Assembly (NCBI GenBank): GCA_963724775.1 | Contig: CAVRWB010000016.1 | Location: 28,815-92,814, forward strand | Origin: an uncultured Acidobacteriota bacterium | GTDB lineage: Bacteria; Acidobacteriota; Vicinamibacteria; Vicinamibacterales; Fen-181 | Length of the DNA: 64,000 nucleotides | Direction of reading: 5' to 3' | Shown: piece after piece, positions 1-64,000 of the stretch | How the letters are laid out: each line of letters begins with the position of its first letter | Position numbering within the stretch: position 1 is the first letter of the stretch | Position numbers and translations under genes: made by a program | Notes under the pieces: model-generated | Databases searched by the model: none | Told to the model about the DNA's origin: nothing | The model's input: only the letters and a program-made list of their open reading frames with translations

Positions 1-76
1 AAGGGCAAGGGGCGCGTATAGAGGCGGTGGGCCGGACCCGGTAGGACAGGCGTCCCGCCTGTCGCGGACGGCGTTC

Positions 77-1489
77 TCAGCTCGCCCGTCGGTCAAGCTC
101 TTTCTGGGCTGCGCCCCTGATCTCGTCGCACGCCACCCGCTCGTCCGGGTCCGGGCGCTGGCCCGGCTCGATCAGCATGACATCGTCGAGCGCGGCCACC
201 GCCTGCAGCGTCTCCGAGGGCAGTTTCGAGCGCAGTTGCCGCACGAGGATCTCGAGCAGATCCGCCGCTCTCCTCGCCTCGTCCAGCGCATCTCGGTCGC
301 CGACGACTCGCAGCGCCAGGCCGCCGTGCCTGGCGGGCTGGCCGGCCAACAGGGGTGCCATGATGGCGGAGGCGACGAGGCGTTCCCCGATCAGGCCGAC
401 AGCTTTGGCAGCCGCCTCACGTGCCGGGTCGCGGTCCCCAAGCGTTCGAACGAGCTCCGAGCTGGCGGCAGACGCCTTCCGGGCGAGCGACTGGACCGCC
501 GCCTCGCGCACGCCGGCGTCCTGATCGGCCAGCAGCGGCGCGAGCGCCGTGACCACGCGTGGATCGTCCAGTGCGCCGAGCGCGTCGGCCGCGCCTCGGC
601 GGGTCGCAGCGTCTCGCTCGGTCAGTGCCACGATGAGCGGTGCCACGGCCTCACCGCCCTGTGCCGCCGCCTCCAGGAACTGGCCATGGAGGACGGCGTG
701 GACGGCGTGCTGCCGTGCGCCGGCCGGGTTCCACTCAAACGATCGGAGGGCCGACGCGGCCGAGGCTTTCACCTCTCGGTCGCCTTCGAGCCGCGCCGCG
801 CACAGCACGTCCACCGCGGCAGCGTTTCTCAGGGCCGCGAGCGATTGAACGGCGGCCTCGCGGACCGGCCGGTCGCGGTCGCCGACTGCGGCGCGAAGCG
901 CCTCGGCCGATGCCGCATCCCCGATGGAGCCGAACGACAGGGCGGCCGCGCGGCGCGTGGCCGGGTCCTTGTGCGACAGCGCGGCGCGGAGAGCGGGAAC
1001 CGCCTGCACGCCGCCCGCGCGGGCCAGTGCTGGCGCCGCCGCCTGCCTGACATTCGACCGGTCGTCGCCGAGAGCGGCGGTCAACGCGGTCACGCTGTCC
1101 GGTCCGCCGACGCCGCCCAGCGCCTCGATCGCCGCCTCTCTCAGGCGCGCGTCCCGGTCGCGCAGTGCCTCGAGGAGCGGGCCGTGGGCGCCGGAGCCCA
1201 CCTGGATCAACCCCGCAACCGCCGCGCGGCGAATCGCGGCCGCCCCCTCCGCATCATGCGCGTCCTCGGCGTGCCGGACGGCATCGAGAAGGAGGGGTGC
1301 GACGGCCGAATCCCCGATCGCTCCGAGCGCGCGAACCGCCGCCTCGCGTACGCTCCACTCCGGATCGTCGAGCAGGGGCCGGATCGTCGGGATGGAAGCC
1401 GTGCGCCCGGGCGTGCCGAGCTTGAGCGCCGCTCGCCGCCGCGTCTCGGCGTCGCGCGATTTCAACTGGAAGGAGGTGAAGAGGCCCAT
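77..1489 (-). CDS. HEAT-repeat (PBS-lyase-like) protein
   Basis: 470-aa uninterrupted ORF. Repeated 'DxxVRxaAxxALGxIG' HEAT/PBS-lyase-like units throughout the translation. Confidence 0.6.
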   Translation of the reverse strand: MGLFTSFQLKSRDAETRRRAALKLGTPGRTASIPTIRPLLDDPEWSVREAAVRALGAIGDSAVAPLLLDAVRHAEDAHDAEGAAAIRRAAVAGLIQVGSGAHGPLLEALRDRDARLREAAIEALGGVGGPDSVTALTAALGDDRSNVRQAAAPALARAGGVQAVPALRAALSHKDPATRRAAALSFGSIGDAASAEALRAAVGDRDRPVREAAVQSLAALRNAAAVDVLCAARLEGDREVKASAASALRSFEWNPAGARQHAVHAVLHGQFLEAAAQGGEAVAPLIVALTERDAATRRGAADALGALDDPRVVTALAPLLADQDAGVREAAVQSLARKASAASSELVRTLGDRDPAREAAAKAVGLIGERLVASAIMAPLLAGQPARHGGLALRVVGDRDALDEARRAADLLEILVRQLRSKLPSETLQAVAALDDVMLIEPGQRPDPDERVACDEIRGAAQKELDRRAS

Positions 1490-1668
1490 CGGTCAATCAT
1501 TCTATCAATGTCCTCTGCGATCTCGGCGTCTCCGCGGTAAACGTCGAGGCTTCGATCGTATCCGGACGAGCAGGCTGGAAATCGTCAAATCACAAAATCG
1601 CGAAATTGCCGAATTCCTGTACAATCCCGGCCATCGCGGGGCGGAGCCCCGCAAGGAGAAGAGGCATC

Positions 1669-3391
1669 ATGCGTTGTCCGGCCGGCTCCTGCATGGCGGG
1701 GGCCATCGTCGTCTCGCTCGGGTTCGCGTGCGTGGCGTGCGGCCCGAGGGTCGAGCCCGCCGATCTCATCCTCACCAACGGCCGCGTCGCGACCGTCGAT
1801 CCGGACAAGCCAGGCGCCGAGGCGATTGCCGTGCGCGGCGACCGGATCGAGGCGGTCGGCACCTCACGCGACATCAAGCCCTACATCGGCCAGAACACCG
1901 AGGTGATCGACCTCGCCGGCCGGTTCGCGATGCCCGGCTTCATCGAGTCGCACGCGCACTTCACCGGCGTCGGCTCCGCGAAGATGCAGCTCGAGCTGAT
2001 GAAGACGCGGACGTGGGACGAGATTGTCGGCATGGTCGCCGACGCCGCCAAGAAGGCGAAGCCGGGCGAGTGGATCGTGGGCCGCGGCTGGCACCAGGAA
2101 AAATGGGAACACAAGCCGCTGCAGACGGTCGAGGGCTTTCCCACGCACGAGTTCCTGAGCCGGGCGGCGCCGGACAACCCCGTCATCCTCACGCATGCCA
2201 GCGGCCACGCGACGATCGCCAACGCGAAGGCGATGGCGCTGGCGGGCATCACCCGCAAGACGCCGAACCCGGCCGGCGGGCAGATCGTCCGTGACGACAA
2301 GGGCAACGCGACCGGCGTCTTCAAGGAAACCGCCTCGGGACTCGTCCGGCAAGGCGTACGCGGAGGCGCGCGCGGCCCGGACGCCCGAGCAGGCGGCCGC
2401 CGACGCCGACCGCGAGGTGGAGCTGGCCGACCGCGAGTTCCTGTCGAAAGGGATCACGACGGTCCACGATGCCGGCGCCAGCCTCGAGACGATCGACCGC
2501 TACAAGCGATTCGCGGAGGGCGGCAAGCTGGGCGTCCGCCTGTACGTGATGATCGAGGAGGACAACGCGACGGATCCTGCCGTCCTGAAGAAGTACCGGA
2601 CGGTCGGCGCCCACAACAACCACCTCACGGTGCGGGCGATCAAGGCCTACATGGACGGCGCGCTCGGTTCCCGCGGCGCCTGGCTCCTGGAGCCCTACGC
2701 CGATCTCCCGTCGAGCACCGGGCTGAACGTGCGGCCGATCGACCAGATCGCGCAGACCGCCCAGCGCGCCATCGAGAACGACTACCAGCTGTGCATCCAC
2801 GCCATTGGCGACCGCGCCAACCGCGAAACGCTCAATCTCTACGAGGCCGCCTTCGCGGCGCACCCCGACAAGAAGGACGTGCGATGGCGCGTCGAGCACG
2901 CGCAGCACATCGCCGCGCCCGACATCGCCCGCTTCGGGCAGCTGGGCGTCATCGCGTCGATGCAGGGGATCCACTGCACGTCGGACGCGCCCTACGTCCT
3001 CGCGCGCCTCGGCCCACAGCGGGCCGAGGAAGGCGCGTACGTCTGGCAGAAGCTGATGAAGAGCGGGGCGGTGGTGGCCAACGGGACGGACGCGCCGGTC
3101 GAGGAAGTCGATCCGCTGCCCGGCTACTACGCGCTCGTCACGCGCAAGCAGAAGAACGGCCAGGTCTTCTACGGCGACCAGCGGATGACGCGCGCCGAGG
3201 CGCTCAAGGCGTACACGCTGAACGGCGCCTACGCGGCATTCGAGGAGGGGCTCAAGGGGCAGCTGAAGGCGGGCCGCCTGGCAGACATCACGGTGCTGTC
3301 GGCCGACATCACGCAGATTCCCGAAGCGGAGATCCAGAAGGCCCAGGTCGCCTACACGATCGTCGGCGGCAAGATCGTCTACGGAAAGTAG
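1669..3391 (+). CDS. Amidohydrolase-3 family metal-dependent hydrolase (YtcJ-like), apparent frameshift near 2340
   Basis: ATG at 1669 preceded by AAGGAG, then a signal-like N-terminus. The HAHF/HASGH motifs lie in the 1606 frame. The C-terminal half (VHDAG...HAIGDRAN...ANGTDAPVE) continues in the 2195..3391 frame, implying a frameshift around 2330-2350. Confidence 0.65.
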
Positions 3392-3435
3392 GGCGGGTCT
3401 TAGACCCGCCGAGGGGCGGACCTTCAGGTCCGCCC
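3392..3435. terminator. Two adjacent GC-rich hairpins between convergent amidohydrolase and truA (bidirectional terminator candidates)
   Basis: GGCGGGTCT-TA-AGACCCGCC at 3392-3410 and GGGGCGGACC-TTCA-GGTCCGCCC at 3413-3435. The truA stop codon sits in the second loop. There is no U-tract, which is typical of high-GC genomes. Confidence 0.4.
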
Positions 3436-4219
3436 ACCCCGCGCCAGCGGCGTGACCGCCCTCAGCGGGGCCTCGCGCGGCTCGCCTTCGTAGACGACGC
3501 GCTCCAGGAACAGGCCGGAAGCCGGTGCGGTCAGCCGTGCCGGCACCGGCGAGGTCCTGCCGGAGGAATCCCGCCACGTCCTCCGGCTCCAACCCGCCGC
3601 GGCCGATTTCCACCAGCACGCCGACGATTCGCCGCACCATCTTCCAGATGAAGTGCGACCCGACCACGCGGACGAGGATCAGGTCGCCCTCTTCGCCCAC
3701 CTGCACGTCGTCCAACAGCACCTTCGTGGAGGACTCGCCGGGATCGCTGTCGCTGAAGGAACGGAAGTCGTGCATCCCGGCAAAGCCCGCCGCGGCCTCG
3801 CGCATCCGGTCGAGGTCGAGGTCCTCCTTCACCCACCACACGAACGGCTTCGCGAACGCGGTGCGGCGGCGCGCCACCTGGTAGAGATAGCTGCGCGACG
3901 CGGCGTCGTGCCGCGCGTGGAACTTGTGACGGACGGCCGCGATGGCGAGGACGTTGATGTCGACGGGGAGGACGTCGTTGATCCGCCGCCGCAGCGTTTC
4001 GGGCGGGAGGTTCGTCGGGATCTCGAGGTGCGCAATCTGCTCGAGCGCGTGGACCCCGGCGTCGGTCCGCCCCGATCCCTGCAGGTCGAAGGCGGGAGAG
4101 CCGCTCGCCTCCTTGATGGCCCGCTGCAACTCGCCCTGCACCGTGCGGGCGTTCTTCTGCACCTGCCAGCCGCTGTAGCGGGTGCCGGCGTATTCAATCG
4201 TCAGCTTGTAGCGAGGCAT
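3424..4219 (-). CDS. truA: tRNA pseudouridine(38-40) synthase TruA (apparent frameshift near C-terminus, about 3540-3580)
   Basis: MPRYKLTIEYAGTRYSGWQVQ...RTDAGVHA is a TruA signature. The conserved C-terminal 'TAPASGLFLERVVY' is in a different frame from the body, ending at TGA 3424-3426. The six-frame ORF track shows an artificially long ORF (2321..4258) because stop codons are rare at this GC content. Confidence 0.75.
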
Positions 4220-4487
4220 GGCGCGTTGCTGGCTCGGAGCCCAGGGCTCGAGGCTCACGACCTGTCAGCGTAGCATACGAGGCAGCCGGCTGGACCGCTG
4301 GACGACACCACCAGGACACCAAGATCACAAAGAACGAAGATTGTCCCGCTCCCGAATGACGGCGCCGAAGACCGCAGGCAGCGGGCTGGCGTTTGTGCCC
4401 TTCGTCCTTCGTGGTCAATACCGTGGACAGCGTCAGGCGCCGGCCGACACGGTCACGGCGCCGGGCGCGGACACGGCTGGCAGGTTC

Positions 4488-5450
4488 CTAGATCCCCGAT
4501 CCCCCGAAGTGCTGCTCCTGCCTGACTTCCACCTGCGTGACCCGGCTGGCCGGCGGCACGCTGTGGGTGAGCCAGACGTTGCCGCCGACGACCGAGCCGG
4601 CGCCGATGGTGATCCGTCCGAGCACCGTCGCCCCGCCGTAGATCACCACGTCGTCCTCGACGATCGGGTGGCGCGGGATGCCCTTGACCGGGTTGCCGTG
4701 CTCGTCCACCGGGAAGCTGCGCGCGCCGAGCGTCACGCCCTGGTAGATGCGGACGCGCCGGCCGATCTCGCACGTCTCCCCGATCACGACGCCGGTGCCG
4801 TGGTCGATGAAACAGCTGTCCCCGATCCGCGCTCCCGGGTGAATGTCGATCCCCGTGAGCGCGTGCGCGTGCTCGGTGATGATGCGCGGCAGCAGCGGCA
4901 CCTCGAGGCGGTGCAGTTCGTGCGCCAGGCGGTAACACGTGAGGGCGAGGATGCCCGGGTAGCAGAGAATCGTCTCGGCGGGGCTGCTGGCGGCGGGGTC
5001 GCCGTCGTACGCCGCCTGCACGTCCTTCGCGAGGCGTCGGCGCACCGCGGGCAGGCACGCGACGAACTGCTCGGTGGCTCGCTGCGACCGCTCCTCGCAC
5101 TGCGGGCAGTTGTCCGGATTGCGGTCGCGGCAGACGAAGCAGAACCCGCGCTGGATCTGCTGGCCCAGGCTGCGAACCAGGCGGTCGAGCGTCGATCCAA
5201 CGTGGAAGTGCAGGCCCTCCGGCGTCAGCTCCGACGTCGTGCCGAAGTAGCCGGGGAAGAGCACCGTGCGGAATTCGAGGACCATCCGGCCAAGGATGTC
5301 CTGCGACGGCAGGTTCGGGTGGCAGCCCTCGGACGGCGGCCGCACCATGATCTCGTCGGGCGCGCACAATTCATCCACGACGGCCGCCAGTTCGATCGGT
5401 CTGCGCCCGTGCTGCGGCTGCCGCACGGCGATCTCGCGGCCCGGGGTCAT
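4488..5450 (-). CDS. cysE: Serine O-acetyltransferase
   Basis: Hexapeptide-repeat C-terminal domain ([25 protein letters not shown]...IYQGVTLG). Its start overlaps the cysK stop (ATGA overlap). Confidence 0.75.
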
Positions 5451-6394
5451 GCCTGATCCTCGAAGAGCCAGGTGCTCAAGTAACGCTCGCCCGTGTCGGG
5501 AAGGACGACCACGATCATCTTGCCCCGGTTCTCCTCGCGGCTCGCCACGGCCACCGCTCCCAGCATGGCTGCCCCGCACGAGATGCCCGATATGATCCCT
5601 TCCTCGCGAGCCAGGCGGCGCGCCATCGCGCCGGAGTCGGGGCTGTTGACGGTGATGATTTCGTCGATCAACTCGCGCCGCAGGACGTCCGGGACGAATC
5701 CCGCGCCAAGCCCCTGGATCTTGTGCGGGCCGGGCTTGCCGCCGGAGAGCACCGGCGACTCGGACGGTTCCACCGCCACGATCTTGAACGACGGCTTGCG
5801 CGGCTTGATCACCTCGCCGACGCCCGTGATCGTCCCGCCCGTTCCGACGCCGGCGACGAGGTAGTCGATCTGCCCGTCGGTGTCCCGCCAGAGTTCTTCC
5901 GCCGTCGTGCGGCGATGCACGTCCGGGTTCGCCGGGTTGGCAAACTGCTGGAGGATCAAGTAGCGGGGGTCGGTGGCGGCAAGTTCCTGCGCGCGGCGGA
6001 TGGCGCCAGGCATCCCTTCGGGACCGGGAGTCAGGATCAGCTCGGCGCCAAAGGCCTTGAGCAGCTTGCGGCGCTCGATGCTCATCGTCTCAGGCATCAT
6101 CAGGACCAGCCGGTAGCCGCGGACGGCGCACACGAACGCCAGCGCGATGCCGGTGTTGCCGCTGGTCGGCTCGAGCAGGATGGTGTCCTTGTCGATCGTC
6201 CCGCTCTTCTCGGCGGCGTCGATCATCGCGGCCCCGATTCGGTCCTTGACGCTCGAGGCGGGGTTGAAGCTTTCCAGCTTCGCGACGATCTGTCCGGGGA
6301 GGCCGGCGCCGATCCGGTTGATGGACACGAGCGGCGTGCGGCCGATCAGTTCCGTGACGTCCTTGGCGATGGCGAGCTTGCTGGTGGTGGCCAT
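5447..6394 (-). CDS. cysK: Cysteine synthase A (O-acetylserine sulfhydrylase)
   Basis: PLP-dependent fold motifs ([33 protein letters not shown]). Co-operonic with cysE. Confidence 0.85.
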
Positions 6395-6547
6395 GTGTCC
6401 TTTCCTGGCTGGCGGGGTGCCGGCCGTCGCTGAGCTAGAATGGAACGGATACCTTCCGGGACATGACGGGCGACCTGTAACGATTAGGACGCTCCGGCCG
6501 CGCATTTGGATGCAAGGCGCGTGCGCAGCCGGTCACCGGTTGGTGCA

Positions 6548-6617
6548 AAGCTGAGCCGGGCTCCGGCGTGGCGCAAAGCTCCAGCCTTGGGCGTGGCGCA
6601 AAGCTCCAGCTTTGCGA
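6548..6617. promoter_or_regulatory. Three direct repeats of GGCGCAAAGCTCCAGCYTTG in the divergent cysK / proline-dehydrogenase promoter region; the last copy forms the palindrome GCAAAGCTCCAGCTTTGC
   Basis: Read directly from the sequence. The same palindrome family recurs at 7579-7599 and 63373-63392. Confidence 0.4.
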
Positions 6618-6630
6618 GGGAGACCATCAG

Positions 6631-7565
6631 ATGTCGATCATGCGGAGCGTGCTTCTGGCGGGTGCCGAGAGCGTGTGGTTGCGCGAGCACGCCATGCGGG
6701 CCCCGTTCGTCCGCCGCTCGGTTTCGCGCTTCATGCCGGGCGAGTCGATGGCCGAGGCGCTCGACGCGTGCCGGCGGCAGCAGGCGGAGCGCGGCACTGG
6801 AACGATCCTCACGCACCTCGGCGAGAACCTCGCGTCGATTGCCGAAGCCGGCCAGGTGACCGAGCACTACCTGCAGCTGCTCGACCGCATCCAGGCGGCG
6901 GGACTCGATGCGCAGGTGTCGGTCAAGCTGACGCAGCTGGGACTCGACCTGGGCCCCGACGCCTGCGCGGCAAACCTGCAGACCCTCGTCGATCGCGCCG
7001 AGGCGCGCGGCAACATGATCTGGATCGACATGGAGAGCAGCAAGTACGTCGATCCGACGCTGGCGCTGTTCCGCCGCGTCCGCCAGCGTTCGGCGCGCGA
7101 CCGGCCTGTGCCTCCAGGCGTACCTCCACCGCAGCGCTGCCGATCTCGATTCGCTGCTTGCCGCTGGCGCCCGCTATTCGCCTGGTCAAGGGCGCCTACA
7201 GGGAGCCACCCGAGATCGCGTTCCCCAAGAAGGCGGACGTGGACGAGAACTACTTCCGGCTGGCCGCTCGAATGCTCCAGCCCGACGTGCCACGAGGCAC
7301 CATGCTCGGTGTGGGCACGCACGACGACAGGCTCATCGAGCGGCTGAGGGCCGTCATCGCGGAGCACCACGTTCCCCCCACCGCCTATGAGTTCGAGATG
7401 CTGTACGGCATCCAGCGGCCCCTTCAAGCGCGGCTGGTTCGCGAAGGCGCGCCGCTCCGGGTGCTGATCAGCTACGGCGAGTTCTGGTTCCCGTGGTACA
7501 TGCGGCGGCTGGCCGAGCGGCCCGCCAACGTGCTGTTCGTGGCAAAAAGCATGTTCGGAGGTTGA
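6631..7565 (+). CDS. Proline dehydrogenase (monofunctional PutA-like), two apparent frameshifts (about 7095 and about 7185)
   Basis: ATG at 6631 with a GAGGGAG RBS. N-terminal part is in the 6568 frame and a middle segment (LCLQAYLHRSAADLDSLLAAGAR) in a third frame. The C-terminal part (IRLVKGAYREPPE...GTHDDRLIERLRAV...ISYGEFWFPWYMRRLAERPANVLFV) is in the 6612 frame. Confidence 0.7.
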
Positions 7566-7578
7566 GCTGGTCCTGTGG

Positions 7579-7599
7579 GCGCGAAGCTCGAGCTTCGCG
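7579..7599. promoter_or_regulatory. Perfect 18-bp palindrome GCGAAGCTCGAGCTTCGC about 40 bp upstream of the azurin start (operator candidate)
   Basis: Sequence 7581-7598. Related to the GCAAAGCTCCAGCTTTGC elements at 6598-6615 and 63373-63392. Confidence 0.35.
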
Positions 7600-7635
7600 A
7601 TATGCTGATTTCAAACCGGAGATCAGGAGAAACCA

Positions 7636-8094
7636 ATGCCGATTGCCCGTCCCCTCGCGTGCGCCGCCATCATCCTCGCGATCCTGTCGCCCGTCCAGGC
7701 CCGCCAGGCCGCTCCCCGCATCGTGCAGATCGAGGTTGGGGACAACATGAAGTTCAGCGTCCCCGCGATCACCGCCCGCCCCGGTGAGATGCTCAAGGTG
7801 GTGCTGAAGGGCGTCGGCCAGATGCCGAAGGTGGCCATGGGCCACAACTTCGTGCTGCTCAAGAAGGGCGTCGACCCGAAGAAGTTCGTGGACGCGTCGA
7901 TGAACGCCCGCGACACCGAGTTCATCGCGCCGGCCGTGAAGGACCAGGTGATCGCCTCGACGCGGCTGGTGGGCCCGGGCGAAACGGTGGACGCGACGTT
8001 TGCCGCGCCCAAGCAGCCCGGCGACTACACCTACCTCTGCTCGTTCCCGGGCCACTTCGCGCTCGGGATGAAGGGGATACTCACGGTGAAATGA
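7636..8094 (+). CDS. Azurin-like blue copper protein (cupredoxin) with signal peptide
   Basis: AGGAGA RBS 8 nt upstream. The C-terminal 'YTYLCSFPGHFALGMKGILTV' matches the azurin copper-site motif (C...H...M). An N-terminal signal peptide is present. Confidence 0.8.
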   Translation: MPIARPLACAAIILAILSPVQARQAAPRIVQIEVGDNMKFSVPAITARPGEMLKVVLKGVGQMPKVAMGHNFVLLKKGVDPKKFVDASMNARDTEFIAPAVKDQVIASTRLVGPGETVDATFAAPKQPGDYTYLCSFPGHFALGMKGILTVK

Positions 8095-8100
8095 CGAGTG

Positions 8101-9478
<1,378 letters not shown>

Positions 9479-9485
<7 letters not shown>

Positions 9486-10555
9486 AGGCCTCCAGTCTGG
9501 GTTCCGGCAATGGCCAGGAGATCGGATACGACAGCCACTCCTGTCGCATCGCCGCCCGCGCCGCGCCCGGCGTAGAGCGTGTCGCCGCCGTACTCGCCGG
9601 TGACGAGGACCGCGTTTTCGCAGCCTCGGACGCGGGCGAGCGGTGAGTCGAGGGGCACGAGTTCCGGGCCAACCGACGCGCGGACCGCTTTCAGTTGTCC
9701 GTATCCGAATTCCCGTTTTCCGTTTTCCGTCTTCGGTTTCCCGTTTCGGCCGTCCTGGTCGCGTCCGGCCGGGACGACCGTTGCCCGCGACACCTGCCTG
9801 ATGGTGGCGCCGCGCGCGTGCGCGGCGTCGAAATCCTGCAGGGTGACGCCGGAGATCGACCCGCACGCAATCTCGGACGATGCGATGGCGGTGTCGAAGC
9901 CCACCGAGCAGAGGATCGAGAGCTTGGCCCGCGCGTCGAACCCTTCCACGTCCGCCGCCGGGTCGGCCTCGGCGTAGCCGAGCGCCTGCGCCTCCGCCAG
10001 GGCGTCGTCAAAGGCGATACCGGCCTCTTCCATCCGGGTGAGGATGTAGTTGCACGTGCCGTTGATGACGCCGGTGATGGCGGTGAGCCGGTCGCCCGCC
10101 AGGCCGAGACGGACGGCGTCGAGGACGGGGACGCCGCCAGCCACGGAGGCGCCGAAGCGGAACTGCCGTCGCTGTCGTGCGGCGAGGGCGTTGAATCGGC
10201 GCCCCTCGTCAGCGACGAGCTGCTTGTTCGCCGTGACGACCGACTTTCCCGCCAGCAGGGCGCGGGTGATCCACTCGCGGGCCGGCGAGACGCCGCCGAC
10301 CAACTCGACGAGGACGTCGATGTCCGGCGCGAGGAGATCGTCGAAGCGGGCGGTCCACTCGACGTCGGCGCGCAGCCAGGCCGGCCGCGGCTTCGACTCG
10401 CTGCGCGCGCAGACCCGCACGAGGCGGACGGCCTCGTCTTCGCGCCGCTCGAGGATCCGAGCCACCGCGGTGCCGACCGTCCCGAAACCCACGAGGCCCA
10501 CGCGCACGGCGGGCCGCACCGGCCAGACCGATCGCAGGGCGGATGTGCGTGGCAT
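9479..10555 (-). CDS. hom: Homoserine dehydrogenase with in-frame simple-repeat insertion
   Basis: [13 protein letters not shown]-binding motif, ...TANK..., and a C-terminal ACT-like region. The stop is 1 bp before the metY start, so they form an operon. Residues [18 protein letters not shown] are encoded by the CCGTTTTCCGTTTTCCG repeat at 9713-9750. Confidence 0.8.
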
Positions 10556-10570
10556 GCTGTCCTCCAGTAC

Positions 10571-10612
10571 AAAAGAAAACCCGCCGACAGGTGGTCATCC
10601 TGCCGGCGGGTT
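10571..10612 (-). terminator. Intrinsic-terminator-like hairpin plus U-tract immediately upstream of the hom RBS (attenuator / riboswitch expression platform candidate)
   Basis: On the mRNA (minus) strand: AACCCGCCGGCAGG-AUGACCAC-CUGUCGGCGGGUU followed by UUUCUUUUGU. Then GGAGGA and the ATG of hom. Confidence 0.55.
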
Positions 10613-10639
10613 GCGGTGCTCCGATGGGGTCTGATGCGT

Positions 10640-10723
10640 CTAATCGCGGAGCGGGCGCAAGCCACCGACACGGATGCCCTTCGGCATTCGCATCGACATC
10701 AGGCTCGCCCCGCGCATCAACAT
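10640..10723 (-). other. Candidate 27-aa Met-rich leader peptide uORF (MLMRGASLMSMRMPKGIRVGGLRPLRD) upstream of hom-metY
   Basis: Translated directly from the sequence. It has 5 Met codons, including an LMSMRM run, and no convincing SD, so this is speculative. Confidence 0.2.
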
Positions 10724-10781
10724 GACTTCACTGTCGCAGCAGTCGCGTCCGAGATCAACAGGGAAGTCGGGGTATGACACA

Positions 10782-10870
10782 AGTCGACGGAGTCGACGGA
10801 GTCAACGGAGTCAACGGAGTCGATGGAGTCGACGGAGTCAACGGAGTCCACGGAGTCAATCGAGTCAACC
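10782..10870. repeat. Tandem array A: about 10 copies of the 9-bp unit GTCRACGGA in the divergent hom / esterase promoter region
   Basis: gtcgacggagtcgacggagtcaacggagtcaacggagtcgatggagtcgacggagtcaacggagtccacggagtcaatcgagtcaacc. It is the inverted complement of array B. Confidence 0.8.
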
Positions 10871-10929
10871 CCTGCACTCCTTCACGTTGCCCTTTGCACT
10901 TCGGGTCCAGTCCGCTACCATTTGCGCCC

Positions 10930-12606
10930 ATGTCCCGATATTGCTGCTCCACGGTGCGCGGTGCGGTGGTCGTCGCGATCCTGTCGGTCCTTTCGCTCCC
11001 GTCGCCCGCGAACGCGCAAGCGAAGGCGGTTCGAGCCGGGACCGGGCTCCGGATCGAGATCTCGTTTCCCCAGGCTGCGCATGGCGAGCCGATCACCGGC
11101 CGCGTCTTCTTCATGCTGTCGAAGGCCGGCGACCGCGAGCCGCGGCTGCAGGTTGGCCGGACGGGGGTGCCGTTCTTCGGCCGCGACGTGGAGAAGCTCG
11201 CGCCGGGTCAGGCAGCCGTCATCGACGAGTCCGACCTCGGGACGCCGGTCGAGAGCCTGCGCGACATCCCGGCCGGCGACTACTTCGTCCAGGCGATGGT
11301 GAACGTCTACTCCGAGTTCCGGCGCGCCGACGGCCACGTGCTGTGGATGCACGACGACCAGTGGGAAGGGCAGCAGTGGAACCGGTCGCCGGGAAATCTC
11401 TACAGCGAGGTGCGACAGGTGCGGCTCGATCCCTCGAAGGGTGGGGTCGTGCGCCTGGTCGCCGACAAGATCATTCCGCCCGTACAGGTGCCGCCCGACA
11501 CGCCGTGGGTGAAGCGCTTCAAGTTCCAGAGCGCGTCGCTCACGAAGTTCTGGGGGAGGCCGATCTACCTCGGCGCCACCGTCCTGCTGCCGCGCGACTA
11601 CGACAAAGAGGAAACGCGCTACCCGGTCAACTACGTCCAGGGCCACTTCTCCCTGGCGCCGCCGCTCGGCTTCAACCCGGACTTCAAGCCGACCGAGCGC
11701 GCGGCCTACAACATCGCCCTCGACTGGATGAAGGACGACTTTCCCCGGATGGTCGTCGTCACCTTCCAGCACCCCACGCCGTACTTCGACGACTCGTACG
11801 CGGTCAACTCGGTGAACGTCGGGCCGTACGGCGACGCGATCATGCAGGAGCTGATCCCGGAGGTCGAGAAGCGGTTCCGCGTCATCAGGGAGCCGTATGC
11901 GCGCATCCTGTCCGGCGGTTCCACCGGCGGGTGGGAGTCGCTCGCGCTGCAGATCTTCCACCCGGACTTCTTCGGCGGCGCCTGGTCGTACTGCCCCGAC
12001 TCGGTGACGTTCACGGACGTCGAGGGCATCAACATCTACCAGGACGCGAATGCCTTCTACAAGGAGTTCGGATGGAGGCGGGTGCCGACGATCAACAGCC
12101 GCGAGGTCAACGGGCAAGTGCGCCAGACCTCCGAGCAGCGGAACCACTTCGAGCTGGTGAACGGCACGAAGGGCCGGTCTGGCGAGCAACTGGACATCTG
12201 GTCCGCCGTCTTCGGCCCTGTCGGGAAGGACGGCTACTTCGAACCGCTGTTCGACAAGAGGACGGGCGTGATGAACCCGCAGGTCGCCGAGTACTGGGGT
12301 GAGCACTACGACCTGCTCCGCTACCTCCAGAGGAACTGGGCGGCCCTCGGCCCGAAACTCGTGGACAAGCTGCACGTCTACACCGGCGACGCCGACACGT
12401 ACTTCCTCAACAACTCCACGCGCGAGCTCGAGCAGTGGATGAAGACGACGACGAATCCGCACTACGCGGGCTTCTTCCTTTACGGCGATGGCAAGCCGCA
12501 CTGCTGGGCCGGCCCGGGAACGGCCGGCGACCGCGTCAAGGAGATGGCCGGGTTCATCGCCGCCCACAAGCCAGACGGTGCCACGACCCCCTGGTGGCGG
12601 TACTAA
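10930..12606 (+). CDS. Secreted esterase (enterochelin/esterase-D 'putative esterase' family, alpha/beta hydrolase)
   Basis: Signal peptide MSRYCCSTVRGAVVVAILSVLSLPSPANAQ. GGSTGGWES is a GxSxG nucleophile elbow. The ORF has no frameshift. The upstream in-frame VDG-repeat extension would be encoded by array A and is probably not translated. Confidence 0.6.
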   Translation: MSRYCCSTVRGAVVVAILSVLSLPSPANAQAKAVRAGTGLRIEISFPQAAHGEPITGRVFFMLSKAGDREPRLQVGRTGVPFFGRDVEKLAPGQAAVIDESDLGTPVESLRDIPAGDYFVQAMVNVYSEFRRADGHVLWMHDDQWEGQQWNRSPGNLYSEVRQVRLDPSKGGVVRLVADKIIPPVQVPPDTPWVKRFKFQSASLTKFWGRPIYLGATVLLPRDYDKEETRYPVNYVQGHFSLAPPLGFNPDFKPTERAAYNIALDWMKDDFPRMVVVTFQHPTPYFDDSYAVNSVNVGPYGDAIMQELIPEVEKRFRVIREPYARILSGGSTGGWESLALQIFHPDFFGGAWSYCPDSVTFTDVEGINIYQDANAFYKEFGWRRVPTINSREVNGQVRQTSEQRNHFELVNGTKGRSGEQLDIWSAVFGPVGKDGYFEPLFDKRTGVMNPQVAEYWGEHYDLLRYLQRNWAALGPKLVDKLHVYTGDADTYFLNNSTRELEQWMKTTTNPHYAGFFLYGDGKPHCWAGPGTAGDRVKEMAGFIAAHKPDGATTPWWRY

Positions 12607-12615
12607 TACGGTTTG

Positions 12616-12798
12616 ACTCCGTTGACTCCGTCGACTCTGTTGACTCCGTTGACTCCGTTGACTCCGTTGACTCCGTCGACTCCGTCGACTCCGTTGACTC
12701 CGTCGACTCCGTTGACTCCGTCGACTCCGTTGACTCCGTCGACTCCGTTGACTCCGTCGACTCCGTTGACTCCGTCGACTCCGTCGACTCCGTTCAGC
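12616..12798. repeat. Tandem array B: about 20 copies of the 9-bp unit GACTCCGTY (reverse complement of array A) filling the gap between the esterase stop and the nei stop
   Basis: Read directly from the sequence; the unit alternates GTT and GTC at the end. Confidence 0.85.
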
Positions 12799-13621
12799 GC
12801 TGACACCTCGGGCACCAGTAGGTCCCGCGCGCGTCGGCGCCCTGCTTGAGGTAACTGATCGGGGTGCCGCAGCGTCGGCACGGCTTCCCAGCCCTTCCGT
12901 ACACCCACAACCGTGCGTCCGGATCGGCGCGCCTCGTGGTCCGCCGGTATCCTCCCCAGGTAGCCGCGCCGACGCTGCCGGCATCGATGACGTTCGCGCG
13001 AAGGAGCTCGTGGGCGACAGCGATCAGCTTCGCCACCTGCGCGTCGGTAAGGGAGGCGACGGTTCGAAACGGATCGAGGCCGGAGACGAACAGCACCTCC
13101 GACTTGAACACGTTCCCCACGCCCGCCATCACTCGCTGATTGAGGAGCACGTCGGTAAGCGGCGCGTCCGGCAGCGCCCGGAGGCGGCGTGCTGCCTCGC
13201 CGGCGTCGAACGCCTCGCCCAGCAGGTCCGGCCCGAGTGCCCGCAGCTCTTCGTGCCGCTCGAGATCGCGTGCCGTGAGGAACTCGGCCACCGGCACGTC
13301 GAAGGCGACGGCGACGTACTGGTCCGTGGCCACGACAACCCGCATGGCGGCGCGGGAGCGGCGCCACCGCTCGCCGGGACGGTAGATGTGCCAGCTGCCG
13401 CTCATGCGCATATGCGTGCGGAGATACAGCTCGCCGCTGAACTCGATCAGCAGGTGCTTGCCGACGGCGCGCGCCGCCACGACGGTGCGGCCGGCGATCG
13501 GATGGTCCTGGTCGATGCGCGCGAGGGCCGGCAGGACGGTCTCGAAGGACGTGACCACGCGCCCGGCAAGGGCCTTGTGCAGCGTGCGCGCCGTGCGGAA
13601 GAGCGTGTCGCCTTCGGGCAT
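12794..13621 (-). CDS. nei: Formamidopyrimidine-DNA glycosylase / endonuclease VIII family (Fpg/Nei)
   Basis: N-terminal MPEGDT (catalytic Pro2, Glu3). The H2TH region and a C-terminal zinc finger (CRRCGTPI...YWCPRCQ) are present. Confidence 0.8.
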   Translation of the reverse strand: MPEGDTLFRTARTLHKALAGRVVTSFETVLPALARIDQDHPIAGRTVVAARAVGKHLLIEFSGELYLRTHMRMSGSWHIYRPGERWRRSRAAMRVVVATDQYVAVAFDVPVAEFLTARDLERHEELRALGPDLLGEAFDAGEAARRLRALPDAPLTDVLLNQRVMAGVGNVFKSEVLFVSGLDPFRTVASLTDAQVAKLIAVAHELLRANVIDAGSVGAATWGGYRRTTRRADPDARLWVYGRAGKPCRRCGTPISYLKQGADARGTYWCPRCQR

Positions 13622-13630
13622 GTGGACCAA

Positions 13631-13673
13631 CGGAACGGAGAACTGAGAACGGAGAACTTGGAACTGAGAACTC
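13631..13673. repeat. Degenerate tandem repeat GGAGAACTGAGAACGGAGAACTTGGAACTGAGAAC between the lhr stop and the nei start
   Basis: Read directly from the sequence. It belongs to the AACGGAG / GAGAAC repeat family seen elsewhere in the window. Confidence 0.6.
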
Positions 13674-13730
13674 GCAATCGAGGCCGCGCTCTACCTCTGC
13701 ACTTTGCTCCGTGCACTCCGCGCTGGGTTC

Positions 13731-16700
13731 CTATTCGCGGGGCGGCGCGGCCTGGAAGCCGCCGGGGCGGCGGAGGAAGCCGGCCTCGAGCAGGAAGGGC
13801 GCCATCGGGTGATCCGCCGCTGACCGGCCGTCGATCTCCGCAACGAGCATTCCGTCGCGGTCGCTGCCGCCCGTCGCCAGCCGATACAGTGTCTGCGCAA
13901 CCTCGCGCCCGGTGACGCTCCGCGCCGGCTCGTCCTCGGGCAGGAACGTCAGGAACTGCCGGTCCGCGCGCCCGACGTACGCCGCCAGCATGCCGTTGAC
14001 GATGATGACGCCGGCGCCGACCGAGCGGGTGGGGCCGCGGCCGGACGTGATGGACGAGGCGTGGGGCAGAGCTTCCGCCTCCGCGCGAAGCGCTTCGGCG
14101 CGACCTCGCCGTAGCCTTGGCGAAGGCGGGCCAGCTTTGCCTTCAGGTCTCGGCGACCTGGAAGTCGGCGCGACACCCTGTTCGGCCGACATGGAGGTCG
14201 GCGCGCTGCTTCGCGCCGCCTCGCCCGGCCATCTGAGAATCGCCCCATACGGATTGGCCGGATCCGTCGCCGCCAGGTAGACGGTCTGCGGCGTCTCCGG
14301 TTCGTCGCGTACCGAGCGCAAGAGATCCACGGCCGAGGGGAGCGCGAACTGCGTCGCTCCCAGGCCGCCCACGAAGTAGCCGCGGCGGATCCGCCCCGCC
14401 TCCTCCATCGCCTTCAGCACGTCATACACCGTGCTGAAGCCGCCGGGCAGGTTCTCCACCGCGATTGTCTCCCGCGTGACGATGCCGTGGCGCGTGAGGA
14501 GCTGCGAGGCGACGGCCGCCGCCCACTCGGTGGGGGAGGGATGCGTCCCGACGCGCGCTTCCACGAGGCTCCATCGTCCCTCCGCGGTCGCGGGCGTCAG
14601 GCGGCGCGACCGGAACGGCTGCGTTCGGTCGTGGCGCCGCGAGCGTTTCACTGGCGGCTGCGTGAAGGCGCGCAGCGGGTGGAACGTGTCGTTGGTGACC
14701 AGCCCTCGCCACACCAGGTCCCACAGCGTGTCCACCGTCTCGCGCGGGTAGCCGCCCCCGGCCGCCTGGTGGACGGCGGCGAAGAACGACGCACCCTCGC
14801 GGCGCAGGTGCTGCACGATTCGGGTGGCGCGATCGTCGAGTTCTCCCGCGGCTGCCCGCGGCGGCAGCAGCTTCGCCAGGTGATCGGCCAGGTAGACGGC
14901 GATGCGCCCGTCCCGGTCGCCAAGCGGCTCCACGCCAACCCACGCGATCTCGCCAGCGCTGGTGAGCACGTCCAGGTCGCCCGGCCGGTAGCCGTCGAGG
15001 CGCGACGGCAGGATCTCGCGCTCGAGAAGCGACGCCGGCAGCGGCGCGCCCTGGAGCTGCTCGATGGCATCGAGCAGCGCGTCGAGACCGGATCGTCGGA
15101 CGCCGAGGCCATGCCAGGTCGTCGCGAGGCGGCCCAGCGCAGCCGCGCTCACCGGTTCCACTTCGTGCCGCAGCTTCGCCAGCGAGCGCTGGCGGATCTG
15201 CGCGCAGCACGTCCGCCTCGCACCACTCCCGCCCCACCCGCCCGGGCGTGAACGCGCCCTGCAGCACGCGTCCGCGCGCCGCGAGTTGCGCGAGGGCGCC
15301 AGCGACGGCTCTCGGGGGCAGTCCCAGGCGGGCGGCGACGGCCTCGGTGGGGAACGGCCCGTGCGTCCGCGCGTAGCGCAAGACGAGATCGCCGAGCGGG
15401 ATCGGCAAGCGGTTCGAGGAGCGCATCCGGGAGGCCGAGCGGCAGCGGGGCGCCCAGCGCATCGCGGTACCTGGCGGCATCTTCCACGGCGATGAACCGA
15501 GGCGAACCCGCCACCGGCACCTCGATCGCGCGCCTGTCGGCGACGAGCTCGCGAATCGAGCGTGCGACAATCCCGCTCTCGGAACGCGCGCGAATCTCTT
15601 CCGAATCCAGGTCGCCCAGGCGCAGCAGCATGTCGTGGAGTGCGTCGCGGCTGCGAGCCCGGTAGCGGGGCTCGATCCGCTGCAGCTGCTGTTCCACCTC
15701 GTCGATCACCGCGGGATCCAGCAGCTCCCGCAGTTCCATGTCGCCGAGGAGGTCCTTCAGCTGCGACTGGTCCACCAGCAACGCCTGCGCCCGCCGCTCC
15801 GCGAGCGGCGCGTCGCCGTCGTAGATGAAGTTGGCGGTGTAGGCGAAGAGCAGCGACGAGGCGAACGGCGACGGGGCCTCGGTGTTGATCGTCACCGTTC
15901 GAATCGACCGGCTGCCGACGCGGCCGAGCAGGTCGACGAGCGCCGCCACGTCGAATTGATCCCGAAGGCACTCGCGGTAGGTCTCGAGCAGGGCCGGGAA
16001 CGAGCCGAACCGCGACGCGACGGCCAGCAGGTCGGATGCGCGCTTGCGCTGCTGCCAGAGCGGCGTGCGTGCGCCCGGGCGGCGCCGGGGCAGCAGCAGG
16101 GCGCGGGCGGCCACCTCCCGGAACCGCGCGGCGAACAGCGCGGTGCCACCGAGCTGCCGGAGGAGGAGACGCTCGACCTCCTCGGCAGGCGGCACCAGCA
16201 GCGCGGCGTCCGGCGGCTCGTCGGTGTCCGGGAACCTCACGACAAAGCCATCGTCGGACCACATCGTCTCGACCTCGATGTCGCGCTGCTCCCGGATGCG
16301 GGCCTCCGCGACCATCGCCCACGGTGCCAGGACCTGGCTGCCGTAAGGCGCGAGGACACACACTCGCCAGTCGCCGAGCTCGTCGCGATAGCGCTCGATG
16401 ACGAGCGTCCGATCATCGGGGACCGCCTGGGTGGCCCGCTCCTGGTCGGACAGGTACTGCAGCAGGTTCTCCGCCGCGGTGCGGTCGAGGTCGTGATCCT
16501 TGATCAGCCTGGCGAGCGCTGCGCCGCGCGGCATCCCGCGCAGCTCGCGCACCAGGCGCCCGATCGCCATGCCGAGTTCCAACGGCCGGCCCGGCCGGTC
16601 GCCGTGCCAGAAGGGCATCTTCCCGGGTTCGCCGGGTGCCGGGGACACCGCCACCCGGTCGTGCGTGATCTCCTCGATGCGCCACGTGGACGCGCCGAGC

Positions 16701-18458
16701 ACGAACGTCTCGCCGACCCGCGACTCGAAGACCATCTCCTCGTCCAGCTCGCCCACGCGCGCCGCGCCCTTGGGCGCACCGGCGAGGAACACGCCGTAGA
16801 GACCGCGGTCGGGAATGGTGCCCGCGTTGGCGATGGCCACGCGCCCGGCGCCCTGCCGCGCGGTCAGCGTCCCGCCGATCCGGTCCCAGGTGAGGCGAGG
16901 CCGCAGTTCCGCGAACTCGTCCGACGGGTAACGCCCGGACAGCATGTCGAGGACGCCCTCGAAGATGCCGCGCGAGAGGCTGGCATAGGGCGCGGCGCAG
17001 CGCACGGTGGCGAGGAGGTCGTCCACGCGCCACGGATCGGTCGCGACCGTGGCCACCACCTGCTGCGCGAGCACGTCGAGCGGGTTGCGCGGGTAGCGCG
17101 TCGCCTCGACGAGCCCCTCGTGCATGGCACGGGTGACGGCGGCGCAGGCGACCAGGTCGCCGCGGAATTTCGGGAAGACGACGCCCTCGCTGACCGCGTT
17201 CACCTGGTGGCTGGCGCGGCCGATTCGCTGCATGCCGCTCGCGACCGACGGGGGCGCTTCGATCTGGATGACGAGATCGATGGCGCCCATGTCGATCCCG
17301 AGTTCCAGCGACGAGGTGGCGACGAGCGCCGGGATTCGTCCCGCCTTCAGCGCGTCCTCGATCTCGACGCGTTGCTCGCGCGCCAGCGAGCCGTGGTGCG
17401 CCCGCGCGATCGTCTCGCCCGCCAGCTCGTTCAGGGATGCCGGCCAGGCGCTCCGCGAGGCGCCGGCTGTTCGCGAAGAGCAGCGTGCTCCGGTGAGCGC
17501 GAATCAGGTCGAGCAGGCGCGGGTGGATGCTCGACCAGATCGACGGCGCGGCGGCACCCTGCGCGGCCGGTCCGCTTGGGATCTCGATCGGCTTGGCCAG
17601 CTTCGCCAGGTCCTCGACCGGCACCTCCACCTTCAGCGCCAGCCGCTTGGGCTGCCGTGCGTCGATGACGGCGACGGGCCGGTACTCGATGGCTGGCGCG
17701 TCGGCGGAGAACTCGTCGTGCAGCTCGCCACGGAGGTCGGGCGCGCCCTGGGGTTTCCGCTTGGAGGTGTGGCGCGGACCTTCCGGCTCCTTCTTGACCG
17801 CTCCGCCGAGGAACCGCGCGACTTCGTCGAGCGGCCGCTGCGTGGCAGACAGGCCGATGCGCTGAAGCGTTCGCGGGCAGACGGCCTGCAGCCGCTCGAG
17901 CGACAGCGCGAGATGCGCGCCGCGCTTGGTGGGCACCAGCGCGTGGATCTCGTCCACGATGACCGTCTCGACCGAGCGAAGCACCTCGCGGGCCCGGGAC
18001 GAGAGCAGGAGGTAGAGCGACTCGGGAGTCGTGATGAGGATGTCGGCCGGCTCGCGCAAAAACCGCGCGCGTTCGGCGGACGGCGTGTCGCCCGTGCGGA
18101 CCGAGACGGCGGGTGGCGTGAACGACTCGCCCCGCGTTTGCGCGAGATTGGCGATGCCTGCGATGGGGGATCGCAGGTTCCGCTCGACGTCCACCGCGAG
18201 CGCCTTCAGCGGCGACACGTAGAGGACCCGGCACCGCGCGGAGCGCTCGGGCAGCGGTGAGAACATCACCCGGTTGACCGCCCACAGGAAGGCCGCGAGC
18301 GTCTTCCCGCTGCCGGTCGGCGACAGGATGAGCGTGGACTCCCCCCGCGCAATCGCCGGCCAGCCGAGCGCCTGCGGGGTCGTGGGCTCGCCGAACGAGG
18401 CGGCAAACCACTGCGCCACGGCGGGGTGGAACAGGCTCAGCGGGGACGGACGGGGCAT
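13731..18458 (-). CDS. lhr: Lhr-type large ATP-dependent helicase (DEAD/DEAH + Lhr C-terminal domains), at least 3-4 apparent frameshifts
   Basis: N-terminal LILSPTGSGKTLAAFL (motif I) and VIVDEIHAL (motif II). The middle contains MGAIDLVIQIEAPPSVASGMQRIGRASH (motifs V/VI). The winged-helix and Lhr C-terminal domains are spread over the 16413, 15149, 14422 and 13731 frames; one shift is near 17445 (LAERLAG|LNELAGE). Confidence 0.8.
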
Positions 18459-18474
18459 GGGGAATTCTATGATG

Positions 18475-18570
18475 GGATTGACGATTGACGATTGACGAGT
18501 GGCGATTGACGAGTGTGACGGCGACCGTCCCGAATTCGTCAATCATCAGTCGGCAATCGTCATTTGCCGA
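18475..18570. repeat. (GATTGACGA)n-type heptamer/nonamer tandem repeat plus a related TCGTCAATC...GGCAATCGTCATTTGCC segment between the lhr start and the upstream gene
   Basis: gattgacgattgacgattgacgagtggcgattgacgagtgtgacgg. Confidence 0.6.
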
Positions 18571-18971
18571 TCTGCTGATCCCCCGCACTCCGTACACGTC
18601 CCGTCCTCGAACATCCGTTCCGGCGCCGTGGGCCGGCCGCACTGCACGCAGGGCGTGTAGGTGGCGCGGCGCGAATCGCGGGCAGCGCGGATGAGGGCGT
18701 TGAGGCTGGCGAGGGCGTGAATCTCCGGCATGCGGCGCCATTGGACGCTGCCGAACAGGATCGGCCGGACGGACAGGTCGTTGGGTCCGTCCCACTCGAC
18801 GGCGTATTCCGACACCGAGGCCATCGAGCGCGTGAGCCGAACGACGACTTCGCCCGGGTCGCCGCCGACGAGGACCACGGACCCGTCGCGTACTGGCTCC
18901 TCGACAACCGGCTGCGGCAGCTCGTGCCTCACCGAGGTCAGGAGCGCTTCCCACTCGAGCCTGTCGGCCAT
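18546..18971 (-). CDS. Hypothetical protein with C-terminal CxxC...CxxC zinc-ribbon, immediately upstream of lhr
   Basis: ORF with the C-terminus TPCVQCGRPTAPERMFEDGTCTECGG. No recognisable family. Confidence 0.35.
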   Translation of the reverse strand: MADRLEWEALLTSVRHELPQPVVEEPVRDGSVVLVGGDPGEVVVRLTRSMASVSEYAVEWDGPNDLSVRPILFGSVQWRRMPEIHALASLNALIRAARDSRRATYTPCVQCGRPTAPERMFEDGTCTECGGSADRQMTIAD

Positions 18972-18984
18972 GTCGGAATTCTAG

Positions 18985-19067
<83 letters not shown>

Positions 19068-19095
19068 GGGCAAGCTGGCGACCTTTCTTGACCGT

Positions 19096-19800
19096 TTGGC
19101 TCCAAGTAGGCGATTATTCCGGGCCATGCCGATTGAGGTCTCCCGCTTCACCGCCGTCTTGATGGACCAGGTGCAGCTTGCCGCGCTCGCCTTCATGGCG
19201 GTCGTCTACGTCGTCAAGGTCCGGTGGATCCTCGGTTTCCGTGCCAGCGTCGAGCGGACGCCCGCGCGCGGCAGCCACGCGAAGGGGATCGGCTATGCCT
19301 ACGCCACCCTGGCCATGCCGTGGGATGTCCCCAGCACCCGGGTGCACTGGTTCCGCTGGGTGGAGTTCGTCGTCTTCCACGTGGCGGTGGCCGCGGCCAT
19401 CGTCCTCACCTTCGTCATGCCCTACTGGCCGGGCGCGGTCGGCGGGCCGGTGACCGTCGCCGCCCTGCAAACGCTCTTCGCTCTCGGTGCCGCGGTCGCC
19501 GTATCGCGCCTGGTCCGCCGGTTCACACGACCGGAGATGAGGCTGATCACCACGCCCGACGATCTCTTTTCGCTCGTCATGCTCGCCGCGTGGCTCGCCG
19601 CCGGCGTTCTCGCCGCCCCGCAGCGCAGCGAGGCCGCGCTCGTCGCATTCTTCGGGCTGACGGCGTTCTTCCTCGTCTACGTGCCCTTCTCGAAGATCTC
19701 GCACTACATCTACTACCCGTTCATCCGTTATTACATCGGCAAGCACTTCGGCCATCGAGGCTCGTACCCGCCATCCCGCGCGGCGCGCCAGGCCTCATGA
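19096..19800 (+). CDS. NarI-like di-heme membrane subunit (HdrE/DsrM family)
   Basis: About 5 predicted TM helices and a size of about 230 aa. His pairs sit in TM2 (HWFRWVEFVVFH) and in the last helix (SHYIYYPFIRYYIGKHFGH). It lies directly upstream of a CCG-domain Fe-S protein. Confidence 0.5.
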   Translation: MAPSRRLFRAMPIEVSRFTAVLMDQVQLAALAFMAVVYVVKVRWILGFRASVERTPARGSHAKGIGYAYATLAMPWDVPSTRVHWFRWVEFVVFHVAVAAAIVLTFVMPYWPGAVGGPVTVAALQTLFALGAAVAVSRLVRRFTRPEMRLITTPDDLFSLVMLAAWLAAGVLAAPQRSEAALVAFFGLTAFFLVYVPFSKISHYIYYPFIRYYIGKHFGHRGSYPPSRAARQAS

Positions 19801-19846
19801 GAGCGGCCATTCTCATTCGCGCCCTCGCTTCCAGGACAGGACGACC

Positions 19847-21235
19847 GTGAGCGACAACGATTCGAAAACCGGCGAAGCCAAGGTGCGCGAGTTCGTCGAC
19901 GGGTTCCACCGCAAGCTGACGCGCCAGGCGGTGCTGTCGTTCGCCAGCTGCGTGCACTGCGGCCTCTGCACCGACTCGTGCCACTACTACCTCGCGACCG
20001 GCGATCCCGAGATGGCGCCGGCCTACAAGGCCGACCAGGTGCGGAAGCTGTTCAAGGCGGAAGTGGACTGGCTGGGCCGGATCGCGCCCTGGTGGGTGGG
20101 CGGACGCAAGGTGTCCGACGAGGCGCAGCTCCACGCCCTCAAGGACGTCGTCTTCGGCTCCTGCACGATGTGCCGCCGCTGCACCTTCTCCTGCCCGTTC
20201 GGAGTGGACAAGGGCCTGATCATGCGCACGGCGCGCGGGTTGTTGACGGCGCAGGGCATCGCGCCGGCGGGCGTGCTGGCCGTGAACAAGGACCAGTGGG
20301 AAACCGGCAACCAGATGGCGGTCTCCCAGGAGGACTACCTCGAGACGCTCGACTGGCTGCAGGACGAACTGCGCGGCGAGACGGGCGACCCCGAGGCCGC
20401 GATCCCGATCGACAAGCCGGGCGCACGCATCGTGTACGTGGTGAACCCGCGCGAAATCAAGTACGCCCCGCTGTCGCTCCTCGCCGCCGCCAAGATCTTC
20501 CACGCGGTCGGCGAAGACTGGACGATGCCATCGGTCGGCTGGGACAACACGAGCTTCGGCCTCTTCTCGGGCGACGACGCCCTTGGCGCCCACATCGGCA
20601 AGCTGGCGTACGACCAGGCGATCAAGCTCGGCGTGCAGAAGATGGTCGTGTCCGAGTGCGGGCACGGCCTGCGCGCGACCAAGTGGGAAGCGCCGAACTG
20701 GGCGGGGATGGATCTCCCGTTCCCGATCGAAAGCTTCATCGAGACGATGGTGCAGTACGTCAACGAGGGCCGGCTGGTCCTCGACCGGTCGCGCAACCCC
20801 AAGCCGGTGACCTATCACGACCCGTGCAACGTCGCGCGGTCGGGCGGCATGACGGAGGAGCCGCGCTTCCTGCTCGAGAAGGCGTGCGCGGACTTCCGGG
20901 AGATGACGCCCAATCGGCAGGAGAACTTCTGCTGCACGGGCGGCGGCGGTGCGATGTCGATGTCCGAGTACACCCCGCGGCGGCTGCAGACGGCGAAGAT
21001 CAAGGCCGACCAGATCACGGCCACCGGCGCGCAGGCCGTCGCCACCGCCTGCCACAACTGCATCGACGGCCTGACGGACCTGATCAAGCACTACAAGCTC
21101 AACGTGCCGGTGCGGAACGTGTGCGAGTTCGTGGCAGATGCGATGGTGGTGGACGAGAAGGGCCGGACGAGAATCGGCTTAGGGCTTGGGGCTCAAGGCT
21201 CAGGGAAACCCGATCCGACATGGCCCTCACTCTGA
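19847..21235 (+). CDS. Fe-S oxidoreductase with two 4Fe-4S ferredoxin motifs and two CCG domains (HdrD/DsrK/GlpC/GlcF family)
   Basis: CVHCGLCTDSC and CTMCRRCTFSCP motifs. CCG-domain cysteines are present (ECGHG...DPCNV; FCCTGGGG...ACHNC). Confidence 0.7.
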   Translation: MSDNDSKTGEAKVREFVDGFHRKLTRQAVLSFASCVHCGLCTDSCHYYLATGDPEMAPAYKADQVRKLFKAEVDWLGRIAPWWVGGRKVSDEAQLHALKDVVFGSCTMCRRCTFSCPFGVDKGLIMRTARGLLTAQGIAPAGVLAVNKDQWETGNQMAVSQEDYLETLDWLQDELRGETGDPEAAIPIDKPGARIVYVVNPREIKYAPLSLLAAAKIFHAVGEDWTMPSVGWDNTSFGLFSGDDALGAHIGKLAYDQAIKLGVQKMVVSECGHGLRATKWEAPNWAGMDLPFPIESFIETMVQYVNEGRLVLDRSRNPKPVTYHDPCNVARSGGMTEEPRFLLEKACADFREMTPNRQENFCCTGGGGAMSMSEYTPRRLQTAKIKADQITATGAQAVATACHNCIDGLTDLIKHYKLNVPVRNVCEFVADAMVVDEKGRTRIGLGLGAQGSGKPDPTWPSL

Positions 21236-21252
21236 GCCGTAAGCCCTGAGCC

Positions 21253-22047
21253 TTAAGCCTTCATTTCGAACCTCATACAGCACTGCCCGAAGTAGATCTC
21301 GTCGCCCGGCTGGAGCCTGACGCCGCGCGGGCTGCCGCTCGGCAGCTCGATCGTGCGGCCGTCGCGGAAAATGCGCGTGCCGTGCGAGCTGTGGTCGTCG
21401 AAGAGGCGGTACTCGCCCGAGGCCGAACGCAGGATGTGAGCCTGGGCGCGCGATACCGTCTCGTTCGCCCCTTCACCCCCCTCGGAGAAGACCACCTGGT
21501 TGCGCCGCGCCACCCGGCGCTCCTTGTCGAGCACCTCGGCGATTCGCCCGATGTTCGTCCGCGCTGCGGTCAGGGCGTAGGCCTTGCGCGTGGTCGCGCC
21601 TTTCACGACGACGAGTTGAGCGACAGCGCCAGGCTGCGGGTTGGCGACCGAGGCCGCCACCGTCGCCTGGTCGCCTGCAACCTGGAACACACGACCGGTC
21701 TCCCAGTCGGCTCCCTGCTTTCGGATGTACCGCAGCCGCACTTCGAGACCAGGGACCTTCGCGCAGCCCGCCTCGCGCAGCCGCTCCTCGATTGCCGTTC
21801 GCAGGCCGGCCTCACCGCCCAGGACCGCGTCGATGGCCGCGCGGCGCCTGGTGTTGCCGACGACGATGGCGACGTCGACGCGGGTGTAGGGAAAAACCGG
21901 CTTCGAGCGCGGGCCTGGCTGGGCCAGCTCCTCGACCTCGTCGAGAATCGCCCGCCGCATCTCGACCGGCTCCAGCGGCACGTCGCCGCGCGCGGCCAGC
22001 TTTTCAATCCGCTTCTCGAGCTTGGCAACCTTGTCGAAGATGCCCAT
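21253..22047 (-). CDS. FHA-domain protein (FhaA-like: N-terminal DUF3662-like region, C-terminal FHA)
   Basis: The C-terminal region (NIGR...SRAQAHI...GTRIFRDG) is FHA-like. The N-terminus MGIFDKVAKLEKRIE is FhaA-like. Confidence 0.6.
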   Translation of the reverse strand: MGIFDKVAKLEKRIEKLAARGDVPLEPVEMRRAILDEVEELAQPGPRSKPVFPYTRVDVAIVVGNTRRRAAIDAVLGGEAGLRTAIEERLREAGCAKVPGLEVRLRYIRKQGADWETGRVFQVAGDQATVAASVANPQPGAVAQLVVVKGATTRKAYALTAARTNIGRIAEVLDKERRVARRNQVVFSEGGEGANETVSRAQAHILRSASGEYRLFDDHSSHGTRIFRDGRTIELPSGSPRGVRLQPGDEIYFGQCCMRFEMKA

Positions 22048-22084
22048 AGCGATCTCACGAGGATATACCGCAGCAGGCGCAGAG

Positions 22085-22272
22085 ACAGGCGGGACGCCTG
22101 TCCTACGGCCTGCCGCACCGCTGAACAGGCGGCGAGACGCCTGTCCTACGGCCTACCGCACCGACAGGCGAGACGCCTGTCCTACGGCCTACGCCGACAG
22201 GCGACCCTGCCACCGACAGGCGAGACGCCTGTCCTACGGCCTGCCGCACCGACAGGCGGGACGCCTGTCCTA
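22085..22272. repeat. Five to six tandem copies of an about 37-bp unit GACAGGCGRGACGCCTGTCCTACGGCCTRCCGCACC, each with a 7-bp-stem hairpin; no unique spacers
   Basis: Read directly from the sequence. The last copy overlaps the stop codon of the SEDS-PBP gene. Confidence 0.75.
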
Positions 22273-25200
22273 CTGGACCAGACCCAGCTCGCGCGCGGTC
22301 GTGACGATGCGACCGGCGATCGGGGCCGCGACGCTCGCGCCGTAGCCGCCGTGCTCCACGATGACGGCAAACGCGATGCGCTGCCGGGCCGACCCGTACG
22401 GCGCGAAGCCCACGAACCACGAATGCGACGGCGCATCCTGCACTTCGGCGGTACCCGTCTTGCCGGCAATCGGCGGCTCGATCCCTTTCAGGCTGCGGCC
22501 CGTGCCCTCGAGCACCACCTCGCGCATCGCGCGCGCCAGCGTCTGCGCGTCGGCTGCCGACAGGATCGGCCGCGGCGGGTCCACCCGCTGGTTCGTCTCG
22601 TCGGCGACCCAGCGTCCCTGCGGCATCGCCCCCCCGCCGGCGATCGTGGCGGCGACTCGCGCCATCTTCAACGGCGATGCGAGGACCTGGCCCTGGCCGT
22701 ACGCGGCGAAGGGCAGCAGGTCGCGAACCGCGCGCGGGTTGGCCGGCGGCGCGAGCGGAATTTCGTAGAGATCGGCTGTCTCCTGCAGGGCCGGCGCGCC
22801 AATGTGCAGGCCCAGTTGGGCGAAGTAGGCGTTGCAGGAGACAACGAGGCCGCGTTCCAGGTCGATCGTGCCATGCGGCGTCCTGTCGGCCGGATCGTCG
22901 CGAATCGGCCGGCCCCACCCCGGGATCTTCTGCCCGACGCGCCCGTCCGGCAGCCGTTCGCACGTGAACGGCTGGTGCAGGAGCGCCGGGTTCTTGCGGA
23001 GCGCGGCGCTGGCCGTGACCAGCTTGAAGCTGGAGCCGGGTGGATACATGCCGTAGCGCGCGCGATCGAGCAGCGCCGCCTCGCGTTCTTCCGGCGAGGC
23101 GTTGCGCGAGGTCGGCTGCGAGCCTTCCGCGGCGGGCCACGGGTAGCTGACCGCCGCCAGGAGGTCGCCGTCGCCTGACAGCACGACCGCCGCCCCCTCC
23201 TTGCGCCCGGCCTGGTCGACTCCGCTTTTCACGATCTCGCCCAGCTTCAACTGCATCCGGACGTCGATCGAGAGGCGGACGTCGCGCGGCCGCGCGAGCA
23301 GCCGCTTCACCGACTCATCGTCCGGGTTGTACCGCTTGCGGAGGAGGGGGATCAGCTCGGTGAGATCCCGTCGAAGGACCCGGGTCTTCGCGCCGGTCCG
23401 CGCGTCCGGCACCTCGACCACCCTCGCGTGGTCGTCGTAACCGCGCAGCCGCGCGTCGCTGTCCCGCTCGACGAACGACGTGTTGCTTGCCGCCCAGTTG
23501 GCCTGCGTGCGGAAATCGCCGAGCAGATGGTACGTCAGGCCGCCGAAGGGGTAGCATCGCGCTCCGCCAGTCCCGCACGCTGGCGCAGGCGTGACGCCCA
23601 GCTTCGTCAGGTCCTCCGCGTGACCGGCGAGATCTGCCGGCCGGCTCGTGGCGAGGGGAATGCCGTTCCGGTCGAAGATCGTCCCTCGCTCGATCAGCCG
23701 TGCCACGGCGAGCAGCCGCGGGTTGTACTCGAAACGGCGCTCGCCGTCGGCCTGCACCGTCAGCGCCGGGGCGATGAGGGTCCGGTTGGGGTTGACCACC
23801 TGCACCATGGCCGCCCGGCCCAGCGCGGCGAGGAGCAGGACGGCCACGGCGCCGGCGAGCGCCAGCGCCGGGCGCTCGAACTCCGGCTTCGGGGCAGCAT
23901 CCTGCGCGCGCGCGCCGATCGCGAGGATCATCCCGATCGCGAACAGGTTGGCGATCATCGAGGAGCGGCCGTAGCTGAGAAACGGCGTCGCCACGCCGGT
24001 GAGCGGCATGAGGCCGAGCAGGCCGGCGGCGATCAGCGCGAGCTGCAGGACCAGTCCGAGGGTCAGGCCAAGCGCCAGGAAGAACGTGTAGTCGCCGGGC
24101 GCCCTCAGCGCGATGCGCAGGCAGCGCCAGGCGACGAGCCCGAACAGGACGACAACGGCCGCGATCCCCGCGAACCCCAGTTCCTCGCCGACCACCGCGA
24201 GGATCAGATCGGTGTGACCGGCCGGGATCAGCCGCGGATCGCCCAGGCCGAGCCCGGTGCCGGAGACCGCGCCAGCGGCGAGCGCCCAGAGCGCGTGCGC
24301 GACCTGATCGCCGCCGCGGACGACATTGTCCCAGGGCGACATCCACATCTGCACGCGCTGGACCACGGTATGCGGGAAGCCAAGCAGGTAGCCGGCCAGG
24401 AATCCGGAGACGAGCAGCCCCAGCCCGACGCCGACCATCGTCAGACGGCGCCTCGCAACGCCGTACATCGCGAGGAACACGCAGGCGAGCACCAGCGCGG
24501 GCCCGAGGTCCTTCTGCAGGAAGAAGAACACCAGGATGAGCGCCATCCCGACGAGGACCGGCAGCACGAAGTCCAGGCGCGGGACGTCGAACCCGAAGCG
24601 CGCGGCGCCGCCCAGGCGAGGCTCCTTGAGCGAGCGGAGCAGCTCCCAGCGGTTGGCGAAGTAGCCCGCGAGAAACAAGACGACCAGGACGCGTATGGCT
24701 TCGACCGGCTGCGCGCCGAGCAGGTTGACCTTGGCGTCGCTCGTGCCCGGCCCGCTGCCGAAGATGATCAACAGCACGGAGAGGCCGATGGCGCCGAGCA
24801 GCGGCACGTAGCTCAGGCGCCGCAGCTGCGAGCGTTGAAGATCGACCAGCCGCACGAGCATGAGCCCGATGAGGCCGACGACCACGCCTTGCGAGAAGCG
24901 CGGAAACAGCGCGGCGTCACGAAGGGGATCGCGCAGGCTGATCATCATCGCGAAACCGACGCCGCACAGCAGGTGGACAGCGGGCAGGAGCAGCGGATCC
25001 GACGAGAGCCGGCGCGCGCGAGCCGAGATCCAGGCGACGTAGAACGCCGCCACGAACAGCGCGCTCGCGAGGATGAGATCCGTGCGGAATGTTCGCCAGG
25101 CGCGCACGACGAGCGACGGCCGCAGCGCGCCGAGCTGCGACGGCGTCAGCAGCGGGACGGTGACAGTCGTGGAATCCGGCTTCAGCCGGATCTGACCGGC

Positions 25201-25647
25201 GGCATCGAGCTGCGCCCGCCGTCCGCCCAGCCGCTGCCGGAATGTGACCAGCCGTCGGTTCGCCTTCACGTCGGCGTCCGACACCGTGATGGCGCCCAGT
25301 GCGCCGACACTCGGGACGCGCCGCCGCAGATCGCCGCTGCCGTCGGGCGTCGTGAGCCAGGCGGTGATGCGGTCGGCCACGAAGCGGCGCTCGGCGGGGT
25401 CCGCGACGACGCCGTCGAGGACCGGCAGGAGCTGTTCCGCGCGATCGATCGTGTTGATGTCCAGGAGCGGCGTGCCGGCGGTGCTCGCGTTCGCGTCAGC
25501 CGCCTTCGCGCTGAACACCAGCCACACTCCCGCCAGCGACACGAGCGACGCGACGAGGAGCGCCGCGAGTTCGAGCGACGGGGAGCCGCTGCGCCGCCGG
25601 GTGGCGCGGACCGCACGTTCGGCCGCGGTGGTGTGGGTGATACGCAT
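22270..25647 (-). CDS. Natural fusion: SEDS family (RodA/FtsW) peptidoglycan polymerase and class B penicillin-binding protein (transpeptidase)
   Basis: Single uninterrupted 1125-aa ORF. The N-terminal half has about 10 TM helices with SEDS motifs (GHTDLILAVVGEELGFAG; PFLSYGRSS). Then comes a TM anchor and a PBP dimerisation plus transpeptidase domain (SSFK, SCN, KTGTAE). Confidence 0.75.
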   Translation of the reverse strand: MRITHTTAAERAVRATRRRSGSPSLELAALLVASLVSLAGVWLVFSAKAADANASTAGTPLLDINTIDRAEQLLPVLDGVVADPAERRFVADRITAWLTTPDGSGDLRRRVPSVGALGAITVSDADVKANRRLVTFRQRLGGRRAQLDAAGQIRLKPDSTTVTVPLLTPSQLGALRPSLVVRAWRTFRTDLILASALFVAAFYVAWISARARRLSSDPLLLPAVHLLCGVGFAMMISLRDPLRDAALFPRFSQGVVVGLIGLMLVRLVDLQRSQLRRLSYVPLLGAIGLSVLLIIFGSGPGTSDAKVNLLGAQPVEAIRVLVVLFLAGYFANRWELLRSLKEPRLGGAARFGFDVPRLDFVLPVLVGMALILVFFFLQKDLGPALVLACVFLAMYGVARRRLTMVGVGLGLLVSGFLAGYLLGFPHTVVQRVQMWMSPWDNVVRGGDQVAHALWALAAGAVSGTGLGLGDPRLIPAGHTDLILAVVGEELGFAGIAAVVVLFGLVAWRCLRIALRAPGDYTFFLALGLTLGLVLQLALIAAGLLGLMPLTGVATPFLSYGRSSMIANLFAIGMILAIGARAQDAAPKPEFERPALALAGAVAVLLLAALGRAAMVQVVNPNRTLIAPALTVQADGERRFEYNPRLLAVARLIERGTIFDRNGIPLATSRPADLAGHAEDLTKLGVTPAPACGTGGARCYPFGGLTYHLLGDFRTQANWAASNTSFVERDSDARLRGYDDHARVVEVPDARTGAKTRVLRRDLTELIPLLRKRYNPDDESVKRLLARPRDVRLSIDVRMQLKLGEIVKSGVDQAGRKEGAAVVLSGDGDLLAAVSYPWPAAEGSQPTSRNASPEEREAALLDRARYGMYPPGSSFKLVTASAALRKNPALLHQPFTCERLPDGRVGQKIPGWGRPIRDDPADRTPHGTIDLERGLVVSCNAYFAQLGLHIGAPALQETADLYEIPLAPPANPRAVRDLLPFAAYGQGQVLASPLKMARVAATIAGGGAMPQGRWVADETNQRVDPPRPILSAADAQTLARAMREVVLEGTGRSLKGIEPPIAGKTGTAEVQDAPSHSWFVGFAPYGSARQRIAFAVIVEHGGYGASVAAPIAGRIVTTARELGLVQ

Positions 25648-25735
25648 CGAATGTCCTGGGTCAATCCGGTAGGCAGGAGTGCAGTGGGTGCAAGCGGTGC
25701 AGAGAAGCGCCGGGCTACGACGTGCCTACTGTCTG

Positions 25736-27877
25736 CTACCCTGCTACCTCGTGGCACCACTGCCTGACAGCCCAGACTGCCACACTGCAGGCGAGACGCC
25801 CTGCCACGTGACTAGGCGAGACTTCTTCTCCATCTCCTGCGGCTGCGTTCCGCGCCAGTTGCTTGTCCACCTCGTCGAGGCGAGACTGGATCGCGCGCAC
25901 GCTCGCGCTCGCCTCGCCAAAGCCAATCGCTTTCTGATAGAGGTCGAGCGCCTGGCGGTAGTCGTCCGCCGCCTTCTGGAGGCACTCGCGTTCCTGATCG
26001 AGGCCGCGCACGGCCGTCGCCTCGCGGCGCCACCGGTCGGCGCGGTTGCGGTAGCCATCGGCGAGTTGGACCAGCTCGCGGTTCCCGGCCCGATACCCCC
26101 GTTGCTCGGCTTCTTTCAGCACCGCGATGGCCTTGTCGAGATCGTCGAGGCCGTAGATGTAGGTCCGGGCCAGGCCCAGGTACGGGTCGGGCCACCGGCT
26201 GTCCACCCGGCCGGCTTCCTCGAACTTGGCGACGGCGTCCCGGAACGCCTCCGTGGTCGAGAGCTTCTTTCGCTTGCGCGCCTCGCCGTCGATCCGCCGC
26301 AAATGACCCTCACAGTAGCGCAGGCGCGCGGCGGCCCCTCGGTCGCCGGGATCGAGGTTGAGGACATCCGTCAGCCAGGTGGCGGCATCGCGCCACTGCG
26401 CTTCGCGCACCGTCGGCGCGTCCTGCCGGTAGTCGGCGATGACCCGCTCCGACTGTGACATCAGCCGGTCCTTCATCGCGCCTTTCACGCCGACGAGCCC
26501 GATGCCGAGGAGGCTGCGGTGCGCCAGCCCCTGGTATTCGTCCCAGAGGCCCTGCATCGCCGAATTCTCGACGGTTGCGAGCCCGACGCGAATGCGGCGC
26601 GCCGCCGTCCACACGCTGACCTCGTTGACGATCAGGCCGATCACCGTCAGGAGGAGCAGGGCGGAGGCCCACCTTGCCGAGGCGCGGGCGCGAATCGGCG
26701 CGCGCGAACGCGGGCTGCTCGGTACAGCCGGAATCGGCGGAATCGGCACCGCGGCGCCTGCCGCCGCCAGCACCGTGCGGCGAGTCGCCTCGCTGTCGGC
26801 CTCCGCGGTCGGAGGGCCTGCATCCGTTCGCCTCGTGGCCTCGGCTTCGATCAGGACATCCGCCGCGGCCTCCGTCCGACGCGTCGCGTCGCCTGCGTCG
26901 ATCGCCGCGACGGCGACGCCGCCGCTCGCGCTGACGTCGCGGCCGCCCTGCACGGCGATCGCAACGGGGACGCCCGTTCGCCGGGTTTCGCCCTCGGGTT
27001 GCAGCGCCATCCATTCGGCGTCCGCCACCGTCGGCTCGCCGCGCCTCAGCGCCTGCAGGTCGTGCCGAATGAGGCCGGCATCCGCGTAACGGCGCGTGGG
27101 GCTGCCGGCCAGCATCTTGAGAATGATGCGTGCGAGTGCGGGTGGACAGCTCTCGGGCAGCGGAGCCGGCGGCTGCCGCGATCGGATGAGCGACTCGAGC
27201 GCCTGGCTCGTGTCGGCCTCGTACGGCACGGCGCCGGCGACCATCTCGTAGAGCAGGATGCCCACGGACCAGAAGTCGACGTGCGGATCGACCTCGCCCG
27301 TGTCGAGGCGCTCCGGCGAGAGGTAGCTGAGGCTCCCGAAGTCGTTGCGCGTGAGCTTCCGGCTGAGCGCGAGCCCCTTGGCGATCCCGAAGTCCAGCAC
27401 CTTCACATCGCCCGCGCGATTCAGGCGGACGTTCTTCGGCTTGATGTCGCCGTGGATGATCCCGCGGATGCGCCGGTCGTCGAGCGTCGCCTCGAACTGG
27501 TGGGCCTTCTCGAGGAAATCGCAGATCTCCACCGCCACCCGGGCAGCGTCCTCGGCGGCCATCGGCGCCTGCGCGATCCGCTCCGCCAGGTCCTCGCCGT
27601 CGACGTACTCCATGTCGATGTAGAAGTAGCCGGCGATCGTGCCGTAACCATGGACGCGCGGCACGTGCCCGTCCACCTCGCAAAACTGTTCCTGCAGGAG
27701 GGCGCCCCGCCGCTCGGCTTCGCAGATGTCCTTCGAATCGCGGTCCGGGCGGATCTCCACCAGCTTGAGCGCCACCTCGGCACCGCGCTCGGTGTCCGTC
27801 GCCAGGTAGACGTCGGCCATCCCGCCCCGCCCGAGGCGCCGAATCAGCCGGTACTTGCCGAAGTCACGATCGAGCAT
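25736..27877 (-). CDS. Ser/Thr protein kinase (PknB-like) with TM helix and an about 290-aa extracellular alpha-helical domain
   Basis: GRGGMADVY...ALK, HGDIKPKN, DFG and SPE kinase motifs. A linker carries 4 copies of (E/D)ATRRT, followed by a TM helix ALLLLTVIGLIV. Confidence 0.85.
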   Translation of the reverse strand: MLDRDFGKYRLIRRLGRGGMADVYLATDTERGAEVALKLVEIRPDRDSKDICEAERRGALLQEQFCEVDGHVPRVHGYGTIAGYFYIDMEYVDGEDLAERIAQAPMAAEDAARVAVEICDFLEKAHQFEATLDDRRIRGIIHGDIKPKNVRLNRAGDVKVLDFGIAKGLALSRKLTRNDFGSLSYLSPERLDTGEVDPHVDFWSVGILLYEMVAGAVPYEADTSQALESLIRSRQPPAPLPESCPPALARIILKMLAGSPTRRYADAGLIRHDLQALRRGEPTVADAEWMALQPEGETRRTGVPVAIAVQGGRDVSASGGVAVAAIDAGDATRRTEAAADVLIEAEATRRTDAGPPTAEADSEATRRTVLAAAGAAVPIPPIPAVPSSPRSRAPIRARASARWASALLLLTVIGLIVNEVSVWTAARRIRVGLATVENSAMQGLWDEYQGLAHRSLLGIGLVGVKGAMKDRLMSQSERVIADYRQDAPTVREAQWRDAATWLTDVLNLDPGDRGAAARLRYCEGHLRRIDGEARKRKKLSTTEAFRDAVAKFEEAGRVDSRWPDPYLGLARTYIYGLDDLDKAIAVLKEAEQRGYRAGNRELVQLADGYRNRADRWRREATAVRGLDQERECLQKAADDYRQALDLYQKAIGFGEASASVRAIQSRLDEVDKQLARNAAAGDGEEVSPSHVAGRLACSVAVWAVRQWCHEVAG

Positions 27878-27921
27878 GGGAAGAAGGGCTCAGGGCCTCA
27901 AGGCTTACGGCTTCCACACCT

Positions 27922-29619
27922 CTACTTCCGGCGCGGCGCAGGTGTCGCGCCGTGCGGCGGCGCCGGGAGGCCGATCACGTTGTCGCGCAGCAAGTCGGCC
28001 CTCTTGTCGGCGGCCAGGCCCCAGACCTGGTCCTCGGCGTTTCCCGCGATCACGTTGCCGAAGAACACGGCCGACGCGCCCTCCTGAAGAACGACGGCGG
28101 GCGGCAGACGAGGTCCGGTCGAGTCGGGCACCCGCACGCCGCCGGCGGGCGCCTTGCCGTTGCCGGTGATCACGTTGTGCAAGAGCCTGGGGAACGCCCT
28201 GGCGTCCACCAGCACGGCCACCTCTCGGTTGTCGTGCAGATAACTGCCGCGGAGGACCGCACGGGACCCTTCGCCGAAGACCACGGCGAACCGGTCGGCG
28301 CCGGCGATCTCGAGATCCTCGAGAACGGCTTCCCCGCTGCCCTCCGTACCGTCGCCCGCCATCACGGCTGCCGGGCTGTCAATCTTGAATCCCGCCAGCC
28401 GGCTGCCGTTCGTCACCCGCACGCCCGGGCCGGCCACTGGCGCCCCGGCGGCAAAGCGAAGGACGGCTTCCCGCGACCGCCGGGAGACGACGCTGACACC
28501 CGGCGGCACGACAATCGGCAAGTCGTACGCGCCGGGCTCCACCTCCACGATGTCGCCCGGCAACGCCCGCTCGAGGGCTTCGGGTATCGTCGCGAACTCG
28601 GCGTCGGGCTGCGGGCCGACGTGCCACGTCCTGGTCCAGCCGGCCGGGCGCGACACTCGGAGCAGCCAGTCCGGTGCCGCATCGGTCGTCAGCACGATCG
28701 CGGCCGCCGCGGACAGCCCGGCGAGCAGGCCGTAGGCGAGCATCGCCGGGCGCGAGACGAGCGCCTCTCGCACTTTGCGCGCCGCACCGGCCATCCGGGA
28801 CCGTCCACCTGCGCCACCGTCGGGAATGCCGGTGCGCAGCCGGCGTTTTGCGGCCTCCGCGAATCCCGGTCCTTCGACGACGACGACGGTGACGTTGTCC
28901 TTCCCGCCCGCCTGGTTCGCCGCCTCGATCAGCCGCTCCGCGGCGCGACCGGGATCGCCCGCGTGCTCCAGCAGGATGCGCGCAAGCCGCGCGGACGGGA
29001 CCATGTCACTCAGGCCGTCCGTGCACAGCAGCAGCGCGCTGTCCCCCTCGAACGGCTGGTCGATGAGCTCGATGAACCCCTCGTCTCCCGGCTCGTGCGG
29101 CTCGGATCCCACGTCGCGGTAGATCTCGTTGCGACGCGGGTGGTGCATCGCCTCGGTCTCGTCAATCTCTCCCTGGTCCTCGCGCTCGCCGACCGGCGAA
29201 TGGTCGTGCGTGACCTTCGCGAAGCCGCTTGCGGTGGACGCGTAGAGGCGCGTGTCGCCGACGTGCCCGACCGTCAGGCGTCCGTCGCGGACGAGCGCGA
29301 CCGTCAGCACGCAGGCCATTCCGTGCCACGCCGGCTCGCTCGCCCCGGCGCGCACGATCTCGTTGTTGGCCAGCGCGATCGCCTCGCGCACGCGGTCCCC
29401 GGGCTGGCCCGTCTCGCGCTCCAGCCGCGCCCGGATCATCGTCAAGGCCGTCTCGGCGGCCTTCTCGCCGGCCGCGTGGCCGCCGACGCCGTCGATGACC
29501 ATGAAGAAGCCCCGGGCGGCATCGCAGTGAAAACGGTCCTCGTTGTTCTCGCGTTGCAGGCCGGCATGGCTGGCGCCGGCCGCGGCGAGGGCGGGGCGGG
29601 TGAGGGCGGCGCTAGGCAT
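27922..29619 (-). CDS. PP2C-family Ser/Thr phosphatase fused to TM helix and extracellular parallel-beta-helix-like repeat domain
   Basis: N-terminal PP2C motifs (ENNEDRF, VIDGVGGHAAGE, DGLSD, GGKDNVTVVVV). A TM helix LAYGLLAGLSAAAAIVL follows. The C-terminal repeats (NVITGNG, GNVIAGNAED) resemble NosD / pectate-lyase beta-helix. Confidence 0.75.
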   Translation of the reverse strand: MPSAALTRPALAAAGASHAGLQRENNEDRFHCDAARGFFMVIDGVGGHAAGEKAAETALTMIRARLERETGQPGDRVREAIALANNEIVRAGASEPAWHGMACVLTVALVRDGRLTVGHVGDTRLYASTASGFAKVTHDHSPVGEREDQGEIDETEAMHHPRRNEIYRDVGSEPHEPGDEGFIELIDQPFEGDSALLLCTDGLSDMVPSARLARILLEHAGDPGRAAERLIEAANQAGGKDNVTVVVVEGPGFAEAAKRRLRTGIPDGGAGGRSRMAGAARKVREALVSRPAMLAYGLLAGLSAAAAIVLTTDAAPDWLLRVSRPAGWTRTWHVGPQPDAEFATIPEALERALPGDIVEVEPGAYDLPIVVPPGVSVVSRRSREAVLRFAAGAPVAGPGVRVTNGSRLAGFKIDSPAAVMAGDGTEGSGEAVLEDLEIAGADRFAVVFGEGSRAVLRGSYLHDNREVAVLVDARAFPRLLHNVITGNGKAPAGGVRVPDSTGPRLPPAVVLQEGASAVFFGNVIAGNAEDQVWGLAADKRADLLRDNVIGLPAPPHGATPAPRRK

Positions 29620-29712
29620 CGCGGGACAGGCTGAGGAAGACGAGGCCGCCGGCGGCCGCGAACAGCAAGGCCAGGTAGAGGAAGCGCAGCGAGTGCAGCC
29701 AGCTCATCGCGC
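29612..29712 (-). CDS. Candidate 31-aa hydrophobic peptide (MSWLHSLRFLYLALLFAAAGGLVFLSLSRDA) between the FHA and PP2C genes; its stop overlaps the PP2C start
   Basis: Found only by translating the sequence. One predicted TM helix; no other support. Confidence 0.2.
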
Positions 29713-30606
29713 GCCCCCCGCTTCGAAGTCGAGCACGATGACGTTGGCCAGGCCGATTCGCGCCCGCGCCGGCAGCGGCACTTCCACCCCCTTGTCGCGC
29801 TTGCGCCCTTCGACCACCTCGATGCTCGACGGCACGGCCTCGCCGTCCACCGTCGTGCCGAGGCTGCTGAGATCCTTGAGGAAGAACTGGCCCGTCGCCT
29901 CGTCGCGCCGCAGCCGCAGGTGCTCGCGCGACACGTCCGCGGAGGTGTCGAGCTTCACGTCCACCCAGTAGCCCACGCCGCCGCGCCCGACCACCAGCTG
30001 GTTCTTGGTGATGGCGATCTTCTGCGGCCCCCGACGATCTTCATACGCAAGGGTGCCGAAGATGGTTCCGCCCGAGGCTGGCGCGGGTGTCACGGGCCCG
30101 GTCGAGATCACCTGCTCGCGCGTGCTCGTCGACTCGCCCAGGCGCATCGTCGTGATGCGGCGCGTACGCGTGCCGTCGAACTCGGGCTGCTTCGGGAACG
30201 TCAGCTCCGAGGCGATCGCAATGTCGCCCGGCTGCATCTCGCCGTCGGCATCCGGCTCGAACCGGATGTCCCAGGGTTCCGGCGGGGGCTCGATCGGCAG
30301 CGGCCGGTCCTCGCCCCCGACGCCAGCCCTGAGCGAGGCCGCGACGCGGTCGAGTCGAAGGGGCCACTTGTTCGGCTTTGCCTTGCCGTTCCACTTCCGG
30401 ACCTCCTCGTCGAGCGCGCGCCGCGCCTGCTCGACGAGGAGCGGGAAGATGCCCTCCAGCCGCTGGTGATCGGCCGGGTGCAGGTAGACGAAGAAACGCG
30501 TCGGCGCGACGGTCGAGAACAGGAGCGGCTCGACGTTGCCGCGCATGGCGCGGACGATCTCGAGAATGATGTCGCGGCCGGTGGCCAGCTTGTCGGTGTC
30601 GTCCAT
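29704..30606 (-). CDS. FHA-domain protein (FhaA-like)
   Basis: C-terminal FHA domain (VVGRGG...SREHLRLRRD...GQFFLKDLSSLGTTVDGE). The N-terminal region resembles DUF3662. Confidence 0.7.
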   Translation of the reverse strand: MDDTDKLATGRDIILEIVRAMRGNVEPLLFSTVAPTRFFVYLHPADHQRLEGIFPLLVEQARRALDEEVRKWNGKAKPNKWPLRLDRVAASLRAGVGGEDRPLPIEPPPEPWDIRFEPDADGEMQPGDIAIASELTFPKQPEFDGTRTRRITTMRLGESTSTREQVISTGPVTPAPASGGTIFGTLAYEDRRGPQKIAITKNQLVVGRGGVGYWVDVKLDTSADVSREHLRLRRDEATGQFFLKDLSSLGTTVDGEAVPSSIEVVEGRKRDKGVEVPLPARARIGLANVIVLDFEAGGAR

Positions 30607-30810
30607 CGGGAGACTACGTTACCACCCTGCCACTTTCACGTGTAGCGCGAACGTTCCGTTCGGCCCCAAGCCGCGGGGCCGAGGGTCCACCGGTCTCCGC
30701 CCTTCGCGTGATGCAGAGCACCGCCAGCATCGCCAGGGGCAGGACCACGCATGCCAGCGTGACGAACGTCGCAACGAAGATCAGGAAGATCACGCTCTGC
30801 TCCCGTCCGC

Positions 30811-32951
30811 TCACCGGTTCGAGTCATCGGCGGCCTCGTCGGCCGCCGGATGGACGATGTCCTCGGCGGCGGGCGGTTGGCCGCCGCTCGCCGCGAACCC
30901 CTCGACGAATCGTTCCAGCTCGCGCAGGTTGGAGGCGTCCCGGCCTCCGTCGGCCAGGTCGAGCCCGGCCTTTTCGGCGAGCAGCATCGAGAGCAGCTTG
31001 CCGAAGAGGCTCAGGCCCGCCAGCGGCGCCGCGCCGCCGTCGCCGCCCATCATGAGCATCCGCTCCGGCACCAGCGGCTGCTGGCTGCGCGCCATCTGCT
31101 CGCGACACCAGGTTCAGCGCGAAGAGGCGCGGGTCGCCGTAGGCCCGGATCTTCTTGAGGAACACACCCGCCTCGGCGAGACCCGTCTGCGCGATGCGCG
31201 ACGCCTCGCCGCGGCCGAGCAGCTCGCGCGCGCGGCCCTCGCCGTCCGCCCGCGTCACGTCGCGCTCCGCGAGCCGGCGCGCCTCGGCAAGCTGCGCCTC
31301 GCCGCGGTTGGCCGCGATGGACACATCCACTGCCGTCTGCGTCAGCTCCGTCTGCTTGTCCGCCGCGGCGCGCGCCTCGTTCAGCTCGCGCTGCTTGGTC
31401 GCCGCCTCCTGCTGGCGTGCGTACGTTTCGACCTGCTCGTTGGCCAGCCGCCGCTGCCGCAGCTGGTCGAACAGGCTCTGGATCGGGTCCTGGCCCTTGT
31501 GCGCGGCGTCCAGCTGCGACTCCGGCCGGCCGATCAGCACCGCGACGCAGGTGATGTCGTAGTCGCGGAAGCGGCGTCCGAGTTCCTCGGTGCCGCGGCG
31601 CTGGATCTCCTCGCGGTGCGTCAGCAGGTCGAGCATCTGCGTCGATCTGGGCGACGTCGCGGAAGTACGCCGAGATGATCGGGTCGAGCGTCTGGCTGAT
31701 CAGCCGTCGCACGTCGCCGAACCGCTGCACCACGCGCGGCGCCATCTCGTAGTCGATGTGCAGCACCAGCGAGAGCGGCAGCAGCGGCTCGTAGCCGTCG
31801 GCGGTGATCAGCGCGATGCTCGTGAGGTCCTTGTCGTACTGGTGCTCTTCGGTCATCCCGGTGATCCACCGCAGGACGAAGTTCACCGTCGGCACCAGCT
31901 CCACCTTCAGCGCGTAGGGGTTGAGCGGGTACTTTCCGGGAGGCAGCGGCTTCCGCCAGACGCCGCGGCGGCCGGGCTCCACCTGCTCGCCGTAGCGGAA
32001 CTGCTCGCCCGTCAGGTCCTCGCCCAGGTTGCCGTAGTACGAGACCACCACGCCGACGTAGCCGATCGGGATGACGGTCTTCGGCTCGAAACTCCACCGT
32101 CGCGAACCAGCGGTTGACGAAGTACGTGCCGTCGGTGAGCACCTGGAGCTGCTTGCCGCGCCGGCCGCCGAGCGCGAGCACGGCCTCGGGGTCCTGGAAG
32201 CAGTCGTGGTCCGGCGCGCCGGCCGGCGGCGTGCACCTCGGGCGCGATGACTTCGCCCGACTCGATCGGCGGGCCGTCGTGGATCGTCACGACGCCGATG
32301 TTGTCGCGCGGCGCTGGCCCCCGCGGGGTCGTCGGTCGGCTCGGCCTCGTCGTGGCGAAGCGGCGCGCCCGAGCCGACGACGACCGGATCGAAGCCGCCG
32401 ATGTCGTGCAGCTGCGCCTGCCAGCCGGCGTAAAGCTGGTGGTTTCGCTCGCGGACCGGACCCTGGTACACGCGGTCCTCGGCGACCACGACGAAGAGCG
32501 CCAGGTTGATCGCGTAGACGCCCTCGCGCAGGATGGCGCGCTGGCGGCCGCGCTGGCCGCCGCCCGCGAGGAACGCGGCGGGCGTCCTGGAAGTTGTTGC
32601 ACGCGATGACGCGGCCGAGCGTCTGCACCGGGGCAAGCGGCTCGCCGTCGCGCGAGTAGACGTAGCCGATCTTGCCTTCCGGGATCGACGACCAGCGGCT
32701 CGCGGTGGATCCGGTACTGCCACGGGAAGTAGAAGGCGTGCACGCCGCCGCGCAGGAGGTCGGCCTGGAAGCCGGCCTCGCCGCCGGCCGCCACGATGCG
32801 ACCCTCCTTCAGCGAACCCTTTGCCCGCCCAGAGCTTCTCCACGATGCCGACCTTGTTGTGGGGGATGTAGCGGAAGCCGAGCAGCCAGGACGCGAACAC
32901 CAGGCCGAACAGGGCTTCGGCCAGCCAGATCGCCGCAGTCACGAGCGTCAC
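30811..32951 (-). CDS. Flotillin / SPFH-domain protein (YqiK-like), several apparent frameshifts
   Basis: GTG at 32951 with an AAAGGAGA RBS. Flotillin motifs (RYIPHNKVGIVEKLW, FQADLLRGGVHAFYFPWQYRIHR, LQVLTDGTYFVNRWFATVE, coiled-coil EA-rich C-terminus) lie across at least 4 frames. Confidence 0.65.
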
Positions 32952-33134
32952 AAGGGTCTCCTTTGAAGCACCCGCCGGGCGGGTGTTTCCCCTTGAGGGG
33001 CAAGCGGAGCGCCATGTGAGCCGTAACGCTATCCCTTTATGTATCAATTACTTCTGGGACGGCGCGGCGGTTAACAGGTGAGGATGATTATCAGGTAATG
33101 AGAAAAAACCTCAGGCCCGGGTAGACTGGAGGGC

Positions 33135-34527
33135 ATGCACGCGCACATCCTGGTCTTCGAGCCGCCCGGTCAGTCCCTTGCCGACCTGCGCGGCGTCATC
33201 GAGCGGGTTCTTGCGGACTCGGCGGACGTGGAGACGGTCTCCGACGCCTCCGCCTTGCTTCAGCGGGTTCGCCGCGACGCGTCGCTGGACCTGGTCGTGG
33301 TTCCCTATTCGGGGAATGAGGAGGCCGGAGGCCGGCGCGAGCGTGCGGAGCCTGAGGGCCTGCGATGCCGAGTTGCCGATCGTGGCGGTGGCGACGCACG
33401 GCGACGTGAAGCTGGCCGCGGAGGCGGTCAGCGCCGGTGCCACGGACTTCCTCGTGCGCGGCGATCGCCTCGAAGAACGGGTGCGAACCCTGCTCGGAAA
33501 GCTGCGGCGCATCGTCCTGCTGTTGCGGCAGAACCGGTCGCTCGCCGAGCAGAACCGGCAGCTGCGGGGAACTGATGCGGAGCGGTCTCGCCTCGTCGGT
33601 GAGTCGCTGCCGATCCGGGAGGTGCGGGAGCGCATTGCGCGCGTCGCGGTGATTCCGCGCCCCGTGTTGATCCTCGGCGAGCGCGGCACGGGCAAGGAGC
33701 TGGTGGCGCGGGCGATTCACGCCGCGTCGGGGCGAACCGACGGGCCGTTCGTTGCCGTCAACTGTGCGGCGTTTCCCGAAGCCCTGCTCGAGAGCGAGCT
33801 GTTCGGCCACGAGAAGGGCGCCTTCACGGGCGCCGACCGCCTCGTGCCGGGCAAGTTCGAGCAGGCGTCGGGCGGGACGCTCTTCCTCGACGAGATCTCG
33901 CACATGCCGACCGCCTTCCAGCAGAAGATCCTGCGGGTGGTCGAGTACGGCACGTTCGCCCGGGTTGGCGGCACGCGGGACGTGCGGGCCGACGTACGCG
34001 TGGTCGCCGCCAGCAATGCCGACCTCGAGCAGGGCATTCGAGACGGATGGTTCCTCGCCGACCTGTACGATCGCCTCGCGTTCGACGTGGTGCGGGTGCC
34101 GCCGCTGCGCGAGCGGCGGGGCGACGTTCCGATCCTGGCGACGCACTTTCTTCGCGAGTTCCTCCGCGAGGTGCCCGCGCTCGGTGAGAAGCCGTTTGCC
34201 GCGGACGCGATGGCCGCGCTGGAGCGTTACGCGTTCCCGGGCAACGTGCGCGAGCTGAAGACCATCATCGAGCGCGCGGCCTACCGCGACACCACGCAGG
34301 AGATCAACGTCGAGGACCTCGCGCTGCCCCGCGACGCGACCAACGGCGCGGAAGGCACCTTCGAAGAGCGCGTGGCCGCCTACGAACGCCGGCTCGTCGA
34401 GCATGCGCTGGCGGCCGCGGGAGGCAACCAGGCGGAGGCCGCGCGCAGCCTCGGCCTGGCGTATCACCGGTTCCGGTACTACCTGCAGAAAGGCAGGACA
34501 GCGCGGACCTCGGAACGGCGAACGTAG
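33135..34527 (+). CDS. Sigma-54-dependent transcriptional activator (NtrC family) with apparently degenerate receiver domain; apparent frameshift near 33330
   Basis: AAA+ sigma-54 interaction domain (GERGTGKELVARAIH, GAFTGA, ESELFGHEKGAFTGA) and a C-terminal Fis-type HTH. The N-terminal receiver lacks the usual DD pocket and the phospho-acceptor Asp (ILVFEPPG...LDLVVVPYS). Confidence 0.75.
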
Positions 34528-34565
34528 AACGGAGAACCGAGAACTGAGAACGTAGAACGGAGAAG
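34510..34565. repeat. GAACGKAGAAC-type tandem repeats overlapping the last codons and stop of the sigma-54 activator gene
   Basis: ctcggaacggcgaacgtagaacggagaaccgagaactgagaacgtagaacggagaagcg. Confidence 0.6.
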
Positions 34566-34602
34566 CGTCCCCACCTCGCCTCAGCCGCTGGCACTCGGCA
34601 TC

Positions 34603-35145
34603 CTACCTGTTCTGAACGAGATCCGTGATGTGCGCGGGACGGTCGGCAGCTTCGCGCGCCGCCTGCCGCCCCATTTCGATCGCCTCGCGCGTCTCCCAGC
34701 GATCATCCCGGCCGCGCCGCCAGCCGATCCGCTTGAAGAGCTCTCGCATGCCCCCCTCGTCCTTCACGTCGGGCGCGTCCGCGATCTCGCTGACGTGTTG
34801 CAGCTCGTGCCCCAACGCGCCCACCAGGTCGGTGGGGCTGCGGAAAGGATCGACGGTCACGAGCACGTACCGAGCTCCGGGCGCCGAGGAAATCATATTG
34901 GTCTTCCCGATCATCTCGCCTTCAAGCACGCCGAGATGCAGGAACACCACGAGGTCGCTGCGCTCGATGCGCGAGGCGAGCCGCCGGACCGTGGAGGACT
35001 GCGCAACCGCATCCTGGAACAGCTGCAGGCTGCGGGGCTCGAGGCAGCGGATGTGGGTGAACGGAAGCGGCTTGGCGTCAGCAGGTATCGCAAGCGCGGC
35101 AAGGACGAGCGCGGCCAGCGTCAGTGTGCAGAGACGTGCCCTCAT
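34603..35145 (-). CDS. Small secreted protein with HExxH motif (putative zinc metallopeptidase)
   Basis: Signal peptide MRARLCTLTLAALVLAALAIPADA. Contains LGHELQHVSE. Confidence 0.35.
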   Translation of the reverse strand: MRARLCTLTLAALVLAALAIPADAKPLPFTHIRCLEPRSLQLFQDAVAQSSTVRRLASRIERSDLVVFLHLGVLEGEMIGKTNMISSAPGARYVLVTVDPFRSPTDLVGALGHELQHVSEIADAPDVKDEGGMRELFKRIGWRRGRDDRWETREAIEMGRQAAREAADRPAHITDLVQNR

Positions 35146-35319
35146 GGTCTCCTCCGCGGGTGAACGACGTCGGGATGTCAGGTGGCCCTGCACGTGGAGA
35201 CGATCCGGAGGCTGGCGGCGACGAGGAAATGTGACGAGAAGCGGAAACCGGGGACGAGCCGCAAAGGAGAGGGACAGGCGACAGGAAGGCCCGTAGAGGA
35301 GGAGTTCAGCCCTGCGCGA

Positions 35320-35661
35320 TCACAACCCCAGGCGTGCGTGAAGCTGATCGCGATAACTGCGGCTCAGCGTGAGGCGGACGCCATCGGACAGGATGACGAG
35401 CCACTCGCCGCCGTCGAGCGGCTGGAGCTCGCGGATCCGCTCGATGTTGACGATGCGGGAGCGATGGATGCGGAAGAAGACGGCGGGATCGAGGCAGCGC
35501 TGCATGGCGGCCATCGTTCGGCGGACGGTATGACGATCGCGCCCGACGTGCAGCGTCACGTAGTTGCCGCAGGCCTCCACCCAGTCAATCTCGTCCGCGC
35601 GCACGAAGATGACTCGGCCATGCATCTTGACCGCGACACGGTCGAATCCCGTCGCCGCCAT
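35320..35661 (-). CDS. Stand-alone LytTR DNA-binding domain protein
   Basis: IFVRADEIDWVEACGNYVTLHV...FFRIHRSRIVNIERIRELQP matches the LytTR consensus. Confidence 0.6.
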   Translation of the reverse strand: MAATGFDRVAVKMHGRVIFVRADEIDWVEACGNYVTLHVGRDRHTVRRTMAAMQRCLDPAVFFRIHRSRIVNIERIRELQPLDGGEWLVILSDGVRLTLSRSYRDQLHARLGL

Positions 35662-35780
35662 GGTTGGTTGGACGGGAGCGGCGGCCGAACGGTTCGCAGC
35701 TGGTCCAGCAAAGCCGGAGCATTGCGCCACGCCGAGTCCAAACCGCCAGCTTCGCGCGCTGGACGCGCTATGCTCGACTC

Positions 35781-37322
35781 ATGCGCCTTGCTGAACTGGT
35801 CAGCATGTCGAACGGGGTGGCGGGCGTCAGCGGCCGCCTGGACAAACTCGATCGGCTCGCAACGCTTCTCGCGCGGCTCGAACCGGAGGAGATTCCTGTC
35901 GCCGTCGCATTCCTCTCCGGCGCGACTCGCCAGGGACGCATCGGCCTCGGCGCCAGCGTGATCAGGCAGGCGGCTGCGGCCGAGCCCGCTGACGCGCCGA
36001 CCCTCACGCTGCTCGACGTGGACCGCGCGTTCGATGCGATGTCGACCGTCTCGGGGCGCGGCGCCGCCGGGGAGCGCGTGCGGCTGCTGCACGAGATGTT
36101 CGCGCGCGCGACGGTCGAGGAGCGGGAGTTCCTCGTGCGGCTCCTCTTCGGTGAGCTTCGCCAGGGCGCGCTCGAGGGAATGCTCGCCGACGCGGTGGCA
36201 AGGGCCGCGCGCGTGCCGGCGGCCTCGGTCCGCCGGGCCGCGATGCTCGCCGGCGATCTCGGCCGGGTGGCGGCAACGGCGCTGGCCGAGGGCGAAGGGG
36301 GCCTCGCCCGCTTCGCGGTCACGATCCTGTGCCCCGTGCAGCCCATGCTCGCGGACACCGCCGAGGACGTCGGTGCGGCGCTCGATCGCCTCGGCGAGGC
36401 GGCGCTCGAGTACAAGCTCGACGGCGCACGCATCCAGGTCCACAAGGCCGGCGACGAGGTGAAGGTCTTTTCGCGGAACCTGCGCGACGTGACCATCGCC
36501 GTGCCCGAAGTCGTCGCGGCTGTCCGCGCGCTGCCGGCGAGCGACGCGATCCTGGACGGAGAGGTGATCGGGTTCCGGCCGGACGGGGCGCCGCTGCCAT
36601 TCCAGGTCACGATGCGGCGCTTCGGCCGAAAGCTGGACGTCGAACGCCTGCGCTCGGAGATCCCGGTGCAGCCCTTCTTCTTCGACCTTCTGAGGCGCGA
36701 CGGCCAGACCATGATCGATGCGCCGCAAGCGGAGCGATTCGAGCAGCTGCGAGGCATGGTGAGGCCGGAACACGTCGTGCCCCACCTGCGTACCGCTGAC
36801 AGGGGCGAAGCGACGGCTTTCGTGGACCTGGCGCTGACGCGCGGGCACGAGGGCGTGATGGCCAAGGCGCTGGACGCGCCCTACGCGGCCGGCAGCCGGG
36901 GGCAGGCCTGGCTGAAGATCAAGCGGGCGCGGACGCTCGATCTTGCCGTGTTGGCCGCGGAGTGGGGGCATGGACGCCGCCGCGGCTGGCTCAGCAACCT
37001 GCACCTTGGCGCCCGAGACGCGGAGAGCGGCCAGTTCGTGATGCTCGGCAAGACCTTCAAGGGCCTGACCGACGAGTTGCTCGCCTGGCAAACGGAGGCC
37101 CTCCTTCGCCTCGAGACCTCGCGCGACGCGTACACTGTCTTCGTCCGGCCGGAACTGGTGGTCGAAGTGGCGTTCAACGACGTGCAGGAGAGCCCGCAGT
37201 ACCCGGGCGGCCTCGCGCTCCGGTTCGCCCGCGTCAAGCGCTACCGCCCGGACAAGAAGGCGTCGCAGGCAGACACCTTCGCAACCGTCCAGGAAATCTA
37301 CCGAGAGACGACGGGAAAGTAA
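35781..37322 (+). CDS. ATP-dependent DNA ligase (LigB/LigD-ligase-domain type)
   Basis: Adenylation motif I EYKLDGARIQ (Lys). Motifs III, IV and V follow, then an OB-fold and the C-terminal ligase motif VI. There is no frameshift. Confidence 0.8.
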   Translation: MRLAELVSMSNGVAGVSGRLDKLDRLATLLARLEPEEIPVAVAFLSGATRQGRIGLGASVIRQAAAAEPADAPTLTLLDVDRAFDAMSTVSGRGAAGERVRLLHEMFARATVEEREFLVRLLFGELRQGALEGMLADAVARAARVPAASVRRAAMLAGDLGRVAATALAEGEGGLARFAVTILCPVQPMLADTAEDVGAALDRLGEAALEYKLDGARIQVHKAGDEVKVFSRNLRDVTIAVPEVVAAVRALPASDAILDGEVIGFRPDGAPLPFQVTMRRFGRKLDVERLRSEIPVQPFFFDLLRRDGQTMIDAPQAERFEQLRGMVRPEHVVPHLRTADRGEATAFVDLALTRGHEGVMAKALDAPYAAGSRGQAWLKIKRARTLDLAVLAAEWGHGRRRGWLSNLHLGARDAESGQFVMLGKTFKGLTDELLAWQTEALLRLETSRDAYTVFVRPELVVEVAFNDVQESPQYPGGLALRFARVKRYRPDKKASQADTFATVQEIYRETTGK

Positions 37323-37671
37323 GAAACAATCTAAGAAGAGAGACACAGAGACACGGAGGCGACCCCGGGGGAACCCTTCGGGCGGTCGGCGGAGCCGACC
37401 GCCGCCGGCGGGTGGGGGGACGCGCCGCGCGAACACGCCTCCATGCGCCCCGGGCGTGCTCGCTCGGCGCGTCCCGCCTCCCGCCGCCGCGCGCCGATGG
37501 CGCGCGCGAAGGGCGGAGCGGTCGCTCGGCTCTGTGTCTTTTCCGGTCTTCTCTGTGCCTCTGTGCCTCTCTTCTTGATTCGTCAGGTGGTGGGCGGTAC
37601 CTGTGGGCGGAGCAAATCGCCAAATCGCCAAATCGTGAAATCGCCAAATCGCAAAATGGCCAAAATCTCCC
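37323..37671. repeat. Repeat-rich intergenic region: GAGACACAGAGACAC, its inverted complement TCTGTGCCTCTGTGCCTC, and (AAATCGCC)n x6 immediately before the glycyl-radical enzyme start
   Basis: Read directly from the sequence 37330-37370 and 37540-37670. Confidence 0.6.
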
Positions 37672-40073
37672 ATGTCCTTGGTTGTTGAGCCTTCCATCGT
37701 CCGGCCGCACACTCCCGCGACGGCTCGCGTGCGCGCCGGGGCGCAGCGCATCGTCGCGGTGACGCCCGAGCTGTTCGCAGACCGGGCGCTCGCAGCCACC
37801 CGGAGCTGGCGGGAAACCGAGGGGCAACCGCTGCCGATTCGCCGCGCGCGCATGCTCGCGCGGATCCTGGCGGACCATCCCCTCTCCATTCAGGACGGAG
37901 AGGTGATCGTCGGGATGAAGACGCGAAAGCCCCGCGGATCGCCGGTCTTCCCGGAGATCAACTGCGCGTGGGTGGAGCGCGATCTCGACCGGCTGCCCAC
38001 CCGCAGCGACACGCCGTTCTTCGTCGCGGACGAGACCAAGCGCCTCTTGCGCGAGGACGTGTTCCCGTACTGGCGTGGCCGGCAGATCGTGGACCGATTG
38101 ATGGAGGCGGTGCCGCCCGAACAGTGGCGGGCAGACGAGCGCGGCGTCCTGTATCACTACTTCCGCTCGCGGACGATTGGGCACATCAACGCCGGCTACG
38201 ACAAGGTCCTGACGCGGGGGATGGACGGCATCCGCGCGGACGTTCAGCGCGCCCTCGATGCGCTCGACCCGTCCGATCAGGCGACACCCGAGCGCCGCGC
38301 CTTCCTCGAATCTGTCGAAATCGTGTGTGGCGCCGTCGTCGCCTTCGCGCGCCGGCACGCGGAGGCCGCGAGGCGCGCCGCCGCGGCCGAGCCGGATCCG
38401 GCCCGTCGCGCCGAGCTGCTCCGCGTGGCAGACGTATGCGAGCGCGTGCCGGCCTCTCCGGCCCTCTCCTTTCAGGAAGCGCTGCAATCGTTCTGGTTCA
38501 CGCATCTCGTCCTCAACCTCGAGACCGACGGTCACGCGTTCGGACCCGGCCGCTTCGACCAGTACCATCTATCCCTGTTTCCGGCGCAGCATAGACGCGG
38601 GCGACCTGACGCTCGACGAGGCCCAGGAACTCCTCGACCTCCTCTGGCTGAAGTTCGACGAGATCACCCTGGCGAAGGACTCGGGCGAGTCGCAGACGAG
38701 CAGCTCGTACCCGGACTTTCAGAACCTGAACGTCGGCGGGCTCACGCGGGACGGTCGCGACGCGACCAACGAGCTGTCGTTCATGTGCCTGACGGCGCTG
38801 GAGCACGTGCGGCTGCCGCAGCCCGGGTTGTCCGCGCAGATCAGCTCCAAGACGCCGCCAGCCTTCCTGCTGCGCTGCTGTCAGCTGCTTCGCCAGGGCA
38901 TGGGCATGCCGGCGATGTTCAATGCGGACGTGCTGGTGCTGGGGATGGTGAACCGCGGCAAGACGCTGGGAGACGCCCGAGCGAGCAGCCTCAACGGGTG
39001 CGTCGCCGCGTTCTGCGACGGCAAGGATCGCATGGCGTCCAGCGGGTACTTCAACCTGGCGAAATGCCTCGAGCTGGCCCTCAACGACGGCGTGGACCGT
39101 TTGACCGGCGAACAGCTCGGGCCGCGAACCGGCGATCCGCGCGCCTTCTCGTCCTTCGAAGAGGTGGTGACCGCGTTCCGCGCGCAGGTCGCCCACTTCG
39201 CCCACGAGAAGGTCCAGTACGACGACATCGTGCGCGGCGTCTACGCGCGCTGGTGCCCGGTGCCGTTCACCTCCGCGCTCATCGACGACTGCGTCGAGCG
39301 CGGCCTCGACTGGCACGCCGGCGGCTCGCACTACAAGATCGCCACGGTGTCTGGCGTTGCGGTTGGCACCGTCGCGGACGCCCTCTCGGGCATCCGCACG
39401 CACGTCTTCGAAGAGGGGCGGGTCAGCATGGCCGCACTCGTCGACGCGCTCGACCGCAACTGGCAGGGATGCGAGGTCATCCGCCAGGTGCTGGTGAACC
39501 GCACGCCCCATTACGGCAACGACCAGGACGAGGCGGACGACCTGGCCGTCCTCACCCAACGCATCTTCTGCGAGGAGATCGAGCGTCACACCGACCTGCA
39601 GGGCGCCCGATACTGGGTGGACCTGCTTCCCACCACCTCGCACATCGCGCTCGGCGAGGTGACAGGCGCGACGCCAGACGGCCGCTTCGCCGGCACGCCG
39701 TTATCCGAAGGGGTGTCACCCGTGCAGGGCCACGACCGGTCGCGGTCCGACCGCCGCCGCGCACTCGGTCGCCAAGCTCGATCACGCGCGAACCAACGGC
39801 ACGCTCCTGAACCTGAAGATCGACCCGCGCTGCCTGTCGGCGGAGTCGGAGTTGCAGAAGCTCGCCGCACTCATTCGGGGCTACTTCCACCAGGGCGGTC
39901 ATCACGTGCAGTTCAACGTCGTGGATCGCGAGATCCTGCTGGACGCGATGACGCACCCCGAGCAGCACCGCGACCTCATCGTCCGCGTGGCGGGCTACTC
40001 CGACTACTTCGTCCTGTTGAGTTCCGACATCCAGCGCGAGATCCTCTCGCGAACGGAACACGGGCTGCCGTGA
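37672..40073 (+). CDS. Glycyl-radical enzyme of the pyruvate-formate-lyase superfamily, at least 2 apparent frameshifts (about 38560 and about 39750)
   Basis: PFL-like N-terminal and core domains. The C-terminal glycine-radical motif is RVAGYSDYFVLLSSDIQREI. The candidate Cys-loop is LNGCVAAFCDG. No activase gene is adjacent. Confidence 0.7.
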
Positions 40074-40124
40074 GCGGGCGCTTCCATCCGGCACACCTGT
40101 CGCAGGTACGGGCTCCAAGGCCAG

Positions 40125-40817
40125 TTGGGGGAGCCTGCCATGCCGTTGTTTGCCCGATCTGTAGCACGCACTGCCGCAATGTGCCTTGCCGCGGCCGTCA
40201 GCGCAGCCGAGGTCGCCAGCGCGGACACCATTCAGATCGCGAGCGGCGCGCTGCGATTTGGGGTGACCTTCGGCACGCTCGAGATTGCCGGTGACCACGG
40301 ATTCACCATGTTCTCCGCCGTCGACGTCGCGGGCGGCATCTATGCGCCGTGGGAAGTCTGTTCGTCACCCGTCTGCGGGCCGGGCGCGGCCATCCCGTTG
40401 TTCGCCGCCTGGTCGGGAAACGACCTGCCGGGAGTCGCGACGCTGGATGGAAACGTCTACCCACGGCTGGGCAGCTTGAGCGAGGTGCAGGGGGCGGCAG
40501 TCCAGTTCTTCGGGCAGGCGACGGCGCCGCCGCTGGGCGCCAGTTCCTCGGCGGTCGTCACCGCGCCCTTCACCTTCACCGGCTTCTTCATGCAACCGAC
40601 CGGAATCGGCTTCGAGTCGGCGAGGCACGACCTGGTCGGTTCCGGAACGACGACGCTGTGGCTCGAGAAGAACTTCGAGGGGACGACGTGGCGCGCGGTT
40701 GCCAGCCGCTATGAGTTCGAGCCGTTGGCTACGCCGGAGCCCGCGACGGTCGTCCTGCTCGGCTCGGGCCTGGCGCTGGCGTTCGCGCGCCGGCGGCTCA
40801 AAAGCTCGCGGCGTTGA
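40125..40817 (+). CDS. PEP-CTERM sorting-signal protein
   Basis: C-terminal PEPATVVLLGSGLALAFARRRLK matches PEP-CTERM (PEP, TM, basic tail). An N-terminal signal peptide is present. Confidence 0.7.
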   Translation: MGEPAMPLFARSVARTAAMCLAAAVSAAEVASADTIQIASGALRFGVTFGTLEIAGDHGFTMFSAVDVAGGIYAPWEVCSSPVCGPGAAIPLFAAWSGNDLPGVATLDGNVYPRLGSLSEVQGAAVQFFGQATAPPLGASSSAVVTAPFTFTGFFMQPTGIGFESARHDLVGSGTTTLWLEKNFEGTTWRAVASRYEFEPLATPEPATVVLLGSGLALAFARRRLKSSRR

Positions 40818-41547
40818 AAGCCGTCCAGCATCCTAGCGCGAAGACGATCATCCACCGCAGGTACGGGATGGTCTGGAGGCGTGCGATCGACGCGCCCAGT
40901 TCGCGCAGGAAGGCGACGGGCAGGATGAGAAACGCGCCAATCCACGGCCCCTGTGCCCACCACGGCAGGCGCAGCCAGAAGCCGTGGCCGGTGATCAGCG
41001 CGGCAAATGGCGCGCCGGCGGCCATCGGCATGGCGAAGGCGGCCGACGCGTAGCCGCAGACGAGAACGGTTGCGCCGCGCACCCACCACGATCGCGATCC
41101 GCCCGGGCCGGCCAATCGAAGAGCTGCCGCAGCCACGAGCGCCAGCATCGTGCCCGACAACACCGCCGGTGCCGGGTGGCGGACGACGGTGAGGCCGTAC
41201 GCCAGTCCTTCCGTGGTCCAGGAAGAGGCAACGACGAATCCCAGGAAAACCACCGCCCCGGCCAGCGGGTCCATCAGCCAGCCCCGGCCGCCCACCCGGC
41301 CGCCCTTCGACACGACGTACGCGGTCAGCAGGAAGTAGAGAAGCGCGCCGGTGGCGAGGATGACGCGCAGCGGAGAGCCCGCCAGCCAGGATTCGACCGC
41401 GGCGTCGATGACGAGGAGATCGAAGGCAAGGCGAACGGCGAGGCGTCCGGCCGCAGCGGCCCGCGCGCGGGCGCGTGAAGAAGGTGGCCCCGCGGGCATC
41501 GCCAGCAGGGCCTCGTCAGGAGCGTCGGTGGACACGTCCACCATCAT
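40798..41547 (-). CDS. Hypothetical polytopic membrane protein
   Basis: At least 6 hydrophobic helices and no recognisable motif. It is convergent with the PEP-CTERM gene. Confidence 0.35.
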   Translation of the reverse strand: MMVDVSTDAPDEALLAMPAGPPSSRARARAAAAGRLAVRLAFDLLVIDAAVESWLAGSPLRVILATGALLYFLLTAYVVSKGGRVGGRGWLMDPLAGAVVFLGFVVASSWTTEGLAYGLTVVRHPAPAVLSGTMLALVAAAALRLAGPGGSRSWWVRGATVLVCGYASAAFAMPMAAGAPFAALITGHGFWLRLPWWAQGPWIGAFLILPVAFLRELGASIARLQTIPYLRWMIVFALGCWTAFNAASF

Positions 41548-41690
41548 AGAACTAGAGAGAACGTAGAACGTAGAACGTTGAACGTAGAACTGAGAGACGA
41601 GAACCGGTCCGATCAGCTCTCGGTTTACGTTTTCAGTGGTTCTACGTTCTCACTTCTACGTTCTCACTTCTCAATTCGGTCTACTTTCCC
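41545..41690. repeat. (GAACGTAGAAC)n tandem repeats followed by inverted copies GTTCTACGTTCTCACTTCTACGTTCTCAC
   Basis: gaacgtagaacgtagaacgttgaacgtagaactgagagacgagaacc...ttttcagtggttctacgttctcacttctacgttctcacttctc. Confidence 0.65.
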
Positions 41691-42556
41691 TGCACCCAGG
41701 TCGCGAGCACCATCCCCGACGCCAGCACGTCGCCCTTCACGTGAACCGAACTGCCGTTGGCGATCGTGCTGCAGTCCGCCTTCTGGAAGTCGGTCGACGA
41801 GTTGGTCTGCACCGTCCATCCCTCGACGACGAACTGGATGGTGGGGCAGCCGCTCCCAAGCTTCTGCCATCCCGACACCGTGCCGCTGGCGTTCACCGGG
41901 ACGTTGGTGTTGGTGTTCTGCACCATCACCTCGGTCGCGACCATCGTCGTGCCGGTCAGCGCGCCCCGCACGTGCACGCGGTCGCCGATCTTCAGCGCGG
42001 TGAAGGCAATCGTCGTGTCGCCGTGGCGGATGGTGGCGCCCGCGACGTTCACCTGGGTCGAGCCGACGAGGAGCGTGCCCGCCGCCGGGATGGCGGTGAT
42101 GCGGTCTTCCAGCTCGGTCACCGTGGAGCCGTTGCGCTGCTCGGTGTCGAGCGTGGCCGTCCCGCTCTTCAGCGTGACGTGAATCGTGATCTTGTCGGTT
42201 GCCTGGATCCCGTTGAGCGTCACCGTGGCGGTGCCGCCGCCTCCGCTGAAGATGAGCGTGATGGTTCCGGCAGGGACGCCCGTGAAGGTGAACTTACCCT
42301 GGCTGTCGGCCGCGACGGTGATGTTGGTGCCCGAGATCGTCACCGTGATCCCGTTGCCCGTATCCAGTTTCTGATAGCCCGCCGAGCTGCCGGTCGTCGA
42401 GCCGCTGACGCTTCCGGTGATCGTCGCGCCGGCCTGGCCGGCCGAGGCGGACGAGGATGATGAGGGCGAAGCCGGATTGGACGACTTCCCGCAGGCGACC
42501 AGCGCGAGCGACAGTGCCATGGCGCTCGTGATCCCGACGAACATTCTCCGATTCAT
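41681..42556 (-). CDS. DUF5666-like lipoprotein
   Basis: MNRRMFVGITSAMALSLALVACG is a lipobox signal. Ser/Thr/Gly-rich beta-rich repeats (ATEVMVQ..., TVSGW...) resemble DUF5666. Confidence 0.5.
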   Translation of the reverse strand: MNRRMFVGITSAMALSLALVACGKSSNPASPSSSSSASAGQAGATITGSVSGSTTGSSAGYQKLDTGNGITVTISGTNITVAADSQGKFTFTGVPAGTITLIFSGGGGTATVTLNGIQATDKITIHVTLKSGTATLDTEQRNGSTVTELEDRITAIPAAGTLLVGSTQVNVAGATIRHGDTTIAFTALKIGDRVHVRGALTGTTMVATEVMVQNTNTNVPVNASGTVSGWQKLGSGCPTIQFVVEGWTVQTNSSTDFQKADCSTIANGSSVHVKGDVLASGMVLATWVQGK

Positions 42557-42809
42557 GTCCCCATGCTCCTTTGTAGTACTGGCCGCGCCTGGGGGGCGAT
42601 CCCGGTGCCGGCCGGTTGAGCTGGTCGCAAGTTTCATGCCTGTGCCGTATCCAGGCAATCTCGGGGAAAAACGCCGTGAAAACGCGGATGGCTCCCGGCC
42701 GCGCCTGTCACAATCGATATCAGCTGTGCAAAAAGGTATGCCCGACGCAAAGGGCCCGTCGGCATGCGCCAGCGGGCCCCTTTTCCGTTCTCCGTCTTCC
42801 GTTCTCCGT

Positions 42810-45258
42810 TTACAGCGTCAGCTTCGCCAGGTTGCCGCCCAGGCGCGGGCCGCCCATGCCGCCCATGGCCGGCATCTGCCCCGGCTGTGGCGCTGTCACG
42901 CCCACCATCGAGTAGATCTCCTCCTTCGTCCAGCCGCCCTTGACGAGGGAGAGGTACATCTGCTGCTTCGCCGCATCCACTGTCTTCTGGCGCGGGGTCT
43001 GCGCGACGTCACCCATGGGCGACCGAACGACCCGCTCCGTCGTCGTCAGCACGATATTGCCTGAACCGCCGAGGGCCTTCTTGAGATCGATGAGCCGCGT
43101 CGCCATCGCCTGCGGCGCGCTTGCTTCGAACTCCACGGACAGCACGACGTTCTTCTCGACGAGCTTCTTGCCGAGCGCCTCGCTGGGCACGGTCGCCATG
43201 CTGGACACGATGAAGCCCTTCTTCGCGTTCTCGAGCAGGTCATCGAGCAGCTTCGCGGAGGGGTTGTGGAACTGCAAGACGAGGCCTGCCGATTCGAACG
43301 CCTTCAACGCCGCCTTCCCGCGGTCGGTCAGGCCGGTGGCCGTGAACCAGGTGCCGTCCGGGCTGAAGACTTCGGTGCGGCCGATGTTCATCAACTTGGC
43401 CGCCACGTCGATCAGCCCGATGTTGCCGTTGAATGCGCTCAGGTCCACGCTGAGGCCGAAGCGCGGCCCCTGCGGACCGCCCATCTGGATCGCGCCGGAC
43501 GGCCCGATCATGATCGCGCCCGACGAACCGCCGGCGGTGGCGAGGTTCAGCGGGGTCATGCGCATGCCGTTGTAGAGGTGCAGGCGGTCGGTCACCACGA
43601 GGTTCACCTGGGTCTCGTTCGCGACATTCACGATTCCCTGGAGCACGAACTGGCCGTTCTTGCGCAGCATCTCGGCGTCGATCTTGGCCGGGTCGTCGCC
43701 GGCGTCATGGTAATCCGGGTGCCCGATGCCACCCGCGGTCATGAGGGCCAGCGACTCGATGCCCTGCTCGATGAAGGCGGAGTAGTCGCTGCCGCCAGGG
43801 CCCGCGGTAGACGTCTCGATGTTCTTGACGACTTCCGGGTCCTGGTTCTTCATGATGACGTCCCAGATCGCCGGGAAGTTGAGGCCGCCGGGGGCGCCGA
43901 TCCGATCGCCGAGGCCCACCATGTCGTTGTTGAAGTTGGTGACGATGTTGTCCAACTTCACGCCGTCCGTCGGGTGCTTCGACCAGGTACTCGGACCCGA
44001 TGAGGCCCATCTCCTCGGCCGCCCAGAGCGCGAAGTAGATCGTCCGCTTCGGCTTGATGGTGCCGGCGTTGGTCGCGACCAGGCGCGCCATCTCCATGAC
44101 CGTCGCGGCGCCCGACGCGTTGTCGTCCGCGCCGTTCATGACGACGCCGTTGCTCACCCCGACGTGATCGAGGTGACCGCCGACGACGATGACCTGCGCC
44201 TTGAGCTTCGGGTCGGTGCCTTCCACCTTGCCGACCACGTTGTGCGAGACGTTGTTCTTCAGCTTGTCGCTGAAGAAGGTCGTCGTCTTGTAGCCGCTCA
44301 CCCGGCCTTTGACCCCGGTCGCCACCGAGTGCGCCTTGCCGTCGCGGATGTCGCGGCGCCACTGGTCCATGCGCGCGGTGAAGCCGCGAGGCGACTCCTG
44401 CGCGTCGCGGAACATCGCGTGCCGGAAGACGCGCTCGCTGACGTCCGTCATGACGAGGAACGGCCGCGTGTAGGGTTCCGCTGGCGCCTGGGCGCCGGCC
44501 ATCATGGCCATGATCTGCGCCTGTGACAGTGCCTGTGGGGCCGCCATCGGGTTGGGCGGCGCGAGCTTCTCTGGTGCGAACAGGAGGATGGCCGCGGCTC
44601 CCTTGTCGTAGGCGGTCTTGATCTTCGCGGCGTCCTTCGACTCGTCGGCCCACGCTTCGTTGTTCTTCGGCGCATCAACGGTCGCTCCGAACATTCCGCG
44701 GGCGGCCGGCGCGTCCTTCGGCGATCCCTTGAAGACGAGCACGATCTTGCCCTTCACGTCCACGCCGGCGTATTCATCGAGCCCCTTGGCGGGTGCCGAG
44801 ATGCCGTAGCCGGCGAAGACGATGTCGGCATCAGCGGCGGCGCCGGCCGTCGACGCGGGGCTCAAGGTGAAGTCGCTGTCGTTGATGTAGAACGCGCGGC
44901 CGTCGACGGACAGCGCGGGGATGCCGGTCGTCCACGGCTGGCCGCTCCCTCGGCCGACCACCGGCACGTCCTGCAGGAAGCCCCCGCTGTCGCCCGCCGG
45001 CTTCAGGCCCCACTCCTTGAACTTCGCGGCGGCCCATTCCGCGGTCTTCTCGTACCCGGGAGTCAGTGAGCGGCGGCCTTCCTTGTCGTCGGAGGCCATG
45101 TAGTCGATGTAGCCCTTGATGACGGTGCCGTCCACGCGGATCGGCGTCGCGCCGCCGACGGCCGGCTTGCCTTTCGACTGCGCGCCGGCGCCGGCCGACC
45201 ACGCGAGAGCCAGGGCGGCGCTGACGGCGAGGGTGCGCCAGCAGGTTCGAGCCTTCAT
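42810..45258 (-). CDS. Peptidase M28 family (PA domain) with large C-terminal extension; apparent frameshift near 43960
   Basis: Signal peptide. M28 zinc-ligand motifs (GGHLDHVG, GADDNASGAATVME, AAEEMGLIGS, then DMVG...GSDYSAF in the second frame). Confidence 0.65.
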
Positions 45259-45366
45259 GAACGAGTCCTTTCGAAGTCTATGGTCAGGGGGAATGGCGAC
45301 GTGCAGCCCGAGATGCTACTACCGGCACGCCCGCTACGCCAAGCGGAAGGGACGACATGACAGTTC

Positions 45367-46158
45367 TCAGATCTTGTAGACCAGGCCCGTAATCAGCGCC
45401 ACGTCGTTTTTCTGAGTGGGCGGGGGAGGCCGGTTCTTGTACGTGTCGAGCACCTCCAGCTTCAGCTGCGCGCGCGAGGTGATGGAAGCTGCGAGCGTCG
45501 CGCGGAACGAGTAGAGCGAGTCGCTGAAGTTGTTCGCCTTCCACAATGCCGACACCGATTGTCCGAAGGTCGCGCTCGTCGAGATCCTGTGCAGCAGCTT
45601 CTGGTCCACCGTGAGCGAGCCCCCCGCGGTGGCCGGCCGGCCGTGATCCCGCTCCCACACGCCGCCCAGGCCGGCGGCCAGGCCGAGCGAGGAGTTCGTC
45701 TTGTCGATCACCTTGTAGCCCATGCCCGTCGCGGGGGCCACCAGGTAGTCGATGTCCTTGAACCGGTCGCTCAAGTAACGCGCCTGCCCGAAGACGAAGA
45801 AGCGGGTGTTGAATCGGTACTCGTCGTAGAACCCGAAGCGCAGCTGGTCGCCGGTGACGTTCCGCTCGCTCTTGCCGCGCAGGTACAACGCGTCGGTCTT
45901 GAAGATGTTCCGCGCCTTCGGGTCGCAGATCAGGTCGAACGAGACGTTGAAGTTGGAGGTGTTCTTGTTCCCGGCGGTCAACGACATCCCGGCGCTCACT
46001 GACCCGGACCAGGCCTTCACCGGGGGCGCGGGCGAGGGCAGCGTCGCGGGCATCTGGTCGCTTGGAGTATCCACGACGCCCTGCGCGCCGGCCCCCGCAG
46101 CTCCCGCCGCCAGCGCCACGACCACCAGCACGATCCTGTACACCGATTCGGGAACCAT
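45367..46158 (-). CDS. DUF481 family outer-membrane beta-barrel protein
   Basis: Signal peptide plus an alternating-hydrophobic beta-strand pattern. Ends ...VALITGLVYKI. Confidence 0.5.
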   Translation of the reverse strand: MVPESVYRIVLVVVALAAGAAGAGAQGVVDTPSDQMPATLPSPAPPVKAWSGSVSAGMSLTAGNKNTSNFNVSFDLICDPKARNIFKTDALYLRGKSERNVTGDQLRFGFYDEYRFNTRFFVFGQARYLSDRFKDIDYLVAPATGMGYKVIDKTNSSLGLAAGLGGVWERDHGRPATAGGSLTVDQKLLHRISTSATFGQSVSALWKANNFSDSLYSFRATLAASITSRAQLKLEVLDTYKNRPPPPTQKNDVALITGLVYKI

Positions 46159-46293
46159 TTTCCTGGAAGGCCTCGGACGATGAAAAAAGTGCAAGTGCGG
46201 AGCCGAGCGGGCAATCGGGGGGAGGGCCGCGCGCGAGGATTCTAACGCCGGGAAGCGCCGGGCGCCACCAGGCCAGGGGACCGAGTGAACTCG

Positions 46294-46761
46294 TTACTTC
46301 TTGCGGACGATCTCCGAGCCGCTGACCGGCATCCCGCACACCTTCCCCTTGTAGTCGACCCGGATGGTGCCGTCGCTCAGGGGCGTGGCGCTGCTGTCCG
46401 CGAAGGAGAAGGCGCACCCGGTGCCGGAGGCGCCGGCCGCGATGCCTTGTGCATTCCAGCTGAGGCCCGAGGCGGCCAGCGTGCCGCTGCCGATCGCGTC
46501 CAACGTGACCCCGGCGCACGTGGCGGCGACCTTCAGGTTGACGACGCGCTCGCTCACCTTGTCCACGGTGTACTCGAACCGGCTGCACGCGGCAATCGGC
46601 GAGGCGCCGGCGGTGGCCGACGTCCAGGCACCCACAAAGGTATCGGCGGTGACGGGGACCGACGAAGGCGAGGCCGGCGAAGTCGCTCGCGAATCGCCCG
46701 TGCAGGCCCCAAGGGCCAAGGCGGCCGACAGGGCGAGGGCGATGCTCAACGCTCTTTTCAT
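46294..46761 (-). CDS. Hypothetical lipoprotein
   Basis: MKRALSIALALSAALALGAC is a lipobox signal. Four Cys are present. Confidence 0.4.
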   Translation of the reverse strand: MKRALSIALALSAALALGACTGDSRATSPASPSSVPVTADTFVGAWTSATAGASPIAACSRFEYTVDKVSERVVNLKVAATCAGVTLDAIGSGTLAASGLSWNAQGIAAGASGTGCAFSFADSSATPLSDGTIRVDYKGKVCGMPVSGSEIVRKK

Positions 46762-46884
46762 CGAATGCTCCCGTGTCCGGTCCGCGATCCGGGCACGAGC
46801 GATGATAGTGCCGGGGCGGTCGGGGCGCAACCGTCAAAAAGAGCAGTCTTGGACCTTTTCCATCGTCGACGCGGGCTCCTTGGC

Positions 46885-49365
46885 CTACATCGGCTCGCCT
46901 CGCAGCGCGATCACCGGGTCGACCCTCGCCGCGCGACGCGCCGGCAGGTAGCTCGCGAGCAGCGCGATCGATCCGAGGCCGAACGCCGCGACAGCGTAGG
47001 TGAGCGGGTCGAGTGCGCCGACGCCGAAGAGCAGCGTGGACATCAGCCGGGTGAGGCCGGCCGCCGCGGCGAGTCCGAGCACGACCCCGGCGACCGTCAG
47101 CACGAGCCCGTGTCGCACGAAGAGGCGGCTCACGTCGGACACCTGCGCGCCGAGCGCCACACGGATGCCAATTTCTCTCGTGCGCTGCGCGGCGATGTAG
47201 GCGATCACGCCGTAGATGCCGACGATGCCGAGCAGCAGCGCGACGCCGGCCGCCATCGCGAGCATCACCAGCGTGAACGACGTCTGCGCCATCGATTCCG
47301 CGCGGAGCTCCTCGAGCGACCGGACTTCCGCCAGCGGGAGGCTGGGATTCACCGACCAGACCGCCTGCTGGATCTCCTTCAGGAACGTCGGCGATCCCAT
47401 TCGCGCGCTGCGGATCGCGTAGGCCACCGTCCGCCGCGTCGTGAGGCCCTTCTCCCAGAAGTCCTCCATCAGCAGCGGCCAGTAGATCACTTTCGGCGCG
47501 GGGCGGCCGACGCCATCGTCGCGCTCGTCGGCGACGACGCCGACGATCTCGCGCCAGGCGCTGTCCGGCCCCTGGCGGATGCGCTTGCCGACCGCCGCGG
47601 CCGGCGAGGCGAAATACTCCCGGGCGAAGTTCTCGCTGACGACGGCGACCTTCGCCAGGTTGAAGCTGTCGGCCCATGTGATTGTGCGGCCCGCCAGCAG
47701 CCGGTTGCCCATCGTCTCCGTGTAGCCGGGGCCGACGAACTTGAAGCGGCGGATGGGCGGGATGCGGCCGGGCGGGCCCGGGCGCTCCTCCACGAAGATC
47801 GGGTCGTTGCTGTCGTGACCGTCCATCGTGATGGCCGAGGACAGGCCGACCGACGCCACGCCGGGGACGTGCGCGATGCGCTGCGCGATCTGCTCGTGCA
47901 TCCGCGCGCTCGCGTCGTTCTCCTTGACGAGCGCCTCGGGGATGGTGACGCGCAGGGTCAGCACCTCCTCCGGCCTCGTGAACCCGGGCTGCACCTGCCG
48001 CATCGCCTGGAAGGTGCGGATCATCAGCCCCGAGCCGATCAGCAGGACGACCGCCAGGGCGACCTCGGCGATCACGAGCGCGCTGCGCGCGCGGTGGCGT
48101 TCGCGGCCGTCGCTCGAGCCGCGGCCGCCTTCCTTGAGCGCGGACGCCAGCCGCGGGCGCGCGAAGCGCAGCACGGGAATGAGGCCGAAGAGGACACCCG
48201 CGAGGAGCGAGATGCCCAGCGTGAAGGCCAGCACGACGGGGTCGATGCCGATCTCCTCCAGGCGCGGCAGGTCCTTCGGCCCGATTGCCGCGAGCAGGCG
48301 GATGCCGGCCGCGGCGAGCCCGAGGCCGGCGAGACCGCCGAGGAGGCCGAGGGCGAGGCTCTCGGACAGCAGTTCGGAGGCCAGCCGCCCCCAGCTCGCG
48401 CCGAGCGCCGAGCGGATGGCCAGCTCCTGCTGTCGCCCCTCGGCGCGCACGAGAAAGAGGTTGGCGACGTTGGCGCAGGCGATGAGCAGCACGATGCCGA
48501 CGGTGCCCACGAGGACCCAGAGCATCGGGCGGACGTCGCCGACGAGGTCGTCGGCGAACGGCCGGACGAGTGGTCCCATGCGGATCTCCTCGAACATCTT
48601 CCGCGTGAACCCGGGCGGCAGCGGGAAGCGCTCCATCGACCAGCGGGAGCATCCGCGCGATGTCGCGCGTTGGCCTGCGCGATCGTGACGCCGGGCTTGA
48701 GGCGGGCGACGGCCTGGTAGCTGAAGTTGCCGACGAACATCTCCGCGCGGTTGAAGCGGAACGGCAGGAGCAGCGCCGGCTTCTGGTTGAGGAAGCGGAA
48801 CTCGGCCGGCAGCACGCCGATGATCTCGTTCGGCTTGCCCTCGACCGATCAGCGTCTGGCCGACGACGTCGCGGGCTGCCGCCGAACTGCTGCTGCCAGT
48901 AGCCGTGCGTCAGCATCACCCGCTCGGGGCTGCCGCGGCGAGTCGTCCTCGGCCGTGAACCGGCGGCCGAGGATCGGCTGCACGCGCAGGGCGGGCAGCG
49001 TGGAGTCGGTCACCATCAGCGCCTCGACCTTCTCGGGCTCGCCGCGGCCGGTGACCGAGACCGAGCCGTTGTCCCACAGGCCGAGCTGCTCGAAGACGCG
49101 GTTCTCCTCGCGGTAGGTGAGGTAGGTCGCCGGCCACTGGTTCAGCAGCGGGATGTTCAGGCCCGGGCGCCGTGTGCCACAAGCCCACCAGCCGCTCGGG
49201 CTGATCGAACGGCAGCGGCTTGAGCAGCACCGCGTAGACGACGCTGAAGATCGCGGTGTTGGCGCCGATGCCGACCGCGAGCGTGATGATGGCGACGGTG
49301 GTGAACAGCGGCGCGCGCAGCAGAGCGTGCGTGACGCGTCGGAACCTGGAGAGGAAAGGCGGCAT
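46885..49365 (-). CDS. ADOP-family duplicated FtsX/MacB-type ABC transporter permease; apparent frameshifts
   Basis: Two FtsX permease modules, each preceded by a MacB-like periplasmic domain. Ends ...[16 protein letters not shown]. No ATPase gene is adjacent. Confidence 0.75.
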
Positions 49366-49452
49366 GAACGACTCCCGAGAGCGGGCAGCTAGACGGGCGG
49401 CGCGGGCCGCCCGCGGTTCATGTCGTTAGACGGATGCGGAACGGGAGGGGTT

Positions 49453-50837
49453 CTACCAGACGAGGCCGAGCGGCTCGCCCGTTGGAACCGGTTCGCGCGT
49501 CTCGGGCGGATGCAGGCCATTCGCACGCCGGAAGCCGGCCTGCAGGCCGCGGCGGATTTCCTCCGACATGCGGTTGAGTTTCACGTCGCTGCGGAAGCCC
49601 ATCGCCTGCGCCGCGCTGATCACGAGCCCGTAGGCGATGCGGTTGGGGAGGCCGAGCTGATGGGCCACGTCGAGGATGACCGCGCTCTCGGCGTCCATGA
49701 GGGCGCCGTCGGCGAGCGCGATGTCGGTGAGGCGCGAGAGCACGAAGTTCTTGGCGGTGGTGTCCCCCTCCGCGTTCAGCACCGCGATCGCCTCGGGCAG
49801 CCGCGCGGCGACGGCCGCCGGGTCGGTGATGATCTCCGCTTCCGGTTCGTCCGTGAAGAACCGGTGGAGGATCTGGATCAGGATCTTCACCTCGTCGTCG
49901 TTGATCTCCGAGTCGGCGCCCAGCAGAAGCGCGCCGCCGAGCGCGACGACCTGCATCATCGCCCGCTCGATCGGGCGGTACGGGTAGCGCCGGGTCAGGT
50001 GGATCAACTGGTCCACCGCATCCTCCAGTTCGGGATCCGAGAGCGTGGTGCCGCTGACGGTCAGTCCGTTCCGCTGCGCCTTGGCCGAGCGCGAAAACAG
50101 CTCCAGCGCCTTGAGCCGAATCGGCAGCAGCGGGTGCGAGGCAAACGCCTCCGCCATCAGCTCGGGATGCCCCTTGATCTCGTCCACCTGGCTCACGAGG
50201 GCTTCGACGTCGAGGTTCAGGTTCTTCTCGCTCAGGCCAAACGTCGCCTTCATCAGCGAGGTGGCCGACGCGCGAAAGTCTCCTGCGGCGAGGAGGCCGG
50301 CGCGGTCCGAGCTGATTTCCGCCTTCTTCCTCCAGCGGAGGAACAGGCTCTCGCCAAACGCCGGCAGCACGGTGATGTCCGGATTGTCCTTGCTGGTGGA
50401 GAGCAGGCCGTCGAGGCGGTTGTTGCCGAAGAGGATGTGCCCCAGCTCGTGTCCGAGGATGAACTGCAGTTCGGCATCCTCCAGGCGCTCGAGCGCCGTC
50501 GACGTCACGCCGATGAGGGAATACGCGCGCGACTCGCGCAGGTCGATGGTGGCGAAGGCGTTGACCTCTGGGGCCGGCAGGCAGAACACCTCGGCCTGCG
50601 CCTCTACGCCGAAACGCGCGCAGACGTCGCCGAACAGCCGGTAGATGCGGGGAGAGATCCGCTCGCTCAGGCGAATGCCGTGCTTGATCAGTTTCTCGCG
50701 GATGCCGAGATCCGCCTGGCGGCGGTTCTCCTCGAAGGTGTCGAGGTAGTCGTTGACCCTGTAGGTCCGCACGAGCTCCTCGACATCGAGCGCGTCGCCG
50801 CGATACCGCACATCCTCCCAGCGCACAGCAGCCACGG
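49453..50837 (-). CDS. M48-family (HtpX-like) zinc metallopeptidase with C-terminal TerB-like domain
   Basis: GTG at 50837 with a strong AAGGAGG SD. Contains the motif HELGHILFGN, and a C-terminal ADGALMDAESAVILDVAHQLGL that is TerB-like. Confidence 0.55.
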
Positions 50838-51008
50838 TACCTCCTTGCGACGCGATTCTACACCTCAGCCCGGCCGTTGGCGGCGGCGCTCCGGAATTCT
50901 GGTATCCTCCGGTCGAGGGCATCCCTTCCAGGCAATCGATGGTCAGTCGCCGCGGCCGTCCTGGCCGCGCCAGGCAGGCACGGGACGCGCCCTGCTGCAT
51001 GAGGGCTT

Positions 51009-52905
51009 CATGCCAACCTACGACGACATCTACGCCGGGTGGCAGCGCGATCCGGAGGGGTTCTGGGCGGCGGCCGCGCAAGCGATCCACTGGGACCGGC
51101 CGTGGGAAGCCGTGCTCGATGCGACGCAGGCCCCGTTCTACCGGTGGTTCCCGGGCGGGTTGGTCAACACCTGCTACAACGCCCTCGACCGGCACGTCCT
51201 CGGCGGCCGCGCCGGCCAGGTCGCGCTGATCTACGACAGCCCCGTCACCGGGACGATCCGGCGGTACACCTACGGCGAACTGCTCGACCGGGTGGCGCAC
51301 TTCGCGGGCGTCCTCGCCTCGCTCGGCGTCGAACGTGGTGACCGCGTCCTGATCTACATGCCGATGATTCCCGAGACGGTCATCGCGATGCTGGCGTGCG
51401 CGCGCATCGGCGCGGTCCACTCGGTGGTCTTCGGCGGTTTCGCCGCCAACGAGCTGGCGACGAGGATCTCGGACGCGCGCCCGCGGCTGGTCGTCTCGGC
51501 GTCGTGCGGCGTGGAGGTGGGCCGAACGATTCCTTACAAGCCGCTGCTCGATCGCGCGATCGAGATGGCCGCGCACAAGCCGGAGCGCTGCGTGATCGTG
51601 CAGCGCCCTCAGGAGCGTGCGCCGATGGTGGAAGGGCGCGACGTCGACTTCGAGGCGCTGATCGCGGAGGCGCGGCCGGCCGACTGCGTGCCGGTGGAAG
51701 CCACCGACCCGCTCTACATCCTGTACACCTCCGGCACGACCGGCATCCCCAAGGGCGTGGTCCGCGACAACGGAGGCCACATGGTGGCGCTCGCGTGGAG
51801 CATGCGCGAGATCTACGGCATGGAGCCGGGTGAGGTCTTCTGGGCGGCGTCCGACCTCGGATGGGTCGTCGGCCACTCCTACATCGTGTACGGGCCGCTG
51901 CTGCACGGGTGCACGACGGTGCTCTACGAGGGCAAGCCGGTCGGAACGCCCGACGCGGGCGCGTTCTGGCGCGTGGTCTCGGAGCACGGAGTGAAGGCGC
52001 TCTTTACCGCGCCGACCGCATTCCGCGCCATCAAGCGCGAAGACCCAACCGGCGAGCACGTCCGGCGGTACGACCTGCGTGGTTTCCGCATGTTGTTCCT
52101 TGCCGGCGAGCGCTGCGACCCGGAGACGCTGCACTGGGCCACCAGCCGCCTTGGCGTGCCGGCCATCGATCACTGGTGGCAGACGGAAACGGGATGGCCG
52201 GTCGCCGCGAACTTCGCCGGCCTTGGCTTGTTCGCGGTGCGCCCCGGTTCGTGCGGCAAGCCGGCGCCCGGCTATGACGTGCGGGTGCTCGGCCACGACG
52301 GCCAGGAGGTGGACGCGGGGAAGATCGGGAACGTCGTCATCAGGCTGCCGCTGCCTCCGGGCTGCCTCCCCTCGCTGTGGCAGAACAACAGCGGCTACGC
52401 GCGCTCGTACCTCAGCGCGTATCCCGGCCACTACCTCACGGCCGACGCCGGCTACAAGGACGAGGACGGCTACCTGTGGATCATGAGCAGGACCGACGAC
52501 ATCATCAACGTCGCCGGGCACCGCCTCTCGACCGGTGCGATGGAGGAGGTCCTGTCGGGGCACCCGGACGTGGCGGAGTGCGCCGTCGTGGGCGTGGCCG
52601 ATGCGCTGAAGGGCGAGGTGCCCCTCGGGCTGGTTGTGCTGATGTCGGGTGTCACGCGCCGGCGCGAGGACATCGTCAGCGAACTGGTGGCGATGGTGCG
52701 CGAGCGGATCGGCCCGGTGGCGTCGTTCAAGGTGGCGGCGGTCGTCGGCCGATTGCCGAAGACGCGCTCCGGCAAGATCCTGCGCGGCACCATCAAGAAG
52801 ATCGCAGACGGGGTGGCCTACACGGTCCCGCCGACGATCGACGACGCGGGGATCCTGGACGAGATCCGGACGGACCTGCAGGGCCTCGGGTACGCGCGCG
52901 AGTGA
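51009..52905 (+). CDS. Propionate--CoA ligase / acetyl-CoA synthetase family (PrpE-like)
   Basis: 632 aa with no frameshift. N-terminal FWAAAAQAIHWDRPW...FYRWFPGGLVNTCYNALDRH. Contains YTSGTTGIPKG (AMP motif) and a C-terminal PKTRSGKILR. Confidence 0.75.
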
Positions 52906-52983
52906 AAGAGCGCGACGGGCAGGGACCGACGCATGCGTCGCCCCACCTGTCGAGAGAGCAGCCAGCGGCGGTATCCTGAACGT

Positions 52984-53487
52984 ATGCCTGCTCTTGACGT
53001 CATCATCCGCCGCGCCCGCGAGCGAGACCTGCCGTCGCTCGGCCGCCTGGGCGCACAACTCATCCGCGTCCAGCACGCCTTCGACCGCGAGCGCTTCATG
53101 GCGCCCGGTGCTGACCCGGAAACGGGCTACGCCTGGTTCCTCGGCACCCAGCTGGCCGATGAGGACGCGGCGATCTTCGTGGCCGAGCGCGGCGACCAGG
53201 TGGCCGGGTACGTGTACGCCGCGATCGAGCCGCGCTCGTGGAAGGAACTCCGCGAGGAAGCGGGTTTCGTGCACGATGTCGTCGTGGACGACCGGTTTCG
53301 CCGGGCCGGCATCGCGACCGCCCTCGTCGAGGCGGTGGCCGCGTGGTTCGGCTCGCGCCGCGTGCCGCGGATCGTGCTGTGGACAGCGGACCGAAACGAG
53401 CCGGCACATCGCCTGTTCGCGCGCCTCGGCTTCCGCAGGACGATGATCGAGATGACGCGCGAACTGTCACGAGTCGAATCCGGCTGA
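52984..53487 (+). CDS. GNAT family N-acetyltransferase
   Basis: Acetyl-CoA binding motif VVVDDRFRRAGIATALVEA. Confidence 0.6.
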   Translation: MPALDVIIRRARERDLPSLGRLGAQLIRVQHAFDRERFMAPGADPETGYAWFLGTQLADEDAAIFVAERGDQVAGYVYAAIEPRSWKELREEAGFVHDVVVDDRFRRAGIATALVEAVAAWFGSRRVPRIVLWTADRNEPAHRLFARLGFRRTMIEMTRELSRVESG

Positions 53488-53820
53488 CGCCGGATGCTCG
53501 TGCGCATGACCGCAATACACCGTGTGCTGGCGCGGCACACCTGCTGCTGCGCACGGTTTCCGCTGGTAGGGCCCGCCGCGATTACGAAGTTGACGGGGGG
53601 CCTCCACTCCTGTGATCACCGGCAGCGCCCTCGTCCGGCCGGTCCTTCCAACTGCCGCACGAATCCGTGATCTGGGCCGGGTACCAGTCCTGCATTGGTA
53701 CGAGGCGTCGGAACCATGTGACGGGCTCGGGCACGCAATGCCCCGCGTCTCGAATTCGCACACGGCTCCAGGTTCGTGCACCCGTTTCCGCGTCGCAACC
53801 TCCCACGAAGGGGCGCTACC

Positions 53821-54663
53821 ATGCGTACATCCAAGTTCGTCGTATTCGCGTTGTTCACGCTGCTCGTCTCCGTGTCCGCGCGGCCCGCCGCGGCGCAAGT
53901 CAAGCAGGCGACGCCACAGCTCGCGATCCAGGCGGCGTACGCCGACCTGACGGCCAACCAGCTGCTCATCACCGGCCAGCAGTTTGGCGAACGGCCGGCC
54001 GTCGTTCTCGATGGAATCCCGCTCGCCGTGACGTTCAGCGACCCGCAGCAGATCGTGGCGACGCTGCCGAGCGGCGCAGCGGACCACCCGGGCACGTACC
54101 GGCTGATCGTCTCGCGCGGCCGCGGCGACACGCAGTACGACGTCTTCGCCGTGACAGTGGGCGTCGCCGGGCCGACGGGCGACAAGGGCGATCGGGGCGA
54201 TCCCGGCCCCGCGGGGCCCGAGGGGTTGAGGGGAGAGGCCGGGCCGGCGGGCGCGCCGGGGCCGCGAGGGCCGGAGGGCCCCGTAGGGCCGATGGGACCG
54301 GCAGGGCCCGCAGGCCCCAAGGGCGAACCGGGCGGAGCCGCGGACGCCGGCGTGACGGTATTCCTCACAACGGGCGCATGCGGCGAGACGGTGGGCGTCC
54401 TGTCCACGGAGGACCACTGCGACATCCGGGTGTCGCAGTTCGCGTTCGGTCAGGACACTGAGGGCAGCGTGGTCGTCACGGCGTCGTTCCCGGCCGCGAG
54501 TTGCGCGGAGGGAAGCACCGTGGTCAATGTGCAGTACATTCCCGGGTTCAACGAGTTCTACGGCCCCACGGGCAAGCTGACCAGCGTCAGCTACGAGACG
54601 CGCTGGCAGTGCTCGACGCCGAGCCCGTACCAACCGGCCGGCCGGCTGATGAAACTGCAGTAG
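53821..54663 (+). CDS. Secreted bacterial collagen-like (GXY-repeat) protein
   Basis: Signal peptide [26 protein letters not shown]. Has 18 consecutive G-X-Y triplets ([56 protein letters not shown]), flanked by a globular N-terminal domain and a Cys-containing C-terminal domain. Confidence 0.7.
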
Positions 54664-54723
54664 GGCCTGGGGGGAACTGGGGTCACATGCTCTGACCCAG
54701 GGTGGTGAGGCCGAGTACCAATG

Positions 54724-56751
54724 CTAGCGTGACACGCGCGCGAGGTTGGCGCGGGCTTGCGCGAGGTCCGGGCGGAGGCGGATGGCCGCGCGGTAGTGCG
54801 CCGCGGCATCGGCGAGTCGGCCGGTCGCCTCGAGCGCGAGGCCCAGGTTGTTGTGCGCCGCCGCGTCGCCGGGGTTGAGGGCGAGCGCGCGCTCGTACTG
54901 CGCCGCCGCTTCGGCCGGTCGCCCCAGCTCCTGCAGGATGTTTCCCAGGTAGTAGCACACGTCCGCGTCATCGGGCTTCATCCGCAGCGCTTCGCGGTAG
55001 CAGGCGACCGCCTCCTCCATCCGTCCGCTCTTCTGCAAGACCAGCCCGAGGTTGCTGACCGCCTGCGGGTAGGCGGGCTGCAGCCGCAGCGCCTCGCGAT
55101 ACGCGCCCTCGGCCTCCCCAAGTCGTCCCAACGAATGCAACACGTTCGCCGTCTCGTACCGCGGCACCGCCGCAGCCGGCGCCAGCCGCGCCGCCTGCTG
55201 GCATGCCGCCAACGCCTCGTCGAGCCGGCCCATCTCCCGCAACACGGTGCACAGGTTCACGTGCGCCTCCGCCACGTCCGGTGAGAGCCGGATCGTCTCG
55301 CGGTACTCGCTGGCTGCCTCGTCGCGGCGCCCGATCCGCTGGAGCGTGAGGGCCAGGCCGTAGTGGGCTTCGGGCAGCGCCGGTTGCAGGGTGAGCGCCT
55401 GCCGGAAATGCCCCGCCGCCCGCTCGTAATCGGGCACGGGGCCATCTCGCTCCATGACGCCGAGGTTGACGTGTGCCAGCCAGCACGCGGGATTCTCGCG
55501 CAGCGTCGCTTCATACAGCGTCGCCGCGTCCACGTAGTTGCCGGCCTGGCGCCACGTCAGCACGGCGAGCGGGACGCAGACGGCGAGGGCCACACCTCGC
55601 CGGATGCGTGCGCCGGAGCCCCACCTCCACTGCACGGCGGCAGCGAGCGCGGCCGTGACGATGGCGATGACCGGGATGCTGGCGAGGTACTGGAAGTGGT
55701 CGGCGACCAGCGAGAAGCGGAACGGGTAGACGTTCACGAATCCGAGCGCCGGGAAGAGCGCGGCGCAGAAGGCGAGCAGGGCGGACAGCGGCGCGCGCGA
55801 CCGCCGCCGCATCGCCCAGAGGCCGGCCGCGCACGCGAGGAGCGCGGCCGGGTAGAGAAACTGCGGCCACGAGGACAGGCTCACCTCCCAGCGCGGGTAG
55901 ATGAAGACCAGGGGCGATGGCCACAGCAGCTTGGCCAGGTAGAACCAGGCCGTGCGGCCGGCAATCATGCAGCGCTCGACGAACGTGAAGTTGAATTCGC
56001 TCGCGTAGCCTCCGATGATCTGCGTCCGCTCCATCCAGGCCGTCATCGTGCCGGCCGCCGCGCCGAACCCGGCCAGCGGAGCGAGCGGCAGCAGATCGCG
56101 GCGGAGGTCGATCGCCCCGCGGCGCCACCACACCACGACGAGGAGCACCACCGGCAGCATCGCCGTGACCGTCTTGCTGAGGAGCGCGAGGACGAACAGC
56201 GCGACGAGGGCCGCATAAGGCGCTGTCCGGCGCGACTCGTCGAAGCGCAGCCAGGCGAGCACGGCGCCGAGGCAGAAGACACCGGAGAGCGTGTTCTTCA
56301 ACTCGGTGATCCATGCCACTGATTCGACGTGCACGGGATGGAGCGCGAAGACGGCGGCCGCCAGCCACGCGCCGGGGATGGCGAGGCGACGCAGGACGAG
56401 GCCGACGAAGAAGGCCGACACCGCGTGGAGGAGGATCGAAACGAGGTGGTAGCCGAGCGTCGAGTCGCGCCACAGCCAATGCTGCAGCCAGAAGGCGGAG
56501 TGGACGACCGGGTAGTACTGCTGGGTCGCGCCAGGCTCGAGCCAGATGCGGCGGAGGCCGTCGAGTGATCGCAGGGCGGGCGCGGTGAGGTGCTGCTGAT
56601 CGTCCCACAGCAGTCCGCCGTGCCAGGCGGGATAGTAGGCGGCGAGCGTGACGGCCACGAGCGCGAGAAGAACTGCGATGCCCCGGCGACGGCCCGCGGC
56701 CGCGGCGCGCCCGGCGTCCGAGGCCGCAGCCCTGCGGTTCCGCCTGCTCAT
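54724..56751 (-). CDS. Polytopic membrane protein with C-terminal TPR repeats (TMTC / PMT-like GT-C glycosyltransferase architecture)
   Basis: About 10 TM helices with DUF1736-like segments. Followed by at least 7 TPR units. Confidence 0.55.
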   Translation of the reverse strand: MSRRNRRAAASDAGRAAAAGRRRGIAVLLALVAVTLAAYYPAWHGGLLWDDQQHLTAPALRSLDGLRRIWLEPGATQQYYPVVHSAFWLQHWLWRDSTLGYHLVSILLHAVSAFFVGLVLRRLAIPGAWLAAAVFALHPVHVESVAWITELKNTLSGVFCLGAVLAWLRFDESRRTAPYAALVALFVLALLSKTVTAMLPVVLLVVVWWRRGAIDLRRDLLPLAPLAGFGAAAGTMTAWMERTQIIGGYASEFNFTFVERCMIAGRTAWFYLAKLLWPSPLVFIYPRWEVSLSSWPQFLYPAALLACAAGLWAMRRRSRAPLSALLAFCAALFPALGFVNVYPFRFSLVADHFQYLASIPVIAIVTAALAAAVQWRWGSGARIRRGVALAVCVPLAVLTWRQAGNYVDAATLYEATLRENPACWLAHVNLGVMERDGPVPDYERAAGHFRQALTLQPALPEAHYGLALTLQRIGRRDEAASEYRETIRLSPDVAEAHVNLCTVLREMGRLDEALAACQQAARLAPAAAVPRYETANVLHSLGRLGEAEGAYREALRLQPAYPQAVSNLGLVLQKSGRMEEAVACYREALRMKPDDADVCYYLGNILQELGRPAEAAAQYERALALNPGDAAAHNNLGLALEATGRLADAAAHYRAAIRLRPDLAQARANLARVSR

Positions 56752-56782
56752 CGCCGGGTTATAACATACCCGGGGCCGCGGC

Positions 56783-59069
56783 TCAGTTCACGTTTTCCAT
56801 GACTCGCTTGACGGTGCTGCGCAGCGCGTCGACGTCGATCGGTTTCGGCACGTGTGCCTGGAATCCGGCGGCGAGCGCCGACAGGCGATCCTGCTCGCGC
56901 GCGTAGGCCGTGACCGCGATGGCAGGCACCGCCCGCACGACGCCGGACGCGTGCCGCCGCACGTCCTGCATCAGGCTGTATCCGTCGGTGCCCGGCATGC
57001 CGATGTCGGCCAGCAGCACGTCGACCTTCTTCTCGCCGAGGATCACCATCGCCTCTGCCGCGGACGCCGCCGTCTCGACCTCGGCCCCGCTCGCGATCAG
57101 TACCTGCGCGATCATCTCGCGCGCGTCCGCGTCGTCGTCCACCACCAGTGCGCGCATCCCCGCGAGCTCGCGGCCGGCGACGCTCGTCCGGCGGCGTCTC
57201 TCGACGGGAGCCGCGGCGTTCGCCACGTCGGCCGTGCGCAGCGGCAGCGTGACGACGAAGACCGACCCGTGTCCCTGGCCCCCGCTCTCGGCGCGCACCG
57301 TGCCGCCGTGCGCCTCGACCAGCTGCCGGACGATCGCCAGGCCGAGGCCCATGCCCCCGTGCGTCCGGGTCGTCGAGCTGTCGTGCTGGCGGAAGCGCTC
57401 GAAGACGTGCGGCAGGAAGGCCGGATCGATTCCCATGCCGGTGTCAGACACGCGGATGACGGCATCCGGACCCAGCCGTGCGAGGCTCACCGCCACGCGC
57501 CCCCCCGACGGCGTGAACTTGATGGCGTTCGAGAGGAGGTTCCAGGCGACCTGCTGCAAGCGGTCGGGATCGCCGAGCACCGGCGGGTTCGCGTCCAGGC
57601 GGGCCTCGAGCTCGATGCCCTTTGCGTCGGCGGCGGGCCGCACGGCGTCCACGGCGGCCTTGATGGGAGGGGCGAGCCCCGTTTCCCTCATCTCGATCGA
57701 CATCTTGCCCGAGACGATGCGTGACACGTCGAGCAGATCCTCGAATCAAGTCCGCCTGCGTCCGCGCGCTGCGGGCGATCACGTCGAGGGCGCGAGCCCG
57801 CTGCTGTTCGTTGAGGCGGCCGCTGCGGAGCATCGTTGCCCAGCCGAGGATGGCGTTGAGCGGTGTCCGCAGTTCGTGTGAGAGCGTCGCCAGGAAATCG
57901 TCCTTGGCACGGTTGGCGGCCGCCGCCTCGGCGTGGGCGCGCCGCTCCGCATCCACGAGGTCGCGCAGCCGCGCTTCGCTGCCGCGCAGGGCCTCTTCCG
58001 ATCGGCGCAGCTGCTCCGCGGCCGATTCCGCCTCGGCCAGCGCGCGAACCTCGTCGTAGGTCGCCCACGTGAGGCCGATCGTCACCAACACGCCGAGGCC
58101 CAGGAGCCACGGCAGCAGCGCCGTCTCCGTGGCGTGTTCGAACTGCGGGAGGCTGTTGACAGCGATCAGCCAGGGCTCGCCGGCGACGACGATCGACCGG
58201 GTCTCCGCCAGGTGTGGTGTCGCACCGGCCCATGCATCGATCGGGTGCGACTCGTACAAGAGTCGTCCCGCCTCCGCCGCCTTGCCGTCGTACACGGAGA
58301 GCGACACTTCAGGGGAACCGATGTCGTTGAAGACGGCCGACAGGAAATCCCCGGCACGGAACGGGCTGTAGACGAAGCCGGCCACGCCGGGCAGGCCGCC
58401 GGCGCCCGCCGCGTTCTCGAACACCGGGACGTAGATGAGGAATCCCGCCTGTTTCTGCGGGTCGATCTCCTGGACGAGCGTCACCCGCCCGCTGGCGGCC
58501 GCGGTGCGCGTCGTCGCGGCCGCGAGCATGGCGGCGCGCCTCACGGGTTCGGCAAACATGTCGTAGCCGATCGCGGCCAGGTTCCGCCGGTCCTCGGGCT
58601 GGAGGTAGAGGATCGGGTAGTAGTCCTCGCGCGGGTCCTCGGGCCACACCCGGAAGGTCGGGTGAACGTGCGCGCGGACGTCGCGCAGGAACGCGTCGAG
58701 CCGCTCCGCCGGGACGTGGACCGCGAAGCCGAGCCCTTGCATCCCCGGATAGCGGCCGCGGAGGTCCAGCCGGCTGGCGAACTGGCGGAACTGCTCGGCG
58801 CTGACCTCGTTGCCGTTCGCCTCGAACAGCCCCGCGCCGGCTCGCATGAGTGCCACGTAGGTGTCCACGCGGCCGTTGATTCCGGCGACGGTGCCGTCGA
58901 CGACGTTCTGGAAGCGGACCTGGTCCTTTGCCCGGCCGGTGCGCGCGGCGTAGAAGCCGGCGGTGCCGGTGGCGGCGAGGCCGAAGAAAAGTACCCAGAT
59001 TGGGACGGTCCAACGCCAGGAGGCGAGCCAGCGGAGGGAGGAGCGTGCGGACATGAGCGCGACGTCCAT
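56783..59069 (-). CDS. Hybrid sensor histidine kinase with periplasmic CHASE-like domain and C-terminal receiver; apparent frameshift near 57720
   Basis: H-box DDFLATLSHELRTPLNAI. HATPase region (NLLSNAIKFT...DTGMGI...GGMGLGL). Receiver domain (LVVDDDAD...DVLLADIGMPG...KP). Confidence 0.75.
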
Positions 59070-59205
59070 CGTAGCACTGCCGTGACGGACTCGAAACCTC
59101 GACCGTTTGACCTTCGGACCGATCGTGTCTAGCATGCTGCTTCCCGGTTGCTCCTCGCGAGGCGAACGCGACGGGCGCGGGCCGCGGGCATCGAAAGGAC
59201 TTCTG

Positions 59206-60738
59206 GTGCGCCTTCACGAGACGTTCGTCAGGACCGCCAAGCGCGATGAGAAGAAGCTCGCGGTCGCGGATCGCGCGACCAACCAGCGGGTCGACTACAA
59301 GTCCGTTCTCATTCGCGCGCTCATCCTGGCCGAGAAGCTGAAGGCCGCCGACCAGGGGTTCATCGGCGTGATGGTCCCGACCAGCGCGGGGTGCATCTAC
59401 GCGACGCTGGCAGCGCTGGCGAGCGGCCGTACGCCGGTGATGATCAACTACTCCACCGGCGCTCTCGAGAATTGCCGCGAGGCGCAGCGGAGGCTCGCGT
59501 TCCGCACGATCATCACCTCGCGCGCACTGCTCGAGCGGATCAAGTGCCCGATCGTGGACGGCATGATCTGCCTCGAGGATCTGGCGAAGCAGGTGTCCAA
59601 ACTCGACAAGCTCCGGGGCGCCTTCCGCGCCACGCTCTCGGCCGACCGGATCATCGCGCGGCTCCCCACCGGGGGCGAGGACGACAACGCCGTCGTCCTC
59701 TTCACGAGCGGCAGCGAGAAGGACCCGAAGGCCGTGCCGCTGACGCACGCGAACATCGCGTCGAACATCGAGGGGATCAGCCAGGCGGTCGACTTCACCG
59801 CCGAAGACGTGATGCTGGCGAACCTGCCGTTGTTCCACGTGTTCGGCCTCACGGTGAACATGTGGCTGCCGCTGCTTCGCGGCATGACCATCGTCACCTA
59901 CCCCAACCCGCTGGAGTTCAAGTCCGTGTGCAGCGCCGTGCGCGACGAGCGGGTGACGGTGATGGTGGGGACGCCGGCGTTCCTGACGGGGTACCTGCAG
60001 AAGTCCGAGCCGGGCGACTTCGCCAGCGTGCGCCTGCTCATCACCGGCGCGGACAAATGCCCCGAGGCGCTGCGCCGCGGCTTCTGGGACAAACACCGGG
60101 TCATCCTGTACGAGGGCTACGGCACCACCGAGACGAGCCCGGTCATCTCCGTCAATACGCCGCAGCACAACCGGCCCGGCTCTGTCGGCCAGGCGCTGCC
60201 GAACGTGCAGGTGCGCATCGAGCACTACGAAACGGGCGAGGAGTGCGGCGTCAACGAGATCGGCAAGGTACTCGTGAAGGGGCCGAGCGTGCTGAGCGGC
60301 TACTTCGACGACTTCGAGGCGACCTCCATGCACCTCCGCCACGGTTGGTACGACACGGGCGACATGGGGTACATGGACGCCGACCGGTACCTTTGGCACG
60401 TGGGCCGGCTGCGGCGCTTCCTGAAGATCGCCGGCGAGATGGTGTCGCTGGTGAGGGTGGAGGATGTGCTCGAGCGGCTGCTGCCCGACGATTGCGCCTG
60501 CTGCGTCGTGGAGGTGCCCGATGCGCTGCGCGGCGCACGAATCGTGGCGGCGGTCACCTGCGAGGTGGACGAGAAGCGCATCCTGTCGCAGATGTCCGAG
60601 TCGCTGCCGAAGATTGCGCTGCCCAAGCAGTTCGTCGTCCTGCCCGAGTTGCCGAAGATGAGCAGCGGCAAGCTGGACTTCCGGAAGATCACCGAGATCG
60701 TGCGCGACGCCGTGCAGCACCGCGCGCCGTCGGCCTAG
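59206..60738 (+). CDS. AMP-dependent synthetase/ligase (acyl-CoA / acyl-ACP synthetase family)
   Basis: TSGSEKDPKAV (AMP motif). YGTTETSP, GWYDTGDMGY and MSSGKLDFRKI motifs are also present. Confidence 0.7.
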   Translation: MRLHETFVRTAKRDEKKLAVADRATNQRVDYKSVLIRALILAEKLKAADQGFIGVMVPTSAGCIYATLAALASGRTPVMINYSTGALENCREAQRRLAFRTIITSRALLERIKCPIVDGMICLEDLAKQVSKLDKLRGAFRATLSADRIIARLPTGGEDDNAVVLFTSGSEKDPKAVPLTHANIASNIEGISQAVDFTAEDVMLANLPLFHVFGLTVNMWLPLLRGMTIVTYPNPLEFKSVCSAVRDERVTVMVGTPAFLTGYLQKSEPGDFASVRLLITGADKCPEALRRGFWDKHRVILYEGYGTTETSPVISVNTPQHNRPGSVGQALPNVQVRIEHYETGEECGVNEIGKVLVKGPSVLSGYFDDFEATSMHLRHGWYDTGDMGYMDADRYLWHVGRLRRFLKIAGEMVSLVRVEDVLERLLPDDCACCVVEVPDALRGARIVAAVTCEVDEKRILSQMSESLPKIALPKQFVVLPELPKMSSGKLDFRKITEIVRDAVQHRAPSA

Positions 60739-63266
60739 CGTTCTCGGCGCCACGGCCGTAAGCCATAGCCGTCGCCCGAGGCTTCAGGTGAGGGTCGGCC
60801 TATTCCTCGCGAAGCGCCGTGAGCGGGTCCACCCGCGATGCCTGCCAGGCGGGCAGGCTGGCCGCCCCGGCCACGACGATGGCGACCAGGGCCGTGGCCC
60901 ACGCGTAGCTCGTCGCGTCGAGCGCGCGGATGGCGGGCAGCCACGCAGCCAAGACGTTCGTCATGGCAGCCGAGAGGATCACTCCTACCCCGATCCCGAT
61001 CACCGCCAGCCAGCCGGCTCGCGCGACGACCAGCCGGAACAGGCTCCGCGGGTCGGCCCCGAGAGCCAGCCGCAGGCCGAACTCCGAGAGACGCTGCGAG
61101 GCGATGTACGCCATCACGCCGTAGACGCCAGCGAGGGCGAGCAGCAGCGCGAGCCCCGCGAAGAGGCCGACGAGCGAGGCGAGGAATCGTTGCGTGGCGA
61201 TCGTCGCTGAGACCATCCGCTCGAGCGTCGTGAAACGCAAGGCGGTGGCCGGGTCGAGCCGGCGCATGTGCTCGCGGACCGCCGGGACGATGGTTTCGGG
61301 TTCGACGGCCGTTCGAACCACCACGTGCACCTCGTTGGCGTAGTACGGGTGCTGCTGCAGCGGCATGTAGATCTCGGGCGATGGCGGGGACGCCGGCGAG
61401 TTCTGGCGGACGTCGCCCACCACGCCGACAATCGTCATCCAGGTGTCCGGAGCGTCGAGTCCGCATCGGATGCGTCGGCCGATCGGGTTCTCTCCCGCGA
61501 AATCGCGGTTCACCAGCGCGCGGCTGACGATGGCGACATAGGGGGCGTCGTAGGTGTCTGCGTCCGTGAAGTCGCGGCCGCCGAGCAGCGCGACGCCGAG
61601 CGCCGCGAAGTAGCCCGGGCTGGCCAGCCGGAATCCCGCGTCCGGCATGGCGCGGCCGGCACCGGTCTCCGGGCGGCCTTCTATGGTGAATCCACCATTC
61701 GATCCGTAGGGGCCGGAGGGGAGGCCCATCGCCACGCCGACCGCACGAACGCCGGGCACCGGCGTCAACTCCGGCGACAGCCGCGCGAGCGCCCGGGCAA
61801 CCGCCACGTAATCGGCCTTGGTGCGCGCCGGCACGTGGGCGGTGGCGACGAGGACCGACTCTGGCCGATAGCCGAGATCCGTTTCCGTCAGCGCGATGAA
61901 GCCCCTCAGCAGGACGGCCGCTCCGGCCGCCAGGACGAACGACAGGGCGATCTCTGCGACGACGAGCGCGCCGCGGAGACGGTTGGACTGGCCGACGACG
62001 CCGCGAGCCGAGGACTGTTTGAGGGCGTCGTTGAGGTTGACGCGCGACGCGTGCCACGCGGGCACAAGGCCGAACAGGAGGCTGGCCGCCAGCGAGCAGG
62101 CGAGCGCGAAGAGGAGCACCCGCCAGTCGACGGCCACCTCCGCGAGCCGCGGGACGTCGGCCGGCGCGAGCCGGGTGAGCGCGGGCGTGCCGGCGTAGGC
62201 GAGCGCGAGGCCGAGGCCGCCGCCGGCGAGCGAAAGCAGGAGGCTTTCTGCGACGAGTTGGCGGCCGATGCGAGAACGGCTGGCGCCGAGCGCCGCGCGC
62301 AGGCCGATCTCCCGGCCGCGCGTCGCCGCGCGGGCGAGCAGGAGGTTCGCGACGTTGGCGCAGGCGATGAGCAGGACGAGGGAAACGGCAGCCAGCAGCA
62401 CGACGAGCGTGAGGCGCGCGCGAGAGACGATGCGATCGCGGAGGGGCATGACCGTGAAGGTGCGGGCCCGGTTGCTCTCGGAAAAGGCCGCCGCCAGCCT
62501 CGACCCGAGGGCCGTGGCGACGGCCTGCGCCCGTTCGAGGGAGACCCCGTCGCGCAGCCGTGCGACCGCCTGGAAGTTGAAGGCCGTCCGGTTCATGGCG
62601 ATCCGGGGCAGCGGCGAGGGCATCGCGAGCCAGACGTCCGTGGCGCGCGGCGGGTCGAAGCCCCGTGGCATCACGCCGACGATCTGGTACTGCTGATCCT
62701 CGACGCTCACCGCCTGACCGATCGCCAGGCGCGCGCCGCCGAACACGCGCTGCCGCGAAGCCGTCGCCGACAATCGCCGCCCGCTCGCCGTCTTGGGCGC
62801 CGAGCAGGCGGCCGGCGGTCGGCGGCACGCCGAAGACCTCGAAGAACGACGGGGCGACGAAGTAGACGGAGGCGAACTCGCCGGCGCCGCGGACCTGCAC
62901 GCCGATGGCGCCGCCCCAAAACGGAGACAACGACGCGAACGTCTCGCGCTGCGCGGAGACGTCGAGGAAGTCGCCGCCAGTCAGGCGCGGCGTTTCGCGG
63001 CCCGTTTCCGTCGAGCGGGTGCCGAGCGACACGATCCGGTCCGGCTGAGGGTAGGCGAGCGGCTGGAGCAGCACGCCGTTGACGACGCTGAAGACCGCGG
63101 TGGTGGCGCCGATGCCGAGCGCGAGCGTGAGGACGGCAACGGCGGAGAAGGTGCGATGGCGGCGGAAGACGCGAAGCGCGTACCTGGCGTCGCGGACGAG
63201 ATCCTGCACGGGCCGCACGCGGCTCACGTGTCGGCTCACGCCGCTGACCTGCTCGACGCCGCCCAT
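60735..63266 (-). CDS. ADOP-family duplicated FtsX/MacB-type ABC transporter permease (second copy); apparent frameshifts
   Basis: Duplicated FtsX plus MacB-periplasmic domain architecture, as in 46885-49365. Ends ASRVDPLTALREE. Confidence 0.7.
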   Translation of the reverse strand: MGGVEQVSGVSRHVSRVRPVQDLVRDARYALRVFRRHRTFSAVAVLTLALGIGATTAVFSVVNGVLLQPLAYPQPDRIVSLGTRSTETGRETPRLTGGDFLDVSAQRETFASLSPFWGGAIGVQVRGAGEFASVYFVAPSFFEVFGVPPTAGRLLGAQDGERAAIVGDGFAAARVRRRAPGDRSGGERRGSAVPDRRRDATGLRPAARHGRLARDALAAAPDRHEPDGLQLPGGRTAARRGLPRTGAGRRHGPRVEAGGGLFREQPGPHLHGHAPPRSHRLSRAPHARRAAGCRFPRPAHRLRQRREPPARPRGDARPGDRPARGARRQPFSHRPPTRRRKPPAFARRRRPRPRARLRRHARAHPARAGRRPAARGGGRRLAGAPLRARLLAGGQPPVRPCARVARVARQPQRRPQTVLGSRRRRPVQPSPRRARRRRDRPVVRPGGRSGRPAEGLHRADGNGSRLSARVGPRRHRPRAGAHQGRLRGGCPGARAAVAGVDAGARRSCGRRGDGPPLRPLRIEWWIHHRRPPGDRCRPRHAGRGIPAGQPGLLRGARRRAARRPRLHGRRHLRRPLCRHRQPRAGEPRFRGREPDRPTHPMRTRRSGHLDDDCRRGGRRPPELAGVPAIARDLHAAAAAPVLRQRGARGGSNGRRTRNHRPGGPRAHAPARPGHRLAFHDARADGLSDDRHATIPRLARRPLRGARAAARPRWRLRRDGVHRLAASLGVRPAAGSRGRPAEPVPAGRRASRLAGGDRDRGRSDPLGCHDERLGCVAARHPRARRDELRVGHGPGRHRRGRGGQPARLAGIAGGPAHGASRGIGRPSPEASGDGYGLRPWRRER

Positions 63267-63299
63267 CGCGATCCACTCCTCGAGTCTGGGGGCAAACTA

Positions 63300-63395
63300 C
63301 AGGTTTGCCGGTTCACTCCAGCAAGTGGATCGGCAAGGCTCTCGGCGTTGCCGGTTCACTCCAGCAAGTGTGGGGCAAAGCTCCAGCTTTGCCGA
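63300..63395. repeat. Two direct copies of TTGCCGGTTCACTCCAGCAAGTG followed by the palindrome GGCAAAGCTCCAGCTTTGCC
   Basis: Read directly from the sequence. It is the same palindrome core as at 6598-6615 and 7581-7598. Confidence 0.6.
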
Positions 63396-63421
63396 TCTCC
63401 GCCTGCAAGCCTGAGCCACCG

Positions 63422-63968
63422 CTACTTCACGGCCTTGATCACGCCGCAACCGACGCGCCCGCCGGCATTCCCGGTCGGCTGCGTCTGGAAGTCGTCCACC
63501 TTCTCGTGGACGACGACGGCATGCCCGATGACGTCCGACGCGGGCGGCCCGCCGATCGTCCAGAGGTCCGTGCTGAAGGTGAAGCGTGGCCTCCCCGGAC
63601 GCATTCGCTTCGAGATTGCCGATGTCGCCGTGATGGAAGGCCGCTTCGCCCCAGCGGCCGTGCGCCTCGTTCGAGGGATTCCAGTGACCACCGGCAGACT
63701 TCGCCTCGGGGTCGCTGCAGTCTCCCTTCTCGTGAAGATGGATGGCGTGCAGCCCGGGCGTCAGCCCGGTGGCCTTGACGGTCATGGTGACTTTGCCTGC
63801 CGCCGCCGAGAAGGTCGCCTCGCCGCTGACCGTGCTGCCGCTTCGGGCCTCGATGGTCGCGGCGGCGCGGGTGGCGGTCGTTGGGGTGGCTGCCTGCCGG
63901 GCGGCGAGGCTGGCGCCGACAGCGGCGACGAGCGCCGCGATTGGGAGCATGCGAGTCGTGAGTGTCAT
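63422..63968 (-). CDS. sodC: Cu/Zn superoxide dismutase (SodC) with signal peptide; apparent frameshift near 63600
   Basis: HAIHLHEKGDCS...GGHWNP...HHGDIGN is in one frame. The C-terminal VVVHEKVDDFQTQPTGNAGGRVGCGVI is in another. Confidence 0.75.
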
Positions 63969-64000
63969 GAACTGAGCTTGCCCCGGCCCGGGCCCGGCGT

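Follow-up and report, generated by a model that had tools for sequence, protein, structure and literature searches.

Are the many interrupted genes of this 64-kb window (the whole stretch of DNA analysed here) broken in the organism, or only in the deposited sequence? In all 13 genes that a first-pass annotation had named as frame-broken, Pfam profiles and homologue matches spread the conserved domains over two or more reading frames of one strand, whereas hom, the esterase-like gene, the DNA ligase, PrpE, and SEDS-PBP, which it had listed as intact, are indeed uninterrupted. In about a quarter of the genes in the window, most of the long ones included, one to eight spurious bases interrupt the frame.

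Codon-usage Viterbi segmentation of the window yields 33 same-strand frame switches with no stop codon at the junction. The direction is +1 in 29 of them; of the other four, three represent two +1 insertions each, and one is noise. Curation removed the noise blip at 14082/14148 and the switch at 18484 (a non-coding repeat upstream of lhr), scored each of the three "+2" switches as two insertions, and added the site in the sigma-54-dependent activator. Curation leaves about 34 frame changes, or 0.53 per kb, all of them +1 shifts caused by a single extra base (sign test p ~2e-10 if the roughly 33 events are all counted as +1). The frameshifts noted in the first-pass annotation are real in the sequence. 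Their rate is half the roughly one indel per kb estimated there, they are clustered, and all are single-base insertions, not mixed indels.

The clustering is strong (variance-to-mean ratio 3.2, a value reached in 0 of 20,000 permutations). The load per gene is uneven, with six extra bases in metY, about eight in the flotillin-like gene, and six in the first of two ADOP family permeases, and the segmentation finds no frame changes at 17.4–31.1 kb and 49.2–57.7 kb of the window. The longest clean stretch (17438..31100, 13.7 kb) comprises the FHA/PP2C/Ser-Thr kinase/SEDS-PBP cluster plus further genes, and a second one spans 49159–57700; by Viterbi segmentation and Pfam, the genes there are full-length and in a single frame.

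The references for comparison were contig_53940 (ENA ERZ25039513), contig_39327 (ENA ERZ25039545), contigs of the NCBI MAG GCA_024640805.1, and one JGI contig. The two ENA contigs are syntenic with the window and 94–97% identical to it. The ENA records carry "contig_N" names, which is a lead only. Of the 34 extra bases, 27 have no counterpart in one or more of the independent same-lineage assemblies (the two from ENA and the NCBI MAG). In 1–20.7 kb, contig_53940 and contig_39327 lack 11 of the window's 13 extra bases; contig_53940 also lacks seven insertions in the flotillin-like gene and those in the glycyl-radical enzyme gene; the GCA_024640805.1 contigs lack all nine insertions in 37–50 kb.

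The amidohydrolase gene (Amidohydro_3; 1669..3391, plus strand) has one extra base at 2349, which in the three-way alignment occurs in the window alone and in neither syntenic ENA contig. Pfam places Amidohydro_3 positions 1–155 in frame +0 and 127–472 in frame +1; with base 2349 removed, the match is a single stretch (1–472/472, 358 bits). In the truA pseudouridine synthase gene (3424..4219, minus strand), the extra base near 3546–3547 (a CC pair) is common to both syntenic ENA contigs, which are identical to the window across the site. Here, the second PseudoU_synth_1 domain ends early, at 85/108, and extends over 1–108/108 once repaired; downstream of the site, third positions of the shifted frame account for 10 of 18 and 7 of 11 substitutions. 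The proline dehydrogenase gene (6631..7565, plus strand) combines both situations: extra base 7098 is private to the window, and a second one, in a CCC run at about 7170–7172, is common to all three long-read assemblies. Both sites were placed by alignment and three-frame translation; Pro_dh positions 7–105 and 145–277 lie in different frames and form one stretch (7–277/278) after repair.

In the gene for metY, an O-acetylhomoserine sulfhydrylase-type PLP enzyme (8154..9482, minus strand), Cys_Met_Meta_PP falls into five pieces in three frames. All six extra bases (8386, 8528, 8571, 8949, 9063, 9093) are missing from both syntenic ENA contigs, and their removal yields a single stretch covering 2–374/381 at 434.5 bits. 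The large helicase gene lhr (13731..18465, minus strand) has three extra bases relative to the syntenic ENA contigs, at about 15201, 15396, and 17437; DEAD, Helicase_C to WH2, and WH3–WH4 are found in three frames, with a short fourth piece (frames −2, −1, −0, −2), and deletion of the three bases gives a stop-free frame of 1602 codons.

Of the roughly eight frame changes in the flotillin/SPFH (YqiK-like) region (30824..33048, minus strand), seven are bases without counterpart in contig_53940, at about 31105, 31645, 32089, 32225, 32577, 32690, and 32824, and match the positions of Viterbi frame switches; the eighth, at about 32306, is covered only by a very noisy locus of contig_53940. Pfam detects Band_7 in one piece only, and homologue matches fall in three frames. 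The sigma-54-dependent activator gene (33135..34527, plus strand) has one +1 shift near 33330 (approximate position), in an N-terminal receiver-like region that runs in frame +2 and then +0; the label comes from reading the translation, and Pfam does not detect Response_reg in this region. The AAA+/lid/HTH core of the activator is in one frame, with a single HSP to a 376-aa relative.

Between 37 and 50 kb the comparison extends to GCA_024640805.1; its contigs encode a glycyl-radical enzyme of 799 aa and an ADOP permease of 824 aa, both intact. In the glycyl-radical enzyme gene of the window (PFL2-3 family; 37672..40073, plus strand), PFL-like positions 11–286, PFL-like positions 286–647, and Gly_radical each occupy their own frame, and the 799-aa orthologue, 94–96% identical, matches three frames in tblastn. 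The extra A 38567 and extra G 39742 are missing both from the short-read-style GCA_024640805.1 contig and from contig_53940; after repair, the protein and this orthologue align gap-free across 799 aa (95.6% identity). In the gene for the M28 peptidase with a PA domain (42810..45258, minus strand), the Peptidase_M28 profile is broken into 1–81 and 79–191 by the extra G 43986. This base is missing from GCA_024640805.1, where a 472-aa partial ORF passes through the site in a single frame; the N-terminal 472 aa of the repaired peptidase are 96.8% identical to it, gap-free. The first ADOP family duplicated permease gene (46885..49365, minus strand) has extra bases at 48637, 48666, 48848, 48871, 48935, and 49158, all six missing from the GCA_024640805.1 contig. 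Intact 824-aa orthologues are found in GCA_024640805.1 and in the JGI contig; the orthologue scores 858.6 bits on TIGR03434 (cut-off 622.3), and the repaired permease is single-frame, with 824 aa, 90.3% identity, and 0 gaps to the orthologue.

The last three genes, all on the minus strand, have one +1 shift each. The CHASE-domain hybrid histidine kinase gene (56783..59135) is shifted near 57700–57745, between HisKA and HATPase_c: CHASE and HisKA (1–55/66) are in frame −2, HATPase_c and Response_reg in frame −1. The second ADOP family duplicated permease gene (60800..63266) is shifted near 62750, with MacB_PCD positions 1–139 in frame −2 and the remainder in frame −1 (TIGR03434 positions 153–803 in one frame, 674 bits). 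Deletion of one base gives stop-free frames of 809 and 831 codons, respectively. In the Cu/Zn superoxide dismutase gene sodC (63422..63968), shifted near 63585, Sod_Cu positions 1–88 and 81–133 lie in different frames; with one base deleted the domain spans 1–133/133 at 134 bits.

Seven sites differ from the rest in reference status. Those in truA (~3546) and proline dehydrogenase (~7170) occur in each of the three long-read assemblies, whose haplotype backgrounds differ, and have no accurate reference; of the remaining five, those at 57.7, 62.75, and 63.6 kb have no reference, and ~32306 and ~33330 have only the very noisy contig_53940 locus.

The same comparison, read in the opposite direction, reveals errors in the references. 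The syntenic ENA contigs are themselves frame-shifted, in places other than those of the window and at 2.2–2.6 per kb coding; by locus, the densities are 2.61, 2.50, 2.22, and 0.60 per kb coding (four loci in three ENA contig_N assemblies). The cysK gene, intact in the window, has three insertions in each of contig_53940 and contig_39327, and two of the extra bases occupy the same positions in both contigs, that is, they are recurrent identical errors. Under the same Viterbi segmentation, three short-read-style contigs of the lineage show zero frame switches in 22.5 kb coding, whereas the window has 33 in 58 kb. At the window's rate, these contigs should have about 13, hence the frame switches of the window are not due to chance.

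In 12 genes, 26 single-base deletions suffice to obtain uninterrupted frames. The roughly 8,300 repaired codons of these genes contain no internal stop, nor is there any large deletion, and Pfam matches of the repaired genes become full-length single stretches. Relative to the short-read-style references, 93 codons of the glycyl-radical enzyme have synonymous differences only and 35 bear a non-synonymous one; for the ADOP permease, the counts are 190 and 80. In both genes the excess is similar downstream of the shifts, and is also seen upstream. Third positions take 95 of 138 and 226 of 309 substitutions, and this test of the disrupted genes gives no sign of relaxed constraint.

Of the checks suggested in the first-pass annotation, comparison with orthologous sequences supports an assembly artefact, while a location of the frameshift sites in homopolymers is contradicted. 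At the 27 sites listed for context, the extra base forms a run of length 1 (no identical neighbour) in 20 cases, 2 in four, 3 in three, and at least 4 in none, whereas 58% of bases genome-wide have run length 1. One of the 27 entries, 7200, was later reassigned to the CCC run near 7170. The contexts of these sites are heterogeneous; they share neither a motif nor a slippery sequence, and no in-frame stop is seen. Flanking CG is weakly enriched (13/27 vs. a baseline of 0.28, p = 0.02), and there is no enrichment of mismatches within 5 nt of the nine insertions pinned against short-read-style references. Among the three assemblies, short-indel density correlates with substitution diversity (Spearman 0.75, p = 8e-8, to which an alignment effect may contribute), and windows with fewer than five variable columns show zero indels in any of the three.

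Most probably (we estimate about 93%), the frameshifts stem from errors in the consensus of a long-read metagenome assembly, with one base too many at about 34 places, and the genes are almost certainly intact in the underlying organism. Judging only from the source names of homologues and from the ADOP family, this organism belongs to a high-GC Acidobacteriota lineage, probably Vicinamibacteria-like. The broken genes of the window are a matter of data quality, not of biology. The errors would arise during consensus building or polishing with noisy reads, and would be worst where co-occurring strains differ, leaving fewer concordant reads per position; such a shortage would produce the clustering, the tracking of local diversity, and the error-free blocks identical in all assemblies. 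The few sites recurring in several assemblies suggest, in addition, a context-dependent, systematic component. The position of the extra bases outside homopolymers, the classical place for long-read errors, is a counterpoint to this explanation, as are the truA and proline dehydrogenase sites common to the three long-read assemblies. Also, Nanopore consensus tends towards deletions, and an exclusively insertional bias is unusual.

The artefact might instead have another cause, namely random residual read errors that have nothing to do with strain mixture and persist because coverage was low or polishing absent. The near-random contexts, with no homopolymer link and only the weak CG excess, and the lack of mismatch enrichment near the pinned insertions agree with this variant, which we consider possible but doubtful: random errors would not be expected to cluster so strongly, to spare the blocks identical across assemblies, or to appear at the same position in more than one assembly. 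Genuine large-scale pseudogenisation, i.e., real frameshift mutations accumulating by decay in, e.g., a host-associated or reduced lineage, is very unlikely, although many genes are struck, housekeeping ones among them, the lesions are truly present in the deposited sequence, and two sites are common to three assemblies. The 27 lesions private to the window assembly are missing from relatives 91–97% identical to it, and for these sites the fallback of real decay in a reduced genome, left open by the first-pass annotation, is effectively excluded; its preference for long-read or low-coverage assembly error over pseudogenes agrees both with this pattern and with the intact genes of the short-read-style MAG. 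Moreover, decay does not account for a single lesion type with neither a nonsense codon nor a large deletion in the repaired codons, for constraint that is not relaxed downstream of the shifts, or for sister long-read assemblies that are more heavily broken, but elsewhere, while short-read-style contigs are clean. Clusters of six insertions within 0.5–0.7 kb, whose total is divisible by three so that the remainder of the gene stays in frame, would be pointless as decay.

The uniform +1 direction might also indicate programmed +1 ribosomal frameshifting or some other recoding, with the extra bases real at least in truA (~3546) and proline dehydrogenase (~7170). The sequence at these two sites is the same in differing haplotype contexts, and downstream of them substitutions still concentrate at third positions of the shifted frame, a mark of purifying selection in that frame, as would be expected if the protein were made in it. 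Recoding in general is nevertheless highly improbable: a common motif, a slippery sequence, and an in-frame stop are all absent at the sites, and the 27 extra bases missing from close relatives are not conserved recoding signals. For the two shared sites themselves, recurrent identical errors are demonstrable in this very lineage (cysK in contig_53940 and contig_39327), and we know of no precedent of +1 recoding for truA or proline dehydrogenase; there is only a slim chance that these could be real lineage features decoded by +1 frameshifting.

Three known systems come closest. As in the indel-induced ORF fragmentation of long-read (Nanopore/PacBio CLR) assemblies, single-base indels hit conserved genes, the breaks differ by assembly, short-read assemblies are clean, and full-length proteins are recovered after indel removal; however, the classical errors are deletion-biased and concentrated in homopolymers, whereas those of the window are insertions only, mostly lack an identical neighbour, and follow strain diversity in their density. 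Pseudogene-rich reductive genomes, e.g., Mycobacterium leprae or recently host-restricted symbionts, likewise have a large share of long genes interrupted. Real decay, however, involves frameshifts of both signs, nonsense codons, deletions, insertion elements, and relaxed constraint, whereas the window shows one lesion type, no stops, conserved synteny, continued purifying selection, and assembly-private lesions. Programmed +1 frameshifting, as in bacterial prfB, shares the direction; in the window, however, shift sites are not conserved and have no in-frame stop, up to six shifts occur per gene, and they are missing from the orthologues of close relatives.

Gene calls, domain architectures, and "pseudogene", "truncated", or "split" proteins derived from the window, and probably from the whole source contig, are therefore approximate, and findings of truncation, gene fission, overlapping ORFs, or odd starts and stops in the window should be re-read against the list of extra-base sites. 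Nearly all of these errors would escape frameshift correctors and quality filters that are limited to homopolymers. Since the error density tracks local strain diversity, the most variable genes of the population would be the worst reconstructed.

The window has a G+C content of ~70% throughout, hence all six frames are full of long stop-free ORFs, and ORF length alone is therefore uninformative. Frames were assigned by Viterbi segmentation into six coding frames and a non-coding state, with a codon-usage model trained on the window's long confident ORFs. The segmentation yields 41 same-strand changes of coding frame without a non-coding gap. At eight of these, the junction holds the stop codon of the upstream gene, as usual between neighboring genes; the remaining 33 lack one. 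In the curation, we dropped one noise blip inside a single ORF (switches 14082/14148) and one non-coding repeat upstream of lhr (18484/18600), added a site in the sigma-54 activator, and split each of three +2 switches into two insertions, for a total of ~34 events (0.53 per kb). All Viterbi switches in the window are +1, or +2 resolving into two +1 insertions (sign test against equal +1 and -1, p ~2e-10, taking all of ~33 events as +1).

The frame switches cut single domains, as seen in Pfam scans of the stop-free pieces of the window. Separate frames hold parts 1-155 and 127-472 of Amidohydro_3 in the amidohydrolase, 7-105 and 145-277 of Pro_dh in proline dehydrogenase, 1-81 and 79-191 of Peptidase_M28 in the M28 peptidase, and 1-88 and 81-133 of Sod_Cu in sodC, as well as HisKA and HATPase_c in the histidine kinase. 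The glycyl-radical enzyme occupies three frames (PFL-like 11-286, PFL-like 286-647, and Gly_radical); Cys_Met_Meta_PP in metY consists of five pieces with alternating frames; the domains of lhr, a large helicase, are distributed across four pieces; the second PseudoU_synth_1 domain of truA ends at 85/108; and both ADOP permeases are split. Homologues of the flotillin-like gene match three frames. In the sigma-54 activator, the AAA+/lid/HTH core is intact, and the N-terminal region, called receiver-like from reading the translation, lies in frame +2 and then +0; Pfam does not detect a receiver domain in this gene. Pfam, homologue matches, and translation together confirm the splitting of conserved motifs across frames in all 13 genes named in the first-pass annotation, and hom, the esterase-like gene, the ATP-dependent DNA ligase, PrpE, and the SEDS-PBP fusion are intact, as it had stated.

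An exact-protein look-up with the window's hom (homoserine dehydrogenase) led to two contigs of ENA long-read metagenome assemblies, ERZ25039513 contig_53940 (170 kb) and ERZ25039545 contig_39327 (225 kb), which have the gene order of the window and 94-97% identity to it over 1-20.7 kb (loci L001 and L002). Their gene calls are also fragmented, at other places than in the window: one has an Lhr ORF of 1126 aa and an esterase ORF of 610 aa, with cysK and a HEAT protein broken; the other has cysK whole, with Lhr and the esterase broken. A further piece of contig_53940 (L086), spanning 21.3-42.1 kb of the window, is very fragmented, and a locus of a third ENA assembly, ERZ25039512, likewise. Homologue searches led to two contigs of the NCBI MAG GCA_024640805.1, L003 and L084, with 91-96% identity to the window (36.9-44.0 and 43.8-54.2 kb), and to a JGI contig, ~81% identical. 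As a set, these three have single ORFs for the glycyl-radical enzyme (799 aa), an ADOP permease (824 aa), an M48 peptidase, and PrpE. We label them short-read-style for their shortness and clean frames. Segmented in the same way for a control, the 22.5 kb of their coding sequence show no switches. Per kb of coding sequence there are 2.2-2.6 switches in L001, L002, and L086, 0.6 in the ERZ25039512 locus, and 0.57 in the window. Among the matches listed in a contig scan with the window's PrpE, the best has 75% identity, and none is from a close relative. The exact-protein look-up found no identical proteins for window:29704-30606 and window:54724-56751, and exact-match scans of JGI metagenome contigs gave no match, either to a query bearing the 38567 insertion or to a block that the window, L001, and L002 share unchanged.

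In nucleotide alignments, 27 frame changes of the window are single extra bases, each absent from at least one other assembly. Those at 2349, 7098, 8386, 8528, 8571, 8949, 9063, 9093, 15396, and 17437 are absent from both ENA contigs, and that at ~15201 from one of them; those at ~31105, 31645, 32089, 32225, 32577, 32690, and 32824 are absent from L086; those at 38567 and 39742 from L003 and L086; and those at 43986, 48637, 48666, 48848, 48871, 48935, and 49158 from L084. Five sites (~32306, ~33330, ~57720, ~62750, and ~63585) have no informative reference. We did not retain majority-rule polarization of indels across the three long-read assemblies, because L001 and L002 have errors in common, many seeming window-only deletions being really insertions in both; reading frame and Pfam continuity were used instead. 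Position 7200, a deletion in L001, was also rejected as the site of the second insertion in proline dehydrogenase; three-frame translation places the shift in a CCC run near 7170.

With 26 single-base deletions, 12 genes become uninterrupted, of family-typical length, and free of internal stop codons; repaired Lhr has 1602 codons, the ADOP permeases 835 and 831, and the glycyl-radical enzyme 810. The last is 95.6% identical to its L003 counterpart over all 799 residues, and an ADOP permease is 90.3% identical to that of L084 over all 824, both without a gap. Pfam coverage after repair is 1-472/472 for Amidohydro_3, 2-374/381 for Cys_Met_Meta_PP, 1-133/133 for Sod_Cu, 7-277/278 for Pro_dh, and 1-108/108 for the second truA domain. 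Against the short-read-style references, third positions hold 95/138 differences in the glycyl-radical enzyme and 226/309 in the ADOP permease, and codons with synonymous differences only relate to non-synonymous ones as 93:35 and 190:80, respectively. These ratios are similar on either side of the shift sites and between them; therefore, the out-of-frame parts did not evolve as untranslated DNA.

A homopolymer location, proposed as a check in the first-pass annotation, is not observed: 20 of the 27 sites have no identical neighbor, the run length is two at four sites and three at another three, and no run reaches four, a homopolymer share no higher than at random positions. The list used here contained the entry 7200, later moved to the CCC run, with the picture unchanged. 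The inserted base is any of the four, and CG dinucleotides flanking the sites are only weakly enriched (13/27 vs. 0.28 at baseline, p = 0.02). The events are clustered (variance-to-mean ratio 3.2 in 2-kb bins, reached by 0/20,000 permutations), with clusters at 8.3-9.1, 30.8-32.9, and 48.6-49.2 kb and two clean stretches, 13.7 and 8.6 kb long. Indels of 1-2 nt are denser in the three-way alignment where substitutions among the assemblies are denser (Spearman 0.75, p = 8e-8), a correlation to which alignment effects may contribute. The five 500-nt windows whose variable columns number fewer than five are free of indels in all three assemblies. We infer that strain differences lower consensus quality, which would fall where co-occurring strains differ. 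A base-level association of insertions with strain SNPs was rejected: the nine insertions pinned against short-read-style references show no mismatch enrichment within 5 nt.

The frameshifts of the window are not a biological feature. The first-pass annotation was right to prefer an assembly artifact, with the correction that, instead of mixed indels at ~1 per kb, there are only insertions, outside homopolymers and clustered, at ~0.5 per kb; in the comparison with orthologous sequences, 27 of the extra bases are absent from at least one other assembly and the short-read-style contigs are clean. Genuine genome decay fails its tests: a single lesion type is seen, stops are absent, constraint persists, and each of the 27 extra bases is missing from at least one other assembly. 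Programmed frameshifting, in which the shifts would be used in translation, likewise fails: the sites share no motif, relatives do not conserve the 27 that have a reference, and a single gene has up to six. The pattern resembles the familiar breakage of ORFs by indel errors in long-read assemblies, and differs from the textbook case in being purely insertional and without a homopolymer link. The list of ~34 sites is of value as positions to discount when interpreting other features of the window.

Two shifts, one in truA (CC pair near 3546) and one in proline dehydrogenase (the CCC run near 7170), sit in sequence identical in all three long-read assemblies, with differing flanking haplotypes. 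Downstream of both, substitutions among the assemblies are still mostly third-position in the shifted frame, hence both proteins are made across these sites in living cells. Both sites are covered by long-read assemblies only, so that a real +1 site read through by the ribosome is conceivable here, although we regard it as very improbable. The simplest reading is a recurring context-dependent error. In cysK, intact in the window, L001 and L002 have two identical extra bases (equivalents of window 6132 and 6191), hence identical errors do recur across assemblies in this data set. Each of the two also has a third cysK insertion within ~90 nt, which restores the frame, and the conserved SGNTG stretch is swapped for out-of-frame residues.

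The ENA records are named "contig_N", and a Flye-plus-Medaka pipeline yields records of this type in a Nanopore-only soil study, which checked its own MAGs for Nanopore-associated errors (PMC12313526). Our search for papers naming ERZ25039512/13/45 found none, nor a link to that study; from the contig naming, our guess is that they belong to the Microflora Danica long-read project.

Over 1-20700, the window matches the two ENA contigs in a mosaic of identity levels. The 1-kb blocks 9.9-10.9 and 12.8-13.8 kb are identical in the window, L001, and L002; 18.7-19.7 kb is near-identical to L002 alone, and 14.8-18.7 kb is 10-12% divergent from L002. Co-existing strains may have recombined, or the consensus may be chimeric across strains. 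The metY-cupredoxin spacer (8133-8202) has 70 nt in the window vs. ~508 nt in both ENA contigs. Between the M28 peptidase and ADOP permease 1 lies a DUF481 gene (45355-46193, Pfam E = 4e-35) that is absent from the otherwise collinear L084 and JGI contig, an insertion or deletion of ~840 bp specific to the strain.

Short tandem arrays occur in many of the intergenic gaps (8101-8179, 13633-13672, 18476-18512, 18987-19072, 34513-34564, 37613-37664, 41557-41671, and 42783-42809), mostly of 7-nt units: GCGTCAA, CAACGGT, GAACGGA/GAACTGA, GATTGAC, GCAGTGG (12 copies), and AGAACGT; one has the 8-nt unit CAAATCGC. Copy number differs from L003, with 24-, 13-, and 28-nt gaps at 37629, 41593, and 41638, respectively. 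The 7-nt arrays presumably resemble heptamer repeat families of other phyla. Inverted repeats surround the esterase-like gene (10843-12603): 9.8 copies of the 9-nt unit AGTCAACGG upstream (10782-10869), and 20 copies of its reverse complement, TTGACTCCG, downstream (12613-12794). A "Collagen" Pfam match at window:12606-12935:- is spurious, being the translated 9-nt repeat.

No tRNA or tmRNA genes, and no Rfam families at gathering score, were found in window 1-64000, and no gene for a glycyl-radical activating enzyme among its Pfam-scanned ORFs. At 53722-54660 and 40074-40814, one ORF has an IPT/TIG domain together with collagen-like Gly-X-Y repeats, and a separate ORF, downstream of the glycyl-radical enzyme, encodes a PEP-CTERM protein. 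The minus-strand cluster 21253-30606 comprises an FHA protein, an FhaA-like FHA protein, a PP2C phosphatase, a Ser/Thr kinase, and a 1125-aa ORF in which a SEDS (FtsW/RodA) domain is fused to a penicillin-binding transpeptidase domain; all its genes are single-frame, with no shift.

Follow-up and report, generated by a model that had tools for sequence, protein, structure and literature searches.

A methionine-codon-rich leader ORF and an intrinsic terminator upstream of hom-metY suggest a leader-peptide attenuator in Acidobacteriota

The window, the whole 64-kb stretch of DNA analysed here, which comes from a soil acidobacterium, carries on its minus strand two genes of the methionine pathway, hom and metY (Table 1). 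The product of hom is a homoserine dehydrogenase of the short type that has no ACT domain, and it scored 347.7 bits against NCBIfam NF004976, for which the cut-off is 205. The metY gene has local frameshifts in this assembly and is truncated at its 3' end, where the last ~22 codons are missing. The MetY of a related locus (L083) is intact and scored 635.7 bits against TIGR01326 (cut-off 495). The neighbours in the intact operon of a relative were MetY (TIGR01326) and MetX (NF001209), and by their NCBIfam identities Hom, MetY and MetX make up the direct-sulfhydrylation route to homocysteine. The operon in the window looks degraded, the metX remnant having been lost and metY truncated, an observation that was counted against an attenuator reading of its leader. 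The upstream neighbour, a gene for a signal-peptide, esterase-like protein, is divergent and starts at ~10933 on the plus strand.

The hom leader has a GC-rich hairpin followed by a U-tract (10612-10568, minus strand), located 10 nt upstream of the hom ribosome binding site. The hairpin, AACCCGCCGGCAGG-AUGACCA-CCUGUCGGCGGGUU, is a perfect stem in which 10 of the 14 base pairs are G-C, and UUCUUUUGU is the sequence directly 3' of it. The original prediction had described a hairpin of 13-14 bp just 5' of the ribosome binding site, which agrees with the stem found, although the loop of 8 nt that it gave has in fact 7. Its assignment of the hairpin as an intrinsic terminator inside the hom 5' leader was supported by the folding energy of -29.6 kcal/mol, which none of 200 shuffles matched (z -4.3), by the U-tract, and by the retention of the terminator in all nine loci that were compared. 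In a custom scan of both strands of the window, only the hom-leader hairpin had a stem of 9 bp or more with TTTT after it, and mononucleotide shuffles gave 0-1 matches each. The lack of a second strong intrinsic terminator in the 64 kb suggests that the lineage makes selective use of them. A 12-mer of the stem was found only at the hom leader, which ruled out a REP-like repeated element, and a terminator serving an upstream gene was also ruled out because the upstream neighbour is divergent. Since the U-tract and the hom ATG are only ~22 nt apart, hom can be transcribed solely by read-through.

Preceding the hairpin is a short upstream ORF (uORF), which lies 84 nt upstream of hom and is separated from the hairpin by a spacer of 27 nt. 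Its codons are ATG TTG ATG CGC GGG GCG AGC CTG ATG TCG ATG CGA ATG CCG AAG GGC ATC CGT GTC GGT GGC TTG CGC CCG CTC CGC GAT TAG, so the 27-codon ORF with five Met codons that had been predicted was found as described. The Met codons start at nucleotides 1, 7, 25, 31 and 37 of the uORF (window positions 10723, 10717, 10699, 10693 and 10687), and all of its ATGs are in frame. Given the ATG frequency of the window, the probability of at least four further ATG in 26 codons is ~1e-4. Moreover, this is the sole ORF of up to 70 codons, on either strand of the 64 kb, that has at least four ATG within 11 codons. The hairpin and the Met-rich uORF, the two rarest features of their kind in the window, adjoin directly 5' of a methionine-pathway operon.

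Table 1. Features of the hom-metY operon and its leader in the window
Feature	Position	Strand	Basis
metY (O-acetylhomoserine sulfhydrylase)	8202..9482	-	start overlaps hom stop; PF01053; tblastn with intact L083 MetY
hom, homoserine dehydrogenase of 358 aa (short type, no ACT domain)	9479..10555	-	NCBIfam NF004976; Pfam PF03447 and PF00742
hom Shine-Dalgarno sequence GGAGGA	10560..10565	-	4 nt before ATG at 10555; outside terminator stem
U-tract UUUUCUUUUGU(A)	10568..10579	-	read from sequence
Intrinsic terminator hairpin (regions 3 and 4)	10578..10612	-	14 bp, 7-nt loop; terminator scan, folding
Leader peptide ORF MLMRGASLMSMRMPKGIRVGGLRPLRD, 27 codons and TAG	10640..10723	-	reading frame; conserved in 9/9 loci
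Hairpin 1:2 (predicted anti-antiterminator or pause hairpin)	10651..10715	-	MFE folds of 9 leaders; RNAalifold
Region 2, AUCCGUGUCGGUGG, 5' strand of proposed antiterminator	10662..10675	-	pairing when Met arm masked
-10-like hexamer GACAGT	10730..10735	-	6 nt before uORF ATG; relatives GATAGT, GATACT or TATACT
-35-like hexamer TTGATC	10753..10758	-	consensus match only; TTGAYN in 8/9 loci

The window is probably from a member of Vicinamibacterales (Acidobacteriota), the label carried by the best named match to its Lhr helicase, which is 82% identical. Related loci, probably from Vicinamibacterales as well, were obtained by a Hom search that returned relatives at 57-77% identity. Eight independent loci for which DNA was available (L083, L084, L086, L095, L098, L099, L100 and L101) and the window made up the nine loci compared, among which Hom identity was 57-72%. 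Two others, L081 and L082, were kept outside the independent set; because their leader is 100% identical to that of the window (the flanking DNA is 94.8-99% identical), they probably represent the strain of the window or one very close to it. All nine loci share one layout, in which promoter-like -35 and -10 elements are followed by the uORF, its stop codon, a terminator with a U-tract and hom-metY(-metX). Both the hairpin and the uORF of the original prediction are conserved upstream of hom in 9/9 loci. The terminator core CCCGCCG/CGGCGGG is invariant, a T-rich tract lies 3' of the stem in every case, and the upper stem is variable with some compensatory changes.

The spacing between the two promoter-like hexamers is 17-18 nt in the eight loci that have TTGAYN, and L086 has no good -35 match. 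In all nine loci 6-9 nt separate the end of the -10-like hexamer from the uORF ATG, and a Shine-Dalgarno sequence does not occur consistently before the uORF. The short distance from the -10-like hexamer and the absence of a consistent Shine-Dalgarno sequence indicate that the uORF is probably leaderless or nearly so.

The control set came from a Hom search of genome contigs, which returned 80 loci with distant homologues (35-43% identity) and not the clade itself; none of the 79 loci from other phyla had a true Met-rich uORF before hom. An apparent Met-rich uORF in two Verrucomicrobia loci (L056 and L058) proved to be the antisense of the purE N-terminus. A scan of metagenome contigs with the uORF core pattern ATGTCNATGCGNATGCCNNNNGGCAT gave eight loci, all of them chance matches within coding regions.

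The first uORF in the nine loci has 26-29 codons, of which 4-7 are Met. The indels in the alignment, of 3, 6 and 3 nt, are all in frame. When the second uORFs present in some relatives are included, giving 13 uORFs in all, 77 of the 80 ATG trinucleotides share the frame of their uORF; the remaining three belong to a GGATGA sequence at the stop codon. The core of the peptide is M-S-M-R-M-P-x-G-I-R in a close group of loci and M-P-M-P-M-P-M-S-M-G-M or similar in a distant group, so that the number of Met residues is kept or raised where the uORF sequence diverges (MSMRMP versus MPMPMPMSMGM). A longer core, M-S-M-R-M-P-x-G-I/M-R-V-G-G, is conserved at the amino acid level. The in-frame ATGs and in-frame indels are the pattern expected of translated regulatory codons and not of an aptamer.

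Four of the features by which leader-peptide attenuators are recognized were found at these loci, 1) a short ORF is located in the leader of an amino acid biosynthesis operon, 2) the uORF is enriched in codons for the end product, with 4-8 Met in all 13 uORFs of the nine loci, 3) an intrinsic terminator lies between the uORF and the first structural gene in 9/9 loci and 4) the uORF, its regulatory codons and the terminator are conserved together in the orthologous leaders, again in 9/9.

The original prediction had proposed control by a riboswitch or by a leader peptide, and only the second part was upheld, by the conserved uORF, its reading frame and its pairing; the riboswitch part met with no Rfam match. 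A covariance-model scan of positions 10400-11100 against Rfam 15 at E<=10 gave no credible match, the miRNA and lncRNA models being far below their gathering scores. There was no match in the whole window at gathering scores, nor in the eight orthologous loci at E<=1, and this included the SAM families that had been suggested as candidates. Because these scans gave no credible match, membership in the SAM riboswitches (SAM-I, II, III, IV, I/IV, V, VI and SAM/SAH), in the T-box leaders, for which the Rfam model was part of the same scans, and in the curated leader families was ruled out. The Rfam Trp, His, Thr, Leu and Phe leader families gave no covariance-model match, and the likeness to them is one of apparent working only.

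A riboswitch of an undescribed class, responding to SAM, SAH, Met or another ligand, would have the hairpin at AUGUCGAUGCGAAUGCC as its aptamer and the terminator as its expression platform, and the ORF would be incidental. SAM riboswitches are known to control metY and hom often in other phyla, and the hom leader as a whole is more structured than shuffles (z -3.9). Nucleotide conservation also extends to synonymous sites: those of the uORF core AUGUCGAUGCGAAUGCC are almost invariant, and a constraint at the RNA level beyond coding is therefore needed. This constraint is explained by the hairpin, but a ligand or protein site would explain it too. However, the supposed aptamer is a simple long hairpin that has no multi-helix junctions, and neither the window nor the eight orthologous leaders gave an Rfam match even at permissive thresholds. 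The frame of the ATGs and of the indels also argues against it, as do the diverged leaders of L099-L101, which change in sequence and yet keep or gain Met codons. Moreover, where a second tandem unit occurs, it differs in sequence from the first and is again a Met-rich ORF. A riboswitch is thus considered very improbable.

This second unit was found in L086, L099, L100 and L101, where another uORF, unrelated in sequence to the first, lies between the first terminator and hom. The second uORFs have 31-55 codons with 6-8 Met (for example MTPAPSTVSPVSMAMPMRSMAAMSMRRRGGG) and are followed by a terminator of their own, GGGGCCGUCAUCCGC...GCGGGUGACGGCCC, with a U-tract. The end of the second uORF, GCGGAUGAC, which includes the UGA stop codon, is a perfect or near-perfect complement of the terminator 5' arm GUCAUCCGC, and the resulting candidate antiterminator of 9 bp is clear in all four relatives. 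Since the stop codon lies within the antiterminator strand, as in trpL, a ribosome terminating on the second uORF would sit on this strand and cover it, and a ribosome stalled upstream on the Met codons would leave it free. The predicted arrangement is the textbook trp-type one and is the strongest single argument for the mechanism.

The second unit also bears on the possibility that the uORF is an independent small gene, coding for a Met-rich peptide with its own function, with the hairpin as its terminator and with hom expressed by leaky read-through. Such a gene would account for the conservation of the core M-S-M-R-M-P-x-G-I-R-V-G-G as amino acids. The M-x-M-x-M pattern is similar to the Met motifs that bind Cu(I), and most loci have a cupredoxin gene downstream of the operon as a conserved neighbour. 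However, the cupredoxin gene is convergent and separate from the operon, and the peptide has neither a signal peptide nor a hydrophobic segment. The first and second uORFs have Met richness in common and not sequence, and a stop codon built into the antiterminator is sensible for regulation only. In addition, the element always lies directly 5' of hom-metY, whereas its own upstream neighbour differs among loci (esterase-like, EamA, DUF362, D-Ala-D-Ala ligase-like or VTT domain). An independent gene is for these reasons thought unlikely, and strongly so.

Alternative pairing was also predicted in the first unit. The MFE folds of 9/9 leaders consist of a long hairpin that includes the Met codons, followed by the terminator, and the RNAalifold consensus gave the same two hairpins independently and unguided. 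The 5' arm of the first, hairpin 1:2, is the Met-codon cluster AUGUCGAUGCGAAUGCC and the 3' arm is GGCAUCCGUGUCGG with an extension; in the core helix 91.5% of cells pair. Region 2 (GUGUCGGYGG) is a near-copy of the terminator 3' arm. A stalled ribosome was mimicked by masking each leader as far as 12 nt beyond a Met codon and leaving out region 4. With the Met arm masked in this way, region 2 paired in the MFE folds with the terminator 5' arm CCCGCCGRCAGG (10610-10596) in 9/9 leaders, the strands of the candidate 2:3 helix being GUCGGUGG and its partner CCGCCGGC.

The 2:3 duplex was better than that of dinucleotide shuffles in 9/9 leaders, with individual p values of 0.01-0.38 and a Fisher p of 2e-4, a combined value that overstates the support because the nine loci are related. 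GC-rich RNA pairs easily, which was counted against the 2:3 helix. Of the alternative folds and covariation that the original prediction had looked to, the alternative pairing was recovered in 9/9 leaders, but covariation in the antiterminator did not attain significance (the observed values on five measures were reached by 64-195 of 500 shuffles), because the helix is kept mainly by conserved sequence. Consequently, the antiterminator step is proposed from pairing potential, and the modelled 2:3 antiterminator is a conserved pairing potential and not a proven structure. Unlike trpL, where the stop codon lies within region 2, the first-unit stop is ~20 nt downstream of it, and a block of 2:3 pairing by the terminating ribosome would therefore be less direct.

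The interpretation that we favour, with considerable confidence, is that the hom leader would act as a transcription attenuator of the leader-peptide type, in which a translating ribosome would sense the charged elongator Met-tRNA and so govern read-through into hom-metY, or into hom-metY-metX in relatives. The transcript would begin at or a few nucleotides from the uORF AUG, and the uORF would be translated while it is being made. When Met-tRNA is plentiful, the ribosome would pass the Met cluster (codons 9, 11 and 13) and reach the UAG codon, where it would be parked between regions 2 and 3. Region 2 would then be under the ribosome or re-paired with the Met-codon arm (region 1), the 14-bp terminator would form and RNA polymerase would halt at ~10570, 10 nt upstream of the hom ribosome binding site. 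When Met-tRNA is scarce, the ribosome would stall at codons 9, 11 or 13 and hold open the 5' arm of hairpin 1:2. Region 2 (CGUGUCGGUGG), just outside the footprint, would be expected to pair with the emerging 5' arm of the terminator (CCCGCCGGCAGG), so that no terminator would form and hom-metY would be transcribed.

A shortage of Met would lower the level of fMet-tRNA as well, so that fewer ribosomes would initiate on the uORF, and this would promote termination and oppose induction. This conflict may be the reason for the rarity of Met attenuators. The initiation problem would be avoided if the conserved peptide M-S-M-R-M-P-x-G-I/M-R-V-G-G arrested the ribosome as a nascent chain in response to methionine or SAM in the exit tunnel, since the leader would then read the metabolite itself and not tRNA charging. 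TnaC senses Trp and plant CGS1 senses SAM as nascent arrest peptides. For the hom leader, this is given a very small chance of being correct.

More generally, attenuation might not depend on tRNA charging, acting either through such an arrest by Met or SAM or through a TRAP- or PyrR-like RNA-binding protein that recognizes AUGNCG repeats. TRAP binds spaced triplet repeats in RNA, and the AUG codons, at a spacing of 6 nt (AUG-NNN-AUG-NNN-AUG), resemble the triplets to which it binds; the peptide downstream of the Met cluster is also conserved. However, there are just 3-6 repeats, these lie within a stable hairpin and are always in frame with the promoter-proximal start codon, and no candidate binding protein was linked to the locus. 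The conserved part of the downstream peptide is encoded where region 2 lies, and pairing constrains that region. Attenuation of this kind is accordingly held to be most unlikely.

The attenuator proposed here, which senses tRNA charging, has the anatomy of the enterobacterial attenuators (trpL, hisL, pheL, thrL, leuL and ilvL). These likewise have a short ORF rich in end-product codons, mutually exclusive 1:2, 2:3 and 3:4 pairings, which are predicted in the hom leader, and an intrinsic terminator just 5' of the first biosynthetic gene. The hom leader differs from them in that it would sense AUG, that its Met codons alternate (M-x-M-x-M) instead of being consecutive and that its uORF, which probably is leaderless, has no Shine-Dalgarno sequence. 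It has no sequence or covariance-model similarity to the Rfam leader families and, unlike them, occurs in the phylum Acidobacteriota. With the SAM riboswitches (SAM-I, SAM-II, SAM-IV and others) that precede metY, metX and hom in other phyla it has in common the regulatory position and the output, a terminator that would end transcription prematurely in the leader. SAM riboswitches, however, sense their ligand directly by an aptamer, none of which was detectable in the hom leader, where the signal would be the charging of Met-tRNA and not SAM.

A full-text literature search found no description of a Met attenuator in Acidobacteria. In the literature searched, control of methionine pathways is attributed to repressors (MetJ in E. 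coli, for example), SAM riboswitches or T-boxes, and Met-codon leader peptides appear as two untested predictions, in Campylobacter and Streptomyces. The mechanism proposed for the Met-codon hom leader is the classical one and not a new principle. Judged from its sequence features, the hom leader would represent a new family of leader-peptide attenuators, distinguished by its specificity for Met, by a uORF that probably is leaderless and, in part of the clade, by duplication in tandem. As a regulatory element it is open to testing, has so far not been described and belongs to a phylum, Acidobacteriota, that is little studied. It could serve 1) to test whether stalling at AUG codons can act as a sensor when initiation itself requires Met, 2) to annotate the regulation of hom-metY-metX in related genomes and 3) as the seed of a new RNA or leader family model.

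The hom leader is much better supported than the two earlier predictions, being conserved, doubled in tandem in some loci and complete in the components known from classical attenuators, with the antiterminator as a candidate. In Campylobacter jejuni, a leader peptide of 20 aa with three Met codons, MetL, was predicted from dRNA-seq in a short RNA upstream of metBA (PMC3847290). As described in the available part of that source, it resembles the hom leader in being a predicted Met-codon leader peptide before methionine genes with a short terminated transcript, and differs in its downstream genes and phylum, the two having been compared by description only; this part of the source reports no alternative-structure analysis for MetL (PMC3847290). 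In Streptomyces lividans, the metL leader peptide MSTTSDRTPATEATTTPGARCMCRRMCAF, upstream of metNIQ, was proposed to be a Met-dependent attenuator (PMC8079986). It is likewise a leaderless short ORF before a methionine-related operon, but it has only two internal Met codons together with three Cys and many Thr, its authors did not find a typical intrinsic terminator, and it controls a transporter and not biosynthesis (PMC8079986). The peptide of the hom-leader uORF has no evident similarity to the published S. lividans peptide (PMC8079986).

A functional parallel is provided by mycobacteria, in which leaderless short ORFs with poly-Cys attenuate cysteine operons (bioRxiv 10.1101/834739; earlier prediction PMC1262725), and in Actinobacteria no RNA element was found for methionine operons by Seliverstov et al. 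(PMC1262725). As in the hom leader, where the uORF is probably leaderless, the codon content of these ORFs matches a sulfur amino acid pathway (10.1101/834739). However, the mycobacterial elements lack conserved terminator hairpins (PMC1262725) and their Cys codons occur in runs, whereas the hom leader has a canonical terminator and a candidate antiterminator.

The hairpin of the hom leader was the only canonical strong intrinsic terminator (a stem of at least 9 bp with TTTT) on either strand of the 64 kb. Such terminators are apparently not used at the gene ends of this genome, and the regulatory terminator of the hom leader is therefore conspicuous.

In L081 and L082, the two loci whose leader is identical to that of the window, only a C-terminal remnant of metX (residues ~280-341) was left. 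The window had a further deletion of ~440 nt that removed the upstream part of this remnant together with the last ~22 codons of metY, so that ...GACATCATCGAA was fused to TCAGCAGGTTCTGGAGGG. Although the attenuator is perfectly conserved, the operon downstream of it may be undergoing decay in the window strain; alternatively, these losses may be an assembly error. Several window genes, including metY, were divided by local frameshifts into overlapping ORFs. The frameshifted stretches of metY were not the same in the window, L081 and L082, which points to indel errors from long-read assembly rather than true pseudogenes. The hom coding sequence contained a tandem duplication with a 28-nt period, located at the same place as an insertion of ~23 residues in Hom, which accounts for the length of the window protein, 358 residues vs 334-342 in its closest relatives.

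Upstream of the leader promoter, a conserved motif, TGTGTCATA, was found 12-14 nt from the -35-like hexamer in six of the nine loci that share the leader (the window, L083, L084, L086, L095 and L098), and in some of these it was a partial palindrome (GTGTCATAGGACAC in L084). The motif could be a transcription factor site that provides a second layer of control. It was missing from the other three loci compared, L099-L101, which have a second attenuator instead. The second uORF of L099 has 55 codons and is rich not only in Met (6) but also in Thr (10) (…TTVATATTMTVRMWTMSTMRMQ…). The supply of both threonine and methionine depends on homoserine, and this composition hints that the tandem leader of some lineages may integrate the two.

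A Met-rich ORF (…EPMMMPTMGELMV…) was also present 5' of hom in two Verrucomicrobiaceae loci of the control set, L056 and L058. The opposite strand of this ORF encodes the N-terminus of purE (MSSPIVGIIMGSSSDW…), and it is therefore a false positive and not a second Met attenuator.

The 9-bp unit GACTCCGTY was repeated in tandem in two arrays that lay on either side of an esterase-like gene, inverted relative to each other; array A adjoined the promoter region of the hom leader. The T-variant of the unit contains TTGACT. Array B comprised 20 copies of the unit in the window and 28 in L082, but in L081 only ~3 could be recognised, differences that reflect either VNTR-like variability or mis-assembly. 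Short-period (7-36 nt) tandem arrays were unusually frequent, with about a dozen in the 64 kb of the window. Tandem arrays with different units also occurred 5' of the hom promoter in relatives, and they appear to be a lineage-wide trait of the intergenic DNA.

Positions of the features in the window and in related or control loci
Locus	Feature	Position	Detail
Window	Proline dehydrogenase	6568-7565	frameshifted
Window	metX remnant region	8132-8210	
L082	metX remnant region	5330-5760	
Window	metY	8202-9482	frameshifted
Window	Duplication in hom	9685-9746	
Window	TGTGTCATA motif	10773-10781	minus strand
Window	Array A	10782-10869	~10 copies
Window	Esterase-like gene	~10933-12606	
Window	Array B	12613-12794	~20 copies
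Window	Lhr helicase	13731-18542	frameshifted
Window	Other tandem arrays (examples)	8101-8173; 18476-18512; 18987-19072; 34513-34564; 37613-37664	
L099	Tandem array	2430-2530	GCATTCT x7 and 14-mer x3
L083	Tandem array	2270-2330	~22-mer
L099	Second uORF	2734-2901	
L056	Met-rich ORF	2773-2886	
L058	Met-rich ORF	453-614

Follow-up and report, generated by a model that had tools for sequence, protein, structure and literature searches.

One esterase gene in the 64-kb stretch of DNA analysed here (the window), which comes from a Vicinamibacterales-like soil bacterium, is bracketed by two tandem arrays of the same 9-bp unit that lie in inverted orientation to each other (arrays A and B; Table 1). We consider it probable (roughly 0.6) that A and B are hypervariable slippage arrays within a lineage-wide population of such arrays, and that the inverted pair was inherited and has no dedicated switch function. 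The initial annotation treated this locus as special. We find instead that it is one case among dense, lineage-wide intergenic arrays of short units and, on present evidence, an ordinary member of a poorly understood array class and not a switch.

Table 1. Features of the esterase locus (positions in the window).
Feature	Position	Strand	Description
Putative hom promoter	10730..10758	-	-35 TTGATC (10758-10753), 17-nt spacer, -10 GACAGT (10735-10730)
hom leader	10556..10723	-	leaderless Met-rich mini-ORF, long hairpin, intrinsic terminator
Array A	10782..10869	+	9.8 tandem copies of GTCRACGGA; non-coding; between the putative divergent hom and esterase promoters
Putative esterase promoter	10893..10921	+	-35 TTTGCA (10893-10898), 17-nt spacer, -10 TACCAT (10916-10921)
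Esterase (PF00756), 558 aa	10930..12606	+	Pfam match; homology to P0002 starts at ATG 10930
Array B	12613..12794	+	20.2 tandem copies of GACTCCGTY, the reverse complement of the A unit
nei (Fpg/Nei DNA glycosylase)	12794..13621	-	Pfam matches; starts MPEGDT at ATG 13621
Heptamer array	13633..13672	+	GAACGGA/GAACTGA x5.7; 11 nt upstream of nei start

Both arrays have a period of 9 in Tandem Repeats Finder, with 87% matches in A (consensus AGTCAACGG) and 90% in B (consensus TTGACTCCG, its reverse complement), and their copy numbers agree with the annotated counts of about 10 units upstream of the esterase and about 20 exact reverse-complement units filling the gap between the esterase and nei. 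When both strands of the window were searched with the two-unit pattern GTCRACGGAGTCRACGGA, allowing up to 2 mismatches, there were 26 matches, compared to a mean of 0.04 in shuffled sequence. The matches in A are all on the + strand (7/7) and those in B all on the - strand (19/19), and the window has no others. Aligned in inverted orientation, A and B are identical at 82 of 88 bases, and this homology does not extend past the repeats into the flanks. The 6-bp core of the unit, GTYRAC, is a palindrome, so the orientation of an array is set only by the 3-nt linker (GGA versus TCC). Much of array B also has a higher-order period of 18 bp, in which TTGACTCCG alternates with TCGACTCCG. When avoidance of GTYRAC as a restriction site was considered, the depletion of GTCGAC proved only mild (29 observed, 46 expected), and GTCAAC and GTTGAC occurred as often as expected.

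Array B occupies the convergent gap between the esterase stop codon (TAA, 12604-12606) and the nei stop codon (TCA, which is TGA on the minus strand, 12794-12796), and the latter abuts it. Array A lies, as had been proposed, in the divergent region shared with the hom leader, having the hom leader and promoter on one side and the esterase start on the other. It is in frame with the esterase from an ATG at 10774, which creates a 610-aa ORF, but homology to relatives begins only at residue 53 (ATG 10930) and the upstream frame runs into a stop codon in a relative, L173 (read by eye from the sequence), so array A is non-coding. The N-terminus of the esterase resembles a Sec signal peptide (MSRYCCSTVRGAVVVAILSVLSLPSPANA/QA), as judged by eye. 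Exact-protein look-ups with the esterase (two candidate starts) and with nei read from a TTG start gave no match; nei read from ATG 13621 recovered relatives, and its protein is 100% identical to P0241 over 275 aa. Horizontal acquisition of the esterase was considered and rejected: its GC3 of 0.88 is typical of the window, and it is the second codon position that lowers its total GC.

Between array A and the esterase start codon there is a promoter-like footprint, TTTG(C/A)A-N17-TACCAT with the ATG 8 nt later, that is kept between the window and L173 (TTTGAA there); the sequence just upstream of it is not alignable between the two. If this is the promoter, the spacing of 8 nt between the -10 element and the ATG means that the esterase mRNA would be leaderless or nearly so. 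The window esterase lacks both the TAGAAT box and the Shine-Dalgarno sequence that its relatives L081 and L084 carry. On the other strand, the putative hom promoter is kept in L173, L174 and L081 (TTGACG-N17-GATAGT). A consensus scanner reported no sigma-70-type promoter in the interval 10500-13800; it is conservation that points to both promoters. The esterase one is weak (8/12 consensus matches, under the scanner threshold), which leaves room for transcription through A. Array A sits 24 bp from the hom -35, on its upstream side, and ends 23 bp before the putative esterase -35, outside the predicted -35/-10 spacers of both. The mini-ORF of the hom leader (10723-10640, product MLMRGASLMSMRMPKGIRVGGLRPLRD*) is followed by an intrinsic terminator with a U-tract (10612-10578). 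Searches of Rfam (Rfam 15) gave no match at the gathering threshold in the window and none at E <= 1 in 10540-12830.

Assembly error does not account for the arrays, because three further, independent assemblies (L173, L174 and L175) have A and B where the window has them, again inverted to each other. Their copy number varies. Array B has 20.2 copies in the window, 28.2 in L174, about 7 in L175 (noisy) and 5.5 in L173, with some uncertainty in the exact numbers because the window, L174 and L175 appear to be long-read assemblies with indel errors. In L174, array B is 72 bp longer than in the window, and the extra sequence includes a duplicated 54-bp block with a rare CTCTG variant, which identifies it as a structured change and not noise. 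Array A is reduced in L173 (93.6% identical to the window over 14.4 kb) to 3 copies plus a run of pentamers, (GTCGA)x5. Among the window, L174 and L175, array A and the whole 172-bp region around it are identical, while the three differ by about 4% elsewhere; this is more stability than one would expect of a neutral array prone to slippage. In the window and in L173 alike, B has about twice as many copies as A; this could hint that the two arrays are coupled, but two points prove nothing.

Length differences between these genomes are concentrated in tandem arrays. Most indels of at least 4 bp between the window and L173 are in or next to arrays (A, B, 13669, 18475-18544, 18984-19066, 21169-21259 and 22055-22276), with few elsewhere, mainly in Lhr, and the same concentration is seen against L174 and L175. 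The heptamer array upstream of nei, which is of the same class of intergenic arrays as A and B, numbers 4.9 copies in L173. Some arrays are found in one genome and missing altogether from another at 94-96% identity, for example at 21176-21261. The boundaries of the arrays are much steadier. Array A begins directly after a block, TATGACACA, that is kept in L173 and L174; L081 has the same block and then, a few bases past the point where A starts, a different tandem repeat (about 20 bp x3). Array B ends at the nei stop codon in the window, L173 and L174. The contigs of L081 and L084, which are the closest relatives beyond the array-bearing genomes, end in a GAACTGA array just past the esterase stop codon.

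Across the window, 64 kb of this genome, we found 13 arrays with units of 5-12 bp and at least 3.5 copies, a density of about one per 5 kb, and 11 of the 13 are intergenic; roughly estimated, intergenic DNA makes up 16% of the window or more. Arrays were assigned as coding or intergenic by inspection, because crude gene calling from GC3 over-extends ORFs upstream of their starts. We also examined 80 loci around related esterase genes, using them only for class-level statistics. None is syntenic with the window, which we set aside as a sign of mobility because it is probably due to paralogy. In the window and these loci together, period 7 accounts for 51/81 and period 9 for 11/81. Loci labelled Vicinamibacterales or Acidobacteria often have arrays, while those from Bryobacteraceae and Solibacteraceae have almost none. 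In 9 of 38 related loci checked, an array starts no more than 14 nt from where the esterase match ends, with a different unit in each, and relatives can have wholly different units at the same position. Within one genome some units recur: the GAACKGA family is found in the window at 13633, 34513, 41557 and 42783, and GATTGAC is found at 18476 in the window and after the esterase stop codon in L173. Most units are non-palindromic and cannot fold.

We propose that A and B, each built from a palindromic core and a 3-nt linker, belong to a population of arrays with units mostly of 7 bp and some of 8-9 bp that occupies the intergenic DNA of this genome and its relatives. Replication slippage and unequal recombination would lengthen and shorten these arrays by blocks of 9, 18 and 54 bp, and expansion would go on until sequence under selection is reached. 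For B the limits would be the two stop codons, and for A the conserved block by the hom promoter on one side and the esterase promoter on the other. The inverted relationship appears to be inherited, because it was already present in a relative at 93.6% identity (L173). It most likely arose in one local event that placed a reversed copy of an array on the far side of the gene; candidate events are an inversion of which one breakpoint fell within the array, or template switching at the palindromic core. Transcription of the esterase most likely starts at its own promoter, in the stretch that separates A from the ATG, which would leave A out of the mRNA; B would be a 3' region common to the esterase and nei transcripts, which converge there, and in the esterase sense it could fold on itself into a long, imperfect hairpin. 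Pure neutrality, which offers no explanation for the same unit being found on both sides of one gene, is to that extent a point against our main reading, and it does not explain the same-unit brackets around esterase relatives in other lineages either (nested and inverted in L082, direct in L053 and L001).

The strongest of the alternatives, which we still regard as unlikely, is that the arrays are functional cis elements. They might bind a protein at multiple GTYRAC sites 9 bp apart, insulate the divergent hom and esterase promoters from each other or, in the gap between esterase and nei, act either as a bidirectional terminator that has no U-tract or as a 3' stabiliser. Array B does fold better than shuffled versions of itself in the esterase sense (-72.2 kcal/mol, z = -3.65; z = -0.33 for the - strand), and the exact placement of arrays at gene boundaries in many relatives, the identity of A in three assemblies, and the recurrence of unit families in one genome (GAACKGA at four sites; GATTGAC) all fit a function. 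Such a function is hard to reconcile with units that differ completely between relatives at the same position and for the most part cannot fold, and with the gain or loss of entire arrays between genomes that are 94-96% identical (21176-21261). The organism also has canonical terminators with U-tracts, such as that of the hom leader.

The two arrays would pair if they were on one RNA, as the initial annotation supposed: they are computed to be capable of forming a long duplex, of -174 kcal/mol, and in the minimum-energy fold of a hypothetical 2-kb transcript (10775-12800) 85 of the 88 nucleotides of A pair with B. A transcript running from upstream of A to past B would therefore enclose the esterase ORF in about 88 bp of double-stranded RNA, which by analogy with the stems flanking rRNA precursors might serve for processing by RNase III or protect the ends of the mRNA. 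We think this improbable. Co-transcription of A and B is unlikely given the conserved -35/-10 footprint between A and the ATG, which speaks indirectly against it, and the only promoter upstream of A is the divergent one of hom, with no + strand gene there. Furthermore, the 3 nine-mer units left in array A of L173 would limit the stem to 27 bp at most, and B by itself folds at -72 kcal/mol. On the other side of the balance, L173 keeps the inverted arrangement, the missing TAGAAT box and Shine-Dalgarno sequence set the window esterase apart from those of L081 and L084, and the polarity of the pair (GGAGUCRAC 5', its complement 3') matches that of tight hairpins made from the same 9-mer in Longimicrobium.

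The suggestion of a slippage-prone contingency locus was half right. The locus is slippage-prone, in that its copy number varies between relatives, but it is not a contingency locus of the classical kind, with a simple-sequence repeat whose unit is not a multiple of three in an ORF, or a repeat inside a -35/-10 spacer: the 9-bp unit is a multiple of three, so slippage cannot frameshift the esterase, and A is non-coding and outside the spacers of both divergent promoters. Slippage could nevertheless tune expression heritably if changes in A altered how far apart the divergent promoters are, or their upstream context, and changes in B altered the length of the 3'-UTR. The copy-number differences between related genomes and the closeness of A to both -35 elements (24 and 23 bp) favour such tuning, which we consider doubtful because A is invariant among the three closest assemblies and because arrays beside unrelated housekeeping genes behave alike, which argues against an adaptive role specific to this locus.

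It is a more speculative idea still, and one to which we attach quite low credence, that arrays of one unit bracketing a gene are a recurrent, selected architecture in these soil lineages, that is, an unrecognised gene-boundary element and not the debris of slippage. The bracketing cases are inverted (the window and L173), nested and inverted (L082) or direct (L053 and L001), and tight hairpin versions are common. If bracketing is selected, the arrays might form long stems, as RNA or as cruciforms, that insulate the transcripts of single genes or allow them to be processed, or else be recombination substrates that move or flip gene cassettes. If it is functional, it would offer a handle on the purpose of intergenic heptamer arrays such as STRR, TAACTGA and GGGAATC.

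The same 9-mer, GGAGTCAAC, is found in the 5' arm of a dispersed hairpin (MITE/REP-like) element of Longimicrobium, with its complement in the 3' arm. This element has dozens of copies, in which each arm has from 2 to about 12 copies of the unit; the arms are 5-80 nt apart, closed by CTCAC...GTGAG, and have longer inverted flanks (ATACC...GGTAT). Its host belongs to another phylum (its EF-G is 95% identical to Longimicrobium), and Rfam gave no match on 12 loci with the element. Only the repeats match the window, which has none of the element's closing motifs or flanks. Descent of A and B from the element was rejected on these grounds and because of the difference in phylum. We also rejected the idea that the esterase inserted into an existing hairpin array, because L081 and L084, which lack 9-mer arrays, already have the esterase beside hom.

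Very improbable, finally, is that the segment can invert or that the locus marks a mobile cassette, with the arrays flipping or mobilising the esterase or being the separated arms of a hairpin element; for although 82 of 88 identical bases are enough for homologous recombination, nested inverted arrays with a shared non-repeat junction surround DUF4097 and the esterase in L082, and the copy-variable arms of the Longimicrobium element are about 180 bp apart in one case (L100), the esterase has the same orientation in all four array-bearing genomes and in L081 and L084 (a small sample of assemblies), which lack 9-mer arrays and already have it beside hom, the window lacks CTCAC/GTGAG closing motifs and outer flanks, the homology of A and B stops at the repeats, the GC3 of the esterase is typical, and there is no recombinase or transposase gene nearby (no recombinase within about 8 kb among the Pfam labels of called genes in L173 and L174). 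The inversion switch that had been suggested is thus not borne out, and because the likely esterase promoter is inside the segment a flip would not switch the gene. L082's sister L176 shows no inversion either, having the same gene order without the nested arrays.

For annotation, the arrays matter because they create false ORFs, such as the 610-aa 'esterase' and a 94-aa ORF over array B in L174, and they break short-read contigs exactly at gene ends (L081 and L084). The locus is a clean, dated example of the turnover of short-unit arrays at 94-96% identity, pinned to gene boundaries. Vicinamibacterales-like soil bacteria are unusually rich in such arrays, and in the literature we searched we found no report of them in Vicinamibacterales or Acidobacteria.

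Among known systems, invertible promoter switches (fimS, hin, Bacteroides invertons) resemble the locus in that inverted repeats flank a DNA segment. The locus differs from them in lacking a site-specific recombinase next to it, in having long tandem arrays in place of short defined sites, and in that the segment is a whole gene with its own putative promoter, found in one orientation in four genomes. Phase-variable loci (in Haemophilus, Neisseria, and Moraxella uspA1/uspA2) similarly have a simple-sequence repeat near a promoter or UTR and vary by slippage, whereas the unit here is a multiple of three and outside the ORF and the -35/-10 spacer, the host is a free-living soil bacterium, and housekeeping loci behave likewise. 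The cyanobacterial STRR heptamers, TAACTGA in Beggiatoaceae and GGGAATC in Xanthomonas and Nostoc form intergenic arrays whose function is not known (PMC4679880, PMC4692102). Like them, the arrays described here fall into unit families that are specific to the lineage and scattered over many intergenic positions, frequently only tens of bases from a start or stop codon, and that vary in copy number; the GAACTGA/GAACGGA family of the window differs from TAACTGA by one base. The unit of A and B is, by contrast, a 9-mer with a palindromic core, and units are far more diverse within the genome. We found no sequence identity between window units and STRR units, and because the 9-mer is not G-rich a G-quadruplex reading does not apply.

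The closest match is to long simple-sequence repeats (LSSRs) and bacterial VNTRs. According to summaries of the work of Mrazek et al. 2007 (PMC4679880, PMC4692102), long SSRs with units of 5-11 nt, heptamers being commonest, are typical of large, high-GC genomes of non-pathogens and are credited to slippage. A and B are likewise head-to-tail repeats, with a unit within the LSSR range of 1-11 bp, longer than expected by chance, non-coding and in a large, high-GC, free-living genome; copy number is polymorphic between relatives; and in the 64 kb of this genome there is a mainly non-coding excess of arrays in which heptamers dominate. What sets the present arrays apart is their density (about one per 5 kb), their abutment of start and stop codons and the many inverted pairs. 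We therefore read A and B as a new member of the known, heptamer-type class of long simple-sequence repeats, probably shaped by slippage.

The two inverted 9-bp arrays that the initial annotation described around the esterase gene are confirmed by the sequence itself, by Tandem Repeats Finder and by a pattern count against shuffled sequence. Array B occupies the entire gap between the esterase stop and the nei stop, and the consensus units of array B and array A (GTCRACGGA) are exact reverse complements of each other. A pattern two units long, searched with at most two mismatches, matches 26 times in the 64-kb window (7 times in array A on the + strand and 19 times in array B on the - strand), compared with an average of 0.04 matches in shuffled sequence. 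None of these matches lies outside A and B. The 6-bp core of the unit, GTYRAC, is palindromic, and the direction of a unit is therefore set by its linker alone (GGA versus TCC). Much of array B also has a higher-order period of 18 bp, in which TTGACTCCG and TCGACTCCG alternate.

Short-unit arrays and neighbouring features in the window (coordinates are those of the window).
Feature	Position	Unit or repeat statistics	Remarks
Array A	10782-10869	period 9, 9.8 copies, 87% matches	Tandem Repeats Finder
Array B	12613-12794	period 9, 20.2 copies, 90% matches	Tandem Repeats Finder
Esterase (PF00756)	ATG 10930 to TAA 12604-12606		Pfam
Fpg/Nei gene (nei)	end 12794-12796		convergent with esterase; Pfam
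hom (homoserine dehydrogenase)	leftward from 10555		Pfam
hom leader	10556-10758		- strand
Array	8101-8179	GCGTCRA and GTCAACG	between cupredoxin gene and metY
Array	13633-13672	GAACKGA	11 nt upstream of nei ATG
Array	18476-18512	GATTGAC	
Array	18987-19072	GCAGTGG x12	
Array	34513-34564	GAACGGA	
Array	37613-37664	CAAATCGC	
Array	42783-42810		
Tight inverted pair	21176-21261	GGCTYAG heptamer	array plus complement
Tight inverted pair	41557-41677	AGAACGT heptamer	array plus complement

A search with Nei found three related assemblies that share the gene order Lhr-nei-esterase-hom-metY with the window: L173 (NCBI MAG GCA_024640805.1, 93.6% identical to the window over 14.4 kb), and L174 and L175 (ENA long-read-style contigs, each about 95.8% identical to the window). 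All three have both arrays, in the same positions and the same inverted arrangement, with the orientation of the esterase unchanged. The 172-bp region around array A is base-for-base the same in the window, L174 and L175, the three closest assemblies, among which array A is invariant; in L173 it consists of 3 nine-mers followed by five GTCGA pentamers and then GTCAAC. Array B has 28.2 copies in L174 (72 bp extra, including a duplicated 54-bp block with a rare CTCTG variant), about 7 noisy copies in L175 (a poor assembly in which the esterase is fragmented), and 5.5 copies in L173, where a heptamer array (GATTGRC x4) and 24 bases of unique sequence come before it. In two farther relatives, L081 and L084 (esterase 80-82% identical), the esterase is also divergent from hom, and 9-mer arrays are absent. 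Both of these contigs end inside a GAACTGA heptamer array shortly past the esterase stop, and in L081 another kind of repeat (about 20 bp, three copies) lies a few bases past the point where array A starts, following conserved TATGACACA. The arrays are real, originated in the lineage to which the window and L173 belong, and are changeable in length; the proposal that they are prone to slippage agrees with the variation in copy number between related genomes.

Compared with L173, the window has single-base insertions that break the frames of metY (at 8949, 9065 and 9091) and Lhr (at 15201, 15396 and 17439), and L174 and L175 each differ from the window by small indels (82-95). These are probably long-read consensus errors, with metY and Lhr not being pseudogenes, so exact copy numbers are somewhat uncertain. 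The period, orientation and position of the arrays are robust to such errors, and the marked 54-bp duplication in array B of L174 is a structured change, not noise. About 364 bp present at position 8203 in L174 and L175 are missing from the window.

A reading frame that opens at ATG 10774 runs through array A into the esterase, giving a 610-aa ORF. We rejected this extension: closest-relative similarity begins at residue 53, which is ATG 10930, and in L173 the upstream frame meets a stop before the esterase, which argues against a coding array A. Automatic gene calling in L174 carries the esterase through array A to a length of 610 aa (9088-10920) and places a 94-aa ORF across array B (8807-9091); both are annotation artefacts that arise because the repeat frames are free of stops.

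Arrays A and B lie in neighbouring gaps and contain the only 9-mer family in 64 kb, which points to common descent. The data are compatible with three origins of the inverted arrangement. An ancestral array may have contained one breakpoint of an inversion, which would leave two inverted half-arrays (a later recombinational flip between them would restore gene orientation). Alternatively, a template switch may have occurred at the palindromic core, or nearby arrays may have undergone ectopic conversion. Units of related sequence are found close together (GTCAACG at 8141, GTCAACGGA at 10782 and 12613), a distribution that would fit local spread.

A role for array B in esterase mRNA is possible. 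In the esterase sense its predicted fold is a stack of 6-bp GUYGAC helices with 3x3 UCC loops between them (-72.2 kcal/mol, z = -3.65), and the opposite strand (z = -0.33) and array A (z = -0.9 and -1.8) fold no better than shuffles. Array B might act as a 3' stabiliser or as a terminator lacking a U-tract, a role that would not be general for the array class because most units are non-palindromic. Pairing between the two arrays, as the initial annotation envisaged, is within their capacity: the two would form a duplex of -174 kcal/mol, and when a hypothetical transcript of 10775-12800 is folded to minimum energy, array A has 85 of its 88 nucleotides paired with B. A single transcript containing both is unlikely, because a promoter-like block is conserved in the alignment of the window with L173. 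This block comprises TTTG(C/A)A, a 17-nt spacer (5 of 17 bases differ) and TACCAT, with the ATG 8 nt further; the 25-35 bp directly upstream of it are unalignable. We infer that TTTG(C/A)A-N17-TACCAT is a putative esterase promoter, weak in its match to consensus (8/12, below scanner reporting), giving a leaderless mRNA; being downstream of A, it would leave array A untranscribed.

TAGAAT precedes the ATG of other window genes by 5-6 nt. Two of them, on the minus strand (~18440-18512 and ~18960-19072), have a tandem array immediately upstream, and their TAGAAT-ATG spacing suggests leaderless mRNAs. The hom leader resembles an attenuator with a methionine leader peptide: a putative promoter, TTGATC-N17-GACAGT, is followed by a leaderless 27-codon ORF (MLMRGASLMSMRMPKGIRVGGLRPLRD, then stop) with 5 Met within its first 13 codons, a long hairpin that overlaps this ORF, and a predicted intrinsic terminator with a U-tract (10612-10578) ahead of the hom ATG. 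The whole arrangement is kept in L173, L174 and L081, and has no match in Rfam. Given the TAGAAT genes and this leaderless-looking leader, leaderless starts seem normal for this organism.

Copy number is variable, and to that extent the idea of a contingency locus holds; for a classical one there is no evidence, since the unit is 9 bp long and array A is non-coding, constant in the three closest assemblies and not part of either -35/-10 spacer, its distance being 24 bp to the -35 box of hom and 23 bp to that of the esterase.

Arrays sharing a unit also flank other relatives of the esterase. In L082, nested inverted arrays (6997-7112 and 9721-9985; outer 9-mer GGGCAGGTA, inner 7-mer GACAYCG, sharing the non-repeat junction GGACGACG) enclose a 2.6-kb segment containing a DUF4097 gene and an esterase relative, and L053 and L001, from other lineages, have direct pairs. 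Neither the nested arrays nor an inversion is seen in L176, which is more distantly related to L082 (about 83% nucleotide identity in the esterase). If the window and L173 are left out, 7 listed pairs have their arrays separated by over 1 kb, and 3 of them flank the esterase where roughly one is expected, an excess that is suggestive and far from significant in loci that are esterase-centred by design. That gene-bracketing arrays are a functional architecture seems to us very improbable. For the proposed inversion switch there is no evidence: the esterase segment has a single orientation in all six genomes (the window, L173, L174, L175, L081 and L084), a flip would leave expression unchanged because the putative promoter is inside the segment, and the called genes of L173 and L174 (about 8 kb) include no recombinase near the locus, which also counts against a switch.

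A metagenome scan for three consecutive 9-mer units found 88 stretches. In 40 of 62 high-GC loci (examples are L104, L112, L148 and L171) the units form a closed hairpin, CTCAC-(ACGGAGTCA)n-short loop-(reverse-complement units)-GTGAG, with 2 to about 12 copies per arm and longer inverted flanks ending ATACC...GGTAT. It has several subfamilies and no match in Rfam; one sample has dozens of copies, spread over at least 13 large contigs, and other soil metagenomes contain it too. EF-G on one of these contigs is 95% identical to that of Longimicrobium (phylum Gemmatimonadota), and the element looks like a dispersed, MITE/REP-like hairpin of that genus. The window has none of its closing motifs or flanks, so we rejected membership and treat the shared 9-mer as convergence or a possible link.

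About a dozen further short-unit arrays lie in intergenic DNA of the window (see table), and by inspection, with a crude coding map, 11 of 13 window arrays are non-coding. A degenerate CCGTTTT-like heptamer array (9685-9747) is in frame within hom and encodes an insertion of about 21 aa inside the homoserine dehydrogenase domain. The two tight inverted pairs would form long imperfect hairpins; L173 lacks the GGCTYAG pair, and L174 has a truncated form of it. When the window is aligned with L173, L174 or L175, indels of at least 4-6 bp fall mostly in or beside arrays, the few large ones elsewhere being mainly in Lhr versus L173, and at 18476 the window's unit is replaced by CGATTTTT/CGATTTGG in L173. 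An intergenic repeat of 36-41 bp (22088-22273, about 4.5 copies) is ~137 bp shorter in L173. The window and 80 loci around related esterase genes together contain 81 arrays, of which 51 have a 7-bp period and 11 a 9-bp period. Arrays are frequent where the locus is labelled Vicinamibacterales or Acidobacteria, and almost none occur in the Bryobacteraceae/Solibacteraceae loci. In 9 of 38 related loci checked, the esterase match ends no more than 14 nt from the start of an array, with a different unit each time.

We give a probability of roughly 60% to the reading that slippage would drive these intergenic arrays, a class known in other phyla and very dense in this lineage, and that the inverted bracket would be an inherited by-product of local copying. 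The literature searched contains no report of such arrays for Vicinamibacterales or Acidobacteria. According to two papers (PMC4679880, PMC4692102), long simple-sequence repeats (LSSRs) with 5-11-nt units occur in large, high-GC genomes of free-living bacteria, heptamers are commonest, and slippage is the proposed cause; lineage-specific heptamer families include cyanobacterial STRR, TAACTGA in Beggiatoaceae and GGGAATC in Xanthomonas and Nostoc (PMC4679880, PMC4692102). The window arrays match the LSSR description in unit length and in the predominance of heptamers, and they likewise match the STRR, TAACTGA and GGGAATC families.

Follow-up and report, generated by a model that had tools for sequence, protein, structure and literature searches.

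An acidobacterial redox pair of the DsrMK/HmcEF/TmcCB class with a probable single-haem membrane subunit and no receiver domain

The window, a stretch of 64,000 nucleotides of genomic DNA from an uncultured Acidobacteriota bacterium, encodes two adjacent genes, called E and F here, the products of which we take, with a probability of about 60%, to form a quinone-linked oxidoreductase of two subunits that belongs to the DsrMK/HmcEF/TmcCB class and acts on thiol/disulfide (or persulfide/trisulfide) substrates. Most relatives of the pair carry a receiver domain on F and belong to a signalling cassette. The window pair has the redox core only.

The two genes

A first-pass annotation had described the module at 19096-21235, and two co-directional open reading frames are confirmed there, 19096/19126-19800 and 19847-21235 on the + strand (Table 1). 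Both are genuine, undamaged genes on which purifying selection acts. GC3 of the two reading frames is 0.87-0.88, database searches return hundreds to thousands of homologues, and dN/dS against the closest relative, L081, is 0.10 (E) and 0.13 (F).

The start codon first assigned to E, TTG at 19096, is probably located upstream of the true start. The ATG at 19126 is more likely, because most homologues among the matches listed are 223 residues long and because a conserved promoter-like site spans 19088-19117. One such site is found against 0.1 expected from shuffles, and its sequence is kept in L081. It ends 8 nt before the ATG of E, so that the leader would be very short or absent. The N-terminus of F agrees with that of the homologue P0001. 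A divergent 141-residue open reading frame is found upstream of E at 18546-18971. It has no match in the Pfam and NCBIfam families, and it is no degenerate copy of a receiver domain. Scanning the window with Rfam and for tRNA genes gave no matches.

Table 1. Features of the E-F locus, in window positions
Feature	Position	Strand	Remarks
Promoter-like TTGACC-18 nt-GATTAT	19088..19117	+	consensus match only; putative promoter
Subunit E, membrane cytochrome b	19126..19800	+	223 aa, probable ATG start; NarI/HmcE-like
E His85 (His95 in the 19096 reading frame)	19378..19380	+	invariant; aligns to NarI His56, a proximal haem ligand
E His193 (His203 in the 19096 reading frame)	19702..19704	+	part of the invariant PFSKISH motif; counterpart in the alignment is NarI His205, the other proximal haem ligand
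Shine-Dalgarno-like AGGACAGGA	19833..19841	+	located 5 nt before the GTG start codon of F; read from the sequence
Subunit F, cytoplasmic Fe-S protein	19847..21235	+	462 aa, GTG start; DsrK/HmcF/TmcB class
F first CxxCxxCxxxC (C35, C38, C41, C45)	19949..19981	+	predicted cubane [4Fe-4S] ligands; invariant in alignment A1
F second CxxCxxCxxxC (C106, C109, C112, C116)	20162..20194	+	predicted cubane [4Fe-4S] ligands; invariant in A1
F SECGHG (S269-G274)	20651..20668	+	remnant of the first CCG motif; C271 putative catalytic Cys; invariant in A1
F complete CCG, C327-x34-C362C363-x38-C402-x2-C405	20825..21061	+	predicted noncubane [4Fe-4S] site; five Cys invariant in A1

The earlier observation that no dsr or hdr genes accompany the pair extends to the whole window. 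The check that it had proposed, a search of the wider neighbourhood for partner subunits, was carried out as a Pfam survey, and no partner genes were found within the 64 kb. Genes for DsrC and DsrAB were not found in the window (the matches of DsrC in tblastn have E = 0.33 or worse).

The iron-sulfur subunit

Both ferredoxin motifs that had been reported in F are present, at C35-C45 and C106-C116. The two CCG domains reported with them have to be reduced to one. Pfam recognizes Fer4_8 and a single CCG match, residues 321-405, while the first half of the CCG region retains the fold (Foldseek matches to HdrB and EtfD) but only one cysteine, C271. Of the 120 closest homologues, 116 have an xECGH motif such as surrounds this residue, and C271 and H273 align to C581 and H583 of EtfD. 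The same arrangement is known from DsrK, HmcF and TmcB, which have one C-terminal CXnCCGXmCXXC motif and in which a strictly conserved T/G-ECGH cysteine replaces the other (PMC10861901). With its two CxxCxxCxxxC motifs, its single CCG motif and its invariant xECGH cysteine, F is, by its sequence, a member of this class.

F is not an HdrD, since its first CCG motif is down to one cysteine. In HdrD both CCG motifs are complete and there are two noncubane clusters (PMC10861901), compared with one in F. The HdrE/HdrD system of methanogens resembles the window pair in combining a membrane cytochrome b with a ferredoxin/CCG protein that reduces a disulfide. The original description as an HdrED/DsrMK-type membrane redox module is correct in outline, but the HdrD type has to be replaced by the DsrK/HmcF/TmcB class.

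Among the NCBIfam models, F scores 307 bits with HmcF (NF045711; cut-off 750), 303 bits with TmcB (NF045724; cut-off 735) and 247 bits, over the full length of the model, with DsrK (NF045796; cut-off 400). Ten scanned representatives of related subgroups are likewise below these cut-offs. The placement is based on such equivalog scores and on a neighbour-joining tree of fetched sequences, which contains no curated DsrK, HmcF, TmcB, HdrD, GlpC or GlcF references. The AF2 model of F has a pLDDT of 78; the alignment used for structure prediction, A3, was built from database matches. The best fold match of this model in the PDB is EtfD (9ojn, TMq 0.69), followed by LutA, over the CCG half only, and by HdrB. 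EtfD is also the closest solved structure by sequence (60 bits, E = 1e-15).

The membrane subunit

E matches the NCBIfam models of HmcE (NF045716; E = 1e-11, 44.8 bits, cut-off 275) and TmcC (NF045723; E = 3e-10, 39.9 bits, cut-off 240). The matches are significant yet below both cut-offs, which makes E a homologue and not an equivalog of these proteins. The AF2 model, with a pLDDT of 85, consists of five long helices and a C-terminal helix. Its top nine Foldseek matches in the PDB are NarI and the membrane domain of EtfD (TM ~0.48, E ~0.02). Sequence and profile searches against the PDB give only weak matches to NarI, with E = 0.03-0.1. In a Pfam search E has no match, the NarI family PF02665 included; this domain is found in some E homologues at about 50% identity.

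E had been called a NarI-like di-haem protein. The first half of this name is supported by the HmcE and TmcC scores and by the Foldseek matches, but the second is not, since only the equivalents of NarI H56 and H205 are kept. The only invariant histidines in 25-73 E homologues are H85 and H193, which HMMER aligns to H56 and to the PFSRLIH205 motif of NarI. At the positions of the distal haem ligands, NarI H66 and H187, histidine is found in none of these homologues. In contrast, the DsrM-type partners in the outgroup loci of the same scan have all four histidines, and DsrM is a dihaem protein (PMC10861901). HdrE has been modelled with proximal and distal haem sites (preprint 10.64898/2026.08.18.745454). 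Having only the proximal pair, E is probably a mono-haem protein like mycobacterial EtfD, although a distal ligand other than histidine is formally possible.

In EtfD (Rv0338c and its MSMEG homologue; PDB 9ojn), the NarI-like domain has five helices and one b haem, in the proximal position. Mono-haem domains of this kind have been read as not coupled to energy conservation, both in the EtfD paper and in the preprint cited above. On the haems of HmcE and TmcC, the literature search found nothing usable.

Relatives of the pair

The relatives of the pair form a large clade that spans many phyla. Of 80 loci from many phyla, nearly all have the E gene immediately in front of the F gene, which suggests that the two proteins form a complex. 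In most relatives F carries a receiver (REC) domain at its C-terminus, and the usual cassette encodes, in this order, an Rrf2 regulator, a macro protein, E, F fused to REC, a PAS histidine kinase and a REC protein. Among the receiver-type relatives, 18 of 22 loci have the kinase gene immediately after F, 12 of 23 have an Rrf2 regulator in the vicinity and 18 of 28 have a separate receiver protein. The literature search found no description of a receiver-fused DsrK/HmcF-like family.

F of the window has no REC domain, and the REC-less gene order is common to the window pair, P0001 and P0007. By comparison of the loci, REC domain, kinase and Rrf2 have all been lost in the Vicinamibacterales-like lineage of the window. 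The REC-less pair retains all its cofactor ligands and the putative catalytic cysteine.

Proteins of the DsrC family are repeatedly associated with this clade. A DsrC domain is fused to the C-terminus of F in one locus according to Pfam (L033) and in several more according to phmmer (L043 and L047-52), and a canonical DsrC gene is situated directly upstream of E in L038. In L030, a Terracidiphilus MAG, a canonical DsrC is encoded 4.5 kb downstream of F together with DsrM and DsrK. Six loci from five phyla have a dsrC-dsrM-dsrK-like operon beside the cassette. In Dehalococcoidia, the F-fused DsrC domains do not have the redox-active C-terminal Cys and may serve in docking or regulation and not as substrates. 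The recurrent linkage and fusion to the DsrC family points to a protein substrate of the thiol/disulfide type, and a DsrC/TusE-type thiol protein is the best, albeit unproven, substrate lead for the window pair.

Function of the pair

In the mechanism that we propose, E would be a NarI-fold protein of five helices. Its one b haem would have His85 and His193 as ligands and lie close to the cytoplasmic side of the membrane, with a menaquinone site probably beside the haem, as in EtfD. F would be bound on the cytoplasmic side of E. Within F, electrons would travel by way of both cubane [4Fe-4S] clusters to a single noncubane [4Fe-4S] cluster, held by C327, C362, C363, C402 and C405, and this cluster and Cys271 of SECGH would act jointly on a sulfur-sulfur bond. 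The likely substrate would be a DsrC/TusE-family protein that serves as a carrier through its cysteine, or else some other thiol of the cytoplasm. With no distal haem in E, the pair would move no charge across the membrane, and it would thus link sulfur redox chemistry in the cytoplasm with the quinone pool but form no redox loop. If the midpoint potentials are as we estimate them, the downhill direction would be oxidation of the thiol and reduction of menaquinone. The pair derives from an ancestor with a receiver on F inside a two-component/Rrf2 cassette, of which the window lineage retained the redox core only.

E and F score highest with the HmcE/HmcF pair of the Hmc complex in Desulfovibrio and with the TmcC/TmcB pair of the Tmc complex. 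In these complexes, too, a NarI-like membrane subunit is paired with a cytoplasmic protein in which two ferredoxin motifs, a single CCG motif and the xECGH cysteine are found (PMC10861901). The window pair differs from them in its scores, which are far below the equivalog cut-offs, in having only the proximal histidine pair in E, and in the absence of a periplasmic cytochrome c and of HmcB/C-type subunits. Unlike the hosts of Hmc and Tmc, the organism is no sulfate reducer, as judged from the window alone.

The pair might instead be a sensor that reports the redox state of the quinone (or thiol) pool to regulatory partners, as may be the case for the receiver-fused relatives, and which in this organism would signal to unlinked partners. 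The cassette that surrounds the module in most relatives argues for such a role, which may even be the main one in the family, and so does the separate four-His DsrM/DsrK-like operon that adjoins it in six loci and that could encode a catalytic paralogue. In D. vulgaris, hmcF at the end of the hmc operon is followed by the regulator genes rrf1 and rrf2 (PMC10924467), an echo of the receiver and Rrf2 genes found with most relatives of the window pair. However, F of the window has neither a receiver nor any other output domain, and tblastn with the kinase, Rrf2 and receiver proteins of the cassette found no homologue of them in the window. The sole match was a weak, generic one to the ATPase domain of an unrelated CHASE kinase. 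Purifying selection on a pair with intact ligands and catalytic cysteine is also explained more easily by a catalytic task, and we regard the sensor role as unlikely.

The likeness to DsrM and DsrK, the minimal module of the menaquinol:DsrC-trisulfide oxidoreductase DsrMKJOP, lies in the two-subunit logic, the single CCG motif, the ECGH cysteine and the DsrC-family genes linked or fused to relatives. The pair could accordingly be a canonical DsrMK whose DsrAB and DsrC are encoded elsewhere in the genome and which functions in dissimilatory sulfite reduction or in sulfur oxidation by a reverse Dsr pathway. The full-length match to the DsrK model and the DsrC genes of the relatives speak for this assignment. 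It is nevertheless distinctly improbable: the DsrK score is below the cut-off and is exceeded by those of HmcF and TmcB, E does not have the distal histidines of DsrM-type proteins, no dsr genes occur in the window, and the DsrC-DsrM-DsrK-like sets of the relatives, that of L030 included, are separate paralogues beside E-F.

Still less probable is a split version of the ETF:menaquinone oxidoreductase (EtfD/EMO), which would pass beta-oxidation electrons into the quinone pool. EtfD is the nearest solved structure of F in both sequence and fold, it too is a mono-haem protein, and homologues of its linear-cluster motif have been reported in Acidobacteriota (EtfD paper). EtfD, however, is one fused polypeptide, whereas E and F are encoded by separate genes, and F has 60 bits with EtfD against about 300 with HmcF and TmcB. 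The first CCG domain of EtfD binds a linear [3Fe-4S] cluster through C503, C538, C581 and C584, and its clusters are shielded and non-catalytic (EtfD paper). Three of these four cysteines are missing in F. The only one present, C271 as the equivalent of C581, is part of the xECGH motif, the catalytic signature of the DsrK class (PMC10861901). The window contains no etfAB genes, and the conserved neighbours in the 80 loci do not include them either.

The glycolate, lactate and glycerol-3-phosphate oxidoreductases that had been listed as candidates are effectively refuted for F as a GlcF, LutA/B or GlpC subunit: beyond the common CCG/ferredoxin superfamily and the fold match to LutA, its scores are 38 bits with GlcF, 31 and 22 with the two GlpC models and 15.5 with LutB (cut-offs 278-445), no GlcDE, GlpAB or LutBC genes occur in the window or near the relatives, and F could not be placed firmly in the GlpC or LldF family with its partner gene close by, an outcome for which we looked.

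The thiol/disulfide oxidoreductase of the DsrMK/HmcEF/TmcCB class is thus the preferred reading. A broader and much more tentative proposal is that E-F may be the redox core of a signalling and respiratory system found across phyla, comprising Rrf2, the macro protein, single-haem E, F fused to the receiver, a Cys-rich PAS kinase and a receiver protein, which would couple the menaquinone pool to the state of a DsrC/TusE-type thiol. In Vicinamibacterales-like Acidobacteria this system would have been stripped of its regulation and turned into a constitutive, non-electrogenic cytoplasmic thiol:menaquinone oxidoreductase in the absence of a dissimilatory sulfur pathway.

Significance

The clade joins a predicted DsrK-type catalytic site to a single-haem membrane anchor that is probably not energy-coupled, a combination of which we found no description. 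The same clade usually adds a receiver domain, and its cassette then also encodes a histidine kinase and an Rrf2 regulator. To our knowledge, DsrC has so far only been proposed as the physiological partner of HmcF/TmcB-type proteins. The repeated fusion and adjacency of DsrC-family proteins in this clade provides independent comparative evidence for a DsrC-type partner. If the broader proposal is true, the stripped pair would be a cytoplasmic counterpart of DsbB or VKOR. The window copy, with neither receiver nor regulators, is a natural minimal version and therefore a convenient construct for the study of the core function, from a lineage that is common in soils.

The gene pair

Two co-directional open reading frames occupy the interval where the first-pass annotation had placed a two-gene module; their products are named E and F after the best-matching families. 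The window has a G+C content of ~70%, and both genes have the third-position bias typical of genes (GC3 0.87-0.88). Homologues of F number >3,300 database proteins at E ≤ 1e-10, those of E 538 at E ≤ 1e-5, and dN/dS against L081, the locus of the closest relative (94-95% amino-acid identity), is 0.10 for E and 0.13 for F. Because of these sequence properties, E and F are taken to be expressed, constrained genes rather than chance reading frames. E is 223 aa long in most homologues among the matches listed and is preceded by a conserved promoter-like site, so its start is most likely the ATG at 19126 and not the TTG at 19096.

Just upstream of this promoter, the divergent intergenic region contains about 12 copies of a heptamer, which can also be read as four repeats of a 21-nt period; in L081 the array is reduced to a short remnant. 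The divergent 141-aa reading frame has a C-terminal zinc-ribbon-like motif (CxxC-x15-CxxC), no family match in Pfam or NCBIfam, and a 137-aa counterpart in L081.

Features of the window, of F and of the loci of relatives
Feature	Position	Strand	Remark
E, as first reported	19096-19800	+	ORF reading
F	19847-21235	+	ORF reading
Promoter-like TTGACC-18-GATTAT	19088-19117		also kept in L081
Heptamer array (GCAGTGG)	18987-19072		
141-aa ORF	18546-18971	-	
Lhr helicase gene, split	13734-18458	-	
FHA to FhaA-like cluster	21253-30618	-	
Pyruvate formate-lyase gene, split	38213-40294		Gly_radical part at 39663-40073
M28 peptidase gene, split	42810-45315		
CHASE-HisKA / HATPase-REC hybrid kinase gene, split	56783-59213		
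F, first ferredoxin motif	C35, C38, C41, C45		invariant (14 sequences)
F, second ferredoxin motif	C106, C109, C112, C116		invariant (14 sequences)
F, SECGHG motif	C271		invariant (14 sequences)
F, complete CCG motif	C327-x34-C362C363-x38-C402-x2-C405		invariant (14 sequences)
F with DsrC-like domain	L033:7947-9635		
F with DsrC-like domain	L043:7884-9593		
F with DsrC-like domain	L047:4629-6299		
F with DsrC-like domain			also L048, L049, L050, L052

Subunit F

In Pfam, residues 33-120 of F match a dicluster ferredoxin domain and residues 321-405 a single CCG domain. Cysteine conservation was judged from a 14-sequence alignment. The two ferredoxin motifs first reported are present with all eight cysteines invariant. 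The two CCG domains are not: there is a single complete CCG motif, and the first CCG-like half keeps Cys271 alone. This half nevertheless retains its fold in the AF2 model (pLDDT 78), which can be aligned with EtfD across 474 columns (TMq 0.69) and with HdrB as well. DsrK, HmcF and TmcB have a single CCG motif and a strictly conserved cysteine in a T/G-ECGH motif, whereas HdrD and HdrB have two CCG motifs (Barbosa et al., PMC10861901); F is like the former and unlike the latter. The xECGH motif occurs in 116 of the 120 closest F homologues.

The NCBIfam scores of F are 307 bits for HmcF (cut-off 750), 303 for TmcB (735), 247 for DsrK (400), 59.5 for TfrB (385) and 58 for LdhH (800). As no curated NCBIfam cut-off is reached, F is related to HmcF, TmcB and DsrK and an equivalog of none. 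Of the 215 clusters formed at 50% identity with E ≤ 1e-30, the clade makes up essentially one. E-F thus forms a clade of its own that tends towards HmcF/TmcB.

Subunit E

No Pfam domain is found in E, and its NCBIfam matches to HmcE (1e-11) and TmcC (3e-10) are significant yet sub-threshold. PF02665 is found in some homologues of about 50% identity, and many are labelled 'nitrate reductase gamma subunit' by JGI. The AF2 model (pLDDT 85) has five long helices and a C-terminal helix. NarI chains and the EtfD membrane domain account for its nine best PDB matches, at a TM of only about 0.48 and E of about 0.02; E is probably NarI-like, as first read. The positively charged loops and tail fit a predicted N-out, C-in topology, as in NarI.

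The assignment as a di-heme protein is not supported. Across alignments of 25 and 73 homologues only two histidines never vary, His85 and His193 (counted from ATG 19126; His95 and His203 in the frame first reported). HMMER aligns them with NarI His56 and with His205 of the PFSRLIH motif, which we take to be the proximal haem ligands. The positions matching His66 and His187, presumably the distal ligands, are never His in the E family. Four-His membrane partners from the same genome scan served as control (L070, L072, L073, L075, L077 and L080, of a DsrK-leaning outgroup, and L047, L052 and L055); they have both pairs: helix 2 contains H-x9-H, and an H-x17-H segment terminates in PFSKxxH. EtfD binds only one b haem, through His78 and His241, with the nearest cluster at about 7 Å and menaquinone at 4-5 Å from it; it is without any distal haem, and its transfer of electrons to menaquinone has therefore been read as not energetically coupled (10.64898/2026.08.18.745454). 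E, to judge from its sequence, resembles this mono-haem NarI-like domain. Because only the proximal pair is kept and EtfD provides a precedent, we infer that E binds one proximal haem and that the module is non-electrogenic.

Proposed mechanism

Electrons would pass between the menaquinone pool and the S-S bond of a cytoplasmic thiol carrier. The proximal b haem on His85 and His193 would be the stop next to the pool, and the conserved Arg128, Arg132 and Arg139 of E possibly bind its propionates, as Arg residues of EtfD do. Two cubane [4Fe-4S] clusters of F would relay electrons between the haem and a noncubane [4Fe-4S] cluster, which, with Cys271 (and His273), would act on the S-S bond. No transmembrane charge separation is expected. 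Typical disulfides lie, by our estimate, at lower potential than menaquinone, so that thiol oxidation would be the downhill direction. The value applied to menaquinone, about -70 mV, is that of menadiol (PMC10861901).

Relatives and the regulatory cassette

Most close F homologues (60-86% identity) have about 580 aa and end in a receiver domain (PF00072), in which, by our reading of the alignment, the usual acidic pair, phospho-acceptor Asp, Thr and Lys are found. A scan of one genome per species gave 80 loci from Acidobacteriota, Thermoanaerobaculia, NC10, Myxococcota, Ignavibacteria, Gemmatimonadota, Planctomycetota, Elusimicrobia, Chloroflexota and others, with E directly upstream of F in nearly all. 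Among receiver-type loci, a two-PAS histidine kinase directly follows F in 18 of 22; 12 of 23 have an Rrf2 regulator close by, and 18 of 28 a stand-alone receiver protein. In about 15 loci the gene ahead of E encodes a macro domain. The conserved order is Rrf2, (macro domain), E, F::receiver, two-PAS histidine kinase, stand-alone receiver (L001, L003, L019, L021, L025, L028, L031, L034, L063, L066, L082, L084 and others). Each PAS domain of the kinase has a C-x11-C-x2-C motif (L082 sequence). With regulators beside redox genes, the cassette recalls the D. vulgaris hmc operon; Rrf1 of that system is presumably a response regulator. Downstream of the hmc operon lie the regulators rrf1 and rrf2 (PMC10924467). 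No description of the receiver-fused F family or of the Rrf2/E/F::receiver/kinase cassette was found in the literature searched.

DsrC-family proteins (PF04358) recur beside or fused to E-F relatives. A DsrC-like domain without the C-terminal redox-active Cys arm occupies the C-terminus of F in L033 (confirmed by Pfam), L043 and L047-L052, where others have the receiver. Immediately downstream, L047, L048 and L052 have another Cys-less DsrC-like gene. Canonical DsrC (…ACKxAGLPKPTGCV) is encoded directly upstream of E in L038; in L030 (Terracidiphilus) a canonical DsrC gene lies downstream of F at a distance of 4.5 kb, with DsrM and DsrK after it. In six loci of five phyla (L022, L023, L029, L034, L053, L066) an operon of dsrC-like (…FPCG…YRLAGLPRPxGC), four-His dsrM and dsrK-like genes adjoins the macro-E-F::receiver cassette; between them are a gene for a tandem-DsrC protein of 215-260 aa with two DsrC-like domains (five of the six) and Rrf2 genes (two). 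A Chloroflexota subgroup (48-50% identity) is flanked by DsrO-, DsrP-, DsrJ-, DsrE-like and CbiA (DsrN-like) genes, assigned by sequence reading, not HMM. Given these fusions, adjacencies and neighbouring operons, the best candidate for a partner of E-F is a thiol protein of the DsrC/TusE type.

Alternative functions

The adjacent dsrC-dsrM-dsrK-like operons also keep alive a sensory role, with receiver-type E-F a sensory paralogue of the neighbouring catalytic DsrMK; that E-F is purely sensory is nevertheless unlikely. In the Pfam survey of window ORFs no ETF, Dsr, Hdr, Glp, Glc or Lut partners were found, and the first-pass statement that dsr and hdr genes are not adjacent stands. A canonical DsrMK working with unlinked dsrAB/dsrC is rather less probable still. 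A split EtfD-like ETF:menaquinone oxidoreductase, to which the likeness of E to EtfD might point, is more doubtful again. The glycolate, lactate and glycerol-3-phosphate candidates first proposed are excluded, as a GlcF, GlpC or LutB identity is ruled out by scores of 38 (cut-off 333), 31 and 22 (two GlpC models; 278 and 280) and 15.5 bits (445); a GlpC/GlcF/Lut-type subunit is thus very improbable.

The window lineage

F in the window ends 18 nt before a convergent gene, a weak FHA match, and lacks the receiver domain, as do its homologues P0001 (97% identical) and P0007 (78%). All three share the order Lhr, small ORF, E, F, convergent ORF, FtsW-PBP, which in P0007 extends to the kinase and PP2C, as in the window. 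In the NJ tree, window F nests among the receiver-bearing P0002-P0005 (83-86% identity), whose loci have the kinase and a divergent receiver gene; receiver loss in the window lineage is therefore secondary. No cassette-type Rrf2, kinase, receiver or DsrC-like genes are present in the 64-kb window, the sole kinase match being a weak generic ATPase-domain match inside an unrelated CHASE kinase.

The cluster beyond F resembles the actinobacterial fhaA-pstP-rodA-pbpA-pknB set and comprises an FHA protein, a 1125-aa fusion of FtsW/RodA with a transpeptidase, a TPR-containing Ser/Thr kinase, a beta-helix PP2C phosphatase and an FhaA-like FHA protein; its order is also kept beside E-F in P0007. Lhr is split over frames -3, -1, -2, -3 relative to the intact 1584-aa Lhr of L081, with 99% identity in the middle segment and 81-85% in the flanks. 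The M28 peptidase gene is split by apparent frameshifts, and the pyruvate formate-lyase (into PFL-like and Gly_radical parts) and hybrid kinase genes are also split. The four suggest assembly indel errors more than pseudogenes; E and F are intact. One source labels a member of the same cluster Vicinamibacterales, and the bacterium is probably an acidobacterial representative of that order. The lineage had been called likely aerobic and soil-dwelling; since the window holds pyruvate formate-lyase, a strictly aerobic lifestyle is not to be assumed.

In E-F of this bacterium a DsrK-type catalytic site is predicted to be joined to an anchor with one haem; the pair is a naturally minimal version that lacks regulators. 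The first observation is confirmed in part and its interpretation supported in part: the DsrMK-type architecture survives. The receiver/kinase/Rrf2 cassette and the DsrC fusions of its relatives, both outside the window, are worth pursuing.
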